From the NCBI RefSeq assembly GCF_030028105.1, contig NC_092376.1:170839613-170903612 (forward strand): a stretch of DNA of 64,000 nucleotides. Direction: 5' to 3'. The position numbers and the translations under genes were made by a program. Origin of the DNA: Mobula birostris (lineage: Eukaryota). The notes beneath the pieces were generated by a model. It was not told the DNA's origin and did no database searches. It worked only from the letters and a program-made list of their open reading frames with translations. Shown here one piece after another: positions 1 to 64,000 of this stretch (position 1 is the stretch's first letter; each line of letters opens with the position of its first letter).

Positions 1-436
1 CCTGCCTACTGGGGTGTCGAAAGTTACAAACCTCTTCAAACGGTGTGTCCCTGAGCCGAACTCTGACACTCCAGTGGGTTTAGGGGAAAGGTCACTGGTT
101 CTGCTCGGCCTCATTAACCCAGGTTGAGCTGGGCTGAGTTTCAATGGCCCTGCTGTGCAATTCCATGACGTGAATGCACACATTAATGCAGAACTGCTGA
201 GAACAGAAACATCCTGAGGTCAAAACAGAAAATGCTGGAAAACCCAGCAGATCAGGCAGCATTTGTGGAACAATTAATGATTTCAGTCAAACACACATCA
301 TCGGAGTAGTTTATATTTCAGATTTCCAGCACCTGCCGTTTTCCTTGATGGTCACATCCTGAGTTCAGTTCGAGCCCGATCATTGGACTGTACACGTCAC
401 CACTCACTCTGAATCTGATTGGTCTGTTTCTCACAG

Positions 437-706
437 TTGAGACGAGTTCACAGCAGCCTCTGTTGGGCAGTGACGTCACCCTCAGCTGTACCATCTCCAG
501 ACTCCCAGATACCGTCAGTCTCCACTGGAAACCAGTGGGCTCATCCCAGCAGAACAGGAGAAACACTGATCAGATCCGCCTGAATAACACCGCCTATCTG
601 ATGGTCCGACACGTTACAGTGAAGGATGGGAAGTTGTATCAGTGTGAAGTGCGGGAAAACGGAAACATTGTTCTCACAAGCAAAGCAGATTTTACTGTAG
701 GCACAG
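437..706 (+). CDS. IgSF receptor gene A, Ig domain D2 exon (C2-type); the gene starts left of the window
   Basis: Acceptor tttctcacag|, donor |gtaagt, 270 nt, phase 1-1. Reads VETSSQQPLLGSDVTLSC...SLHW...LYQCEVRE with canonical B-Cys, C-Trp and F-Cys. Paralogous to 10415-10681. Confidence 0.9.
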
Positions 707-1267
707 GTAAGTGTTGTTATCAAATGCTGGATATTAAAATTGCACTTGTATCATCAGTGGTTCATGTAATGTTGGGAGTGAACCCCTTGAAAGAGCATAG
801 TCCATGATCAACTGTCCTCTGTAATTTGCATCAATAGTTAGACAGAAGCTTCTAGAAAGTCTCTCTGCGGAGTAGCTGCCTGCTTGTCTCTGTGTAACAG
901 CCACAGCACATAGGAAGGAGGCACTTCTGTCAGATTTGTACAGAAGACACGTGTAACTAGACACGTGTAAGTGTTGTTATCAAATGTTGGATCTAAAATT
1001 ACATTTGTATAATTGGTGATTCATGTAACGTTGGGAGTGAACCCCTTGGAAAATTGTAGTCTTTTGAAACTAAACTGTAATAAGTACTTTTATCATATTT
1101 AATTTGCTTTTATGTGGAATTCACAAAATGCCACCTTTTAAACCTTGAACAGCTGGACAAAACATAAAACATTTTTATATAAATGTGGATGAGAATTTTT
1201 CATCATTGTCTCTGAAAATAGGCTGTTATAACAGGTGACTATGTTCTCCACTGTCTCTCTGATACAG

Positions 1268-1606
1268 CTTTATATCGGAAGCGTTACACCCTTTATCGTC
1301 CCAGCACAGATTACAGTGAACTCCACCTGGTTTGCTATTCTCGTTCTGCTTACACTCGTGGTGAGTGGACCTGGAAATCACGTCAACCACAGGACCAACA
1401 GAAACAAATAGCATCTGCAACAGTCTATCAGCCCATCAATGTCGGTAGCACCGACTTTGAGAATCGACTGATGACCTCGGTGAAAAAATTCAATGGCAAG
1501 AATTTCAGTGTGAGGATTGTCCCGGTTTTGTTTGGAGATGCCGGAGTTCACATATGTTCTCTAGGGTCAAATACATTTCCGACCATTGAGCTAATCACAG
1601 TGAAAG
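1268..1606 (+). CDS. IgSF receptor gene A, Ig domain D3 exon (V-type); absent from the ORF track
   Basis: Acceptor ctctctgatacag|, donor |gtagga, 339 nt open, phase 1-1. Reads LYRKRYTLYRPSTDYSELHLVC...WTW...NFSVRIVPVLFGDAGVHICSLGSNTFPTIELITVK. Paralogous to 23148-23483. Confidence 0.9.
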
Positions 1607-1684
1607 GTAGGAGACAGAATGTTGCAGTTGCGTTTACCAATTAAGTCGTTGTTTAGAATGTAAATAACCTGCTTGTTTCCACAG

Positions 1685-1945
1685 TCACGGCTGAACCGTC
1701 TGATCCAGTGACTGAGGGAGACACCGTTACCCTGAGCTGCTCTGTGTCTGACGTCACTGCATCAACCAGACTGGTTTGGATCAACGGAGATGGTGAAACC
1801 ATTGGAGACAAAACACTGACTGGGGAAGAGAAATCACTGAGTCTGATCATACAGAAAGCTGAGAGAGGCAGTGGGAAATGGACGTGTGGTGTGTTTGATC
1901 AAGACAGGCTCCGGATTATCGTCCCATATTATCAAGAGTGCAGTG
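1685..1945 (+). CDS. IgSF receptor gene A, Ig domain D4 exon (C2-type, WxC motif)
   Basis: Acceptor tgtttccacag|, donor |gtgagt, 261 nt, phase 1-1. Reads VTAEPSDPVTEGDTVTLSC...LVW...GKWTCGVF. Paralogous to 24724-24993. Confidence 0.9.
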
Positions 1946-2023
1946 GTGAGTTACTGCAGGTTTGCTCTTCATATTGAGAAACATGATCACATTTTGTGTC
2001 ATTAATTGTTCTGTTTGCTATAG

Positions 2024-2094
2024 TGAAACTTATTCATATTCTGTGTGGGAGTCTCGCTGATGGGGCTGGTCAGTCTGATGCTTTTGTGATCTAA
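2024..2094 (+). CDS. Candidate terminal exon of gene A; the spliced frame has no TM, and a TM-like stretch lies in a shifted frame
   Basis: Acceptor tttgctatag| follows a 78-nt intron. The phase-1 frame reads VKLIHILCGSLADGAGQSDAFVI*. The adjacent frame (2030-2086) reads LFIFCVGVSLMGLVSLMLL then TGA. Confidence 0.45.
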
Positions 2095-2819
2095 ATATTC
2101 TTCAGAAGTTAAGAAAGAAGCATAAGACTTGTTGCTTATGATCATTTTACTAAATAGTCCAAGAACCAGTGAAAATAGTGGAAAGTGTGTTGAGAGTCAA
2201 AGAGGAAAAGAGAAGAGCAGGAAAAGAGCAGAGGAAGAGAAGTTGATGAAAAAAGAGTGAAAGAGTGAACAGAGGAGATCTGATCTTCTTAAACCAAACA
2301 AATGATTCCATTGAGATAGGAATATAACCAATCATTTAACAGTTAACAAATTAAATAGCCACATTGAAGGAAAATTATATCTGACTCTGAAACTAAAGGT
2401 TATAAACCATTCAAAGGTTCATTTATTATCAAAGTATACAACTGTGAAATTCTTCTGTTCCTTGGAACCAAGAGGAAAAGAATAACAACACAATTATCAA
2501 CCCCCAACTACCCTCTCCCCGCACAAAAATGGAACAGGAACATCAACCCACGGATCGGGCAAAAAACACAGGAACTGAGAGATTTTCAGAAAAATGCTGT
2601 GTCATCTTTAAACACTGAACCATCTCATGTATGTCAGTAATTATATAAAAATACAAACAAGCATAATAAAGTTAAGCTACAAGAAAAATAACAATTCCAC
2701 AGCCCAATCCAACAGGATTATAATATAAACCATGGGATAACTCTGTGTTTCCAGAATCAATATTGAAACGTCTCTTTTCCCTGCATCACTGATTCTCTTG
2801 GGAGGCTCACGGAGTCAGA

Positions 2820-3105
2820 ACAACATGGAAACACAGAAAACCTGCAGCACAATACAGGCTTTTTGGCCCACAATGCTGTGCTGAACATGTACTTACTTCA
2901 GAAATTATCTCTGGTTACCCATAGTCATCTATATTTCCAAGCACCATGTACCTATCCAGGAGTCTCTTAAATGACCCTGTTGTACCTGCTTCCCACCAAC
3001 GTCACCGCAGCCCATTCCATGCAATCACCACTCTCGGCGTAAAAAACTTACCCCTGGCATCTCCTCTGTACCTCCTTCCAAGTACCTTAAAACTACACCC
3101 TCTCA
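2820..3105 (-). mobile_element. CR1 LINE 3' end fragment
   Basis: Same terminal sequence as the CR1 3' end at 23610 (acagaaaacct.cagcacaatacaggc...ggcccacaa). Confidence 0.7.
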
Positions 3106-3757
3106 TGTTAGATATTGGGTAATGTCAGGTAAATGGAGACTTTACATTGGTTTCCTGGACCAGACCCACTGCCACAATCACCACACACCTTCTCTCATGT
3201 CCATGCTGACCAATACTGAGCACATTCTACACATTAATGACAAGGTCCCGAGAGTCACTGGGCATCAGTGTAGAGACGCCACCCCAGACACTGTAAGGCA
3301 GTTAAAAGCTCTTAAAATTAAATTTCAATGGCAAATCTTTGAAAATCTCAAATTTTAAAATACAAGCAACATGCTTAAAACACGTGACTGAAGTTCAACT
3401 GAGAAATTCCTTCTCCTTTCCCCATCTTAAACCAGACCTGAACTGGGTCGGATTAGAGAGTGATACTTCAGTGTACTATTGGGAATCCCAGCAATTAGTG
3501 TTGCAACTGTGAATTAGTCACAATGAGACTGGACTGTCGATGTAAAATGGCTTTATTCAGCATGATAAGAGACGTTTTAGAGAAATTCTCAAAGGAATCC
3601 CGCTGAACTCAAAGTGCATTGATGTTTTCCACTGCTTAAGCACAAAAATAATAGCATGTGATTAAATACAGTTTTAATGGTTGTGATTGCATATTCTCCT
3701 TCAAAAAAGGGGGTGAAAAAGTTAAATCATCAGGAGTATTTGATAGCTCTGTGCCTG

Positions 3758-6700
3758 CATAGGTGGCCTTAGTTATGTTTCACCCGTTTCAACTGAAATG
3801 GGCCCCGCCCTCCCAGGAGCCCCCGACTGACATGCAAAAACTTAATGCACAGCTCCCAGACACCACAATGTTCTCCTGCTATTGCCAGCTGAACCACCAG
3901 TGGGTGCTCATTGACCGACATCTGAGAAAATACATCAAAATATTTACTTTACTAGTAAACATTGCTCCTAGCAAAGAAGGCTACTTTTCAATGAGAGGAA
4001 AATGAAATGCTCCTATCCTAGTGGTGCTAAAAAAAACGGAAAATATTAGACAACAAAACAAAACGTCTAAATAGTCTCCCAAAAGTTAAATCTTTCTTTG
4101 GTCCAGCATCTGTAAAAGACCCACTGACTGCAGTTGCTGCTGCACCATTGTCACAGCATGGGGCTGCAGTGCCAAGTGACGGTGTAAGCGGTACAGGAGA
4201 TGTTGATAATCAGAGCAATGAAAATGAGAAGAACAATTCTACTCAAACAGGTGGTGATAATGATGACCAAACTTTGTTTGATGAACAACCTCACAGCATG
4301 AGGACAGTCCTACAACTGAGACAGGTGAGGGAGATGCCACCACCAGCACAGCAGACAGAGAGAAAGCCCCACTAACATTCACAGAGACCAATCTGGCACA
4401 TTGGCCAATGCATGTTACCAGTGACCAACGGATTGACATTGTTAAGAGAGGTCCCGTTAAATTAGAGGACATTAACTTTCTACAGAGCCAATCATGCCGT
4501 CGTTTTACCAAGGACAGAGATCTTATGAAGATAAAAAATTGAGAAACCATTCGTAGGTCATGGTTAGTGTACTCAGAATCACCTGATTCAATCTTCTGTT
4601 TCTGCTGTACCCTATTTGGCAAGTGAAATCACAGTCTCACTTGCGGAGGTTTCAGAGTGTGGGAGCGACTCACTCTCACATTCCAGGATCATGAGAAGTC
4701 AAATGCGCACCGTGCCAACGTGGATAGCTGGTGCGAGCTGAAAACATGCTTAAGAATGCACAGTGCCATTGACAGCACGCACCAAGAAATGCAAATGCTG
4801 GAAAAGAAACACTGGAATGATGTCATGAAGAAGTTCATTGCCATAGTCTGTCACGTTGCAGAACGAAACCTTGCTTTCCATGGCCATAATTCCACCCTAC
4901 ATGAACCAAATAATGGGAACTTTCTAGGTCTGGTGGAGCTGCTTGCCGAGTTCGATCCAGTGATGAGCGAACATGTCAGATGAGCAGAGAAAAAAGAGAT
5001 TGCTGACCACTACATGGGGAAAACCATACAAAATGAGTTAATCACACTTATTGCAGACAAGACACTGGAAGCGATAACAGAGAGAGTAAAACAATTACGT
5101 TACTACTCGGTGATAATGGACTGCACCACTGACGCTGCACACGTAGAGCAGCTCTCTGTGACACTGCGCATTGTCACATGCCAAGTAAGTGTCGGAGCTA
5201 TTGCTAGTGAGCATTTGACGGTTTCCTACCAGTGCTTGACACAACAGGTGCAGGCCTAACCGACGTTTTCTTAACGCATATGGAGAAGTTAGGATTAGAT
5301 ATCTCAAAATGCAGGGGGCAGGCATGTGATAACGGAAGCAATATGCAGGGGAAAATAGCGGGGTGCAGAAGAGGATGCTAGATATTAACAAAAAAGCACT
5401 GTTTATGCCATGCGCCGGTCACAGCCTAAACCCAGTCATTGTCGATGCTGCAAAATCAACAGTGGAGTCTGTGAGCTTCTTTGGGGGTGCTGCAATGTCT
5501 ATACACACTACTCAGCTCATCGACACAGAGGTGGGAGCTTTTCAAGGAGAACGTCCCACAGATGACCCTCAAGGCCATATCCAACACGCGAAGGGAGTGC
5601 CGCATGGAAAGTGTGAAAGTCCTGCGCTACCAGCTTCCCGATGTTGGCAATGTGCTCCTGTCACTGATTGAACATGCCACACAGAAAGGTGACAGTGAAA
5701 CCACATCTGCAGCCAGAGGCCTAGAACAGGAGATCATGTCATGGAAATTCCTGCTGACTGTTTTCATCTGGTACAACGTTTTACATGAGGTGAATCGTGT
5801 CAGCAAGCTGCTTCAGAGCCCACAAGTGGGAATCGATGTGCTACAGCGCGAGGTGGAATATGTTCTGAAATTTCTCAAGGAATACAGAGAGAATGGCCTT
5901 TCATCCACCCAAACAGATGCCAGACACATAGCTGAAGAGATAGGGATGCCAATTGTCTTTCCTACTGCATGAATCAGAAAACCAAAACGCCAGTTCCAGT
6001 GCGAGTCCCAAAGTGCAGATCCTTCCCTGACAGTGGCACCCGAGGAACGGTACAAGAGAGAAGTTTTCCTTCCACTAGTGTGCTCTGCCATCACAGGCAT
6101 TAGTGAGTGCTTCAAGCCGATGGAGTCATTTTACAGTCTGTTTGGCTTCAGTTATGGAAGAGAGGAAATGAAAAAAGCCACCCAAAGTCGCACACTGAAA
6201 GACAGCTGTGTAAACATGGAGAGGACACTTGGTGATGTGGATGCTGAGGACCTTTTGCGCGAGGTGTCGGCTGCGGTCAATGCCATGCCTGCAAAAGAAA
6301 CCACTGGCCTGCAGGTTCTGAGCTACATTTACAGCAACAATCTGGTTGAACTGTATCCTAACCTCACCTTTGTTCTAAGACTCGTGCTGACAGTGCCTGT
6401 GACTGTAGCGAATGGAGAGAGAAATTTTTCAAGGCTGAATCTCATCAAAACGCATCTGAGGACAACTATGCTCCAGAAGCATCTGTCAGCTCTTGCTCAG
6501 ATATCAATTGAGCATGAAATAACAAGATCGCTGGACAAAGATGAGCTCATTAAAGCATTCTCAGCACTCAAGCACAGGAGGGTAGCGAAATTCTCGTGAT
6601 AAGTCTTTTAACACATTTTTAGCAGAAATTAAGTTTATAATTAAAATAATAAAATAAACCATGTATTTCACTCAAAATGTGTATAGGTGGTTAGGTGGCG

Positions 6701-7260
6701 TTTCCACATATCGTAATTTCTCTCTCCCACTTGCGCCCCTTCTCTCTCTCACTCTCCTCCTGTTCACTCTCCAGGCCTTACGTGAGCTGTCCGTGGTGCT
6801 GAAAGAGCGCGAGACGCAGTTTGTTGTAAACTTCCAGTAGTTAACTTTCAGACAGTTTATTGAATAAATAAAGTGTGAATTTTCATTAAATATGACATTG
6901 CTTTTGTTATTAATTTAATTAGAGGGAAATTGTTTTAGCTGTTGTTATGTCAGCTGATACCTGACACACAGTGTCATTCAATGCAGACTAGTTGCTGAAA
7001 AGGGCGAGGCTTCTCACTCCAAAGCAAAAAATGTCACTGTTTCAGTTTTTAATTAAGAGAATTGTTTGGATTATGTTGAGCTGTCTGTCCATTATGCTGA
7101 ATGTGCATATAATGCATCAAAGTTTAAGTCTGAAATTATACCATTATTGATGCAAACCAACTTGAATATTCGCTTTTTTTCTTTCTTTTTTTTTGGAAGC
7201 GGGGGTACGGTCCCATATTAACTCTTGAAACGGGCCCCCAGATGCTTAAGGCCGCCTATG
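3758..7260 (+). mobile_element. hAT DNA transposon (ZMYM1-like transposase), complete ends, disrupted ORF
   Basis: TIRs cataggtggcctta and taaggccgcctatg (13/14 match). Perfect 8-bp TSD tgtgcctg at 3750-3757 and 7261-7268. Confidence 0.92.
4550..6599 (+). pseudogene. Degenerate hAT transposase
   Basis: Fragments: TTF-type zinc finger SWLVYSESPDSIFCFCCTLF, YYSVIMDCTTD (catalytic Asp region), CAGHSLN, and the C-terminal dimerization motif LTVPVTVANGERNFSRLNLIKTHLRTTM. Split over 4-5 ORFs by stops and frameshifts. Confidence 0.85.
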
Positions 7261-7268
7261 TGTGCCTG

Positions 7269-7650
7269 TACCCACTGGAGTTCAGAAGAATGAGAAGGGA
7301 TCTCATTGAAGCCTACCAAATATTGATAGGCCCAGGTAGTTGGTCATGGAGAGGTTGTCTGCAATGGTGGGGGAATCTAGGACCAGAGGGCACAGCCTCA
7401 GAAATGAAGGACATGCCTTAAGAACAGTGATGAGGAGGAATTTCTTTAGGAAGAGTAGCGTGAATTTGTGGAATTCATTGCCGTTTACAGCTGTGGAGAC
7501 CAAGTCATCGGGTATATTTAAAGCGGAGGTCAATGACGGACATAAAACATTACAGGAGAAGTCATGAGAATCAGGTGTGTATGGAATGTATATCAGCCAT
7601 GATCTTGAGCAGTCTCGATAAGCCAAATTCTGCTCCAATGCCTCATGCTC
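7269..7650 (+). mobile_element. CR1 3' fragment interrupted by the hAT insertion
   Basis: Removing the hAT joins ...atagctctgtgcctg to tacccactggagttcagaagaatgag, restoring the CR1 RT C-terminal motif (LYxLEFRRMR). Confidence 0.7.
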
Positions 7651-8984
7651 TTATTTGGTTGTATACAAGTCTTGTATAGAAATACAAGTGTACAATGGTT
7701 GAAAATCTCCACTGACGATGTATCTTTGAATATTCTGACATTTGTGGACAATGTGAAGGCTTCTAAGGAAGAAGTGCGAGGCAATCAAAACATTATTATT
7801 TTATCATTGTGTTGAAGGATAGCTCTCTCTGTCAACAATAGGGTGTATTAAAGTGACAAGCCTTGTACTAGATGGACAATTGGTTCTTGTTTGTATTAAC
7901 TAGTCCACATTACAGTGGACGAGATGCTGAGCCATCTTTAAATGTATGAAGGTAGATAAGTCTCCTGGGCCTGATCTCGTGTATCCAAAGGCACTGAGAA
8001 GAAACTGCAGAGCCACAGTTAAGGTAAATCCATCAGTATTAATGAAAAGTGAAGTGCCAGATGACTGGATGGTGGGTAATAGTGGCCTTTATTTCAGAAG
8101 GGCTGTAAAGTAAAACCTCAGAATTATAGAGCAGTAATCTTAACATCTCCCATTTATAAGTTACTGAAGAGGATTCTGAGGGACAAGGTTTACATGTATT
8201 TGGAAAGACTGGAATTGATTAGGGACAGTCAACACAGCCCTACATTTGGGAGATCAAATCTGATTGAGATTTGAAGAGATAACCAAGAAAGGTGGATGAG
8301 TGAGGGTGTTGATATGGTCTATACAAACATGCATGAGAGCCATGGACCCCGTGGTACACCAATTGGTACCGACCTCCAGTCAGGAAATGCCAAGCAACCA
8401 CTATCCTCAGCCACCAGACAATCATGTTTCCAACTCTCCGAGACACCTTGAATACCTTCTGAAGCAACCTGTCATGGGAGGCATTGGAAAAGCCTCACCA
8501 AAATACACGTGAACCTCATCCTTCATTGCTGCACTATTCAAATTTCTTAATCATTTGATTTTTAATTAACTTATTTAATTGATTGTTATGAAACATTATT
8601 CTTGTTAAAAACACTTCGTGATTCAGAAAGGTTCATATTAATTTCAGGAGCTGTAATGAGATCTTCACCTCTGATGGGGGTAGACCAAAGAGTATTGGGT
8701 TCTGAAGTTTCAGAGCACCTGAACTGGTTTAGTTTTCTTCAATGAGAGTCGTCAATCACTTAGAGTTGCTTGTGTGTGTTTTTTTTTTACACTGCTTTGC
8801 ACTGTGGTCTCCTAATGCCTTCTTTTCAAGCTTATTAAGTTTATTTTGATAAGCTCAGAAATTCAATGTTCCATGTACACTTGAAGCAAATGCCCAATTA
8901 GCTGTGATTGCCGGGTCCGAGTTTGAGAACGTTACTTCTCGCAGTGCCGCTTGGCTGAGCCACAATGTCTTGGAATTTTTATGA

Positions 8985-9033
8985 ATGAACTCTCAACTGC
9001 GTCTCTACATGTTCTTTCTTTTCTCTGCACTTA
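8985..9033 (+). CDS. Tentative leader (signal peptide) exon of gene B
   Basis: ATG-initiated hydrophobic MNSQLRLYMFFLFSAL, 49 nt, ending in phase 1 as the D1 exon requires. The donor gtttcc is weak and the same AG could instead be an acceptor. Confidence 0.3.
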
Positions 9034-9225
9034 GTTTCCGATATTGCCAGCACTCATCGTGACAGGGCTGAAAGGATGTGTGAGAAATCCCAAACAATTT
9101 TAATCAGAAACTGTGAATGGAATCAGAACTCACAACTTCCTGAAAATTAATTTTCCATCTGTTCCTCATGACACAGATCACACTGAGAAACTGTTGTCTG
9201 ATTATTTTTACCTTTCCATTTACAG

Positions 9226-9570
9226 GAAGTGGGAATTCTATTTACTTTCTCCATCAGGAAGGGAACTTTGTATTGAAGGGACCAGACAATCCTGGAAGTG
9301 ACTCCATTGATTTGGAATGGAGGCCACACACAGGACAACAAACCACAAAGCGATTGGCCACTTTTCACAGAGAAGATCAGCGGTGGGCCGTAAAATGGAG
9401 TGATGAGTTCAGTAAAATACCAGACATTTCCCAGAGGTTACATGTGGACTGGGGTACCCTTAATCTGAGAATCAGGGAGCCCACCTTTCAACTTGCAGGA
9501 CTGTTCACCTGGAATCAGACACAGTCCGGTGGGAAAATCCCGAGACAGTGTGAGATATTTGGGATCAAAG
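9226..9570 (+). CDS. Gene B D1 exon (V-like Ig domain lacking the canonical B- and F-strand cysteines)
   Basis: Acceptor ccatttacag|, donor |gtatgt, 345 nt. Reads EGNFVLKG...LEW...LNLRIREPTFQLAGLFTW...RQCEIFGIK. An alternative acceptor exists at 9257. Confidence 0.8.
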
Positions 9571-12500
9571 GTATGTTGGTTAATGAGTAGAATGGGTTCA
9601 AAAACATAATTTTCTTGTGACTATTTCTTCAGATTTATCACATAATGTTGGAATTGTGTCTGTATATTTCCTGTAAATGCCTGCAAGAAAACAAATCTCA
9701 AGTTAGTATTGGTGACAGATGCATTCTTTGTTAATAAATTTACTTTGAACAGTGATCCTCTTACCCAGAATGCAGCGTAACATGAATTATGTATTAAAAT
9801 TGGTGAGTAACAATATTTGAGTCATTTATTTGGTTAGTTTTGTATAAACGTTGCTGCAGAGTTGGAGGTGATGGGATTGAACTTGTGGTGAGATTTGAGG
9901 AAAATGGCTCTGGTCTGAATATCTAAACTACAGCTCATCTGTGACAAAATCTCTGATTTTGAAATTGGAATGGCAGTGGAGGTGCTCATGCTCAGCAAAA
10001 TTACCCATATTGGCATTGAAGAAAATGTTGAGATTTTGACACATGAACAGCTTTATGTAGAAGTTTGAATCTGCTGTCACTATTTCCCAGCTCTCCCACC
10101 TGGTGATCTGTTTTAAGCCTTCTCCTGTGGAATAATGGGAAATTACTGAACTGATGAAAATATGAATAATTTACAAACGGCTCTAAGATTTAAGACATAA
10201 TTTTTTATTCATATGCTAAGATATATGTAGATCATCAAACTCCAAAACACTAAATTGATATTAAGTTACTGGAACATAATTCCTTCAGATAAACTGAGCA
10301 CAGTTGGTCAGTATTTGACTAACTATCTGTTTGTAGGGAAATGACAATTCTGCCTGGAGCAGTTCAGAGAGTCTGTGGGGAACTGAACCACACATCATGT
10401 GTCTGTTTCCACAGTTGAGGCCGACTCACAGAGTCCTGTAGTGGACAGTGACGTCACCCTCAGCTGTACCATCTCCAGACTCCCAGAGACCGTCAGTCTC
10501 CACTGGAAACCAAGAGGCTCATCTCAGAGGAGCAACAACACTGATCAGATTCACCTGAATAACACCGTCTGTCTGATGGTCCGACATGTTGGAACAGGAG
10601 ATCCCAGTCTGTACACATGGGAAGTGCAGGAAAATGGCTCCATTGTTCTCACTGGAGACACCAATATTGGAGTGGATGACCGTAAGTCCAAAGTTAACTG
10701 ACATTAGGTATGAAATAGTTGTTGATTATAAACTGTTCCACATATTACATAAGAACATAAGAAATAGGAGCAGGAGTAGGCCATCTGATCCGTTGAGCGT
10801 GTTCTGCCATTCATGGCTGATCAGAACATGGACTCATCTCCACCTACCTGTCTTTTCCTCATCACCCTTAATTCCCCTACTATGCAAATATATATCCAAT
10901 CTTGTCTTAAATATATTTACTGAGGTAGCTTCCACTGCTTCATTGGGCAGAGAATTCCACAGATTCACTCTGCTTTGGGAAAAACAGTTCCTCCTCATCT
11001 CCATCCTAAATTTACTCCTGTGAATCTTGAGGCTATGTCCCCTTCTTCTTGTTCCATCTATCAGTGGAAACAACTTTCCTGCCTCTATCTTATCTATCCC
11101 TTTCATAACTTTTTATGTTTCCCTAAGATATCATCTCATACTTCTGAATTCCAGCAAGTACAATCCCAGGCAACTCAATCTCTCCTCATAGTCTAACCCT
11201 GTTATTTCTGTAATCAACTTGGTGAACCTCCTCTGCACTGCCTCCACAGCCACTGTATCATTACTCAAATAAGGAGATCTGAACCATACGCAGTACTCCA
11301 GATGCGGCCTCACCAGTACCCAACGCAGTTGCAGCATAACCTCTCTGCTCTTAAATTCAATCCCTCTAGCAATGAAGGCCAACATTCCATTTGCTTTCTT
11401 GATAGCCCGGTGCACTTGCAAACCAACCTTTTGTGATTCACGCACAAGCACTTCCAAGTCCTTCTGCACAGCAGAATGTTGCAATCTTTTACCATTTAAA
11501 TAATAACCTGGTCTTCCATTTTTCCTTCCAAAGTGGATGACCTTGCATTTACCAACATTGTACTCCATTTTCCAGATCCTTTCCCACTCAATTAATCTAT
11601 CTTTATATCTCTCTGCAGACTCTCCATATCCTCTGCACAATTTGCTTTTCCACTCAATTTAGTGTCATCAGCAAACACGACACTACACTCGATCCCCTCT
11701 TCCAGATCGTTAACCTATATCATGAACAGTTGCTGGCCCAGTACCGACCCCTGTGGCACACTGCTCACCACAGATTCCAGAGAAACACACATGTATTGCA
11801 ACACTCTGCTTCCTATTGCTTAACCAATTCTCTATCCATGCTATTACATCACCCCCAACTCTATGCATCCTTATCTTATGGATAAGTCTTTTATATGGCA
11901 CCTTATCAAACGCCTTCTGGAAACCTAAGTACTTAACTCCATCTGTTCCCCTCTATCTGCTGTGCTTGTTATATCCTCAAAGAACTCCAGTAAGTTTGTC
12001 AAACAGGGCCTGCCTTTGCTGAATCCATGCTGCGTCTGCTTGATGGATCCATCTCTTTCCAGATGCCTTGCTATTTCTCCTTTAATGATAGCTTCAAGTA
12101 TTTTCCCAACTACAGATGTTAATCTAACTGGCCCTATAGTTACCTGCATTTTGCCTACATCCTTTATTGAACAGTGGTGTCTGCAGGGACCTGCCCAGAG
12201 TCCAGAGAATTTTGGTAAGTTATCACCAAGGCCTCAACTATAACCTCTGCCATTTTTTTCAGTACCCTGGGATACATCCCATCAGGACTAGAAGACTTGT
12301 TTATCTTTGGGTCCTCAAGTTTGCTCAGCACTACCTCCTTAGTGATTGTTATTATATCGAGGTCCTCACCTCCCATCACATCGATATAATCTCTCTTTGG
12401 CATGGTAGACTTCTCCTCCACCATGAAACTGACACAAAATAGATATTCAAAGCCTTGGCCATTTCCTCATTACCCAATATCAATTTCCTCTTCTCGTCCT

Positions 12501-15500
12501 CCAAGGGACCTACATTCATTTTGGCCACCCTTTTCATAATCATAGTCATAGCCATAGTCATACTTTATTGATCCCGGGGGAAATTGGTTTTCGTTACAGT
12601 TGCACCATAAATAATGAAATAGTAATAAAACCATAAATAGTTAAATAGTAATATATAAATTATGCCAGGAAATAAGTCCAGGACTAGCCTACTGGCTCAG
12701 GGTGTCCGACCCTCCAGGGGAGGAGTTGTAAAGTTTGATGACCACAAGCAGGAATGACTTCCTATGATGCTCTGTGTTGCATCTCGGTGGAATGAGTCTC
12801 TGGCTGGATGTACTCCTGTGCCCAACCAGTACATTATGTAGTGGATAGGAGACATTGTCCAAGATGGCATGCAACTTGGACAGCATCCTCTTTTCAGACA
12901 CCACCGTCAGAGAGTCCAGTTCCATCCCCACAACATCACTGGCCTTACGAATGAGTTTGTTGATTCTTTTGGTGTCTGCTACACTCAGCCTGCTGCCCCA
13001 GCACACAACAGCAAACATGATCGCGCTGGCCACCACAGACTCGTAGAACATCCTCAGCATCGTCCGGCAGATGTTAAAGGACCTCAATCTCCTCAGGAAA
13101 TAGAGATGGCTCTGACCCTTCTTGTAGACAGCCTCAGTGTTCTTTGACCAGTCCAGTTTATTGTCAATTCGTATCCCCAGGTATTTGTAATCCTCTACCA
13201 TGTCCACACTGACCCCCTGGATGGAAACAGGGGTCACCGGTACCTTAGCTCTCCTCAGGTCTACCACCAGCTCCTTACTCTTTTTCACATTAAGCTGCAG
13301 ATAATTCTGCTCACACCACGTGACAAAGTTTCCTACCGTAGCCCTGTATTCCGCCTCATCTCCCTTGCTAATGCATCCAACTATGGCAGAGCCATCAGAA
13401 AACTTCTGAAGATGACAAGACTCTGTGCAGTTGTTGAAGTCCGAGGTGTAAATTGTGAAGAGAAAGGCAGACAAGCCCACTTTATATAATTATAAAAATG
13501 TTTAATATCCGTTTTTATATTTTCTGCTAGTTTATTTACATAATCTATCTTCTCTTTCTTTATTGCTTGCTTAATGATTCTTTGTTGCTTTTTAAAGTTT
13601 TCCCAATTTTCCAGTTTCCTACTATACTTGGCAACTTTGTACACATGAGCTTTAAGTTTGATGCCTTTCTTTATTTCTTTAGTTATCCATGGCTGACTCT
13701 CCCCACCCTCATTTCACTTGCTTTTAACTGGAATATACGTTTGGTGAGAGCTGTGAAAAATCTCTTTGTTAGTCTTCCACTGTTCTTCAGCCATCCCCCA
13801 ATATAGCCTGGTTCCCAGAACTACCCTATCGAATTCTTCCCTCATCCCATTGTAGTCTCCTTTGTCTAGGCATAATACTGTCATGGTCTGGTCCGTGAAG
13901 TCCGCACTCTGGTTCACGGTCCGGTCCATCGATCCTTATTCCAGGCTTTCCAGTTGTCCCTTGTCCTGTTGTGTGCCTTAATTGTGGCACGTGATTCTTA
14001 TTTTGGGCTGGCTATGTAAACAGCTCCTGGGTTCAGCTTCAGTGGCTGGGAGGCGACTTGGCAGTCGGCTGATGAGTGCTGAGCAGGAACTGGTTCTGGT
14101 CCGAGGGACAACCAACCAAACTGCTGGGGGGTTGTGGGGAACAGTCTGTGGGAATATTGACCGACGGCCTGTATAGCTCCAGAACAATAGTCGTATACGG
14201 TTCCTTGAAAACTCTGATAGGATGGCAGGGAGGGAGAATGATGGTGACAGCAATAGCACGGAGTTTGAGTAGGAAGAGGTTGTGAGAAGGACTAAGAACA
14301 GGAAGGTGAAGGGTCGGAAGAGAATGAAAGGAGTTGGGTCTAGTGTAGGTGGATCGGAAAGTGAGGGAAGAGAAGTTGAGGAGAAGGGCCCGAGGGCAAA
14401 ATTGCTAAATGTAGTGGTAAGATTTGAGGGAGAAGGGGGAGTAAAGAAAATTGATCCACTTAAGCTAACAAAAATCATTAGAGGGTAAGTAGGGGAAGTG
14501 AACCATGCAAGAATTTTAGGCGATGGAAACCTGCTGATAGGATGTAAAACTGAAGAGCAGGTGGAGAAGGCAATGAAGGTGACTACTGTTGGGAAAGTTA
14601 AAGTGTCCAGGGTTGTAAGAGCTGGAGCACAAAGGGTCAATTGGTTGCAAGGAGGTGATATCTGGGTTTCCCCTCAGTGTTAATATGAAGGAGCTAGTGG
14701 AGAACTTGAGGATGAGGAATAGTTCAGTGAAGAGTGTGAAAAGAATGACAAGGGAACAAAAAGGAGACTGAAACTGTTCTGGTAGAATTTGAGGATAAGG
14801 TGCCTCCAAAGGAGTTAAAATTTGGATTTCTAAGATACAGTGTAAGAGAATATATATCAAAACCTATGAGGTGTTTCAATTGCTAGGAGTTTGGGCATGT
14901 GGTCAAAGTGTGCAAAAGAAAGAGAAGATGTGCAAGGTGTGGTGGGGAACACGAATACAGAAAATGTGGAGAGGGAGTGAGACTAAAGTGCTGTAATTGT
15001 GGAGGTAACCATAGTGTAGCGTACTGGGGATGTGAAGTGTTGAGAAAAGAGGTGGAGGTGCAGCAGATAAGAGTGAAGGAAAAAGTCTCATATGCTGAGG
15101 CAGTCATGTTGAAAATGAATGAGGGAGGATGTAGCAAAGAGCAAGCGGCAGCTAAAGGAGGGCAAGATAAGAAGAATGCATGGATAGAGAAGAAGAAATT
15201 GGTGACCTTTATAGCAGGAGTGGTAAATGCAATTTATGAGTTCAAATCTAAAACTGGAAGGATTCAGATTATTGTGAAAGCTGCAGAGCACCATTTGGAT
15301 ATGATAGGATTAAAATGGGAAGAAGTAAACGATGAACTCAGGGTAGAGCCAAGTCAGGAGACAGTATGTGTGGGTTGATATTACTAATAATTTTACTTCT
15401 TCAATTGAATGCAAGAAGCCTGATTGCTAACGGACAAGGTTTCAAGCAGTTTATAGCTAGTAGAAGGGAAAAGCCAGATACTGTGTGTATCCAGGAGACC

Positions 15501-18500
15501 TGGTTAAAAACTAATTTGGATTTTGTTTTGTATGGTTATGTGGCAGTAAGGCGAGACAGGAGAGAGGGGGGAGGAGGAGGATGTGCAACTTATGTAAAGC
15601 AAGGTATTCCTTATAGAATACTAGGTATAGGAAGTGAACAAAAGTATGTGGTAGTAAAAGTATAGGCTGTAAGGAAAGAGTTGGTGATTGTGAATTATTA
15701 TAATCCATGCAAAATACTAGAGTTAAACAAGCTTGAGGGGATAGAAGGGCAGAATAGCAGTAACGTTGTTTGGTGTGGTAATTTTAATGGACATTATGTA
15801 TTATGGAGGAGTGACGGAACAGACATCAATGGTCAGGTAATAGAGGAGTTGCCAGATGAGAAGTATTTAGTGTGCCTAAATGATGGCAGTAGTACTAGAA
15901 TTGATGTTAATACAGGTAAAGAGTCTGTGCTTGATCTTACATTAGTATCAAACTCCATTGCATCAGTGTGTGATTGGTTAGTGTACTAAGAAGGAACTGT
16001 AGGGAGTGATCATTACCCAAGCGGGTGCGAGATAAGTATTTCTGCCTCATTGGTCACAGAGAATACAGGTGGGAAATGGATCCTTGAGAAAGCCAATTGG
16101 GAGAAATTTCTGGAAAAATGTGACAGATGTCTAAGTCAGGTCAGTGATGGAATGGACGTAGAAACACTTGACAGCATATTAAAACAAGGTATAATATCAG
16201 CTGCATTAGAATCCATTCCTTAAAGTAAAGGAAGAACAAAGAAGAGAGTAATACCATGGTGGGATGATAATTGTAAGGAAGCAGTGAGAAATAGAAATAT
16301 GGCACTTAAACTGGTTAAAAGAACTCATAATTTCCAACACATGATTCAGTACAAACAAGCTCAGGCAGTAGTAAGGAGGACAATAAGACATGCTAAAAGG
16401 ATGCACTGGAGAAAGTATTGTGATTCAATTGGAAACACAACTCAGTAGGAGAGGTGTGGGGGATGATAAGAAGGATGGGAGGGGACAGGAGAGAATGGAG
16501 GTACCCAGTTCTGGGTGATGGAAATGTGACTGCAGTAACAAATAAGGAAAAGGCAGAGTTGTTGGCAAACACTTTTGTTGTGGTACATAGTTCTGATAAT
16601 TTGTCTGAGAAGGTAAAAAGAGGTAGAGAGAGAACAAAAGCTGAAAATATGGAGGCTTTATGCAGAAAAACTAACCTTGATGGTGTGCAAGATGTCCCTT
16701 TCAGCATGGGAGAATTAAGAAAGGCACTAGATAAATCAGGAAAGACTGCACCAGGTAAAGATGAAATATGTTATAGTATGATAAAACACTTGAGTGAAGG
16801 AAGTCTGGAGAAACTACTGCTTCTGTATAACAAAGTCTGGGATGAAGGGAGAATACCAGGGAGCTGGAAAGAGGCAATAATTATTCCAATAAGGAAACCT
16901 GGAAAAGATGCCAGCAGGCCAGGAAACTACAGGCCAATTGCCTTGATGTCACATGTATATAAACTTCTGGAACGGATGATAAATGAGAGGTTAGTGTACT
17001 TCTTGGAAAGTAGAGGTATGGTGGCTACAGATCAAAGCGGGTTCAGGAAAGGAAGGAATACTATGGATTCAGTGTTGTGTCTAGAGGATGAAATAAGAAA
17101 AGCTGAAGAAAATAAAGAGACAGTGGTTGCAGTTTTCTTATGTTGAGAAAGCTTATGATATGTTATGGAAATAGGGGCTCCTAATCAAGCTATATTTAAT
17201 GATGATGATGATGATGATTATGAAGACACGTAGTCCTCTTTTTTTGTCATTTAGAAATGCATGCTTTAAGAAATGATACATTATTTCATCCGGTGTGATA
17301 TCACAAAACACAGGACAAACCAATACTGAAAAAACTGACAAAACCACATAATTATAACGTGTAGTTATAAATAGTGTGACAATACCATAATTTGATGAAG
17401 AAGTCCGTGAGCATAGTAAAGTTCAAAGTTTCTCAAATATCCCACATCTCACGCAGACGGGGGAAAGAAGAAAAACTGTCCCTGCCATGCCGACCACAAT
17501 CCGACTCTGAGTCATCCGAAAACTTCGAACTCTGATCAGCTCTCTGACACCGAGTACTGAGCGCCATCTCTGTCTGAATGATTCGACTTCCTTCTCGGTC
17601 GCCAAAAGCAGGCAAGGCCAGGGATTCTGAGGTCTACCCTCCGAAAGATTCCCAACCACACAGTAACGACAGCAGCGGACGGACGTTTCAGAAATTTCGC
17701 CAGATGTTCCTCTGTGCTTTCACGTCCTTTCTCCATCAAATCAGTATTGTCCATGACCCCTATTTAACAGATACGATATAATTTTTCACTGGAGGGCTGC
17801 GCACACGCAGACGCATTGCCATCTTCTCCTTCCGTTAATGGGAATCGGGGGGGGGTGGGGGGGGGCGATGTTCAATTGGGTTAAGGACTATCTGAAAGAG
17901 AGAACTATTCAGGTGAAGATAGGATCAGAGCCATAAAGCCAGTATGTTGTAGAAAACGGGATGCCTCAGGGGAGTGTAGTGAGTCCAACTTTATTCTCCA
18001 TTTTGATAAATGATATATTCGTAAATATTCCACCGGAAGTGGGGAGGTCATTGCTTGCAGATGACGGGGCTTTGTGGAAAAGAGGGAGAAATATTGAACA
18101 TATAGCTACGAAAATGCAAGATGGAATTAATCGGGTTGAAGAGTGGGGGACAAAGTGGGGTGTTAAATTTTCAGTGGAGAAGTCAAAAGCCATGTTCTTT
18201 ACAAGGAAAAATTCAGGGGACTTAATTTGAATCTGTATGGAAGTAACCTGGAGAGAGTTGAAAGTTTTCGGTTTTTGGGAGTCCCCTTTGACTTGAGATT
18301 AACATAGGGAGAACATGTTAGGTATGTAGTTACTGAAGGTTAAAATGTGATAAATGTCATGAGGTATCTTGCTGGATTGGATTGGGGTGCTGATTTTGCA
18401 TCACTGAAGTATATTTATATAGCATTAATAAGATCAAGATTAGACTATGGAAGTATTGTATATGGGTCAGCAAAATCTGTGCTAGCAAAACTGGATATCG

Positions 18501-21500
18501 TGCAAGCTCGGCCCTAAGGGTATGCTTGGGAGTGGTTAGAACTTCCCCAGTGTGTGCACTCCAAGTTGAAGCAAATGAAATGCATAACAGCTGGAGGCCA
18601 ATTACTGGATTAATTTAAGGGGGCATGGTGATAGCCATCCTACAGAAAGGGTGTTGCAGACATGCTGGGAGAAGGAGAGGATGCAAAAAGAAAGTTTTGG
18701 CTGGACAGGAGAGCAAACAGTAAAAGATATGGGTGTATACAATAAAGAGTTTCGTCCAAGTGTAGTGTGGCCTGTCAGACCTTTCTGGGTATTAGAAAAT
18801 CCCTCTGTAGATTTGGAATTGTTTAAGATTAAACACAGTAATAAGACGGCTGATATATTCAGTGAATATCACAGTTATAGGGAATGTAAGTATAAAGAAT
18901 ATAGATTTTTACAGATGGATCAAAGGATCCAGAAACAAGTGCAACGGGGTCTGCAATTGTTGTGCCAAGTTACTAAGTGGAAATTAGCAAGAGAACACCT
19001 GATTGCTTGAGTGTATATGCAGTTGAAATGTTTGCCATATTGTTAGCACTAGAATGGAGTGAGCAGTTTGATTCTAATAATATCGTGATATGTAGAGATT
19101 CCGTGTCGGCCCTTACATGCATTAAGGTAGGTACAGCTAGAGATCACCAGGATCTGCTTTATGAAATCCTGTTTGCAAATTCAAGACTGGCTAGACAAGG
19201 CAAAAATATCACCATCATGCAGGTTCCAGCACATTCGGGTATTATGGGAAATGAGACAGCAGATAGGCTGGCAAAAGCAGCAGTCAAAAAAAGGATCTAT
19301 AAAGGTGAATATTAAACTATCAAAATCAGAGGTGTAGAGCATAGTGTGGAGAAGGATAAATCAACAGTGGCATCAGCACTGGGATAGAACAATAAAAGGA
19401 AGACATTTACATTCAATTCAGAACAGAGTAGATATGGGAAGAAGTAGGGGAGTAAAGCGGAAGGAGCAAATAATTATAAGTAGACTGAGAACTGGGCACA
19501 ACAACCTTAATGGCACTCTGGCCTTCATAAATAAGCATCCAACAGGTTTTTGCGATCTATGTCAGGAGACTGAAACAGTAGAGCATATCCTTATTTCATG
19601 CAGGAAATTTGCACAGGAAAGACAACAAATGTTACAAAAATTACAGAAAATAGGACGGGTAGAGAACAGTGTTAAAGGTTTATTGGAATGTGGGGACAGT
19701 GATTAGGGGAGGAAATGGTCGTTTAGTTTTTTAAGGGCGACGGGACTGGAAAGACAGCTTTAGTGAATGGACAATGAGGGACAATAAATCCTGAAGATGG
19801 CAGTAATGCAACAGTGTGGATCCAACTGCCGTAAAAACTCAAGGAAGAAGAAGAAGAAGCTTCAGTGGCTGGACTGCCCCCTTCCCTTCACCTTCCTCCT
19901 GAAGCCTCACCTGCTACCTTCACCTGATGCCTCGCCTGCTACCTTCGCCTGAAACCTCACCTGCTACCTTCGCCTGAAGCTTTTGCCTGAAGCCTTGCCT
20001 GCTACCTTGTGTCTATGCCTCCACTAGCTAGGTCCGGCCATTAGCCGCTACCTTTTGTTGGGAACAGTCTCTGTGTCCACGTCTTCGCTGGGTAAGTCCG
20101 GCCGTTTGCCGCTACCTTGTGTTGGGAACTGTCTGTCTGTGTTCTGTGTATGAGTCCCGGCCCTATGTCCCATTCCCAAGGAGGGGTCCCGGCTCTGTGT
20201 TCCATGTTCCTGTCTCTCAAGACCAGGGCTCTGTGTTCTGCATTCCTGTCTCCCAAGACCAAAGTTCTGTGTTTTGCGTTCCTGCCTCCCAAGACCATGG
20301 CTCTGAGTTCTGCGTTCCTGCCTCCCAAGACCATGGCACTGTGTTCTATGTCCCTGTCTCCCAAGACCAAGTCAAGGCTTTGGGGTCTCGTCCTGTCCTT
20401 GTGCCTCGTCCAGCCCAGGAGTTCCTCGTCTAGTCCAAGCCACGTCCAAGAACCTCGTCTAGTCCAAGCAAAGGCTTTGTATTCTTGTCCTGTGCAGGAG
20501 TTCCACGTCCAGTCCTGTAGCCATGTCTTGTCCTCGCCTATGTCTGGGGTCCGAGCCCGAGTCAAGACCCAGGTTCCGGGTCCCTGACCAGTCACTGGCT
20601 CGGAATCCTTGTTCAGGTTCCAATTTCCTTGTTCCTCGTCCAGGTCCCGCTTTCCAAGTCTAGTCCCAGCCCAGGCCCTGTATCCTAGCCTTGTCCATGG
20701 CCGGTGCCTCATCCATGGCCGGTGCCTTGTCCAGCGTCGTTTCTTCCCCAATTCCCTTGCTTACTTGACACACCTAGTCTTGTTCCTAGTACCTCAGTGT
20801 CTGTGTCTTGCATTTGAGTCCGCCACCGACGCCAGCCAGCGTATGACAAATACACTGGTTTTAGATCAAACCATTGCACCCTCCATTTGTATGAGGAACT
20901 CGATCATACTGTGATCACTCTTTTCAAGAGGATCCCTCACTATAAGATTGCTAATTTTACCTGTCTCATTGCACAGGACCAGATCCAAGATAGCATGTTC
21001 CCTGGTAGGATCAGTAACATGGCTGCTAAAGGAAGCTTTCACGTATGAATTCTATGAAGTCCTCCTCAACACTGCCTTGACTAAGCTGATTCACTCAATC
21101 TATGTGCAAGTTAAACTCCCTCTGGATAACTGTTGTTCCATTCTTATATGCCTCAGATATTTCTCTGTTTATTGCCTGTGCCACTGTAATGTTATTATTC
21201 GTTGGCCTACAGACAACTCCCACCAGTGATTTTTTTCCCTTAACTATTCCTAATCTCTACCCAGATAGATTCAATATTCTACTCCTTAGATCTTATATCG
21301 CCCTGATTTCATCTTTAATTAAGAGCACTTCCCCACCTCCCTTACCTTCCTGCCCATCCTTCCATGTTACCTGATATCCTTGGGTATTTAATTCCCAATC
21401 CTCTCCACCCCACAACCACATTTCTGTAATTGCCACTAAATTATATGTGTTTGTATTGATTTGTGCCACAAGTTCACTGACCTTTTTATGAAGACTACAG

Positions 21501-24500
21501 CCATTCAGATAAAGTGCCCTTCCACTCATTGTGCCTTTAAAATCTAGTAACCTTTGTCTCTTATGCACTTGACTTTTCTGCACTGCACCCTTACTTCTCT
21601 CTCTTTTTAATTTTTGTTTTTACTTTAACTTTATCCACACTTTTTTCTTTTACTTTAGCTATGCTTCTCCAATTTGTTGAACCCCGCCCCCCAAATATTT
21701 TGTTTAAAGCCCCAGTCACAATCCTAGTTATGCAATTTCCCAGGATCCAGGTCCCACCACGATTCAGATGGAGCCTGACCCAGTGGAACAGCTCCCTCCT
21801 GCCCCAATATTGGTGCCAATTTCCCATAAGTTCAAACCCACTTCTCCCACATCAATCCTTGAGCCACACATTTAACTCTCTGATCTACTTAACCCTATAC
21901 CAATTTTCATGTGGCTGAGGTAGTAATCCAGAGATTAGCACAATTTTTCTGCTATTTAATTTAGTCCCTAGCTGCTCAAATTCCCTCAGCAAAACCTCTT
22001 TCCTCATACTACCTATTCTATCCACATGGACCACAACAACTGGATCTTTCCCCTCCCACTGAAAATTCCTCTGCAGGTCAGATAAGATGTCCTGAACCTG
22101 GGCACCAGGCAGCAACACAGTGAGCACTCACTCCACTGTGTCCTTTCATTGCAGGGTGTGGTCATTGCCCTTACCCTGAGACACTGTGTAAATATACACT
22201 TAGAGTCCACTTTATTAGGTACACCAGTTCACCTGCAAAATACTACAAAAGCATGCAGACGTGGTCAAGAGGTTCATTTGTTGTTCAGACCAAACAGTAG
22301 AATGGAGAAGAAATGTGATCTAAGTAACTTTGTCTGCAGAATTATTATTGGTGTCAGATAGGGTGTTTTGAGTATTTCAGAAACTGCTGCTCTCCTGAGA
22401 TTTTCTCAGACAACTCTAGGGTTTATAGAGAATGGTGCAAAAAAAAACAACCAAAAAAAATTCAATTCGTGGTAGTTCTACGGTTGAAAATGCCTTGTTA
22501 ATGAAAGAGGTCAGAGGAGAATGGCCAGACTGGTTCAAGCTGAGAGTAAGGCACAGTAACTCAGAGAGATGAGTATTACAAGAGAAGTGTGCAGAAGAGC
22601 ATTTCTGAACACAAAGCACATTGGAACTTGAAGTGGATGGGCTGCAGCAGCAGAAGACCATGAGCATACACTCAGTGGCCTCTTTATTATTTACAGGAGT
22701 TACCGGATAAAGTGGCCGTTATGTGTAAAGTGGTGACACTGTGATTGATGGAGCCACCCATCAATCATTTCAATTCCCCTGTAGGAGTCAAAGTGAATAA
22801 AACCCATCCATGGATGTCAGCAAATAGTCTTCTAGTCTGTAATGAAACAAGGAACTGCAAATTAATTAAAAGTATAGATACAGGTATAACACAGTTCAGC
22901 TGTTAGCTGTGTTGAGACTCTCTCAGGTCATTTATTATCTCCAGTTCAAGAGTTCAACAACTCTTTGCTGGCTCTGTGTTTGGGGAAGATCTGAATCTCT
23001 GTTGGCACCTGGTGCATTCCAGCTCCACATCCACTTCCCTGTCTCAGCCATCCTAGAAGCGGGTATTTATCCCAGTGGAAACCTGGAACATCCATATCTC
23101 TGCATCTGTGATAACCTAATTCTTTGTTACCTGTCCCTGTCTTGCAGATTTACACAATAAGTACACTGTTTATCGGTCAGACATAGATCACAGTGAACTC
23201 AAGCTGATTTGTGAAACTTATTCTGAGCTTTATGAAACCAAATGGACTTGGAAGTCACATTTCCAGAATCAGGTGATGGAAATAACTACTGCCTACAGGT
23301 CTCAGCCTATCAATGTCAGCGGGAGGAGCTACTTCGAAAACCGACTGAGAACTACAGGGGAAAGTCTGAATGACGGGAATTTCAGATTGAGGATTGTTCC
23401 TGTGCAGTTTGAAGATGCCGGAGTATACACATGTTCTCTGGGATCACATCAATACGTGACCATTGAATTAATCACAGTTAGAGGTAGGAGACAGAATGCT
23501 TTCAAAGATAAGTCACTGGGAGGAAGTTTGCATTCGTGGGTTCAATGTTCCCAACCCAATACCAGATGCTGATGCAGCCATATGACTTAGCATTTTCACA
23601 ATGAAGATTCATAGAAACATAGAAAACCTACAGCACAATACAGGCCCTTCGGCCCACAAGGTTGTGTCAAACATGTCCTTACCTTAGAACTACCTAGGCT
23701 TACCCATAGCCATCTATTTTTCTAAGCTCCATGTATTCATCCAGGAGTCTCTTAGAAGACCCTATCATTTTCGCCTCCACCACTGCCGCTGGCAGCCCGT
23801 TCCACACACTCACCATTCTCTGCGTAAAAAAAACTTACCCCTGACATCTCCTCTGTACCTACTTCCAAGCACCTTCAAACTATGCCCTCTCGTGTTAGCC
23901 ATCTCAGCCCTGGAAAAAAGCCTCTGACTATCCACACGATCAATGCCTCTCATTATCTTGTACACCTCTATTAGGTCACCTCTCATCCTCTGTCGCTTCA
24001 AGGAGAAAAGGTCGAGTTCACTCAACCTATTCTCATAAGCAATGCTCCCCAATCCAGGCAACATCCTTGTAAATCTCCTCTGCACCCTTTCTATGGTTTC
24101 CACATCCTTCCTGTAGTGAGGCAACCAGAACTGAGCACAGTACTCCAAGTGGGGTCTGACAGGGTCCTATGTAGCTGCAACGTTACCTCTCGGCTCTTAA
24201 ACTCAATCCCATGATTGATGAAGACCAATGCACCATATGCCTTCTTAACCACAGAGTCTACCTGTGTAGCAGCTTTGAGTGTCCTATGGATACGGGCCCC
24301 AAGATCCCTCTGATCCTCCACACTGCCAAGAGTCTTGCTATTAATGCTATAACCTGCTATCATATTTGACCTACCAAAATGAATCACCTCACACTTATCT
24401 GGGTTGAACTCCATCTGCCACTTCTCAGCCCAGTTTTGCATCCTGTCAATGTCCCGCTGTAACTGCTGACAGTCCTCCACACTATCCACATCATTCATCT

Positions 24501-27500
24501 TAGTAGAGGGGGTGTGCTATGGCCAGGACCATTGTGTTCAGAGGCTGTACATTGTGTTCAAAACTGTTGTAAAAGACTATGGAAGCTCAATTTATGCAGT
24601 AGCATTTTACACATAGTGGCAATGATCACTTGGATTAGCTTTTCAGTCAGCAGAGAAATGCAACACATTTGAGTCAAAACTTTGGCCGTTGTTTAAAATC
24701 TCAGTGATTTGTTGTTTCCACAGTCACAGCTGAACCACCCGATGCAGTGACTGAGGGAGACACTGTTACCCTGAGCTGCTCTGTGTCTCAGGTCACTGCA
24801 TCAACCAGACTGGTTTGGATCAACAGAGACAGTGAAACTGTGGATGAGAAAATATTCATGCGATGGAAGAATGAAAGTGACTCTTTGCAGCTGATTATTC
24901 CAACAGACAATAAAGTCCAAAGAAAATGGACGTGTGTTTTGATTCATCAAAACAGACCCAAAATTTTTATTCCATATTATCTTCAGGTGAACAGTAAGTG
25001 ACTTAGCTTTGAATCTTTGAGATCTCTTTCCTTCACATTATAGATATTTCTGTTATATCTCAGGGCCTATCACATGTTTATAATGTTACTTCCATGTTAG
25101 GTAGACAAGGTTCTACATGGGATCACTGTTGGATGGTTGACTATTGAGCAAAGCTGTCCTGGTACAGAGAAAGCAATCATGAATTTCATCACCAATGTCT
25201 GTCCTTTCTGAGAGGTGACCTCTGAGATATGACAAGTGATCCAATATTCCCAGGGTATCACTGTGAACCTTTATTATTAGTGGACAGTTTTATACAGTGA
25301 AGTAGGTAATGGAGGATCTTTCTCTTATTGTTGGAGAGGACCATCCTTTCAAAAGATAACACCAAGGCAACCTCAGCAAAATCCTCCTCAAAGATTAGCT
25401 TTATTTGTGACAAATACGTCCAAATATGGGTCACTAGTGAACTCAAATGCAGGAATCCCAGAGACTTCAGTAATTCAAACAAAACAATTGAATTGAATTG
25501 ACTACTTCTTACATCCTTGACAAACATGAGGAATAAAAATCTTTAAGTTACATCTTCATCTAAATGTGCAATGTGCAATCATAGTAATTTATAATAAATA
25601 GAACAGTCAATGTACACTCAAATCATCGTGAGTTCATCAGTCTGATAGCCTGGTGGAGGCAACTGTCCCGGGGCCTGTTAGTCCTGGCCTTTATGCTGTG
25701 GTACCGCTTCCCAGATGGTAGCAGCTGGAATAGATTGTGGTTAGGTCCCCAGTGATCCGACGGGCCCTTTTTACATGCCTATCGTTGTAAATATCCTGAA
25801 TCATGGCAAGTTCACAGCCACAGATGCGCTGGGCTGTCCACACCACTCTCTGCAGTGTCCTGTGATTAAGAGAGGTACATTTCTCATACCAGACAGTGAT
25901 GCAGCCAGTCAGGATGCTCTCATTTGTGCCCCCATAGAAAGTTCTTAGGATTTGGGGGCCTGTACCAAACTTCCTCAACTGTCTGAGGTGAAAGAGGCGC
26001 TGTTGTACCTTTTTCACCACACAGCTGCTGTGCACAGACCACGTGAGGTCCACAGTGATGTGGACACTGAGGAACTTGAAGCTGTTTACCCTCTTAACAC
26101 CACATCCATTGATGTCAATAGGGGTTAGCCTGTCTCCATTCCCCCTGTAATCCACAACCAGCTCTTTGTTTTTGCGACATTGAGGGAGAGGTTGTTTTCT
26201 TGACACCACTGTGTTAGAGAGATTACTTCTTCCCTGTAGGCCACCTCGTTATTGTTTTATTACAGAAGATCTATGACAGAAATTAACAGGCAAAACTACC
26301 AAGAACAAGCAAACTATACAGCATCTTGAAGAACCGAAATATCTCAAAATACACAAAAGAACTTGGTCAGAGTTTCATCAGACCATGATCCTCAGCAACA
26401 TAGCAAAGAGGGAGTGGCATCTTGAATTCCTACCTGCCCCAACAAAATACACACTGGGGCAGGTGGAAATTCAGGATCAGACAGTCCTGGTTTCCAGATG
26501 AAGCAATAACCCCCGAAAGTAACAACTACAGTAAAAGACATTGAAAATCCCATGCTAATTACTCAACTACATGTGCTAAGATGTTCTTTAAAGACAGGAG
26601 ACTTGATGTCAGTCACAGTGATGGGTGTGTGCAGGGAATAGAAAAATATATTTTCATCAGGACTGCAATGGTTTAGTGAATTTCAGCTGCACGGACATCA
26701 GTAGACGGTAGTTAAATGCACAGCAGAGTTTTAGTGCTTGACAATCAGAAGTGTTTGATGCAGGAAGTCTAAAGGAAAGACCAAAATACTCGAAACACTA
26801 AGCAGGTCTGAGTGTATCTGTGGAAATACCCCTCCTTCGAATGTGATGGAGGTTTATTCAAAGCCCCTTCCTTGGAATCAGATAGAGGTTTATTCAAAGA
26901 CCTTTCCTTGGAACCTGACAGGGTTTTTTCCCCCCACAGCCCCTTCCTTGGAATCTGACGGGGGGTTTTCTAAAGACCATTCCTTGAAATCTGATGGAAG
27001 ATTTGAAACATAAATGAAACATTAATTTTCCCAGTTCTCTTTCCACAGAAGCTGCCTAACCTGCTGAGTGTATTTCACATTTACAGCTCCCGTTTAGAGG
27101 GGATAGAAGTTCTGGGGCAACAGCCACCCCACTGTGGCAATTCTTATTCCGGTAGAAACCCAGACTATGATGGACATTCCCCTGTTGAACAGTGGGAAGC
27201 CTCACCCATGAACTGAATCTTTATCAGTGGCACATTTCCACACACCTCCTGCCAGAAAGAGATGCCTGTGTCACACTGGGGGCGTTGGGAAAGGATCCAA
27301 ATGCAAGACACAGACACTGAAGTACAAGGAACAGGACTTGACTAGAGTCAGGACGTGACAGGATACAGACAAGGAGCAGGGACAAGAAGGCAGACTTGGG
27401 CTAGGACATGGACAAGACACGAAACCCGGACAAGGAACTATGAACTAGGAGCCTGGGCTTGGGATCCGAGCCAGGGACTGGATAAGGACCCAGAACCTGG

Positions 27501-30500
27501 GTCTTGCCTCAGGCTCGGCCCAGAACCAGGCAGGGCAGGATGTGGCTGGGGTCTTGAGGCTTGAGCTTGGAGACAGGCTGGGGTCTTGAGGCTTGAGCTG
27601 GGAGACAGGCTGATAACTCGGAGGCTGAAGCTTGGAGACAGACTAGGAAATGTACATCAACATAGAGCCGGGACTTATCCTTCGAAAAGCCAGGACTCAT
27701 CTTTAACACGACACTAACATGAGACTGGACAGTACGTAGACATAGAGCCAGGACTTATCCTTATACAAGCCGGGACTCAACTTTATCTCCACACCAAGGT
27801 GGGACAGGTCCATCCATCGGGTAACGGCAGAACAGCCGGCTTACCCAACAGAGGCAAAGACAAGACAAGACAGTACCCCCCGCAGGGCAATGGCATAACA
27901 GCCTGACTTACCCCACGGAGGCGAGGACAAGACAGGACAGATTCCCCCCAGAGGGCAACAGCAGAACAGCCTGACTTACCCCACGGAGGCAAGGACATGA
28001 AGAGACAAACACCAACAAATGACAGAGAGTTCCATCACTGCATCGGGGTTGCTCCAAGTAGCAGTTACAGCCAGCAACCTCGGCTGGCTATGGAAACAGC
28101 CGGATCCCTACCTAGCTTGGAGTGGCTGACAGCCACTCAGCTGGCCCAGGAAACAGCCAAATCCATACTGCAAAGACAGCTCCAGCTACAGACAGCAAGG
28201 CTCCATGAAGTGATGGTTTTCCAACGTGGCCTAAAGATGGCAAGTGGCCGCTCTAGTCTTCCACCAGCAGGTTAATCCCAGGAGATCTTGACAAGACAAA
28301 CCAGCAGCCCACACTCAACCCCAAGGCTACTTATATTCCAAGCCCCAATATGGGAATCAGGTGCCTATGATTAACTCAACCAAAGCAAGGGACAGCTGGA
28401 AGACCCAGACTCCTGAGTCCACGGACCGGACCGTGAACCGGAATACGGACTTCACGGACCGGACCATGACAGCCTGATTGATATCAGGACCTAAATCCCA
28501 CTCTGATTCATTTCTTGCCTCTCACTGATGGTTACCGAGGACAGGTGTAGTTCTTCAACATTCAGGTCAGTTAACCTTGATCAGAAATTAAACCCGGAAC
28601 CCGTGATCTAAATTAGTCAATGTTATTTCTCAGTCATTTAGACGGCTTTTGAATGATGTCAGCATAATAAATGAGAAATTTGTGCTTATTGTTTTGACAG
28701 AGGATTACAGTTTTAAACACACCACTGTTGTAATTACTGGTGGACCGGCCCTTCTCCTCATCATTATCCTGGTGATGGTGTTGTGTCTAAGAAAGCGCAA
28801 GGTTACAGGTAAGGTACCTGAAGAAATGGGGAACATGATTCCAAAAATAAACAGCGGTAATCTTATCCTTTCTACACAGAGAAATAATATTAAACTGGAG
28901 TTTGGGTTGAACCGAATGACCTTCAAAAATAAGGAAATAAGTCAGATGTATCGTCAAGCCTGAATCTGATGACTACAAATTGCTGCATTTTTTCACACGT
29001 GCAAAGATTTGTGCTCATGGGCAGCTGAAGTGCATTTTGCTGAATACATAGAACTATGACCAGCGACCAATCCAGATCTCAGTAGTTTGAGAGGAGGGGA
29101 TTTCACTTAGGTCCACTGCCCGAGTAAAAAATGGCAGCGGCGGATTGCAGCAGCAAAATTGAACTCCAACCAGTGATCAATCGTCATTTGCAATTGATTA
29201 GGAAGAGCAAATTAAAGGAAGGCAAGGGGATGTGCAGTGGCCATTTTCTGAGTGGACAGAGTCAGAGTGGTGATCTTGAGGCTTTTGATCTTAGAGGCTT
29301 CAACGAGGAAAGTCTTCAGTCAGACAAAGCAAAGAAAAGAAAAGCTCTAGGCTAAGCTTTTTATTTTCCTTTCCTTTTTTGTATTTGCTTGGATAGGACA
29401 ATAGAGATGCCAGGGAAGATGTTTGAATACTCCTCTTGTGGGATGTGGGAAGAAAGGGAGAATTCCAGTGTCCCTGATGACTACAACTATAAGAAGTGCA
29501 TCCAGGTGCAGGTTCTAGCAATCCACATTGTGGAGTTGGAGCTGGAACTGGATGAACACCAGATCATTCAGGAGGCTGAAGGGGTGATAGATAGGACATA
29601 TCGAAAGTTAGTTACACACAAGGTGCAGGACACAGGACAAGAATCAAAAGGTTGAGCATAATACAACTAGTGTCCTAGGTTGTGTATATTTATTTTTTAG
29701 ATGTATTAGAGGAAAGGCAGATGAGACAGGGCATGTATGAACACCTGAAATTATGATGTTGTATCCATTAGTGAGACTTGGTTGCAGGAGGGACAGGGCA
29801 GGCAGCTCAGTATTCTGAGTTTCTGCTGCTTTAGGCGTGACAGAGTGTGAGGGAATAAAGGAGGAAGGGTGGAATTACCAGTCAGGGAAAATGTTACAGC
29901 AGTGCTCCATCGGGACAGACTGGAGAACTTGATTAGCGAGGCATTAAGGGTGGATCTGAGAAATAAGAAAGGTATGACCACATTAATGGGACTATAATAC
30001 AGACCACTGAACAGTTCTAGAGATTTAGAGGAACACATTTGTAAAGAGATCGCAGACTGTTGCAAGACACATAAGGTAGGTGATTTTTACTTTCCACATA
30101 TTGAATGGGAATCCCATATTGTGAAAGGACTAGATGGGATAGAGTTTGTCAAATGTGCTCAGGACAATTTCCGTCATCAGTACATAGAAGTGCCAATGTG
30201 AGAGCATATGATACTGAATTTGCCATTAGGAAATGAGACAGAGCAGGTGACAGAGATTGTGCAGGGGACAACTGCATCCAGTGACCACAATGCCATCAGA
30301 TTCAAAGTAAATATGCAATGAGAATGGTCTGACCCACAGGTTGAGATTCTAATTTGTAGAAAGGCCAATTTTAATGGAATCAGAAATGATCTGCCATGTG
30401 TGGATTAGGACAGGCTGTTTTCTGGGAAAGGTGTAAATGAAATGTTGAGAGTACAAAGCTTGTGTGTGCCTGTCAGAATAAAAGGTAAAGATAACAAGTG

Positions 30501-33500
30501 TAGGGAACCTCTGTTTTCAAGAGTTATCAAGGCACTGGTTAAGAGAGAAAAACAGAGGCACATAGCATATATATGCAAATAGAAACAAAGGATGTGCTTA
30601 TGAAGAACACAAAATGAAAAGTAACACTTCAGAAAGAAATCAGAAAGGCTAAAAGAAAACATGAATTTTCTTCAGCAGACAAGGTGAAGGAGAATCTTGC
30701 ATGATTCCACAAGTATGTTAAGAACATAGGGATTTCAAGGGACAAAACTCTTCCTCTGGAAGATCAGAATGTTAATCCATGCATGGAGTCAAAACAGATG
30801 GAGGAGATCTTAAGTGCATACTTTGCATCTGTATTTACTCAGGAGGTGGATACAGAGTCTATAGAATTGAGGCAAAGTGGCATCAACTTCATGGACCCTG
30901 TAAAGATTACAAAGGAGGAGGAGAATTTTGCTGTGCTGAGGTGTATTAGGGTGGATAAATCCCCAGTGCCTGACAAGGTGTTCACTCAGATCCTACAGGA
31001 GGCAAGTGCAGAAATTGCTAGGGCCCCAGCAGAGATATTTAAAACACCCTTAGTGACAAGAGAGTTACCAGATGATTGGAGAATAACCACTGTTGTTCCA
31101 CTATTGAAAAAGGGCTCCAAACAGAAACGAGGAAATTATCCACCGGGAGTCTGTCAGCATTTGTGGGACAATTATTGGAAGGTATTCTAAGGGACCTGGT
31201 ATACAGTGTAAATATTTGGATAGAAATGGGTTGATTGAGGATAGTCAGCATGGCTTCGTACGTGATAGGTCATGCCTAACCGTTCTTATAGATGTAGCCT
31301 TGTCCGGGCTTGTATGCAGACTTTGCTCATTAGCCAGCTCTGCTAACAGCCATATGACTCAACGGTGAGAAGGCCACATTTCATAAACAATATACAGCTA
31401 TGCTTGGTATGACTTGGGAATCAATCAAACAGGAAAGTCATGATGTGCCAACTAAAGAAAGCTCAATTTGAGCAAACTCTGATGTAAATACTGCCTATAA
31501 AGAATTATCAGTTGGCAAGAAATAACAGATTGTACACAACATAAGGTTATAAAGATAGCATATTTACTAATTTCAGCTTTATCAAACAGTTATTAGCAAA
31601 AGAAAAACAAACAAAAAAAACCCATCACAGTTAAAATAGACTGAATGCTGCACGTGGTCTTGGAGCTCCTATCATCCAAAAGCGGGGAATAACCAATTCT
31701 TATGTTATTGAATTCTCATCAGCAATCACTGGCAAAGCTTCCCATCTTGGACTCCTTTGTTTCGTGAATCACTCCTTACAATCACGTCTTCCTGTCAGAT
31801 TGAATCCTACTGCAGTCTCTCCTGGTCTTCTCTTCCCCGCATCTCCCACCAAAAAGACCACAAAACCCACTAGTGCCCATCACCAACCTTTCTCTGCCCA
31901 GTTCTCTCTGAAACCTTCTCCCAATTCCATCATCCTAATTGTTTGACACAACATTTCAAAATTGAACATCATAGCCCCTTATATTTAGCCGAAGCCCAAA
32001 CATTCTACCAGCAGGGCTCACTGCTTTTACAGAAAGCTACTTTATGAAATACGACACAGCGTTACATTCTCCCCCAACCAAAATCAGTCATGTCCTCATG
32101 ACTTTGAACCTGATCAAACCATTATTAGTAATACTCTATTCAAATAATTTTTTTGATTTCAGGGTTCCCAACCCATTTATTATTTGCAGTAACATAACTC
32201 ACTATGGAGATAGCCATCACCTTCTGTTTCCCTGAATTTTGACAGGGCCATTCTCATCTTCTGGCTTCACCTGGAAAATGGGCACATTTAGCATCTGGCT
32301 TCCACTATGTAAGACATAGACTCACAGCGATCAAGTAACTTATGCTCCAAATTTCTTATTAAAACTCTGTGTCCAGGCATCAGTTTGAGAGAAGCTAATT
32401 TTTTGATCATATCTCCTTGTTTCCTTGATTTTACTTGGTAGCTTAAACTGTGGCCAGCTTATAAGCTTTTTCATGTCAAACACATACTAGAGATATCTCT
32501 TCTGAGGTAAGTCTTCACTGCTGGCCCCATCACAGAAATCTACAGGCAATCTCGCTTTGCACCTGACCATCAAATAGTATGGTGAGTGTCTAGCAGCTTC
32601 ATTCTGTGCACAATTGTAGCAGTGTACCACATGCACAATATGCTGACTTCACTTTTCTTTTTGCTGATATCTAAGGTTCCAAGCACTTCTAACAATGTCC
32701 AGTTGAACCTTTCAAGCTGATGATCACCCAGAAGGTGATCAGGTGTTGTCCTCGACTTCTCAACTCCAAGCAAGCTCAGTAACTCATGTACGAGCTGATT
32801 CTCAAAATCCTTTTCCCTGTTCACTGCGTATACTTCTTGGGAGGCCATGCTGAACAAAATACTTCTCTCATAACATGTTGTTAACTGTGGATGGTCCCTG
32901 ATCCTTAGTGGGAAAGGCTTGAGCATACCTGGTGTAGTGATCAGTGATGACAAAGACATTCACAGTGTTGATGGATTCAGGCTCTATGGAAGGGAAATTC
33001 ATACACACTAAATCAAGAGCATCTGCACTCTGAGCAGATAATGGAGCAACTCTCATGGCCAGCGTCTTCCTCCAAATATATGAGATGGATGACTTACAGT
33101 ACTCTTCAACATCAACCTTCATTCGGAGCCAGTAGAACTGATCTTGGACCAATGAGTAAGTCTTGTCAAACCCCAAGTAGCCTACATCATCATGAAGTGA
33201 GTTCAACACAATCCACCATTAATTCTTGCACAAAACCAACTGGGAACACCAAGGCATATCTAGCGGAGACACCACCCTGTATAAAATTTGGTACCTCTAC
33301 TCCCATTCTCACGTCAGTCGGGGTATAGTAGGGTGTTTCATCTTTTAAACTAGGGCTATATCTCCTATTGCAACAGATGACCAAATGACACCTAATCAAG
33401 GGTCATCTCGCTGGGTTGCTGCCAATTTCACAGGATTCAAAACAGGCAACTGCTTCATATCTAAACCGGTCAAGTTGCATTAGGTTTGTGGAATGGCACA

Positions 33501-36500
33501 ACATGAAGCTCCCAAATAATTCACAGCTCTCTCATGCCATAGCCGTGCCTCTGATTTCCCCACTGTGGAAAACTGGCACATTGCTTTCTCACCAGGGGCA
33601 GGAAAACTCTACTCTTGCCCATCCATTTTTAGCACCTCATGTGAACATTGGGACAATACATCCACATCAGTGTTCATTAGCAGAAAACACTGCCAACCAA
33701 CAATGCCCTGAGGCATCCAACTTTGCCGAGGTCAGGATATGTCAATGGATTGTTGTCAGACTTCACCTCAAATTTGGCACCATATTGATAGTCACTGAAC
33801 TTATCCACCACAGCCCACTTTGATGCCAGGAAACTTCAATTTGTGCATAGGGTAGTTTTGTTCGAAGGGTGACAGACTCCAGCTGATGATAGCAAGAAGT
33901 CCTAATTCTTTGTCCTGATCGTGATATAGAATACCACCTGAGCCCTCACAGTTGGCATCAGTATGCAGTATATATGGCAACTGGCAGTTTGCAAAGACCA
34001 ACACAGCTGCTTTAGTCAGCAACTCTTTCAGCAGCTGAAAGGCCTCTTCACACTTTGTATCCCATCTTTCCCCAAAAGGCTCTGATGGGCTAAAATAAGC
34101 TTTGCCTTCTTCTCATTTCATTTTCCTTCCTTTCTTTCCCAAGGGAGGTAATTACACATAAGCTGATTCAAAGGGTGGCTTACTTTGGAGTACTCCTTCA
34201 CAAATCCCTAGTAGTACCCACAGAATCCAAAGAATTAGTGTAGAGCACTCACATTCTTGGGCCTTGGCCATTTGGTCACTGCCTCAATCTTGGACGGATT
34301 GTTGGCTACTCCATCATCTGAGACTGTGTGTCCGACATACATGACTGACGTCTTACAGAACTGGCTCTTGTCCAGTGACAGTTTTAATCCATCAGCTTTC
34401 AAGCAGTCTAGCACCTTCAGCTTGTCTCATGCTCCTCCAGTGTATACCCGAACACTATGAGATCATCTAATTACACGTACCTCAAGAAATTCGTGTCCCC
34501 AACAGTCTTCTCCATGACACATCGGAAAGTAGCCAGTGCTCCTGAAAGAATCCAAGAGGACACATAAATGTCGTCTTCTCTTTGTCAGCTATACTGCTGG
34601 GTATCTATTAATACCCACTTCTTAGGTCCAACACACTGAACTATTTCACTCCACTCAGACAGGCCAAAGCATCCTTGATCCGTGGAATGGTATATTGGTC
34701 GGGAACTGTACTGGTCAGGTTCAGTGTCCAATAGCTACACACGTTCATACCTTCTTATTCTTATTCCTCATCGTTATGGGTGATGCATAGGCACTCCTTG
34801 ATTCAGTAGCAATTCCAGCTTCCTTCAGTTTTAACAGATGTTGCTGAACATCTTCCACCTCTGTTGGTGCTAACTGTGAAGACCTTTCTCTGAAAAGGGT
34901 GTCCTCTGTCACTTGGATGGTATGGTGAGTACTCTTGGAGCCACCCACATCAAACTCATCAGTAGAAAAGACACCTTTGAACTTCAATACCTTCTCTGTT
35001 AGTCTCGTTTTCCATCCCTCAGGGACCAGTGGGTCATTAAAGTTCAATGACTTTGCTGTTAACTTTCCTGATCCAGGAGGTTGTCTCTCTCCCGGGTTTC
35101 TCACTGGAAAACTAGACATTACAGTCACTGGGAAAAGATATGCCATCGGCATCCCATGTCTGCGGATGACCTCTCTCTCCAAGGTGTTTCTGACAATCAC
35201 TGTCATCCTGTTTATGTGTACAGCCGAAGGTTTCTGCAGTTCAGGTCTCACCAGCACTCCGGCAGGCAAGCGTGTATCTTCTTCATGATCCTCTGGAACA
35301 TCCACCAGGAAGTCTTCAGCATTAGGCATTCCAGGGAATTTGGGGTTTACTTTCTCTCTCGTTACTTTCCCAGGATGTACCATGATGGGTTGGGCTTGGT
35401 ATATCACACAGTTCCATGTTTATGCTCATCATCCTGTTTCGGAGGAACTTGCAGCTTCTCAAAAGCAGCTCTGAATACCGGGTGGTTGGACAAGGTTTTC
35501 AAAAAATTCTCTCCATTTCTCTCCTTGCATGCTCCCACAAGCCTTCTCACAATGGAAGTATTTGTTCTCACAATAATAGAACCTTCATTCAAGGTAGTCT
35601 TAGTTTGGGGAAAATTAGAAGTCGAACCTTTGAACCTATGTTTGATTTTGAGAAAAGATGGGGTTCATTTGCTCGTTATTAACATTTGAGTTAATTGATA
35701 GATTTCCTCCACGAACTAATTGTAAATTTTTGGTACATTTTTTTTCTTGCTGGTGGTTTGATGTTTATCTTTAGAAGCTTTTTATATGACGCATGGCTCC
35801 GGGGTTGAACACCTAATGGGTTTTTTTCTCACTTTTTCTTGCTTAGTAGGATTTTTTTTCTCTTTTTTTAAATCACCAACATTTTTTCAATCTTTAAAAT
35901 AATGTTTTTTTTCTTGAGACATTGTAAGTCTTGCTTACTTCAATGTACTCTTGTTAATTTTGGGTAATAATAATAATAAAAAGATTTGAAAAGAAAGGAA
36001 AGAAAGAAAGAAAAGAACCTTCATCTTTTTCAACCAGAGCTGGACAAACCAGTACTAATGTATCAGGAGCCTTGGCTACTCCATCATCTGCTTCCAAAAA
36101 CTCTAGTTTCGATGACAAGTAGCCATCAGTACCATATCCCGATTCTCATGGGCACAGAGTGGCGTCAATGGTAAATACGTCAAATACCAGTTGTAAAAGG
36201 ATCTGTAGAGTAGAGTAACCTGAGAACCCATGTCAAGTATGGCTCTAGCATAAATTCCCTCAATCCGTCTAAATACACAGGCTTTGTCCCACTAACCCTT
36301 CAGGAATGGCGGCTTGCACTTTAGTGTTTCCTTTCAGACATTGATTGAAATATATTGTCTCTGGGACACCTGGCTGTTCCCTTACTGGTTCTCTCCAAAG
36401 TTACTCAACTTCTTTTTCTTCCAAAGGTTTTCCCGTCCCACACACACCTACTTGAAATGTCCATTCTCCCTGCAGTTTTAACAGAAAATGCTTGTCACTT

Positions 36501-39500
36501 TCCTTGTCAAGAGACTCGTGCTAGTAGCAGCCCTCTACTTAGTACGTACCAATGGTGGGTCCGGTTTCCTATTGGACTTGTCACGCTTGGTGGCATTACT
36601 CAGTGACATCAACCGAGATACCTTGGCTTACCTGTTTTTCATTTCATCCTGCAAAACCCCCACTTGTGTGGCCTCTGGGGTTGCTTCAGCAACAGAGGCT
36701 CCAACTGAGGATTTTCCCCTGCTGATGGAAGCTTCCTGTTCATCCATCATGTTATCCTTCACTCTTACTTCTTTGATCAGCTCAACAAATGAGGGACGTG
36801 GACGTACCTTATGAGACATTTGAATACTGAGGGCAATCTTGTTGTAAGACAGCACACCCTTCACAACTTGCTCCCTCCTTGTTTTATCTCAGCCAGTTGA
36901 ATGTCCCCTATATGGTTCAAGCAATACAGTTGTCTCTCTAGCCTGAAAATGAAGAACTTTCTCCCCTTTCTCATGGAATGTGTGCCTGGACATCATCATA
37001 AGCTCCATCGGTTTGTCTGTCATGCCAAAACTGTTTTGTAATGAATGCATGTAGCTCACCGACGTGACAAATGGGTTATCTGCCTTTAAGGACCTCACCA
37101 CATCAGCAGCCAGACCTTTTAGACTCTTTGCCAGTGGCTGCCTTTTCATATTATCTGAACTCTGCCACTCATCCAGTAACTAAGATCTCTGCTCCGCCCA
37201 AGTCTCATATTCCTCTTCCCCATCAATGTCATGGTCCGGTCGGTGAAGTCCCCATTCCGGTTCACGGTCCGGTCCGTGGACTCAGGACTCCGGGTCTTCC
37301 AGCTGTCCCTTGTTTGAGTTAATCATAGGCACCTGATTCCCATCTTTGGGCTTGCAATATAAGTAGCCTTGGGGTTGAGTGTGGGCTGCTGGTTTTTCTT
37401 GTCAGTCCCCCTTGGGGCAACCTGCTGATGGAAGGCTAGTAAACCATTTGTGATCTCTAGGTCTGGTTGGAGGACCACTGCTTCATGGAGCCTTGTTGCC
37501 ACTCATTGTAGTAGGCTTTGCAGTATGGATTTGGTTGTTTCCTGGGCCAGCTGAGTGGCTGCCAGCTATTCCAAGCTAGGTAGGCACCCGGCTGTTTCCG
37601 TAGCCAGCTGAGGTTGCTGGCCGTACTGAGACTTGGAGCTTCCCCGGAGCAGAGATGGAACTGTCTGTCATTCTTTGGTGTTTGTCTCTTCTTGTCCTTG
37701 CCTCTGTGGGGTAAGCCAGGTTGTTTTGCTGTTGCCCTGTGGGGGGACATGTCTTGTCTTGTCCTTGCCTCTGGTGGGTAAGTTCTGCTGTTACCTGATG
37801 GAAAGACTTCTCCTCCCTTGGTGTGGAGATGAAGTTGAATCCTGGCTTGTCATAGGATAAGTCCTGGCTCTATGTCTATGTTCTGTCCTGTCTCATGTTA
37901 GTGTTGTGTTAAAGATGAGTCCTGGCTTATTGAAGGATAAGTCTCGGCTCTATGTTGATGTTCAGTTCCCAGTCTGTCTCTCAGCTCCAGCCTCTGAGTT
38001 ATCAGCCTCTGCATTTCAAGATGAAGAACCCAAGCCAAGCTCCAAGAACCCAAGCCTCAAGGATCCCAAGCCAAGCTCTAGATCGAAGACCCCCAAGTCT
38101 TGAGGATCCCAAGCCAAGCTCAAGACCCAAGAACCCAAGCCTCGAGGATCCCAAGCCAAGCTCAAGACCCAAGACCCCAGCCTCAAGCCGTGTCATGTCT
38201 TTGCCTGGTTCTGGGGTCTGGGCCTGAGGCAAGACCCAGGTTCTGGGTCCTTGTCCAGTCTCAGGCTTGGAGTCTGAGCCTTGTCTTGTCTCCAAGCTCA
38301 GGCCTCTAGACCCCAGCTGCATCCTGTCCTGAAGCCATGTCATGCCCTTGCCTGGTTCTGGCGTCCGAGCCCGAGGAAAGACCTAGGTTCTGGATCCTTG
38401 TCCAGTCTCGGGCTCGGAGTCCAAGCCTTGTCTCCTAGTCCATGGTTCCCAGTCCTGGTCCCACTTTCCTTAGCCCAACTCTGCATTCTTGTCCCTGCTC
38501 CTTGCCTGAATCCTGTCACGTCCCTACTCTAGTCAAGTTCTGTTCATCGTACTTCAGTGTCTGTGTCTTGCATTTGGGTCTGTTCCCAGCACCCCCTGTG
38601 ACAATCGAATGTGGTCTTGACTACAGAGAACATTCTCAGCCTATGATAAATTTGTCTCCACCAGTACATTTTGGCATTTATCTACCAGTGATGTAATAGC
38701 TGAAGCCAACTCAGAATTCCTATCAAATACTGAAGGACTTATCAGACAACTTCTTCCCCTCATTTTGCAGAAATGAGAACAACTTGTCTTTAAAGTCTTC
38801 ACCCTCAGCTACATATAATTGGACTTTAATGTCTTCACCCTCAGTGACATGCCCCCATCTCCCAAAAATATGGACAGCCCATGGTCCCGCCTCACCAGGT
38901 GTCCCTACCCTCTCAGGCAGCACAAATCCGGTCAAGTCACTGCTAGTCTGGACTAACACGACATCCTTACCCATCAATTGATCAAACCATCTTTCAACTA
39001 GTACAACATTTCCCAATTTTTTGCAGAACTCAGTTCTCTAATTAGCAATTGATCAGGGTGTTGAATATCCATCCCATTCAGAACACAAGCATTATTTCTG
39101 GGTAATCACTTTGAATCACACCAAACCTTAATTGCTACGGTGTCCAAAATAAAGTACCTTAATCACTTTCCCTGACACTAAGTTTAAACACAGGCTTAAC
39201 AACACAAACTGCTTAATCAATTCTTAACAGCAATTACACAACATTCAGCAAAACCTGGACAGGCACCCCACAAATATAGACCCCTCACTGGGCTTGTATT
39301 CAAACTTGGTTCCTTAGCCAGTTCTGCTAACAACCACATGACTCAACAGTGATAAGGTCACCTTTAATAAACAATACAATATGATTTGGGATTCAACCAA
39401 GTAGGAACGTTGTGATGTTCTGATTAAAGAAAACTCAATTTGAGCAAATGCAGTGTAAGTACCGTCCATACAGAATTACCAGTTGGCAAGAAATAACAGA

Positions 39501-42500
39501 TCGTAGGGTGCTTAAGATTATAAAGAAAGCACATTTACAAATTTCAGCTTTATCAAACAGTTATTTAGATAAAGAAAAGAAATAAAAATAAGGGGCCCAT
39601 TACAGTTAAAGCAGTGTAAATGTCCACATGGTGTTGGACCTCGTATCTTCCAAACCCTGGATATGACTGTTATTCACGGCACTGAATTCTCATCACCAGT
39701 CACTGGTTGAGGTTCCTATCTTAGATACCTTCATCTCGTGAAGCATACCTTGCAATTGTGTCTTCTCTTTGGATCGAATGCTACAGCCGTCTCTCTCGAT
39801 TTTCTCTTGTCTGTACCTCCCACCAAAAAGGCCATTCAACCCCCCCATGCCATCACAAATCTCTCTCCACCCAGCTCTCTTCAGAACTCCCTCCCAATTC
39901 CACTATCCTAATTGGCTGACACAACATTCCTAAATTGAACATCATTGCCCCTTATCTTTAGCCAAAGCCAGAAAATTCCACCAGCAGGGCTCACTGCTTT
40001 TACAGAAAGCTACTAGCAGTAGAAATCTTAACCAGGGCAATTCAATGAAATTTTTGAGGAAATTACCAGAAAAGTGGATGAAGGCTAGGCAGTGGATGTT
40101 GTCTACATGGACCCTAGTATGGCATTGGACAAGGTCCCGCATGGAAGCTGGTCAAGAAGATTCAGTCATTCAGCATTAAGGATGAGGTAGTAGATGAGAT
40201 TAGACATTGACTTTGTGAGAGAAACAAGAGAGTGGTAGTAGAGGGTTGCATCTCTGACAGGAGGCCTGTGACTAGTGGTGTGCCATAGGGAGCAGTGCTG
40301 GGTCCTTTGTTGTTTGTCATCTACAGTATATCAATGATCTGGGTGATAATGTGCTAAGTTGGATAAGCAAATATGTGAATGACACCAAGATTGGGAGTGT
40401 AGTGGGGCAGTGAGGAAGACTATCATGGCTTGCAGAACAATCTGCATCAGCTGGATAAATGGGCTGAAAAATAGCAGATGGAATTTAATGCAGACAAGTG
40501 CAAAGTTTTGCACTCAGTAGGACCAACCAACATAGGTCTTACACAGTGAAAGGTAGGGTACAGAGGATTATGATAGAACAAAGGGATCAGGGAATACAGG
40601 TATAGAGTTTGCTGAAAGTGGTGTCACAGGTAGATAGGGTCAGAAAGAAAGCTTTTGGCACATGGTCCTTCATAAATCAATGTATTGAGTACAGAAGAAG
40701 GAATGTTATGTTGAGGTTGTTTAAGACGCATGTAAGGCCAAATTTGGAGTATTGTGTGCAGTTTTGGTAACCTAACTACAGGAAAAATGTAAACGAGGTT
40801 GAAAGACTACAGAGAAAATTTACAAGGATGTTGCCAGTTCTGGAGGACCTGAGTTATAAGGAAAGAATGAAGAGGTTAGGACTATATTCTTTAGGATGTA
40901 GGAGATTGAGAAGAGATTTATTAGAGGTATACAAAATTATGAGGGATATAGATAGGCTAAATGCAAGCAGGCTTTTTCCACTTAAGGGTGAAAGCTGAGA
41001 AGTTTAAGAGGAACAGAGGAAAATGTCTTCACTCAGAGGGTTATGAGAAAGAAGAAAAAGCTGCCAGCACAAACGGTTCATGTGAGTTTGCTTTCAACAT
41101 TTAGAGAATTTTGGATAGGTACATGGATAATAGGAATATGGAGGGCTATGGTCCAGGTGCAGGTCCAGGTCACTGGGAGTAGGTAGTATAAGTGGTTTTG
41201 GCATGGATTAGATGGGCCAAAGGGCCTGTTTCTGTGCTGTACTTCTCTATGAAACTTTGAATTTAAAGAAAAAAACTGAAAGCATTTTAAGAGTTCTTCT
41301 CTGTCTGTACAGGGTTGGAAAATCAAAGACAGGAATCACGAAGGACAGGGAGGAACACAGAAGATGACTCCAACCTCGATGCAAATACAAACGAAATCCA
41401 GCCAATACAAGGTAACATCTTGACATCAGAAGAATTTTAATTTTGTGTCCCATTTGCTCACAGCAGGTTTGTCTTCCCTTTGTAGCTTAAAAGGACTTTC
41501 AGATATGGAAAAATTGTGGCATTATAAGACCATGAGATATAGGAGCAGAATTAAGCCATTTTCCCATCGAGTCAGCTCCTCCATTTCATCATTGCTGATC
41601 TATTTCCCTCTTGGCCCAATCTCCTGCCTTCTCACCATTTCCTTTCATGCCCTGACTAATAAAGTACCTATCAACTCTCAATGATTTAGACTCCAAGACA
41701 CCTGTGGCAACCTCTGGCTGAAAAAATTCCTCACATCTCTGTTCTAAATGGTTGTCCCTCTATTCTGTGTCTGTGTCCTGTGGTCTTAGACCCCCCCCCC
41801 CCCCGGCAACTCTACTCTTTTCTCTTTTGACGCCTTTCAGCATTCAATGGGTTTCAATGAGATCCCCCATAATTTTTTCTGAGTTCCATTGAGTTCAGAC
41901 ACAGAGCAGTCAAATGCTCCTCATGAGATGAGTCTTTCGATCCTGTATACAATTTTGTATAAACTGCCGGCCGGTAGGCAGTGCATCTGTGAGCCTGGTC
42001 ACTTATTAATACTGACACTCCAACCTCCTGACTGCTCCCTCGATCCTACCCCACCACTGACCTAGCCTTTCTGTCAGTGCTGCCCATTCATTGGCTTCAG
42101 CTCCCCCTCTGACATGCCAAAGACTGGGGTACGTTAGCCGAAAAAGTGCTGGATCAGAAAGCATTTGCTGTAGTTCTTGGCAGACAATAACCACGACTCA
42201 ACCTACTGCTGTTAAGATATGTCACATTTACCCATTAAAAAACCTGTTGAAGTTCATTCATTCTGTGTTACTGGAATTCAAAACTGGGAATTGACCTGGA
42301 CCTTCCATGATGTATTAATGTGTAGTCTGGTACAGCATGTTTCCACTAACTCTCTGAATTAATCCCCATATTATCATTGTAACATTAAATGCCTCCAGCA
42401 AACATTATTAATACTCTGATCGTACAGTATTTCTCCTCATGCTGATGGCTGTCATTATTAATAGGGCACTATTTTCTCAAGATACCCGAAGTTGCTTCTT

Positions 42501-45500
42501 GGAAATCGAGCCAATGATATGAAATGCTTCAATGATAGGATGCAAAATGGGGCTGAGAAGTGGCAAATGGAGTTCAGCCCGGATAATAAACCAGTGAGGT
42601 GGTTTATTTTGGTAGGTCAAGTACGATGGCAGAATATAGCATTAATGGTAAGACTCTTGGCAGTGTGGAGAATCAGAGGGATCTTGGGGTCCAAGTCCAT
42701 AGGACGCTCAAAGCAGCTTCACAGGTTGACCTTGTAGTTGAGAAGGCATACGGTACATTGGTCTTCAATCAATTCAATCAATTTTGGGATTTAGTTTAAA
42801 AGCCGAGAGGTAATGTTGCAGTTATTTAGGACCCTGGTCAGACCCCACTTGGAGAAATATGCTCAGCTCTGGTCGCCTCACTACAGGAAGGACACGGAAA
42901 CCATAGAAAGGGTGCAGAGGAGATTTACAAGGATGTTGCCTGGATTGGGGAGCATACATTATGAGAATCGGTTGAGTGAACTGGGCCTTTTCTCCTTGGA
43001 CCGACAGTGGTGGAGGTGGATACAATAGGGTCTTTCAAGAGACTCCTGGATGGATACATGGAGCTTAGAAAAATAGCGGGCTATGGGTAAGCCTAGGTAG
43101 TTCTAAGGTAAGGACATCTTCGGCACAGCTTTGTGGGCCAAAGGGCCTGTATTGTGCTGTAGGTTTTCTATGTTTCTGTGTTTCCAGGAACTAATGAGAT
43201 GCCGGAGCCTGAGACCAGACATATTGCTGAATATATGTCTGCGAGTAGGAAGGCAATACAAGAAGGTAATAGACCAATCTCTCATTCAATGAATTTCTCT
43301 CCTTGTACTTTTGTGAAATTACTCACTCAACAGTTTGCAGGTTTGCAATTAAAATGTATATTTAGAGAATTGAATCTCAAGCATGAATCTGACTGATCAA
43401 TCCAATACTCTGTCTAGTGTCGACTATCCTTCACTCCCTCCCAGTCTTCTTCATACAGCATAGGGCTCTCTCTGCATTCTACAACAGTCCAATGTAGATA
43501 AACCACAACACTTTACCGTATGGACAATCCGCGTTCAAATCCTGCTGCTGCCTGTAAGGAGTTTGTACATTCTCCCCGTGACCGTGTGTGTTTCCTCCGG
43601 GTGCTCTCGTTTACTCCCACAGTCCAAAGACGTACTGGTTGGTAGGTTAACTGGTCATTGTAAATTGTCCTGTGGTTAGGCTCAGATTAAATCAGGAGGC
43701 TGTTGGGCAGCGTGGCTCGAAAGGCTGAAAGGGCCAATTCCGCGCTGTATCTCAATCAATAAACAAATAAACACACACAATGTGATCATACTTCTGGTAA
43801 ATGGACAGCTTGGTTAGTGGCTGCAGAACAAGTCCACATCACCTGCCCTCTGAAAGTGACCATCCATTTCATGAGATCTCATCCACTATTGAATACCTCC
43901 ACCACACTTCAGCAGTACTTCAGTGTGTCTGGAATCACTGAATATGATCAGTCAAAGTGTCAGTGTAGTGTGAGAATGCCATATTAGACAGCATTGCTTT
44001 CTCTAGAAATTAGGTGATATTTCTGAATATGCATGAACAGCAGAGCAGGCTTTCTTGAAAAACCTGATTTTTTTAATAAAGCAGATCATTCTGATTTTTT
44101 AAAATATGAAAAATCTCTTTCCAAATTCTAGCTCTCTCCTTATATTATTTAATTCTTATTGTCCAAATCTAATTCTATGAATATATTTAATGATCTGGCA
44201 TCAACCAGTGGAGAATTCACATCGCTCATTTTGTCTGGGAATTCCCCACTGCAGTCCTCAATGACTCCTGTTTTAAACTCTGATCCTGTCTTGAAGTCTC
44301 TGCTGCAGGAAACATCCTTCCTGGAGCACTTTGTTGGAATCTGTTGGTTTCCATGAGATCCCCTCTTATTCCTATCAGCTCCAGAGCACATAAGCTGAAT
44401 GAACCCAAACTCTCCCCGTGCATCTCAATTCCAAGACATGATGTGACCATACAGATTTTCAGCATCTAATATGCAGCATCACAGGCTGAATTTATATCCT
44501 GGAGAATTATATATCCTGTGGAAATAAAATCAAGTCAGAGGTGAGAGAGGTGGCTGAATGAAAACAGAGAAAAATAAATGAATTGATCATGTTTTGAATA
44601 TATTCCATTTAATACATATGGAGCAACACAATCTGTGTTAGACCATAAGACCACAAGATATAGAAACAGAACTGGGCCATTTGGCCTATCGAGTATGATC
44701 TGCCATTTCATCATGGCTAATCTATTTCACTCTCAGCCACAGTATCTTGCCTTCTCTCCAGAATCCTTCATGCCCTCATTAATCAGGTTATGTGGTGCGG
44801 AAAGCATGGCAGTACAAGCTCGGACTGTGTTGGTTGTTGACACAAACAACACGTTTCACTGTACGTTTCAATGTTTCTATGTTCATGTACAAATGAAACT
44901 AATCTTTATCTTTATCATCTTTGTTTCTATTTTGTCCCTGCAGACACAGAGGAAAGTATTCATTATGCATCCATCTGCTTCGAGAAAAATGCGCCAGGTG
45001 ATAAAATTGTTTGATTTTTTAAAATTTTTTTTGTCAGGATGAGGATTGTTGGTGATGAGTCTGAAACGCTTTGGGGCCCTCATATGGCCGTCCTGAGGCA
45101 AAGCTCCTCACTCACCCCTTAACACACAGTGGGACAGTCAGCTGAGGCTCAGTCCATAACCCAGCCTTCTCTGTGCAGGTCCAGTCTCCCCCCACAGATA
45201 CAAGCATGAACATCTGGGCTGATATTGCAACACAACGTTGCAATGTTGCTGGTCGAGTGCCAACCCAAGGCACAGTTCTGTCCTCAGAAGACAGATAAAG
45301 TTAGTCAGCACAATTCTGAATTAGTAAATGTGACTTATGTCTGATCTCCTGTCCATATCATCAGCGTCATTAAAAATGCGAGCTGGTTTGACTTGATTTG
45401 ATTCGATGCAAATGATACATTTCACTGTGTCACTGTGTCAAATCAACCTAGTGCATGACGGCAACTTTTTGCGTTAAATCAAATCAACCAAAAGTGGAAA

Positions 45501-48500
45501 TTTCCGGAGACCAAACATTTTGATCCTGATTCTGATTCCTGTTCCAACATGTCGGTCCATGACCCTCTCTTATGTCAAGATGAGGCCACCTTCAGGGTGG
45601 AGGAGCAACTTTTTATATTGTGTCTGGGCAGCCTCTAACCTGATGGCATAAATATCAATATCTCCCCCTCCTTTCTTCTTCTATTCCCCACTCTGGTCTC
45701 ATACATCTTCTCACCTGACTATCCCCTCCCACTTTTCCTTTCTGCTATGGTCCACTCTCCTCTCCTATCAGATTCCTTCTTCTCCATCCCTTTATCTTTC
45801 CAACCCAGCTGGCTTCATTTTTCACCTTCCAGATATCCTAACTCCCCTTCCCCCACCTTTTTATTTTGGCATCTTCCCCTTTCCTGACGAAGGGTCTCAG
45901 CTCGAAATGTCGACTGTTTATTCATTTCCATAGATGCTGCCTGATCTGCTGGGTTCCTCCAGCACTTTGTATGTGTAGCCTTGGATTTCCAGCATCTGTT
46001 GACTTTCTCCTGTTTGATATTTCACTATCTGGTTCGATGCAAGTCTCCAATCTCTCGCTCTTCCATTCGACCTCAAAATCATCAGATAGAGGAGCAGGAT
46101 TTGGTCATTTGGCCCATCAGGTTTGCTCCACTATTCAAACAATGTCTGATTCTTTTCACAAATACATTCACCCTGTAATCCTTAAACCACTAAACAATCA
46201 AGAACCTATTAATCTCTCCCTTAAATATACCCAGTTTGGCCACACAGGCCACTGTGGAAATGAAATCACATTCACAATTCCTCACTGACCCTGAGTCATC
46301 CAAGAATCATGGAAAGTTTGGTTCATTTACAACTATCCCTATAGCTCACTGAGGTTAGTGTATGTTTTACCCAGATGGATGGAAAGAAGTTTTATGGAAA
46401 TTCAAAGTTCAAAGTACATTTATTATCAAAGTTTGGGGTGTCAGGGAGGGGTAGCACTTCTGGTGGGGGAACACGTCGCATCCTTTTCAAGGCGGTTAGT
46501 CCACCTTTAGTCCCTACTTGGCACTCAGCTCTCACCTGTGGCTCCCCGTAGCTGTTTGCATGCGACAGCGGCCACACCCCAGGCAATGGCTTTGACAAGC
46601 CAGCTAAACTAGGTGAGGGTAGCCGACGGGTCTCAAACCATTGGTGAGATAGGTAGTTGTCTATTCCAGCATGTGAAGACAGACTCCGGTGTATTGAGCG
46701 GACGAGACCAATGGAAGGTCCAACGGTCAAGAAGGCGATCTCTGCAAGCGTCCTGGAATGTGTAGAGCAGGAGAAGATACAGAAGACATCCTGGTCATCC
46801 ACTGTGCCTAGTCCCATCTCCAGCCGTCTCGACTCTGTCTTGCCACTGGATCCAGATGGGAATTGGGAAGAAAGAGTAAAACTGACGCTGCGCAACTCTC
46901 CCTCACTTAAATCCAAATCACACGCTAGTCCCAACACCATCTGGTGTCGAGGTCCTCATCGACGTGGACGATGGTCAAACAGGATGTATACTATATACAA
47001 CCTTGCGATTTGTCTCCTTACAGTCAGCCACAAATTGAAGTAACCACTTAAAAAAAAGACTGTCTAACATCCAATGAGTAGGAAAAAAACTTGTACAAAC
47101 AATAAGAGTAAGCAAATAACTTTCAGAACTGAAATTCACAATAGTGAGTCCACAGCCACAAAGCCACTCATCACGACAGCCATTTCAGGAGCCCATTAGT
47201 TGCAGGCTGCACCCTTTGTGCAGCCCAGGGACAAGTAAATTTCACTGGGCACCAAGCTGATCCAATCCATCCCTTGCCTCTGACCCCAACACCCTGACCA
47301 TTTCAATCTGGCCCAGCTCTTAAATCACCCAAACCTCAGGTTGTTCCTCATTCGCAGACCTGGGCCCTGCCACTTTGATACGCTCTCGGCCGATTCTCCC
47401 CATACCCAACCTTTCTAATTTGGCCCGGCACTTCAATCAATCAAACTGATTAAACGAGCAATTGAATTTTTTGCTTATGTTTTGTCAGGAGAGAGTAATG
47501 CAGTCACTTTAGGACATTTGTATTCTATTTGTCACTTCCTTTATCAGTGTGATCCACTACTGTCATCTTTTAATTGTGATGTTTGCAATTATCACAGGGG
47601 AGAGACATGCCGCACCATCCTCCAATCAAGTGTCAGATACTGTAAGTACATTGGTCTGTTGTTGAAGTACCAAGTCCAACAAATATTAATTTCCAGATCA
47701 AATTTGTGAAGTTGTTTACAGATCTAAACAGATGAAATATCAACTGGCTTAAATATACACTCAATGTCCACTTTATGAGGTACATCCTGCACCCAATAAA
47801 GTGGCCACTGAGTGTCTGATCATGACCTTCTGCTGCTGTAGCCCATCCATTTCAAGGTTCTGCACACCACCTTGGTGATGGCCTCCACTGGTCGAGGTCG
47901 ACCACGGATGTTGCAACCCAGCTGTTTGAAGTTGATATGGAAGCTAGAGCAGTACAATACGGAGAACAAGCTGTTGCCCATACAGCAGGCTCTCCCTCTC
48001 CATGCAGCTGATGAATCCAAAGGAATAGCAAAGTCTGAAGCTGTTTGGCACCAGCGGCTTTGGAGGAGTTGCCAGTCAAAAATGAATTCATTGTAGGGAC
48101 TTCGGGAATGCAGTTCCAGATTTTTCCTTGAGATTTACTCCTTCCCTATGAGTGGGTATAGCCACAAGGCAGTGGAGGTATGAAATCAGAGTTTTTCTTA
48201 TCCTAGATTAGCCGCCAACCACAGCTGATGAGCCCCATTTGCCCAAAATGACTGGTTTTAAGGGGCCAGTAACCTGCCTTTGCCCCTTCTCCTTTCAGTC
48301 CAAAGTGGTTCTGTCAAGCTTAGCAGCTAAGCCACACGTGAAAGCCAGGTGCTGGATTGTTGTCAAAGACTACAGTATTTGGGATGCATGTCATTGGGAG
48401 CATTTAGTAGGTAGTGGAAGCTTATACCCACTACCCTCCCACCACCTCCTTCACTGACTAGGACAACCTTAAAGAGCCATCATCTCTGTAACATGTAGTT

Positions 48501-50788
48501 GTTTGAGTTACTGTTGCCTTCCTGTCAGCCTGAACCAGTCTGGCCATTCTCCTCTGCTCTCTCTCTTTAACAAGTCATTTTTGACCACAGAACTACAGCT
48601 CAGTGATTTTTTTTTGTTTTTCACACCATTTTCTAACCTCTAGAGTAGTGGTCACCAAACAGTCGATCGCGATCGACCGGTCGATCTTTGAGACTTTCCC
48701 AGTAGATCCTGAAAAAAATCAAAAATAAATAGCATTATAAAATGAGTAATACTAATTCGAATAATAGTAATATAGGAATACTTTCGCTACTGAAAGCTGT
48801 TTGTAAAGAGAGATTGTTTCCAGGTTGCGGGTTTTTAGTTCCGTTATTTCTGCCCAATGCGCATGTGTGTAGCTCCCCCGCCACGCACCGCGTCTTCAGC
48901 ATAGCTTGTGCTGCATCAAAGTGACCAATTAGATTAGATAAGATTACAGAATGTCGCAAACATCAATATATGGCACTTGCTCGTGATATCCTGATAGCAT
49001 GGCGGAGGCTCCACGAAAGAAAGCGAAAACGTACAAATTCCATCCAGAATGGGAAGAGGAATTTCTATGTACCTTGGCGAAAGACAATTGTGTATGTATG
49101 TTGTGCCACCAAACACAAGCACTGACTAAAAGAGGGAATCTGGAGCGGCACCACAACACCAACCACCAGAAGCTTAAAGACACCTACCCCGCAAAGAGTG
49201 CAATTCGTGCTAGGAAAGTTAAGGAGCTGAAATCTTGGTTGAAGGCCCAGCAATCGTTTTCACAAAATGTGCTGCTCAAAATAAGGCTGCTATTGAAGCA
49301 TCATTTCGTGTAAGTCACCTTTTGGCTAAACACTAGAAGCCTTTTACAGATGGCGATTTATTCAAGGAAGCAATGGCCATTACCGCAGAGACTGTTATTA
49401 CTGACTTTAAAAACAAAAGCGACATCACAACCGCAATACATAATATACCGCTTGGCCCTGCAACAGTGACAAGGAGGGCAGAGTCACTGTCAGAGTTCGT
49501 GGATTGACTTGTCACTCGGTGAATATTTTTCACTCCAGTTCAATGAATCCCTGGATGTAATGCAAACAGCTCAGCTTGTTGTATTTGTCAGAATGGCTTT
49601 CCAGGATTTTATAACAAAGGAGGACTTGCTCACTCCTTTGCAATTAAAGGGGAGAACGAGAGGTGAGGAGGATATTTACAATGAGTTTAAAAAATATGTC
49701 CGTGAAAATGACATTCTCATTCATAAACTTGTGGCAATTACAACTGATGGGTGTGCATGGTGGTTTTATAGCACTAAAAATCAGTGCCTACTTTGGGTCA
49801 ACTTATCTATGTGAAATTGCATTTTCACAGATGAAAATTATTAAATCTAAGTCCAGGAGCTGTCTTACTGACAGACACCTCACAGACTGTCTCAGACTAG
49901 CTGTCTGTAGTTATGAGCTAAATTTCAGGGAACTAGCAGAAAGTATTCGGCCCCGGTCATCACACTGAGTGCAACAGTCAATTTTTACTCATTTATTTTT
50001 CGTGTTGAAATAAAATTAAATAATGAAACTTAGAATTAAAGGTGTGAAGTATTGTAATATTCTTAAAAAAGACAGCTATGGCCTGTTTGATATGCTAGTT
50101 ACAGTATTTTCTTCTTTGAATTAATTTGAAAGTCTGACAAATGTATTTTATGTAATTCAAATACAATTAGCCCAAATAAAAGGCCTCAGATTGGAAGTAC
50201 AATCTGAGCTGTTTTCTCTCTGAACGGTTTAGTAGGTAGATCTTGCTTTTCACTAAGGTCGAAGTAGGGGATCTTGAGCTTAAAAAGGTTGCTGACCACT
50301 ACTCTAGAGACTGTTGTGTGTGATAATCCCTGGAGATCAGAAGTTTCTGAGATACTCAAATCAATGGTACAGCACCAATATTCCACAGTCAAAGTCACTT
50401 AGATCACATTTCTTCCCCATTCTGAACAACAACAAATGAACCACTTGACCATGTCTGCATGCTTTCATACATTTGATGGGAATGAAGGGTTATGGGGAAA
50501 AGGCAGGTAGGTGGAGATGAGTCCATGGTCAAATCAGTTATGATCTTATTGATTGGCAGAGCAGGCTCAATGGGACAGATGGCCTACTCCTGCTCCTATT
50601 TCTTATGTTCTTATTGTGTTGCTGCAACATGATTGGCTGATTAGATATTTGCATTAATGAGCCGATATACTGTACCTAATAATGTGGTCACTGGGTATAA
50701 CTGGTTTTTCTTTCTCCTTCAGAACCTGCCTTCAAATGACAATGTCTCATCTGTTATCTATGCACAGATAACAAAAAAACAGAAATGA
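9226..50788 (+). CDS. IgSF receptor gene B (spliced): V-C2-V-C2-TM-cytoplasmic tail with two ITIMs; CD4/LAG-3/G6F-like architecture
   Basis: Nine GT-AG exons join in one open frame ending at TGA 50786-50788: 9226-9570, 10415-10681, 23148-23483, 24724-24993, 28701-28808, 41313-41411, 44944-44997, 47598-47641, 50723-50788. Total 1589 nt, plus a phase-1 leader. Confidence 0.85.
10415..10681 (+). CDS. Gene B D2 exon (C2-type; F-strand Cys replaced by Trp)
   Basis: Acceptor tgtttccacag|, donor |gtaagt, 267 nt. Reads SDVTLSC...SLHW...NNTVCLMV...SLYTWEVQE. Confidence 0.92.
12534..13478 (-). mobile_element. 5'-truncated Rex1/Babar-type LINE inserted in the CR1
   Basis: ORF 12689-13480 with LFTIYTSD, QKFSDGSAIVG (degenerate YADD), YKYLG and RLYFLRRLRSF-like motif. 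AATAAA plus a (CATAGT)n tail at 12541-12570. Confidence 0.8.
14050..19857 (+). mobile_element. Full-length I-group (Nimb-like) LINE with ORF1 and EN-RT-RNase H ORF2, degenerate
   Basis: 15-bp TSD agcttcagtggctgg (14035-14049 and 19858-19872) and a (GAA)n tail. ORF1 has three zinc knuckles (CARCGGEH, CCNCGGNH). EN: LQLNARSL, CIQETW, GSDHYP. RT: PQGSVVSPTLF, LADD. RNase H: FTDGSK, PAHSGIMGNETADRLAK. C-terminal CDLCQETETVEHILISC. Confidence 0.9.
17202..17834 (-). mobile_element. Short non-autonomous retroposon inserted in the Nimb RT
   Basis: 6-bp TSD ttaatg (17196-17201 and 17835-17840), (ATC)n tail, 5' end ggagaagatggc. Removing it restores the RT sequence GLLIKLYLMGIG...MFNWVKDYL. Confidence 0.75.
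22195..22735. mobile_element. Tc1/mariner-type MITE
   Basis: Inverted ends of the ...tccactttattaggtac / ...aaagtggcc type. Same family as 47756-50697 and 51523-52107. Confidence 0.6.
23148..23483 (+). CDS. Gene B D3 exon (V-type)
   Basis: Acceptor tgtcttgcag|, donor |gtagga, 336 nt. Reads ELKLIC...KWTW...GNFRLRIVPVQFEDAGVYTCSLG, with the canonical DxGxYxC motif. Confidence 0.93.
23610..24492 (-). mobile_element. CR1 3' fragment in the D3-D4 intron of gene B
   Basis: catagaaacatagaaa tail. RT C-terminus LEYCAQFWLPHYRKDVETIERVQRRFTRML. Confidence 0.9.
24724..24993 (+). CDS. Gene B D4 exon (C2-type, WxC motif)
   Basis: Acceptor tgtttccacag|, donor |gtaagt, 270 nt. Reads VTAEPPDAVTEGDTVTLSC...LVW...RKWTCVLI. 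Confidence 0.93.
25545..26270 (-). mobile_element. Rex1-type LINE 3' fragment
   Basis: ORF 25691-26209 with KNKELVVDYR, FKFLSVHI and QQRLFHLRQLRKF. (AATTG)n tail. Confidence 0.8.
27269..28471 (-). mobile_element. Solo LTR, 1203 bp
   Basis: TGTCA/TGACA termini. Perfect 5-bp TSD gcctg (27264-27268 and 28472-28476). Confidence 0.9.
28701..28808 (+). CDS. Gene B transmembrane exon
   Basis: Acceptor gttttgacag|, donor |gtaagg, 108 nt, phase 1-1. Reads DYSFKHTTVVITGGPALLLIIILVMVLCLRKRKVT: uncharged hydrophobic helix followed by a basic stop-transfer stretch. Confidence 0.92.
31293..40035 (-). mobile_element. Gypsy LTR retrotransposon provirus, degenerate, with both LTRs
   Basis: Diverged direct repeats at 31293-32066 and ~39275-40035. 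Polypurine tract next to 32066. tRNA-Pro-like PBS (tggggtgcctgtccagg on the - strand) near 39255-39272. PNMA-like gag (36628-37149). RT (FKGVFSTDEFDVG, YASPI), RNase H (ILHTDANCEG) and integrase (HDDVGYLG, ITDHYTRYAQAFPTKDQ) in Gypsy order. Confidence 0.85.
37227..38603 (+). mobile_element. Solo LTR inserted in the Gypsy gag region
   Basis: TGTCA...TGACA termini. 5-bp TSD atcaa/atcga (4/5 match). TATA-like tataag near 37358. Confidence 0.85.
41313..41411 (+). CDS. Gene B cytoplasmic exon 1
   Basis: Acceptor ctgtctgtacag|, donor |gtaaca, 99 nt, phase 1-1. Reads GLENQRQESRRTGRNTEDDSNLDANTNEIQPIQ. Confidence 0.78.
42530..43180 (+). mobile_element. CR1 3' fragment
   Basis: WQMEFS and LVRPHLEKYAQLWSPHYRKDTETIERVQRRFTRML. 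gttttctatgtttct tail. Confidence 0.85.
43510..43765 (+). mobile_element. V-SINE (HE1-like) tRNA-derived SINE
   Basis: B-box-like gttcaaatcc followed by the conserved core tttcctccgggtgctc...ctcccacagtccaaagac. Confidence 0.7.
44944..44997 (+). CDS. Gene B cytoplasmic exon 2 (membrane-proximal ITIM IHYASI)
   Basis: Long pyrimidine tract ending tccctgcag|, donor |gtgata, 54 nt, phase 1-1. Reads DTEESIHYASICFEKNAP. Confidence 0.82.
45560..46005 (+). mobile_element. Probable Penelope-like element 3' remnant
   Basis: Degenerate EEQxxIxxLGSLxPDG-type coding end, then a pyrimidine-rich tract and the tail gatgctgcctgatctgctgggttcctccagca. Confidence 0.5.
47598..47641 (+). CDS. Gene B cytoplasmic exon 3
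   Basis: Acceptor aattatcacag|, donor |gtaagt, 44 nt, phase 1-0. Reads GERHAAPSSNQVSDT. It supplies exactly the phase change needed to read the last exon's ITIM. Confidence 0.75.
47756..50697. mobile_element. Tc1-type MITE expanded by internal insertions
   Basis: TA-flanked inverted ends (cactcaatgtccacttt / aatgtggtcactggg). The body is colinear with 51523-52107 once the inserts are removed. Confidence 0.6.
48646..50301 (+). mobile_element. Internally deleted hAT-Charlie/SPIN-like transposon (GTF2IRD2-like transposase remnants)
   Basis: TIRs tagtggtcaccaaac and ggttgctgaccacta. Perfect 8-bp TSD ctctagag (48638-48645 and 50302-50309). Fragments: BED-like CVCMLCHQ...NLERHHNTNH, LQFNESLDV, and FGSTYLCEIAFSQM. 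Confidence 0.9.
50723..50788 (+). CDS. Gene B terminal coding exon (distal ITIM VIYAQI)
   Basis: Acceptor tttctccttcag|. Phase 0 reads NLPSNDNVSSVIYAQITKKQK*. AATAAA motifs follow at 51217 and near 51273. Confidence 0.82.
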   Translation, partial: NLPSNDNVSSVIYAQITKKQK

Positions 50789-51522
50789 ACAATCTTCAGA
50801 GAACAGGAAGGAAGGGCTTGGAGTCGATATGTGGAAAGTAGTATATTTTGAAATTTTTTTTATATTTTAGGTTTGTGATGTACATTCACGAATATATTTG
50901 CCCTGATTTAACATAATTCAATCATCTCATCGTCACTTCTGACTTATAAATGAGAATCATTTCTTTAAAAACAATTTCAGCATTTTGTTTCGATTTCTAT
51001 AGATACTATGTGCGAAAGAAAGAACAGCGTCATTATGCAAGGTAGATTAAATGGTGCGGGCACGTTTGTTACCAATACAACTAGTATGAATCGTGGGCAG
51101 GTTATATTGGTGTCAGAAGCGTGGGCTGCCCTCTGCACAATCCTTAGTCTGTGTTGTCATTTATGCAAAACGACACATTTCACTTCATGTTTCAATGTTT
51201 TGATATAAATGTAACAAATAAAAGCTAGTCTGTAGTATTTCAGAACTCGTCATGATAAACAGTAATGATTTCAATAAAGCATGACAGAGTTAGATGAAAG
51301 CTCTTTGAAGGACACTAGCCTATTTGCAACAGGTCTGGCCTTTATGTATACTTATTCATTTAATCTATGCTGGTGAAAGGATAAAGCCTATTGAAAACTA
51401 AACGTAGAAGGTGGTGGCGAGCTCTATTCGTGATTCATTGAGGTCCTCCTACTGAGTGTACTCTCCATTAATGGTGAGAAAGTCAATGATTTTGACCCAA
51501 AGATAATGGAAGAATGACAATA

Positions 51523-52107
51523 TACACTCAGTCACCACTTTATTAGGTACCTCCTGTGCTAAATAAAGTGGTCACTGAGTGTATGTTTGTGGTCTTCTGC
51601 TGCTGAAACCCATCCATTTCAAGGTTTGATGTGTTGTGCGTTCAGAGATGCTCTTCTGCTCACCACTGTTGTAAGGTGTGGTTATTTAAGTTATTGTCAC
51701 TTCTTTGATAAATATAGCTTGAAGTTTGTCAACTTGAACTAACTTGACCATTCTCCACTGACCTCTCTCATTAACGAGGTGTATTCATCCACAGAACTGG
51801 CAGCTACGGGATGTTTTTATTTTGCCTTTTGTGCCATGCCTTGTAAGCTCTAGAGACTGATGTGCATGAAATTCCCAGGAAATCAGCAGATTCTGAGATG
51901 CTCAAACCAACGGGTCTGGCACCAACAATCATCCCATGGTCAAAGTCACTTAGATCAAATTTCTTCCCCATCCTCTGTTTGGTGTCAACAACAATTAAAC
52001 CTCTTGACCATGTCTGCACTGAGTTGCTGCCACATGACTGGCAGATTAGATATTTGTGTTGATGAGCAGGTGTACAGGTATACCTATTAAAGTGGCCACT
52101 GAATGTG
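51523..52107. mobile_element. Tc1/mariner-type MITE
   Basis: TA-flanked inverted ends (tacactcagtcaccactttattaggtac / aaagtggccactgaatgtg). Internal remnant MGKKFDLSDFDHGMIVGARPVGLSISESADFLGIS resembles a Tc1 transposase N-terminus. Confidence 0.7.
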
Positions 52108-54190
52108 TTTCCACATTAGGATTCAAAGTGACTTGGAGGGCAACTTACATGGGGAGAAGACACGATATGCCTGCAGCCCTTGGTGGTTGGTGCAGCATGT
52201 TTAAAAGTCACTGACAAAGTGTGTTTATTGAGTAATTACAGTACATTTTGTGGAGGCAACCAATGGAGTCCTCTTGATGAATAGTCAGATTAATTGTGTG
52301 GGAAACAAATGGAATTTACAAGCAGAAGACAGGGAGGCGTGATTTCTATAGAAGCATAAACTAATGTGTATTCAAGAGACCATGATCCCGACTAAGCTGA
52401 CAACTCAGAGTGTGCTTATATTTAATTTAAAGATTGACATGATAGTTTATCATTTCAAAGCACAGGATAAAATTTGCATGTAAAAAGTATTTTTATTTCT
52501 GGAAGCTAACAGCAATAGATTTGCTCCATGCCTGCAAAGGTCCCTCACTCTCTACAAGGTTTGCATTATTGAGAAGGAATGCAGACCAAATCAACATGAG
52601 AGTTTTCTGCTGATCATGAGAGTGAAAAGGCCATTCTGTATGAAGTTAGAGGCTCATATGGATTCACAACAGCTTTGGCAAGGTTTGCATACCATTGCTT
52701 CCTATAAGGTAAACCATAACAGCATAAACATTGCAGTGATTCTTCACTCCCCAGTGAGCACAACACATTTTATACATGCATTGAAATGGAAAACAAAACT
52801 ACACTTGGGCAACTCCCATGGCAGCTGGTAATCCTGTGATCTCAGTCTCACTAAATCCATAAGTAGAATAATAATTGTAAAAGTATCAGTGAAAAACCAC
52901 ACCAACTTAGGCATTCAACCAGTTTACAGAAGACAAAAACTGTTCAAAAAGGAAGTAATAATAAATAAAGAAAGAAATAAACAATAAATATTGAGAACAT
53001 GAGATGAAGAGTCCTTGAAAGTGAGTTGATTGGTTGTGGACACTTTTCAATGATGGGGCAAGTGAAGTTAAGTGAAGTTATCCCCTTTGGTTTAAGAGCC
53101 TAAGCCAGATTCTGTGTTGATTCTGAATTGGAAAAATTCTCACAAGTAAATAGAGTAAATGATGGAAATCACTGGTAGGCAGTCTCAATGGAAGAAAGAG
53201 ATGCAGAAATGTATCTCCACGGCCACTGACTATCATGTTGAATATTCCTAGCATTCTCATTTTTTTCAGACTTTCATCACCTGCACTGTTTTATTTCTGG
53301 ATGCTTGTTTCACTCAGTATGAGCTGTTGGAAGACTGCAGAATGACCAGCAGGGCCTGATCCACACAGGAGCAAACAATAATCAACATAAGATGTTTCTT
53401 GTCCAGAGAAAAGAGCTAGTTTGCATCTCAATGGGCTTGTTTGGCCAGAATACCCTGTTATCATCTGTACCTCTGGAGGGATGGATGGATGGATGATAGA
53501 TCAAACCTATTAATCCTCAGGAGGCTTCAAAGCCAATAATTTATTTGATAAGTGCTAAAACTTGTTGATTATTGTGGACGATGTAATTGCTCATTTGCCT
53601 ACTGTGAAATCCCATGCCCAACATTTTGGTTTTGCTATGAAATGAAAGCAGATCTATGAATATGAAAATATCAATGTTTCTGCACTCACGGGCTGACAAG
53701 TTTGCACTTCTGGATGTGGCAGTTCAGAAGATCCTGATAAATGTTCAGCCGATATTCTCTGTCTGCAGTCTGATGCTGGACTCCTCCTGGTGATGTGGAA
53801 AACTGCAGCAAATCTCCAACATTTAGGGTGGGAAACCACAGGCACAGTGAACACCAGGAACAGACAAGGACACAAGAGATTGCAGGTGCTGGCAGAAGAA
53901 GAAAGAAGAAATAAGAATGAAGAAGGAAGAACAGGAAATAATGTGAAATTACATTTCTGAGAACCTCTTGCACTTTCTTTCAATGCCAACAATAGAATAC
54001 AGGACATCAGGTTCAATTATTTTCTGGCTCTGTATCAATTTTTAAAATCTGGGCACCATGAAGAAAATTTTACCTCAGGATTTCCTCAGACTCATTCCAC
54101 TCTCTCTAGGTCCTTCCCCTTCCCCTTTGGTTTACTTTTGTGAGTGCTTCATCGTCCAAAAATAACCCTTTTCACAATAAGAATCAGATC

Positions 54191-57100
54191 AAGATTCTGC
54201 AGAGAGCGCTCATGGAGTGAGGTCGCTTCTGGCTTTGCTCCATTCCCATTATCTTTTTTTTAACCTATGATCTTCCTTATTTAATCAATTTTTACCCACA
54301 CCAGAAGATTTATTTCATCTTATTGATTTTTTCTTGAATTGCAACCCTGGAATCTAAAGAAATAAGTACAAGATCCAAAGCCAAAGACGGGAAAGATTCC
54401 GACGGGAATGGAGGAAAAAGAAAAGGTGACTCTAAACAAACAGAGCTACCCTATGATGCTATGATGAAGTTTCTAGAGGAAAAGTTCGAGGAACAACATC
54501 AAAATCTATCTGAAAGTTTATCTGATAAATTTGAGCAACAACATCAAAGTCTTAATGAAGATTTAAAATCCATCAGGGAAACTCTGAAATCCCTGGATTG
54601 TGAAGTTCAAAAACATCTCTGAACTGGATATTAAATCTCAGAAGACAAATTCAAAAGTTGAGAACTTGGAGCAGAATTTAGCTTCGACCATCAAACAATT
54701 GCAACATTTTAAATCCAAAGTCATCGATCGAGAAGACAGAACTTACGTATAATTGCTCTACCCGAGGATGTTGAGGATGGAGACCCTTCAATATTCTTTG
54801 CTCAACTTTTAAAGGATACGTTCAGCTCAGTTTTTCCTAATGAGCCTCTATTGCTTGACCACACCCATCGTATATCGTGGCCAAAGCCGGCATCCGCCGA
54901 ATCAAAACCGTGACCAATTATTCTTTGTTTCCATTACGTTAATGTTAAAGAACAGCTTCTCCAGATTGCTTGTCGGCAAGGGATGATTAATTATCATCAG
55001 CATTCCTTCAGAATAGTTCAAGATTACAGTCCTGAAGTGATGAAAGAGTGACTGACTTTTAAACCTATGATGACGGAATGTTATCAAAAAAATCTCAAAC
55101 CGGTATTATTGTACCCTGCACACCTAAGAATTTCTCTTCCTGATGGATCTCGTCGTGTCTTCCATTCCACAAAGGCTGCTCGAAGCTTTTTGGATGACAA
55201 CTGCCCTTCTGATACGGACACCGCCCTTTAATTAATTGTGCTCGCAGTATCAGCTTTTTTTTCTGGTGTTTTTTTTTTAAAAAATAAACTTTCTACTACC
55301 GTACAATGAAGGTTTTTTATAAGCTCAAGATTTTTGTTTTGTGCTTAGTACTATAGTTAGTATTTTACAACTTATATAAAACAGTCTTTTCTCACGAATA
55401 ATGTTACTTTCTCTTAGTTAATTTTTTTAACTATTTGATTTCAGATATTATCACTAGCGATTTGATCTGATGATCATTTTTAGTTATATGTTCTTAACTT
55501 TTGCTTCTGTATAATTAAAATGGTGGTTCGTTTTTCTTTTTGCATAATCTCCTTTGTTCTTTTTGGGTACGCCATGTTCTTACGTCTCTTCTTCCCATAA
55601 TCCCCTTTCTTTTTTCCAAAGCGATATTTTATTCACTTTCATTTATAATTAACTAATCATACATACTGATACTAACTTTTTCTTATTTATGTATTTTAGA
55701 AATTATACTATGTGGATTATTGTAGTATAGTGTTTAATTTTTCTATATCAGTTTTTGGGGGGTCATCTATATAACATATATCTTTGGAGCTGCCTCCTGC
55801 AGAAATGGGGTTAGACTTAGTCTTAGTTAGTTCTTTCTTCAGCCTTCTCTGGTTTAGTTCGGGGTTCTTAGGGACAGAGGGTGGGGGAGTTCTTTTCTTT
55901 TTTAATTTTTTCTAATGGGTCGATTTAGTACTACAAAGATGTCTGTAGTGTTGAGATTTCCGGTTCCTCACTGATCATGTATTCCTCTTCCGATTTCATG
56001 AGTTCACATTATGGTTAACCCTTTACATACCAAAGGGTTAATGCTAAATTATGGCTCACATTATTAATTTTGTCTCTTGGAATACAAATGGTTTAAACCA
56101 TCCAATAAAATGGAAAAAGATTTTCAAAGTATTCCAAAGACTGAATGCTCATATTATTTTTGCACAAGAAGCTTATGTAAGGAAAGAGGATAATCAATGC
56201 TTCTTTAAGTTCTGGAAGGAAAAACAATTCCACTCAAACTCCCAAGCCAAAGTTAAAGGTGTTTCAATTTTTATAGATCCCTCAATTACATTTATTCATC
56301 AAGACATTATCTCAGATCCTAATGGTAGATTTTTGTTAATTACTGGGTTACTTTTTAATAAAAAGGTTGCTATGGTTAATGTTTATGCTCCGAATGTGGA
56401 TCACCCTGAATTTTTTAAGCACATATTCACCTCCTTTCCTAACTTAAACGAGTATATGTTGATAATGGGCGGTGACTTTAATTTATGTTTGAATCGTATG
56501 TTGGACAGATCCATCGGTAGTCAGACTTTACTAAATAAGTCGGCTACTCTTATTAACTCTTTTATGATTGATTCTGGGATTTCAGAGATTTGGAGATTTC
56601 TACACCCGAAGGACAAAGAATTCTCATTCTTTTCACATGTTTATCATTCTTATTCTTGAATTGACTATTTTTTTTATTGACTCTCGATTAATCCCATCTG
56701 TAATTGACTGTAATTATGACATTATCGCCATTTCAGATCATGCTTCAATGAAACTTTCTCTCAACTTAATGGATACTTCTTCTACTAATAGACAATGGCA
56801 ATTTAGCCCTGTTTTGCTTCAAGACTTGGACTTTGTTAAGTTTATGAAGGGACAGATTGATTTCTTTTTTTTCAATTAATACTACGGAAGAAGTTTCCAA
56901 TGGAACAATATAGGATGCTTTTAAAGCTTATATCCATGGTCAGATTATTTCCTATTCGGCTGGTTTGAAAAAACGTACTAAGAATGAAATACTCTTGTTG
57001 GTTGATAAAATTAAAGAAATTGATTTAAAAAAATACACTATTGCTCCCAGTAAGGAGCTGTATAAACATAGAGTTGAACTTCAATTGGAACATAGTTTAC

Positions 57101-60100
57101 TATTAACATCCTTGACTGAAAATCAATTCATGAGAACTAAAAGTGATTTTTATATTCATAGTGATAAATCGGGTAAACTATTGGATAATCAATTGAAATT
57201 TACTTCGGTTAAACATCAAATTACTAAGATTCGCAAACACGATGATACTTTGACAGTTGATCATGACGAGATAAACAAAACCTTTCAAGAATTTTATACC
57301 TCTTTATATCACTGATTTTCCTCATGATTTTAATATTATGCATGATTTTATAAGTAAACTGAATTTTCCAAAATTATCACCGGAAGATTCCTCATCATTA
57401 GAAACTCCTATTACTGAGGAAGGAATAACAACTGCAATCTCATCAATGAATTCTGGTAAAGCACCTGGTCTGGGTGGGTTTACAGTGGAATTTTTAAAAC
57501 CCTTTTCCACTATTCTCTCTCCTCGGTTGTCTAGAATATTCAAAGAAGCAATCAGTTTAGATAAATTACCACAATCGTTTTATGAAGCCTCTATTTCCTT
57601 AATTCTTAAAAAGAACAAAGATTCTACTGATTTTTCCTCATATAGACCGATATCTCTTTTGAATGTAGATTCAAAAATTTTTTCAAAAATTTTAACAACT
57701 AGTTTAGAGAAGGTATTACCTCAAGTTATATCTATGGACCAAACTGGATTTATTAAAAATCGTTATTCATCTTTTAATATTAGGAGGTTAATGAATATTG
57801 TTTATACCCCTTCATTTAATACTCTGGAATGTATTATCTCTTTAGATGCTGAGAAAGTCTTTGACAGAGTAGAATGGCCTTATTTATTTAGTGTGCTCGA
57901 GAAATTTAATTTTAGCTTGGTATTTATATCTTGGATTAAATTGTTATATCATACCCCGGTAGCTTCCGTTTGTACTAATAATCAAAGATCTCCCATTTTC
58001 CGTCTATTTTGTGGTACTAGGCAAGGATGCCCTCTTAGTCCTTTACTATTTAATATCACGCTTGAACCTTTAGCAATTGCTATCCATGACTCGCGTTATT
58101 ATATATCTCTAATCCGGAGAAGTCAATTCCTGCTATTTTAGCTTTGTTGGCTCAATTTAGTAATTTTTATGGCTACAAATTAAACTTTAATAAGAGTGAA
58201 TTATTTCCCCTAAATAAGCAGGTACCTATTTATGGATGATTACCATTTAAATTGGTTACTGACTCGTTTATATATTTAGGGATTATAATTACGAGAAAGT
58301 ATAAAGATTTATTTAAAGCTAATTTTTTACCTTTAATTGATCAGATTAAACTTTTGTTTACTAAATGGTCACCAATATCTTTGCCTTTGATTGGTCGGAT
58401 TAATGCTATTAAGATAATTATTTTGCCTAAATTTCTATATGTATTTCAATCGGTTCCTATTTTTATCCCAAAATCTTTTTTTGATAATGTCGACTCAAAA
58501 ATTTCCTCATATATATGGTAGAACAAAAATCCTAGGCTAGGTAGAAGGTATTTACATAAATCTATAAATGTGGGGGGGTTAGCACTCCCGAATGTTAGAT
58601 TTTATTATTGGGCTATTAATATTCGATACTTAAAATTTTGGTTACGAGATTTGGATGCAATTTCAAGTCCACATTGGGTAAGTCTTGAATGTAATTCATT
58701 ACAAGGGTCTCCTTTGGGTTCAGTTTTAGGAACTTCACTTCCTTTTATTTCTTCTAAATTGTATAAACAAATGAATAATCCAATAGTTAAGCATACCTTA
58801 CATATATGGTTTCAATTCTGAAAATCTTTTGGGTTGAATCAATTTATTTTAGCAAGTCCTATTATATCTAATTTCCTTTTTCAACCCTCCACTATGGATC
58901 AAGCTTACTTTGATTGGAAAATCAAAGATATAGTATGATTTTGTGATTTATTTTTGGATAATTGTTTTATGTCCTTTGATCAACTTTCTAATAAATATAA
59001 TTTACTCAGATCTCATTTTTTTAGATATCTACAGGTTAGAAACTTTTTAATTACTGTTTCTCCTAATTTTCCACACTTATATCCAATGGATATTTTGGGG
59101 AAAAAAATTAGATTTAAATCTCTCTCAGAAAAGTGTTGTAGCAATTATTTATAATATAATTATAAATTTATGTCCTGATGTTTCTAATAAAATTAAAACT
59201 GATTGGGAAAGAGAACTTAAGATTATTATACCGATTGAAAAATTAATTCATCTTCTATATGTGCTAAACATGCGTTGATACAGTTTAAAGTAGTACACAG
59301 GGCTCATATGTCCAAAGATAAGCTATCTCGTTATTATTCTCATATAAATCCTATACGTGATAGATGTCATTCCGAGATAGCTTCTTTAACTCACATGTTT
59401 TGGTCATGTCCTTTGTTGGAAAAATATTGGAAAGATATTTTTGATATTATTTCAATGGTTTTGAATACAGACTTACAACCTCACCCAATTACTGCTATTT
59501 TTGGATTACCAATTATAGGATCAAATCATTTAACCTCTTCAGCTCATTGGATGATTGCATTTCTTACTTTAATGGCTAGAAGATCCATTTTGCTGAATTG
59601 GAAAGAGATTACCCCTCCTACTATATTTCACTGGTTTTCACAAACTATGTTGTGTTTAAATTTGGAAAAAAATAGAAGTGTGGTTTATGACCCTTCCATT
59701 AAATTTGAAAAAACTTGGAGGCCATTTATTCAGCATTTTCATATGATGTAATTTGACCACTTCCAAACTTATTTTACTTCTCTGTGGTGTGGTTGAGAGG
59801 AAAGGAGTCGTCGACCCTAAGGTTTTCTTTTCTCCCATTTTTTACGATGTTAAAACATCCCAGGTCTTTTTTTAGTTTAGTTGATTAATTCTGTTTAGAT
59901 TAGTTTTTCTTTGAGTGGGTTTTATTTTTTTTTCTTTTTTTTCTTTTTTCACGATTTTTGTCTACATATTTTTTTGTCCTGTATTATTTATTGGTAGCCT
60001 ATATGATTGGGAGTTTTGTCAATTAAGTACTATTTGGTTTTATAATTACTCATGTTATGTATAATAATGTATTCCCAATAACTGTATTATTATTATGCTA

Positions 60101-60143
60101 TGTTTCTATTCTATGAAACAAATAAAAAGATTGAAAAAGAAAG
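54191..60143 (+). mobile_element. Near full-length L1-clade LINE, degenerate
   Basis: ORF1 remnants at ~54300-55230. ORF2: EN (VSWNTNGLN, IFAQE, NVYAP, GGDFN, SDH), RT (SYRPISLLNVDSK, SLDAEKVFDRVEW, GTRQGCPLSPLLF) and C-terminal RCHSEIASLTHMFWSC. T-rich 3' UTR with AATAAA. Possible 15-bp TSD aataagaatcagatc / aataagattcaaatc (13/15). Confidence 0.88.
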
Positions 60144-60789
60144 AATAAGATTCAAATCCAATGTCACTAGCATATGTCATGGAATTTGTTGCTTTGCAGT
60201 AACAGTACGTTGCAAAAGTGGACCTCTGTTGGTCAAGGTTGACCAAGGATGTTGCGTCACAGCTGTCTGTATAATACGCAAGCCAGGGAAGTACGATATG
60301 GAGAACAAGCTGTTGTCCATGTTGTCGGTTCCCCCTCTCCACACATCTGATGAATCCAAAGGAATGGCAGAGACAAATACTGTTTGTCACCAACGGCATT
60401 GCAGGAGTTTCTAGGCAGCATTGAACTCAACGCAAGAATGTTTTAGGGACTCCAGTTCCAGATTTTTTCCTTGGGGTTTATTTCCAAAACTTTCCCCATG
60501 AATGGTCCAGCTGAAAAGGCAGGGGAGGTTGGAGATCAGTTTTTCTCCTCCTGGATGAGCTGCCAACCATGGGTGACAAGCACAATTTGTTCAAAATGTC
60601 TGATTTGAAGGTGTCAGTAACCTGCTTTTGCCCCTTCTCCTGTGAGAAGAAACTATTCCACTGGGCTTAATAGTTAAGGCACATGTAAAGGTGAAGAACT
60701 GGATGGTTGTCAGGGGTGATTTCAGGTGCATGCCATTGGGAGCATTTAATAGGTAGTGGGATCTTATCCCAGCAGTAACAACCTTCAGA

Positions 60790-61689
60790 TGTTGCAATGA
60801 AGTGAAGGAAAGCGGACCCAAGAGCAGGACACAGACACAGAGGTAGCATTAACAGAAGTGTATTTATTAATAGTTTTCAGGAAGGCCGGAGAGTGAGGAT
60901 TAGAAGCCAACATGGATGTATATGTTGGACAACAAACCGGAGGAACCCGGACTTGGACTCGGACGTGGAACCTGGACTTGGACTCAGACGTGGGCTCGGA
61001 CTTGACTTGGACTCGGAGCCTGGACTTGGACTTGACTTGGACATGGAGAGTAGACTTGGACATGAACGTGAACACAGAGCCTGAACTTGGACATGGAAAT
61101 GGACCCAAAGCGTGGACTTGGACTTGGATCAGGAGCCTGGACTTGGACACGAAGAGACAGAATACCCAACTCAGAGTAGCGGCAAAAGGCTGGACCTACT
61201 CAGCTGGAACCAAGACAACTAAACCAAACAACAACAGACAGTTCAAATCACGGAGTAGCTCATGAACAGCAAACAGCCAGCAATCACTCAGCTTGACACA
61301 AAGAGACAGAATTCCCAACTTAGAGCAGCGGCAAACGGCCGGACCCACTCAGCTGGAAACGAAACGACAAAAACCAAACAATGACAGTCCATTTGTATCT
61401 TGGCTCGGAGTGGCAGCAAAACAGCCAGCAACTCAGCTGGACACAAAAATGACTGAATTCACTAGGCAGCCACAGGCATTGAAGCAACTTAGAGTCCATG
61501 ATTCCTGGCGGATCCAGAACGAGCACAGCTGCCCTGGCTACGGTGATGAACCAGCAGCGAGTAGATGTAAGCCGGAGTTTTTATGCTGCCGGTCCGAATG
61601 AGAAACAGGTGCCCTAATCAAGGAGTCCAGTGGAACATGGGGACGAGGAAATTAACTGAAATGAGTAGTCAACGGACCGGACCGTGACA
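60790..61689 (-). mobile_element. Solo-LTR-like element, diverged relative of the 13879/27269/37227 family
   Basis: Shares the terminal ggaccggaccgtgaca and the gacacagacac.gag segment with the other copies. No convincing TSD. Confidence 0.6.
60945..61150. repeat. Degenerate 6-bp-based (GGACTT/TGGACT) tandem array inside the LTR-like element
   Basis: Repeated ggacttggac. It produces the spurious TWT/LDL-repeat ORFs in the track. Confidence 0.8.
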
Positions 61690-61736
61690 TAAGGAACCTA
61701 CATTGCAAGACAAAGTAATAAAAATTTTAACTTACA

Positions 61737-61737
<1 letters not shown>

Positions 61738-61766
<29 letters not shown>
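61738..61766. repeat. (AT)n microsatellite
   Basis: About 13-14 AT units visible directly. Confidence 0.9.
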
Positions 61767-61772
<6 letters not shown>

Positions 61773-62214
61773 AACTACATAATTTAAGCAAATAGAGAGG
61801 AAAAATACTAAGGAATTGAGCATGGGTTTACTGTCCATTCAGCGATCTGATGGTGAATGGAAAGAAGCTGTTCCTGAAATATTGAGTGTTTGTCTTTTGG
61901 ATCCTGTATCTTTTCCTTGATGGTAGCAATGAGAAGAGGGCATGTCTGAAGTAATGGGCTGTCTACACCATTTTGCTTGACTCATAGAAAAATATTTCTG
62001 GCGAATTACTCAGTGAGATAGGGCCTCTCAGTGGGAAAAAATCACCTGCCGTTCGACCCTGTTCACATTTAATCTGTTTTCCCAACCCACCTGCCTCCCT
62101 GTGACTTCTATCACTGTTATTGATAACTGCCCCTACTGATCACCAGGGTCATCTTCCTTGTTCACCTCAACATTCTTCAAAGGGAACATATTCTGTTTGT
62201 GAGAGGGAGAGATT

Positions 62215-62510
62215 AGTTTGATTTGTCACATGTCCAACAAACATTAAAAAATGCGGTGAAGTGCGTCATTTCGAGTAGTTTGCGATGCGCTGTGGCAGCA
62301 TGTTCGTGTTGCCATGCTTTTGGCGCCAACACAGCATGCCCACAACTCACCAACCCCAACCCGTACATCTTCTGTATGTGTGAGGAAACTGGAGCATTCA
62401 GAGCACCTCAACGCGGAATGTACAGACTCCTTTCGGACAGCAGCGGGAATCGAATCGAATCCGGATCTCTGGCGCTGTAAATCGAATACATTAACCGCTA
62501 TGCTACCGCA
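62215..62510 (-). mobile_element. V-SINE copy
   Basis: Reverse complement of the core seen at 43510-43765 (ggaaactggagca..., cggacagcagcgggaatcgaa). Confidence 0.6.
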
Positions 62511-64000
62511 GGGAGTGTGACCGAGTGTGGAGCTGAGATCACACCCGCCTGAACAGATTTCTGCTGGGACGAGTTAAGCCCTCTCTCCGATTTCCTGATT
62601 CCAGTTCATTGAATTTCTCTCTCCTGCATCTCTCGGCTCCTCCTCGTTCCAGCTGAGCACAAGTGGGAGACTAACACAAAGTATGAGATCACACAATCTG
62701 CAGAAGTTTGACGGCTGGTTCTCCACACAGAGAGAGATTTCCCTTCATCAATCACAGTCACCTTGTTTCAGTTTATCAGCACCTCTGTCCCATATTGGTA
62801 CAAAGGTCAAAAATAAACCGATTCCAATTGCAGACTGGGGCGTTTGAGAAATAAACTCAACGAGCAGAACACCGAGGGTTAAAATCCCGCACATACCGAG
62901 CGCAGACTCACCGCGGATAAAGAGTTGGCTGAGCCGAGACTCGTGTCAATGGAAGTCACTGTGGTTCACCACCGCTCTTCCCCTTCAGGATGTGGTGCGG
63001 TACCGCACTGCTCAATGTGCAGAATATCAACACCAGCAGCTTTCTGCAGAGATGAACACTGCGGGAAGCTCCCAGCAACAAGTTGAGCAAAACTGGAAGC
63101 CGAAAACCCCTCGATGGAGGTGTGAGAGCCCACTGACTCACCAAACCACAGTGACAAATTGTTTCAGCGGATGAAACAGCAACATGGCTCCTCGGCATCC
63201 TTCATACAACCAAAGCTGACAGTAGATTACCAGGGGCGAGGGCAGTCGAGGCCTCTGCCCCAGCCGACTCCCTGTCCCTCTTTCAGGGCAAGTTCGTGCC
63301 TGAGTACCCTTAGAGAGGGAGCATGTGGTTTCTGTGGACACAGTGTGGGATTTCCGGGAACTGGCTGTTTTGTAGATACTAGTAGCCGTATTTTATAGCT
63401 GTAGAGTGAACACAGACAAAAATAGACAAACAACCAAGATGCAAAAGAAGGCAAACTGTGTAAATACAAAAAACAATCAATACATAGATACATAAATACA
63501 TACATAAAGAAGTAAATTAGTAACATTGAGAACATGAGTTGTAGGGTCCTTGAAATTGAGTCCACAGGTTCTGGAATCATTCAGTTTTGAGATGAGTGAA
63601 GTTATCCGTGCTGGTTTAACACCCTGATGTTTGAAAGGTAATAACTGTTCCTAAACCTGGTAGTGTGTGACCTAGGGTTCCTTTAGCATTCCTGATGGCA
63701 GCAGCAAGAAGAGTGCATGACCTGGATGGTGTGGGTCCTTGATGATGGATGCTGCTTTCTTGTGGCAACGCTCCTTCTAGAAGTGCTCTGTGGTGGGGAA
63801 GGCTTTTCCTGTGATAGACTGGGCCTTATCCATTAATTTTTGTAGACTATTCCATTCTTGTGTGTTGGTGTTTCCATACCAGGTCATGAGGCAGCTGGTA
63901 AGAATACTCCCACTGTGCATCTAGAGAAATTTGTCAATGAAATTTAGAAGGTGAATAATTGATATTCATTAATATTGTGTGTGAGTGCATGTGTGTGTGT

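What the first reader, a model, noticed from the sequence alone, without database searches (positions are those of the whole stretch)
437..50788. Tandem family of four-Ig CD4/LAG-3/G6F-like receptors: an inhibitory member beside an apparently TM-less member
Seen in sequence: two head-to-tail paralogs with matching D2, D3 and D4 exons, the same phase-1 boundaries and conserved intron ends. Gene B ends in a TM and two ITIMs. Gene A has no in-frame TM after D4. Established: tandem IgSF clusters that mix inhibitory with activating or soluble members (KIR/LILR, SIRP, CEACAM, fish NITR) are fast-evolving immune recognition systems. Inference: this is part of a multigene paired or decoy receptor cluster built on the V-C2-V-C2 scaffold. 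I know that scaffold mainly from low-copy CD4, LAG-3 and G6F-like genes, so a lineage-specific expansion may be undescribed.
Basis: partly seen in the sequence, partly recalled or inferred. Interest (0 to 1): 0.82.

Follow-up and report, generated by a model that had tools for sequence, protein, structure and literature searches.

The report
One eight-domain inhibitory immune receptor gene
The two "neighbouring genes" are the front and back halves of a single ray gene for a long surface receptor made of two CD4-like four-domain modules with an inhibitory tail, and it belongs to a large shark-and-ray receptor family for which I found no published description.

Summary
The sequence-level observation holds. 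Three Ig exons (437-1945) are repeated, after a further D1 exon at 9226-9570, by their homologues (10415-24993). A transmembrane (TM) exon and five cytoplasmic exons with two ITIMs follow, with the stop at 50788. All boundaries are AG/GT and all Ig exons are phase 1. No in-frame TM follows the first D4.

The "TM-less gene beside an inhibitory gene" reading is not supported. My model of "gene A" matches residues 143-431 of single about 1000-aa Mobula proteins at 87-90% identity. My model of "gene B" matches residues 433 to the end of the same proteins at 84-89%. The D4A donor (1945) and D1B acceptor (9226) are both phase 1. The resulting junction (PYYQExSG-SxNSIYF) is conserved in 8-Ig models from about 20 sharks, rays and a chimaera. 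No leader exon for "B" and no TM exon for "A" was found.

So this is one gene: two V-C2-V-C2 modules, then TM, then an ITIM tail. An AlphaFold model of the closest module hits CD4 first and LAG-3 next in both PDB and Swiss-Prot models, but the CD4 and LAG-3 tail motifs are absent.

Relatives in other genomes include ITIM, lysine-in-TM and TM-less forms, nearly all annotated "uncharacterized". I found no paper on the family.

The parts
437..706 (+). Module 1, D2 (C2-type Ig) exon, phase 1-1
   Evidence: Splice sites. Pfam Ig_3/C1-set/ig. 93% identical to D2 of unit 1 of Mobula P0237/P0239. RNA joint 705>1269.
1268..1606 (+). Module 1, D3 (V-type Ig) exon, phase 1-1
   Evidence: Splice sites. 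Weak Pfam V-set match below the curated cut-off (19.8 vs 26 bits, E 9.5e-4). RNA joint 1604>1683, cut +2.
1685..1945 (+). Module 1, D4 (C2-type Ig, KWTC = WxC motif) exon; donor CAGTG|gtgagt, phase 1
   Evidence: 91% identical to Mobula unit-1 D4.
1946..9225 (+). 7.3-kb intron between module 1 D4 and module 2 D1. It holds a hAT transposon relic (about 4657-6599) and a TM-like but out-of-frame ORF (2027-2086) that I reject as an exon.
   Evidence: In-frame junction G|GA gives ...YYQECS-G-SGNSIYF, identical in form to P0239 ...YYQELSGSGNSIYF. Dimer_Tnp_hAT. No leader or TM exon found.
9226..9570 (+). Module 2, D1 (cysteine-less V-like domain) exon, phase 1-1
   Evidence: Strong acceptor. No Pfam or PDB sequence hit. 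94-95% identical to D1 of unit 2 of P0237/P0239. Folds as an Ig domain in the model of the closest unit-2 relative used.
10415..10681 (+). Module 2, D2 (C2-type; F-strand Cys replaced, YTWEV) exon
23148..23483 (+). Module 2, D3 (V-type) exon
   Evidence: Pfam V-set above cut-off. RNA joint 23481>24722, cut +2, in 4 runs.
24724..24993 (+). Module 2, D4 (C2-type, KWTC) exon
   Evidence: RNA joint 24993>28701, GT..AG.
28701..28808 (+). Stalk and transmembrane exon (uncharged TM; ends ...LCLRKRKVTG)
   Evidence: 73% identical to the TM exon of Mobula P0207.
41313..41411 (+). Cytoplasmic exon 1. It is the homologue of the exon carrying HLYSN (YxN) in paralogues; the tyrosine is lost here (SNLDAN).
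43188..43265 (+). Cytoplasmic exon 2 (…HIAEYMSA…)
   Evidence: 73% identical to P0207..
44944..44997 (+). Cytoplasmic exon 3 with the proximal ITIM (SIHYASI)
47598..47641 (+). Cytoplasmic exon 4: 44 nt, phase 1 in and phase 0 out. It must be included for the distal ITIM to be in frame.
   Evidence: Skipping it gives ...KNAPEPAFK*, the ending of annotated models P0207 and P0208.
50723..50788 (+). Last coding exon with the distal ITIM (SVIYAQI) and stop codon (50786-50788)
   Evidence: Same ending (...ITKKQK) as P0237 and P0239.

Best explanation
Positions 437-50788 hold most of ONE gene. The signal-peptide exon and the first D1 exon lie to the left of the window. The gene encodes a type I membrane receptor whose ectodomain is two tandem CD4-like modules. 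Each module is V-C2-V-C2, that is, two rigid V-C2 rods. An uncharged transmembrane helix follows, then a 120-residue tail with two ITIMs 38 residues apart.

Shown: the exon structure, the open frame, collinearity with single 987-1020 aa proteins of Mobula, the conserved D4>D1 junction, and the CD4/LAG-3-like fold.

Inferred: ligand binding by the outer module leads to Src-family phosphorylation of the ITIM tyrosines. The phosphorylated ITIMs recruit SH2 phosphatases (SHP-1/SHP-2 type), which damp activating signals in the leukocyte that carries the receptor. Paralogues with a lysine in the TM and a short tail would signal the opposite way through an acidic-TM ITAM adaptor, making the family a paired-receptor system.

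Among the ray paralogues the V domains of the outer module are the most divergent. This fits ligand contact there, with the inner module acting as a conserved stalk. Skipping the 44-nt cytoplasmic exon 4 would remove the distal ITIM and could tune the signal.
For: Collinearity: in blastp, gene A (289 aa) matches P0237 143-431 at 90.0% and P0239 142-431 at 86.6%; gene B (554 aa) matches P0239 433-987 at 89.4% and P0237 433-1020 at 83.7%.

Junction: the 1945>9226 junction is in frame. The junction motif is conserved in 27 double-unit models from sharks, rays and chimaera.

Architecture: a unit HMM finds u1 at about 31-437 and u2 at about 435-850 in about 40 proteins of about 20 species. These include nurse shark GenBank AGQ17915.1.

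Tree: in the unit tree all unit-2 rows plus window unit B form one clade (support 100). Window unit A sits among the unit-1 rows.

No separate ends: every unit-2-clade model that extends upstream starts in a preceding D4, never with a leader. No leader was found for B. No K-TM or TM exon was found for A.

Fold: the AF2 model has pLDDT 86 and pTM 0.83, with continuous strands across both V>C2 junctions. Foldseek's top 15 Swiss-Prot models are all CD4, followed by LAG-3. The top 7 PDB hits are CD4 or LAG-3. VIA-align gives Z 17.9 for four-domain CD4 and rmsd 2.4 A over 168 residues against rat CD4 D3D4.

Tail and family: ITIMs and TM. Lys-TM and TM-less relatives. Per-domain identity among ray 8-Ig genes: unit-1 D1 66% and D3 71%, against 82-89% for all unit-2 domains.
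Against: No read or contig from this exact copy spans the 1945>9226 junction. The junction rests on orthology, on predicted models of other genomes, and on one nurse-shark database entry whose cDNA origin I could not verify. Because every Ig exon is phase 1, gene predictors can chain tandem genes, so some long models may be fusions (for example the 1710-aa S. canicula model). One RNA contig reads from D4 through the donor to 2018, so a read-through TM-less product is possible. The RNA contigs differ from the window by 4-10%, so expression of this copy is not shown. Phosphatase recruitment, cell type and ligand are all inferred.
Confidence: 0.8

Rival explanations
1. One reading: two separate tandem genes. 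Gene A would be a TM-less soluble decoy or a relic. Gene B would be a separate four-Ig inhibitory receptor.
For: Four-Ig TM-less models exist in relatives. Examples are M. hypostoma LOC134349884 (P0197) and models ending ...SGK or ...SGE, which look like read-through of the D4 donor. One RNA contig runs unspliced from 1922 to 2018. Read-through would end the protein at ...SGELLQVCSSY*.
Against: Collinearity with single Mobula proteins at 84-90% identity. Conserved junction. Unit B belongs to a clade that never has its own leader. No leader exon between 1946 and 9225. The read-through contig differs from the window and may come from a paralogue.
Confidence: 0.07
2. One gene with two products: the 8-Ig ITIM receptor, plus a secreted 4-Ig form made when the D4 donor at 1945 is not used (intron retention or early polyadenylation). 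The secreted form would act as a soluble competitor.
For: The unspliced contig 1922-2018 and low RNA depth at 2001-2200. An in-frame stop 30 nt after the donor. Poly(A) signals at 2350 and 2665. TM-less models in other species.
Against: The contig may be pre-mRNA, DNA carry-over or a paralogue. No 3' end was mapped. The evidence comes from assembled contigs only.
Confidence: 0.2
3. A structural or adhesion Ig-array protein, as the database names 'obscurin-like' and 'VCAM-1-like' suggest, with no immune-receptor signalling.
For: A long Ig array. A few automatic names. The profile search of PDB sequences scores CEA, pIgR and NCAM slightly above LAG-3 and CD4.
Against: Two canonical ITIMs are conserved from sharks to rays and also occur in a sturgeon homologue. 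Sister genes carry a Lys in the TM. Structure searches put CD4 and LAG-3 first by a clear margin.
Confidence: 0.08
4. This particular copy is a silent or decaying paralogue of an otherwise functional family.
For: No RNA contig matches the window exactly. The YxN tyrosine of cytoplasmic exon 1 is lost, and AEYMSV has become AEYMSA.
Against: All 13 exons in the window are open with canonical splice sites. The same tyrosine loss is present in the Mobula orthologue P0239, which points to an inherited state rather than decay.
Confidence: 0.1

Closest known systems
CD4 / LAG-3 family (MHC class II co-receptor and checkpoint receptor)
   Same: Four-domain V-C2-V-C2 module. A continuous beta-strand runs from V into C2, giving two rigid rods. 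WxC motif in D4. D1 is encoded by one exon, as in shark CD4 and LAG-3. These are the best structural matches in PDB and in Swiss-Prot models. LAG-3 is also inhibitory, through an ITIM-like motif.
   Different: Sequence identity is only 11-19% in the structural alignments. The module is duplicated to give eight domains. D2 has YxC or YxW rather than WxC. D1 lacks the disulphide. There is no Cx(C/H) LCK clasp and no (F/Y)xxL(D/E) motif; instead there are two classical ITIMs spread over five cytoplasmic exons. The family is multigene, with Lys-TM partners. It is not the CD4/LAG-3 locus as far as can be judged (no synteny data here).
G6F (mammals) / G6f-like (teleost thrombocyte collagen receptor)
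   Same: G6f-like has four Ig domains, a TM and a tail with YxN, and was reported to resemble CD4/LAG-3 (PMC3528668; my own recollection of Ohashi 2010). Paralogues of the window's gene carry a YxN (HLYSN). Distant homologues in sturgeon and bichir end in YxN motifs.
   Different: G6f-like signals through an ITAM and is a single-copy four-Ig gene. This gene has ITIMs and eight Ig domains, and has lost the YxN tyrosine. Homology to G6F or G6f-like was not tested, because no such sequence was available through the tools.
Paired Ig-like receptor families (KIR/LILR, SIRP, CEACAM, teleost LITR/NITR/NILT)
   Same: A multigene family that mixes ITIM-tailed members with short-tailed members carrying a basic TM residue, plus soluble forms. 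The membrane-distal V domains are the most divergent.
   Different: A different domain scaffold (CD4-like rods). A conserved double-module 8-Ig form, and orthology traceable across all elasmobranchs sampled. This is slower turnover than KIR or NITR.

Membership tests
CD4/LAG-3 family | Ectodomain module of four Ig domains in the order V-C2-V-C2 | tested here: met
   Pfam V-set on D3 (above the curated cut-off in module 2, below it in module 1) and Ig_3/ig/C1-set on D2 and D4. The AF2 model has four Ig domains. The module is present twice.
CD4/LAG-3 family | Continuous beta-strand joining V strand G to C2 strand A (rod-like D1D2 and D3D4) | tested here: met
   The model has single strands 103-117 and 304-319 across both junctions. 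D3D4 superposes on rat CD4 D3D4 at 2.4 A over 168 residues, Z 15.9. This is a predicted model of the closest unit-2 relative used, not of the window protein itself.
CD4/LAG-3 family | WxC motif in both D2 and D4 (Triebel 1990, cited in PMC10768021) | tested here: inconclusive
   D4 of both modules has KWTC. D2 has LYQC (module 1) and LYTW (module 2), so half of the criterion is met.
CD4/LAG-3 family | Cytoplasmic Cx(C/H) (CD4) or (F/Y)xxL(D/E) (LAG-3) motif; LAG-3 tail encoded by a single exon | tested here: not met
   The tail has neither motif and is encoded by five exons. Criteria are from PMC10768021.
CD4/LAG-3 family | Position in the conserved CD4/LAG-3 genomic neighbourhood | not testable with these tools
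   No other host gene lies in the window, and DNA of the annotated relatives could not be fetched.
CD4/LAG-3 family | Closest structural relatives are CD4 and LAG-3 | tested here: met
   By sequence profile, LAG-3 and CD4 reach only E about 3e-8, below CEA, pIgR and NCAM.
G6F / G6f-like | Four Ig domains, TM, tail with YxN and (in fish) an ITAM split over two exons | tested here: not met
   This gene has eight Ig domains, no ITAM and no YxN. Criteria are from PMC3528668. Sequence homology to G6F or G6f-like was not tested.
ITIM-bearing inhibitory immunoreceptors | Type I membrane protein with one or more (S/I/V/L)xYxx(I/V/L) motifs in the tail, usually two | tested here: met
   IHYASI and VIYAQI, 38 residues apart; uncharged TM. 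Phosphatase binding was not tested.
Paired activating/inhibitory receptor family | Close paralogues with a basic TM residue and a short tail | tested here: met
   Lys-TM (…GYL(L/F)VKL…) members occur in Mobula, Hypanus, Pristis, Rhinoraja, Scyliorhinus, Pristiophorus, Heptranchias and Chiloscyllium. None is in this window. Adaptor pairing was not tested.

The most novel reading that the evidence does not exclude
The gene belongs to a third, so far undescribed branch of the CD4/LAG-3 structural superfamily, possibly the cartilaginous-fish counterpart of G6F/G6f-like. This branch predates the shark-ray-chimaera split and has more distant relatives in sturgeon, bichir, eel and coelacanth. In elasmobranchs it works as a clustered paired-receptor system: 8-Ig and 4-Ig ITIM receptors, Lys-TM activating partners and soluble forms. 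A diversifying outer module sits on a conserved inner module.
Probability: 0.45. Interest if true: 0.7.

Novelty: new variant of a known kind. Interest (0 to 1): 0.55.

Why it matters
CD4 and LAG-3 are usually treated as a small, low-copy family. Whether cartilaginous fish have a full CD4-type system was long debated (Venkatesh 2014 versus Takizawa 2023). A large family built on the same rod-like V-C2-V-C2 module is present from chimaera to manta. It has inhibitory, activating-type and soluble members, and a conserved duplicated (eight-domain) form. This shows that the scaffold was used far more widely in early jawed vertebrates than the literature I could search records. It also gives comparative immunologists a candidate paired-receptor system in a lineage for which I know of no KIR/LILR-, NITR- or LITR-like family (my own knowledge; my searches found none either). 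For genome annotation, the case is a warning that internal module duplications with all-phase-1 exons can be read as tandem genes, and tandem genes as modules.

Tried and rejected
1. TM exon for "gene A". tblastn with Lys-TM and ITIM-type TM exons of seven relatives found nothing in 1946-9225. A local DNA alignment of 1946-2400 against the TM exon of the second half scored no better than shuffles (23 against a mean of 23.5). The hydrophobic ORFs at 1987-2091 and 2027-2086 lie in a T-rich acceptor tract and are out of frame or blocked by stops. I rejected them as exons.

2. Leader exon for "gene B". An ATG plus hydrophobic core plus phase-1 donor scan, and tblastn with 21 family N-termini, gave only one weak candidate (6661-6781, E=4). 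It is not accepted.

3. Sequence-only identification. PDB phmmer with D3 gave MXRA8, JAML and PD-L1, and D1 gave nothing. This was uninformative for family assignment.

4. Fetching Mobula or Scyliorhinus DNA for synteny and intron comparison failed because the files were too large.

5. Naming via sturgeon homologues returned only 'uncharacterized'. AFDB clusters gave no G6F-named hit.

6. The supplement of Venkatesh 2014, checked for the nurse shark 'obscurin-like' entry, is not held.

7. The RNA test of the 1945>9226 junction could not be run. No junction or loose end at 1945 appeared among the rows shown.


Full report
**What is in the sequence**

The + strand of 437-50788 carries thirteen coding exons. 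Self-comparison pairs three Ig exons at the left end with three further on. D2 433-711 pairs with 10399-10701 (64.5% aa). D3 1405-1620 pairs with 23273-23572 (60%). D4 1708-1950 pairs with 24747-25004 (54%). blastn shows that only these exons, and 15-38 nt of the intron ends in front of them, are alike.

Splice-site inspection and assembly give the following exons.
- First half: 437-706, 1268-1606 and 1685-1945.
- Second half: 9226-9570, 10415-10681, 23148-23483 and 24724-24993.
- TM exon: 28701-28808.
- Cytoplasmic exons: 41313-41411, 43188-43265, 44944-44997, 47598-47641 and 50723-50788.

Every boundary is AG...GT. All Ig, TM and cyt1-3 exons are phase 1-1. The 44-nt exon 47598-47641 shifts the phase from 1 to 0, so the last exon reads ...SSVIYAQITKKQK*.

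The second half assembles into an open 554-codon frame. Its hydrophobic TM is uncharged. The two ITIMs, IHYASI and VIYAQI, lie 38 residues apart.

Pfam calls module-2 D3 V-set above its curated cut-off; module-1 D3 matches V-set only weakly, below the cut-off (19.8 bits, E 9.5e-4). It calls D2 and D4 Ig_3/ig/C1-set. It gives nothing for D1, which has no cysteine pair.

That includes the point that no transmembrane segment is in frame after the first D4. The hydrophobic ORF 2027-2086 is one base out of register with the only good acceptor (2023|2024), and it ends in a stop.

**RNA**

Public runs that share 31-mers with the region were found. Their assembled contigs show these joints.
- 705>1269 and 1604>1683 (cut +2) in the first half.
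- 23481>24722 (cut +2) in four runs, and 24993>28701 in two runs.

The exon limits are therefore used by real transcripts. The contigs differ from the window by about 4-10%, and a DNA run that matches unique parts of the window exactly shows the same differences in the exons. I therefore take these transcripts to come from close paralogues or relatives, not from this copy.

One contig runs unspliced from 1922 to 2018. Neither laid stretch contained both 1945 and 9226, so the decisive junction was not tested.

**What the gene is**

An exhaustive phmmer search with D3 and two word-indexed searches found well over a hundred relatives.
- Sharks: Scyliorhinus, Carcharodon, Cetorhinus, Rhincodon, Chiloscyllium, Hemiscyllium, Stegostoma, Ginglymostoma, Heterodontus, Heptranchias, Pristiophorus.
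- Rays and skates: Mobula, Hypanus, Hemitrygon, Pristis, Narcine, Leucoraja, Amblyraja, Rhinoraja.
- Chimaera: Callorhinchus.
- More distant: sturgeon, paddlefish, bichir, eel, carp and coelacanth.

Almost all are named 'uncharacterized'. A few carry automatic names such as obscurin-like, VCAM-1-like or CD276 homolog.

About forty of the relatives are 850-1030 aa long. A profile HMM of one four-Ig unit finds two units in each, at about 31-437 and 435-850.

The decisive comparison is.
- My model of 'gene A' (289 aa, D2-D4) aligns to residues 143-431 of Mobula hypostoma LOC134348853 (P0237, 1020 aa) at 90.0% identity, and to 142-431 of M. birostris XP_072120184 (P0239, 987 aa) at 86.6%.
- 'Gene B' (554 aa) aligns to residues 433-987 of P0239 at 89.4%, and to 433-1020 of P0237 at 83.7%.

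The two halves of the window are thus contiguous in single orthologous proteins. The one residue between them is the junction codon. In the window, the D4 donor at 1945 and the D1 acceptor at 9226 are both phase 1 and give ...YYQECS-G-SGNSIYFLHQEG.... P0239 reads ...YYQELSGSGNSIYFLHQEG....

The same junction, PYY(L/Q)E(P/L)SG followed by x(N)xIYF.HQEGNFVLKGPDNPG, is present in all 27 double-unit models examined, including the chimaera. It is also present in nurse shark GenBank AGQ17915.1 (916 aa). I infer that this entry is transcript-derived, because to my knowledge it predates any nurse-shark genome assembly. I could not verify this.

A FastTree phylogeny of 149 units gives two clades.
- Every elasmobranch 'unit 2', together with window unit B, forms one clade (support 100).
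- 'Unit 1' rows, all single-unit four-Ig genes and window unit A form a sister clade (support 100).

The internal duplication is therefore older than the shark-ray split. Window units A and B sit next to units 1 and 2 of the same Mobula genes.

Every unit-2-clade model that extends upstream begins in a preceding D4, never with a signal peptide. In the window I found no leader exon for the second half and no TM exon for the first half.

I conclude, at about 0.85, that 437-50788 is one gene.

**Fold and family**

The model used was the ectodomain of a Mobula unit-2 relative (P0168 residues 439-850). It was predicted with a 38-sequence family alignment and has mean pLDDT 86 and pTM 0.83. It shows single long strands (103-117 and 304-319) running from each V domain into the following C2 domain. 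This is the rare feature that makes CD4 and LAG-3 rod-like (PMC10768021).

The structure searches agree.
- Foldseek against 550,129 Swiss-Prot models returns CD4 of thirteen mammals as the first thirteen hits, with LAG-3 of three species also in the top nineteen. The alignments are four-domain, collinear and at E about 1e-20.
- Against the PDB, the first seven hits are CD4 and LAG-3.
- VIA-align gives Z 17.9 for four-domain CD4. It gives 2.4-3.5 A over 168-180 residues for the two-domain rods.

D4 of both modules carries the unusual WxC motif (KWTC). D2 does not.

Against membership in CD4/LAG-3 proper:
- Structural-alignment identity is only 11-19%.
- The sequence profile scores CEA, pIgR and NCAM slightly above LAG-3 and CD4.
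- The tail has neither Cx(C/H) nor (F/Y)xxL(D/E), and it is split over five exons.

I therefore file the gene as a distinct family with the CD4/LAG-3 architecture, not as CD4 or LAG-3. A link to G6F/G6f-like (four Ig domains, YxN, ITAM; PMC3528668) is plausible. Paralogues carry HLYSN, and the sturgeon and bichir homologues end in YxN motifs. This link was not tested, because no G6F sequence was within reach.

**Family anatomy**

The tails fall into three kinds.
1. An uncharged TM plus a long tail with YxN, AEYMSV, (I/L)HY(G/A)SI and (V/I)IYAQI. This kind occurs on both 8-Ig and 4-Ig ectodomains. A sturgeon homologue has the same tail layout (YSN..ELQAM, LHYVTF, VVYSSI).
2. A TM of the type ...GYL(L/F)VKL... 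with a lysine, followed by a short tail. It occurs mostly on 4-Ig forms and sometimes on 8-Ig forms.
3. No TM, ending a few residues after D4 (...SGK or ...SGE). This looks like read-through of the D4 donor.

Mobula hypostoma alone has at least nine loci on one chromosome record: LOC134348851-134348854, 134348858-134348860 and 134349884/5. The near-consecutive identifiers suggest a cluster, but this is an inference.

The window's closest relatives are Mobula proteins at 84-90% identity, never 100%. Another note of this scan calls the genome a giant manta. If that is right, this copy is a paralogue not represented among the models I retrieved.

**Mechanism**

Shown: a type I receptor with eight Ig domains and two ITIMs.

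Inferred from established ITIM biology: tyrosine phosphorylation by Src kinases and recruitment of SH2 phosphatases give inhibitory signalling. Lys-TM paralogues pair with acidic-TM ITAM adaptors.

Among ten myliobatiform 8-Ig genes, mean pairwise identity is 66% for unit-1 D1 and 71% for unit-1 D3. It is 86% for unit-1 D2 and D4, and 82-89% for all unit-2 domains. This fits ligand contact at the outer V domains and a conserved inner stalk.

Skipping the 44-nt exon 47598-47641 yields ...KNAPEPAFK*. That is exactly the ending of annotated models in Mobula and Hemitrygon (P0207, P0208). It would delete the distal ITIM and may be a regulated switch. Ligand and cell type are unknown.

**Literature**

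Searches for the family, its accession numbers, G6F in sharks, and paired Ig receptors in cartilaginous fish found nothing that describes it. The library covers open-access papers only, so 'undescribed' is provisional.

**Verdict**

- The specific interpretation (a TM-less member beside an inhibitory member) is replaced by a single double-module gene.
- The broader idea is supported by data from other genomes: an expanded, uncharacterised paired-receptor family on the CD4/LAG-3 scaffold.
- Novelty: a new variant of a known kind.
- Interest: moderate (0.55).

Noticed in passing
window 47598-47641 and 50723-50740: The 44-nt cytoplasmic exon 4 is the only exon that changes phase. Without it the last exon reads EPAFK* and the distal ITIM is lost. 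Annotated models in Mobula hypostoma (P0207) and Hemitrygon akajei (P0208) end in just this way, and both are D1-D2-TM short forms.
   Followed up: partly
window 10415-10681 (module 2 D2): The F-strand cysteine is replaced by Trp (LYTWEV) while the B-strand Cys (LSCTIS) is kept. The same YTW(E/D)V is seen in unit 2 of manta, nurse shark and other 8-Ig models. This leaves a conserved unpaired cysteine or an unusual pairing in the inner module.
   Followed up: partly
window 9583-9666, minus strand: The last 28 residues of the Mobula hypostoma LOC134349884 model (P0197, a TM-less four-Ig model) match the antisense strand just downstream of the D1 exon at 57% identity (E 2e-6). The stretch is unique in the window. 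It could be an annotation artefact, an inversion in Mobula or an antisense exon.
   Followed up: partly
window 957-1060: A short local duplication: the last 35 codons' worth of the ORF that runs from the D2 exon into its intron (about 697-804) recurs at 957-1007 and 995-1060 (59-65% aa in two frames), within the D2-D3 intron.
   Followed up: no
window 1080-1181 and 1323-1352: Weak matches to family leader and D1-start motifs (QNIKHFYI against KNLKHFYI; PPGLLFSFCL against PAGLMFSFCV) lie in the D2-D3 intron and, out of frame, in the D3 exon. E values are 0.06-0.3, so they may be chance.
   Followed up: no
window 4657-6599 (+); 48999-49968 (+): A hAT-type transposon relic (Dimer_Tnp_hAT, E 1e-10) sits in the intron between the two modules. 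A second set of transposase-like ORFs lies in the last intron; these were not scanned against Pfam.
   Followed up: partly
window 11131-13480 (-), 14899-19706 (+), 32570-35407 (-), 56051-59751 (+): The introns and the 3' flank are full of retroelement relics. The 14.9-19.7 kb block has reverse transcriptase and RNase H. The 32.9-33.2 kb stretch has an Integrase_H2C2 zinc domain. An endonuclease plus RT LINE sits in the AT-rich 54-60 kb block (GC 30-36%).
   Followed up: partly
window 20191-20369, 27819-27997, 38030-38184: Minisatellites of period 36, 68 and 42 nt (2.7-5 copies, 84% matches) lie inside long spurious ORFs, in stretches of marked GC skew.
   Followed up: no
window 2147-2644: Both DNA contigs and an RNA-run contig of the best-matching organism join 2147 to 2642/2644 (non-splice ends TA..TA). 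This suggests a roughly 495-bp insertion/deletion polymorphism or a repeat in the intron after the first D4.
   Followed up: no

Follow-up and report, generated by a model that had tools for sequence, protein, structure and literature searches.

CD4 and LAG-3, the closest described systems, each consist of one four-domain immunoglobulin (Ig) unit of the order V-C2-V-C2, with a strand running from the V into the C2 domain and, in the membrane-proximal C2 domain, a WxC motif on strand F; the family criteria applied here are those of Takizawa et al. 2023 (PMC10768021). Two further receptor groups come close in build. The diverse immunoglobulin domain-containing proteins, or DICPs, are MHC-linked, have D1-D2 or D1a-D2a-D1b-D2b ectodomains and carry either an ITIM or a charged membrane segment (bioRxiv 10.1101/2021.06.11.448072), and the teleost G6F-like molecules combine four Ig domains with a YxN motif and an ITAM (Ohashi et al. 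2010; Hughes et al. 2012, PMC3528668).

The window analysed here is a stretch of 64,000 nucleotides from the ray Mobula birostris (contig NC_092376.1, positions 170,839,613 to 170,903,612), for which the original prediction had reported two genes, 'Gene A' and 'Gene B', the latter as a stand-alone, four-domain inhibitory receptor with its own leader. With a probability that we put at roughly 80%, positions 437-50788 of the plus strand instead hold exons 3 to 15 of a single gene, encoding a type I receptor of ~985 aa with the layout (V-C2)x4, transmembrane segment and tail. Judged from the sequence, the two reported genes appear to be the halves of this single eight-domain gene, 'Gene B' being the 3' half, and the leader and first Ig domain would lie upstream of the window. 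Where CD4 and LAG-3 have one four-domain unit, the ectodomain comprises two CD4/LAG-3-like units in tandem, followed by one transmembrane helix. This corrected gene model is the main value of the analysis for the window, which otherwise contains only transposons.

Exon structure across the window

The junctions are predicted from splice signals and from colinearity with Gnomon models of proteins from other species or of paralogues. Each of the 13 exons has AG/GT sites, the phases agree throughout, and neither a stop nor a frameshift interrupts the 2.5 kb of coding sequence. Three exons, previously assigned to 'Gene A', encode Ig domain 2 (437-706, a C2 domain with LYQCEV, phase 1/1), which aligns from residue 142 of P0235, a 987-aa "uncharacterized protein" of the Mobula birostris RefSeq set whose gene spans ~70 kb, Ig domain 3 (1268-1606, V, phase 1/1), which is colinear with the same protein, and Ig domain 4 (1685-1945, C2 with KWTC). 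The latter ends at 1945/1946 in a strong phase-1 donor, G|GTGAGT, that feeds the phase-1 acceptor at 9226. Exon 9226-9570 encodes Ig domain 5 (a V domain lacking the canonical Cys pair, phase 1/1; D1 of the original prediction), which is 74% identical to Rhinoraja P0168, and exon 10415-10681 encodes Ig domain 6 (C2, LYTWEV, phase 1/1), where the F-strand Cys is replaced by a Trp that ray and shark versions of this domain share. Ig domain 7 (23148-23483, phase 1/1) is recognised as V-set by Pfam (E 1.1e-6), and its exon recovered the family when used as a phmmer query; Ig domain 8 (24724-24993, C2, phase 1/1), with WxC in the form of KWTC, matches LAG-3 domain 2 weakly over the full length. The stalk, the transmembrane segment and the RKRKVT stop-transfer sequence share one exon (28701-28808, phase 1/1), 63-71% identical to homologues. 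Five cytoplasmic exons follow: the first (GLENQRQ...IQPIQ, 41313-41411, phase 1/1), in which the YSN tyrosine of most relatives is D; a second of 78 nt (TNEMPEPETRHIAEYMSASRKAIQE, 43188-43265, phase 1/1); the third with the first ITIM, IHYASI (44944-44997, phase 1/1); the fourth (47598-47641), leading from phase 1 to phase 0; and the last, with the second ITIM, VIYAQI, and the stop codon (50723-50788).

The nine exons and consistent phases claimed for 'Gene B' stand up: their acceptors are AG preceded by a polypyrimidine tract, their donors are GT, all lie on the plus strand, and the spliced product of 528 aa, close to the ~530 codons proposed, keeps colinearity with dozens of proteins predicted in elasmobranchs, far beyond chance. 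Peptides spanning the junctions include RKRKVT|GLENQ, FGIK|V and ELITVR|V. The leader claimed with these exons was not found. The proposed direct join of 41411 to 44944 overlooked the conserved 78-nt exon, which the nearest predicted relatives share, P0235 and P0231 included, and would represent a minor isoform at best.

Joining the two halves gives a product of 844 aa within the window that aligns to residues 142-987 of the eight-domain P0235 with 88% identity end to end and 2 gap columns, and that is 80% identical to Hypanus sabinus P0231, also an "uncharacterized protein"; exon 9226 is thus internal and the gene is not a four-domain one. The junction between domains 4 and 5, PYYQECS-G-SGNSIYF, matches PYYQELSGSGNSIYF in P0235 and occurs in ~20 other eight-Ig proteins. 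That 'Gene B' might nevertheless be an autonomous four-Ig gene with its own promoter and leader, next to a separate secreted or truncated 'Gene A', appears improbable. Such genes exist in the family, as exemplified by Amblyraja P0170, which has its own leader, a W-type second domain and an ITIM tail, and leader exons are short and hard to detect by similarity. Yet no exon of the ATG-hydrophobic type that ends in a good phase-1 donor lies between 3000 and 9225, and a search with ten family leaders gave no match upstream of 9226. The nearest relatives of domain 5 are all internal, following domain 4 in Mobula P0002 and P0235, Hypanus P0231, Rhinoraja P0168 and Pristiophorus P0171; in another near relative, Leucoraja P0169, the predicted model begins inside the domain. 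'Gene A', moreover, ends in the strong phase-1 donor and has no transmembrane exon of its own, a lack that its place as front half of one eight-domain gene would explain. Since every Ig exon is of phase 1/1, shorter isoforms of this gene, with four Ig domains or with skipped tail exons, are possible.

The introns are, as predicted, full of transposons, with remnants of a LINE endonuclease, reverse transcriptase and RNase H at 15.3-19.3 kb and of a hAT element at 4.3-6.6 kb.

Relatives in cartilaginous fishes and state of the copy

The closest predicted models are P0235, P0230 and P0002 (XP_072120630.1) of Mobula birostris, LOC132405565 and LOC132405566 of Hypanus sabinus, LOC127570086 of Pristis pectinata, LOC116978408 of Amblyraja radiata, LOC121281175 of Carcharodon and the nurse shark 'obscurin-like protein' V9NJF3. 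The predicted ray and shark models share with the window gene the order of the eight domains, the junction between domains 4 and 5, YTW in domain 6, WxC in domains 4 and 8, the transmembrane segment and a six-part tail with two ITIMs. The junction, in the form PYYxExSG...IYF, recurs together with YTW in domain 6 and WxC in domain 8 in ~30 eight-Ig ray and shark proteins, and the nurse shark protein P0239 has all three features. Some members of the family have four Ig domains and their own leader. The family is large in cartilaginous fishes, where ITIM-bearing forms occur alongside forms whose membrane segment contains a lysine, and its more distant relatives are found in the coelacanth, bichir, sturgeon and eels. 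The concern that automated annotation might miss the gene was not borne out for the family, given that close relatives from Mobula, Hypanus, Pristis, Amblyraja and Carcharodon, among others, have full-length models in RefSeq. No paper describing this receptor family of rays and sharks was found in the literature searched.

Among the retrieved database proteins none is identical to the window product, the best reaching 88%, so that this copy may be unannotated in its own genome. This would fit a decaying paralogue, that is, an unprocessed, no longer functional pseudogene of a Mobula-type gene, as would changes at otherwise conserved sites: Y to H in the YxC of domain 3, G to D and Y to C in domain 6, and V to A after the middle tail tyrosine. 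We regard decay as very improbable, given the frame that remains open over 2.5 kb and the canonical splice sites of all 13 exons. Furthermore, of the 223 sites at which the other sequences do not vary, 5 (2.2%) carry private changes, a share near the bottom of what 12 relatives show (1.8-8.0%), and all 11 invariant family columns are kept. The window gene is a real and apparently intact, ordinary member of an already annotated but uncharacterised family; taken alone, the copy holds no new principle. What sharks and rays appear to have in this family is a large, undescribed set of computer-annotated paired receptors built on the CD4/LAG-3 fold, which might serve comparative immunologists as an outgroup or missing link for the origin of CD4, LAG-3, G6F and fish innate receptor families.

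Fold and possible kinship to CD4 and LAG-3

Comparison of structures places CD4 and LAG-3 as the best matches in both Swiss-Prot and the PDB, as anticipated. The family profile matches LAG-3 (E 2.5e-12) and CD4 (E 6.5e-9) across the V-C2 junction, and the alignment pairs the WxC of the family (KWTC) with that of LAG-3 domain 2 (WGC). For the fold, an AlphaFold model of a four-domain unit from a 65%-identical Mobula relative stood in for the window product (pLDDT 86.6, pTM 0.84). Searched with this model, Swiss-Prot returned only CD4 or LAG-3 among its top 17 matches (E ~1e-19), and in the PDB LAG-3 and CD4 likewise came out on top. VIA-align superposed a modelled V-C2 pair on D3-D4 of rat CD4 with a Z score of 15.8 and an rmsd of 2.6 Å over 169 of 177 residues. 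The continuous V-into-C2 strands that had been proposed are also seen as single long strands in the model of the relative: strand 105-119 is predicted to hold FGVKV (residues 112-116) and strand 306-321 ELITLKV (residues 312-318), each bridging a V and a C2 domain.

The window gene thus shares with CD4 and LAG-3 the V-C2-V-C2 units, the bridging strand, the strand-F WxC of the membrane-proximal C2 domain and, as in shark CD4 and LAG-3, a first V domain from a single exon. Two ITIMs in a tail free of the CD4, LAG-3 and ITAM motifs, the top fold matches and the aligned WxC make it fair to describe the product as an inhibitory member of the CD4/LAG-3 structural group. There are differences as well. 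The family criteria place WxC in both D2 and D4, whereas the window gene has it, as KWTC, only in the membrane-proximal domains 4 and 8; domain 2 has YQC and domain 6 YTW. A further family criterion is a location next to CD4 or LAG-3; within the window, this gene is accompanied only by transposons. Sequence identity to CD4 and LAG-3 is only 11-20%, and, unlike these, the window gene is one of a multigene family in which some members have a charged membrane segment. The tail of LAG-3 comes from a single exon, that of the window gene from six. Neither Cx(C/H), the Lck-binding motif that CD4 carries in a multi-exon tail, nor the LAG-3 motif (F/Y)xxL(D/E) was found in the 119-aa tail.

A more speculative reading, rather less likely than not, is that cartilaginous fishes possess a third and much enlarged branch of CD4/LAG-3-type receptors, of which basal bony fishes keep remnants, with four- and eight-domain receptors forming pairs of inhibitory (dual ITIM) and activating (lysine in the membrane segment) members. 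Such a branch may be what has long been sought as the counterpart, in sharks, of DICP or G6F-like receptors, and its members might recognise MHC-type or matrix ligands. It is rather unlikely, on the other hand, that the family is simply the cartilaginous-fish branch of DICP or G6F-like molecules and not a separate relative of CD4 and LAG-3, a distinction drawn here from published descriptions. By description, DICPs resemble the ray family in their V-type D1 and Ig-like D2, single or doubled, in forming a clustered multigene family and in coming as inhibitory forms with an ITIM, activating forms with a charged membrane segment, and secreted forms; doubled DICP units have been proposed to arise by read-through into a downstream gene lacking a signal peptide, which would fit here (bioRxiv 10.1101/2021.06.11.448072). 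The relatives in the coelacanth, bichir, sturgeon and eels are compatible with this as well. G6F-like molecules and human G6F are, by description, four-Ig V-C2-V-C2 type I receptors, and most tails of the ray family contain LYSN, a YxN (Grb2-type) motif like that of G6F and G6F-like, while the tail of sturgeon P0034 has YDN and YEN. In contrast, D1 and D2 of DICPs keep Cys23 and Cys104 (bioRxiv 10.1101/2021.06.11.448072), whereas the first V domain of each ray unit has no cysteine pair; in the window gene, domain 5 lacks the pair and Cys104 of domain 6 is W. The charged residue named in the bowfin figure legend for DICPs is arginine, whereas the ray family has lysine. G6F-like molecules have an ITAM in place of the ITIMs of the ray family, and their YxN is lost in the window copy. 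None of the ~300 retrieved relatives bears a DICP or G6F name.

Cytoplasmic tail and proposed signalling

The tail of 119 aa comprises the end of the transmembrane exon and the five further exons, and it contains both tail peptides quoted in the original prediction, EESIHYASICFEK at 44949-44987 and VSSVIYAQITKKQK at 50744-50785. The dual ITIMs on a type I membrane protein with V-C2-V-C2 modules are likewise confirmed: IHYASI and VIYAQI fit the cytoplasmic pattern (S/I/V/L)xYxx(I/V/L) of ITIM receptors with Ig ectodomains, and their tyrosines lie 38 residues apart. At least two ITIMs arose in 0.23% of trials with shuffled tails. Both motifs were present in 40 of the 160 family-related proteins fetched, and 17 others had a lysine-containing membrane segment. 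The 119-aa tail contains no ITAM, and no YxN was found in it.

Inhibitory receptors of this class are defined by phosphorylated motifs through which SHP-1, SHP-2 or SHIP is recruited. By analogy with established ITIM biology (Daeron et al. 2008, cited through PMC10768021), ligand engagement would lead Src-family kinases to phosphorylate both ITIM tyrosines, on which the tandem SH2 domains of SHP-1 or SHP-2 could dock; the docked phosphatases would then dampen signalling of ITAM-coupled receptors on the same cell. Signalling of the window copy may differ from the family norm, to judge from its tail residues, because the YxN tyrosine of the first tail exon is lost (D for Y in YSN, as also in P0235) and the middle motif reads AEYMSA, against AEYMSV in the closest relatives. 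Sister genes encode much the same ectodomain but combine it with a lysine-containing membrane segment and a short tail, so that members of the family probably act as pairs of inhibitory and activating receptors. The tail layout is conserved out to sturgeon and eels, with the order of the motifs kept in sturgeon, eel and Paramormyrops relatives, whose tails end in VVYASV or VIYASV.

Extent and integrity of the receptor gene

The window has no N runs and a G+C content of ~42%, and it has the appearance of transposon-rich vertebrate DNA. All nine exons assigned to Gene B in the original prediction, which had described a gene for a four-Ig-domain, dual-ITIM receptor with its own leader, were recovered on the forward strand with a pyrimidine tract and AG acceptor and a GT donor. 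The four Ig exons, D5 (9226-9570), D6 (10415-10681), D7 (23148-23483) and D8 (24724-24993), and the three exons that follow (28701-28808, 41313-41411 and 44944-44997) are all of phase 1/1; the exon at 47598-47641 opens in phase 1, and its junction with the last exon (50723-50788) is in phase 0. The spliced product of 528 aa includes all of the junction peptides quoted in that prediction as well as the motifs IHYASI and VIYAQI. Among the single Ig exons of Gene B, Pfam recognized a V-set domain in the third and a generic Ig domain in the second and fourth, with no match to D5. A further exon of 78 nt (43188-43265) was found by tblastn, and no family exons were detected in the window past 50788.

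Upstream, the neighbouring Gene A contributes three paralogous exons on the forward strand, D2 (437-706), D3 (1268-1606) and D4 (1685-1945), the last with a strong phase-1 donor, G|GTGAGT, at its 3' end. These exons come without a membrane exon of their own. Conversely, a search of positions 3000-9225 for a Gene B leader (an ATG, a hydrophobic stretch and a phase-1 donor) yielded weak candidates only, with poor donors, and ten family leaders compared with the window by sensitive tblastn produced no match upstream of 9226. The closest matches of the first Gene B exon are all internal to longer proteins, right behind a C2 domain. Joining 1945 to 9226 reads ...PYYQECS-G-SGNSIYFLHQEG... and, with the 78-nt exon included, gives a product of 844 aa, with which residues 142-987 of P0235, a 987-aa uncharacterized RefSeq protein from M. 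birostris, align from the first to the last residue at 88% identity with two gap columns. The P0235 gene spans ~70 kb in the Mobula assembly, a scale equal to that of the window gene. Hypanus sabinus LOC132405565 is 80% identical to the joined product, and ~30 ray and shark proteins, as well as the nurse-shark protein V9NJF3, repeat the same set of landmarks, namely, YxC in D2, WxC in D4, the D4-D5 junction, YTW in D6 and WxC in D8. A stand-alone Gene B is thus improbable in view of the lack of a credible leader, the internal-only matches of D5 and the end-to-end alignment with P0235. Given this colinearity, the shared landmarks and the missing Gene B leader, the window, as read from its sequence, contains one receptor gene with eight Ig domains arranged as (V-C2)x4. 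Accordingly, the original model stands at the level of individual exons but not in its extent, the gene being twice as long, and the exon at 43188-43265 had been overlooked. The 5' end of the gene is cut off by the window start (window 1-2070), and the exons for the leader and D1 must precede position 1.

The D2-D4 exons are separated by very short introns (~80-560 nt), and the introns of the second four-domain unit measure 0.8-12.5 kb. A hAT transposase remnant (4285-6596, forward strand; Dimer_Tnp_hAT, E 1.4e-10) occupies the D4-D5 intron, and a non-LTR retrotransposon (14749-19703, forward strand) the D6-D7 intron, with ORFs for an endonuclease (~15.3 kb), a reverse transcriptase (16.4-18.2 kb) and an RNase H (~19 kb). 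A second hAT piece, carrying a Spin-doc zinc finger, is found at 48987-49310, and a second non-LTR retrotransposon (LINE; 56051-58141, forward strand), with the same three ORFs, lies downstream of the gene. At its C-terminus, the Mobula hypostoma model P0194 (LOC134349884) has 28 odd residues that match, with 57% identity, the reverse strand of the window at 9583-9666, directly following the D5 exon; it is probable that this RefSeq model closes with a wrongly called exon in place of a D4-D5 join.

The copy in the window looks intact. Its thirteen exons have canonical splice sites throughout, with no stop or frameshift, and the copy conforms to the family alignment in all 11 invariant columns. 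Of 223 sites without variation among twelve relatives, five (2.2%) carry a private change in the window copy, compared with 1.8-8.0% among the relatives themselves, a count by which a pseudogene is rejected. The replacement of the F-strand Cys of D6 by Trp marks the orthologous domain in rays and sharks alike and is not a sign of damage.

A family spread across cartilaginous fishes

A phmmer search with the V exon (23150-23482) against 1.8 billion representatives returned a series of cartilaginous-fish proteins with 44-63% identity. The family was found in rays and skates (Mobula, Hypanus, Hemitrygon, Pristis, Leucoraja, Amblyraja, Rhinoraja and Narcine), sharks (Scyliorhinus, Chiloscyllium, Carcharodon, Cetorhinus, Heterodontus, Heptranchias, Pristiophorus, Rhincodon, Stegostoma and Ginglymostoma) and the chimaera Callorhinchus, with distant relatives (25-30% identity) in sturgeon, paddlefish, bichir, eels, Paramormyrops and coelacanth. 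In cluster look-ups and homologue searches, the relatives are named 'uncharacterized protein LOC...' or bear loose automatic names (obscurin-like, VCAM1-like or CEACAM5-like). The concern that automated annotation may miss the gene is therefore not borne out in related species, for which models have already been predicted. No description of shark paired ITIM receptors, or of the nurse-shark 'obscurin-like' protein, was found in the literature searched, and the window gene adds another member to a receptor family that has been annotated but not studied.

In the catshark protein P0001 (Scyliorhinus canicula LOC119965406, 1710 aa), the ITIM tail is preceded by 16 Ig domains in four four-domain units; the model could be either a genuine giant receptor or a pipeline fusion of adjacent genes. 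In Callorhinchus (MU249844.1), family genes adjoin a gene for a product with PH, ArfGap, RhoGAP and RA domains; in Acipenser ruthenus (OV754670.1), the relative is flanked by an M1 aminopeptidase gene and a PA/Peptidase_M28/TFR_dimer gene. A CD4/LAG-3 or MHC class III neighbourhood is not evident at either locus.

Cytoplasmic tail and candidate relatives

The 119-aa tail contains three tyrosines, in AEYMSA, IHYASI and VIYAQI, the latter two matching the ITIM consensus at a spacing of 38 residues; two ITIMs arose by chance in 0.23% of shuffled-tail trials. The tail has a modular build throughout the family (GLENQRQ...LYSNA...IQQMQ, ...AEYMSV..., ...EDIHYGSISF... and ...SSVIYAQI), and some models duplicate or skip individual modules. 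The first module includes a YxN motif, the tyrosine of which has been lost from the window copy and P0235. Among the predicted relatives P0151, P0176 and P0182, the ITIM-1 exon is doubled in the Heptranchias model, tail exon 1 in the Pristiophorus model and the AEYMSV exon in the Leucoraja model, a pattern suggestive of tandem duplication or shuffling of exons inside the tail.

Both ITIMs are present in 40 of the 160 family-related proteins fetched, whereas 17 instead combine a short tail with a lysine-containing membrane segment of the WI..GYLLVKL type. No lysine-containing transmembrane exon was found in the window. A membrane-segment lysine also occurs in some eel members, and the tails of sturgeon, eel and Paramormyrops proteins show YSN, then an LxYxxF-type motif and a terminal VVYASV or VIYASV. 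The evidence best supports a paired-receptor family with the window gene as an inhibitory member, in which inhibition would proceed via SHP-1/SHP-2.

The family may correspond to the DICP of bony fishes: the architecture and mix of forms are alike in the published description (bioRxiv 10.1101/2021.06.11.448072), but DICP domains, compared by that description, keep the Cys23-Cys104 pair, which is absent here from the leading V domain in each unit. No record linking the coelacanth relative P0066 to the published DICP scaffolds was found. G6F-like, again set against its description, is likewise a candidate, with a four-Ig layout and YxN in common, although G6F-like signalling goes through an ITAM. 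The name G6F did not appear among the relatives in the homologue search with the sturgeon protein P0034, the profile search or three cluster look-ups; the names returned instead were uncharacterized, obscurin-like, VCAM1-like, CEACAM5-like and butyrophilin-like.

Fold and relationship to CD4 and LAG-3

The fold was modelled with AlphaFold on the second four-domain unit of P0002 (XP_072120630.1), another Mobula relative, which is 65% identical to Gene B, using an alignment of 49 four-domain units (mean pLDDT 86.6, pTM 0.84). In this model, single long strands link each V domain to the next C2 domain, taking in FGVKV and ELITLKV, which correspond to FGIKV and ELITVRV in the window gene. Foldseek searches with the P0002 unit ranked LAG-3 and CD4 first in the PDB, and the top 17 Swiss-Prot models were all CD4 or LAG-3, with four domains covered (E ~1e-19). 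With VIA-align, the V-C2 pair superimposed on rat CD4 D3-D4 over 169 of 177 residues (Z 15.8, rmsd 2.6 Å) and on human CD4 D1-D2 at ~3 Å. The original placement on a CD4/LAG-3-type scaffold thus gains support from the lead of these two proteins in the fold searches with the P0002 unit.

The family profile matched LAG-3 with E 2.5e-12 and CD4 with 6.5e-9, the alignments spanning the V-C2 junction and the family WxC falling on the LAG-3 WGC. Because total scores are similar for multi-domain proteins, CEA and pIgR among them, sequence evidence by itself is only suggestive of kinship with CD4/LAG-3. In phmmer searches of the PDB with single exons, D5 had no match, D8 matched LAG-3 weakly and D7 matched MXRA8 and JAML, a lead that was dropped, the four-domain model ranking CD4 and LAG-3 first. 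By the tail criteria of Takizawa et al. 2023 (PMC10768021), the window gene differs from CD4 in having no Cx(C/H), and from LAG-3 in having no (F/Y)xxL(D/E) and in encoding its tail in six exons rather than one. Since the tail fits neither set of criteria, we place the family, on the basis of the modelled fold, within the CD4/LAG-3 structural group and outside both named lineages.
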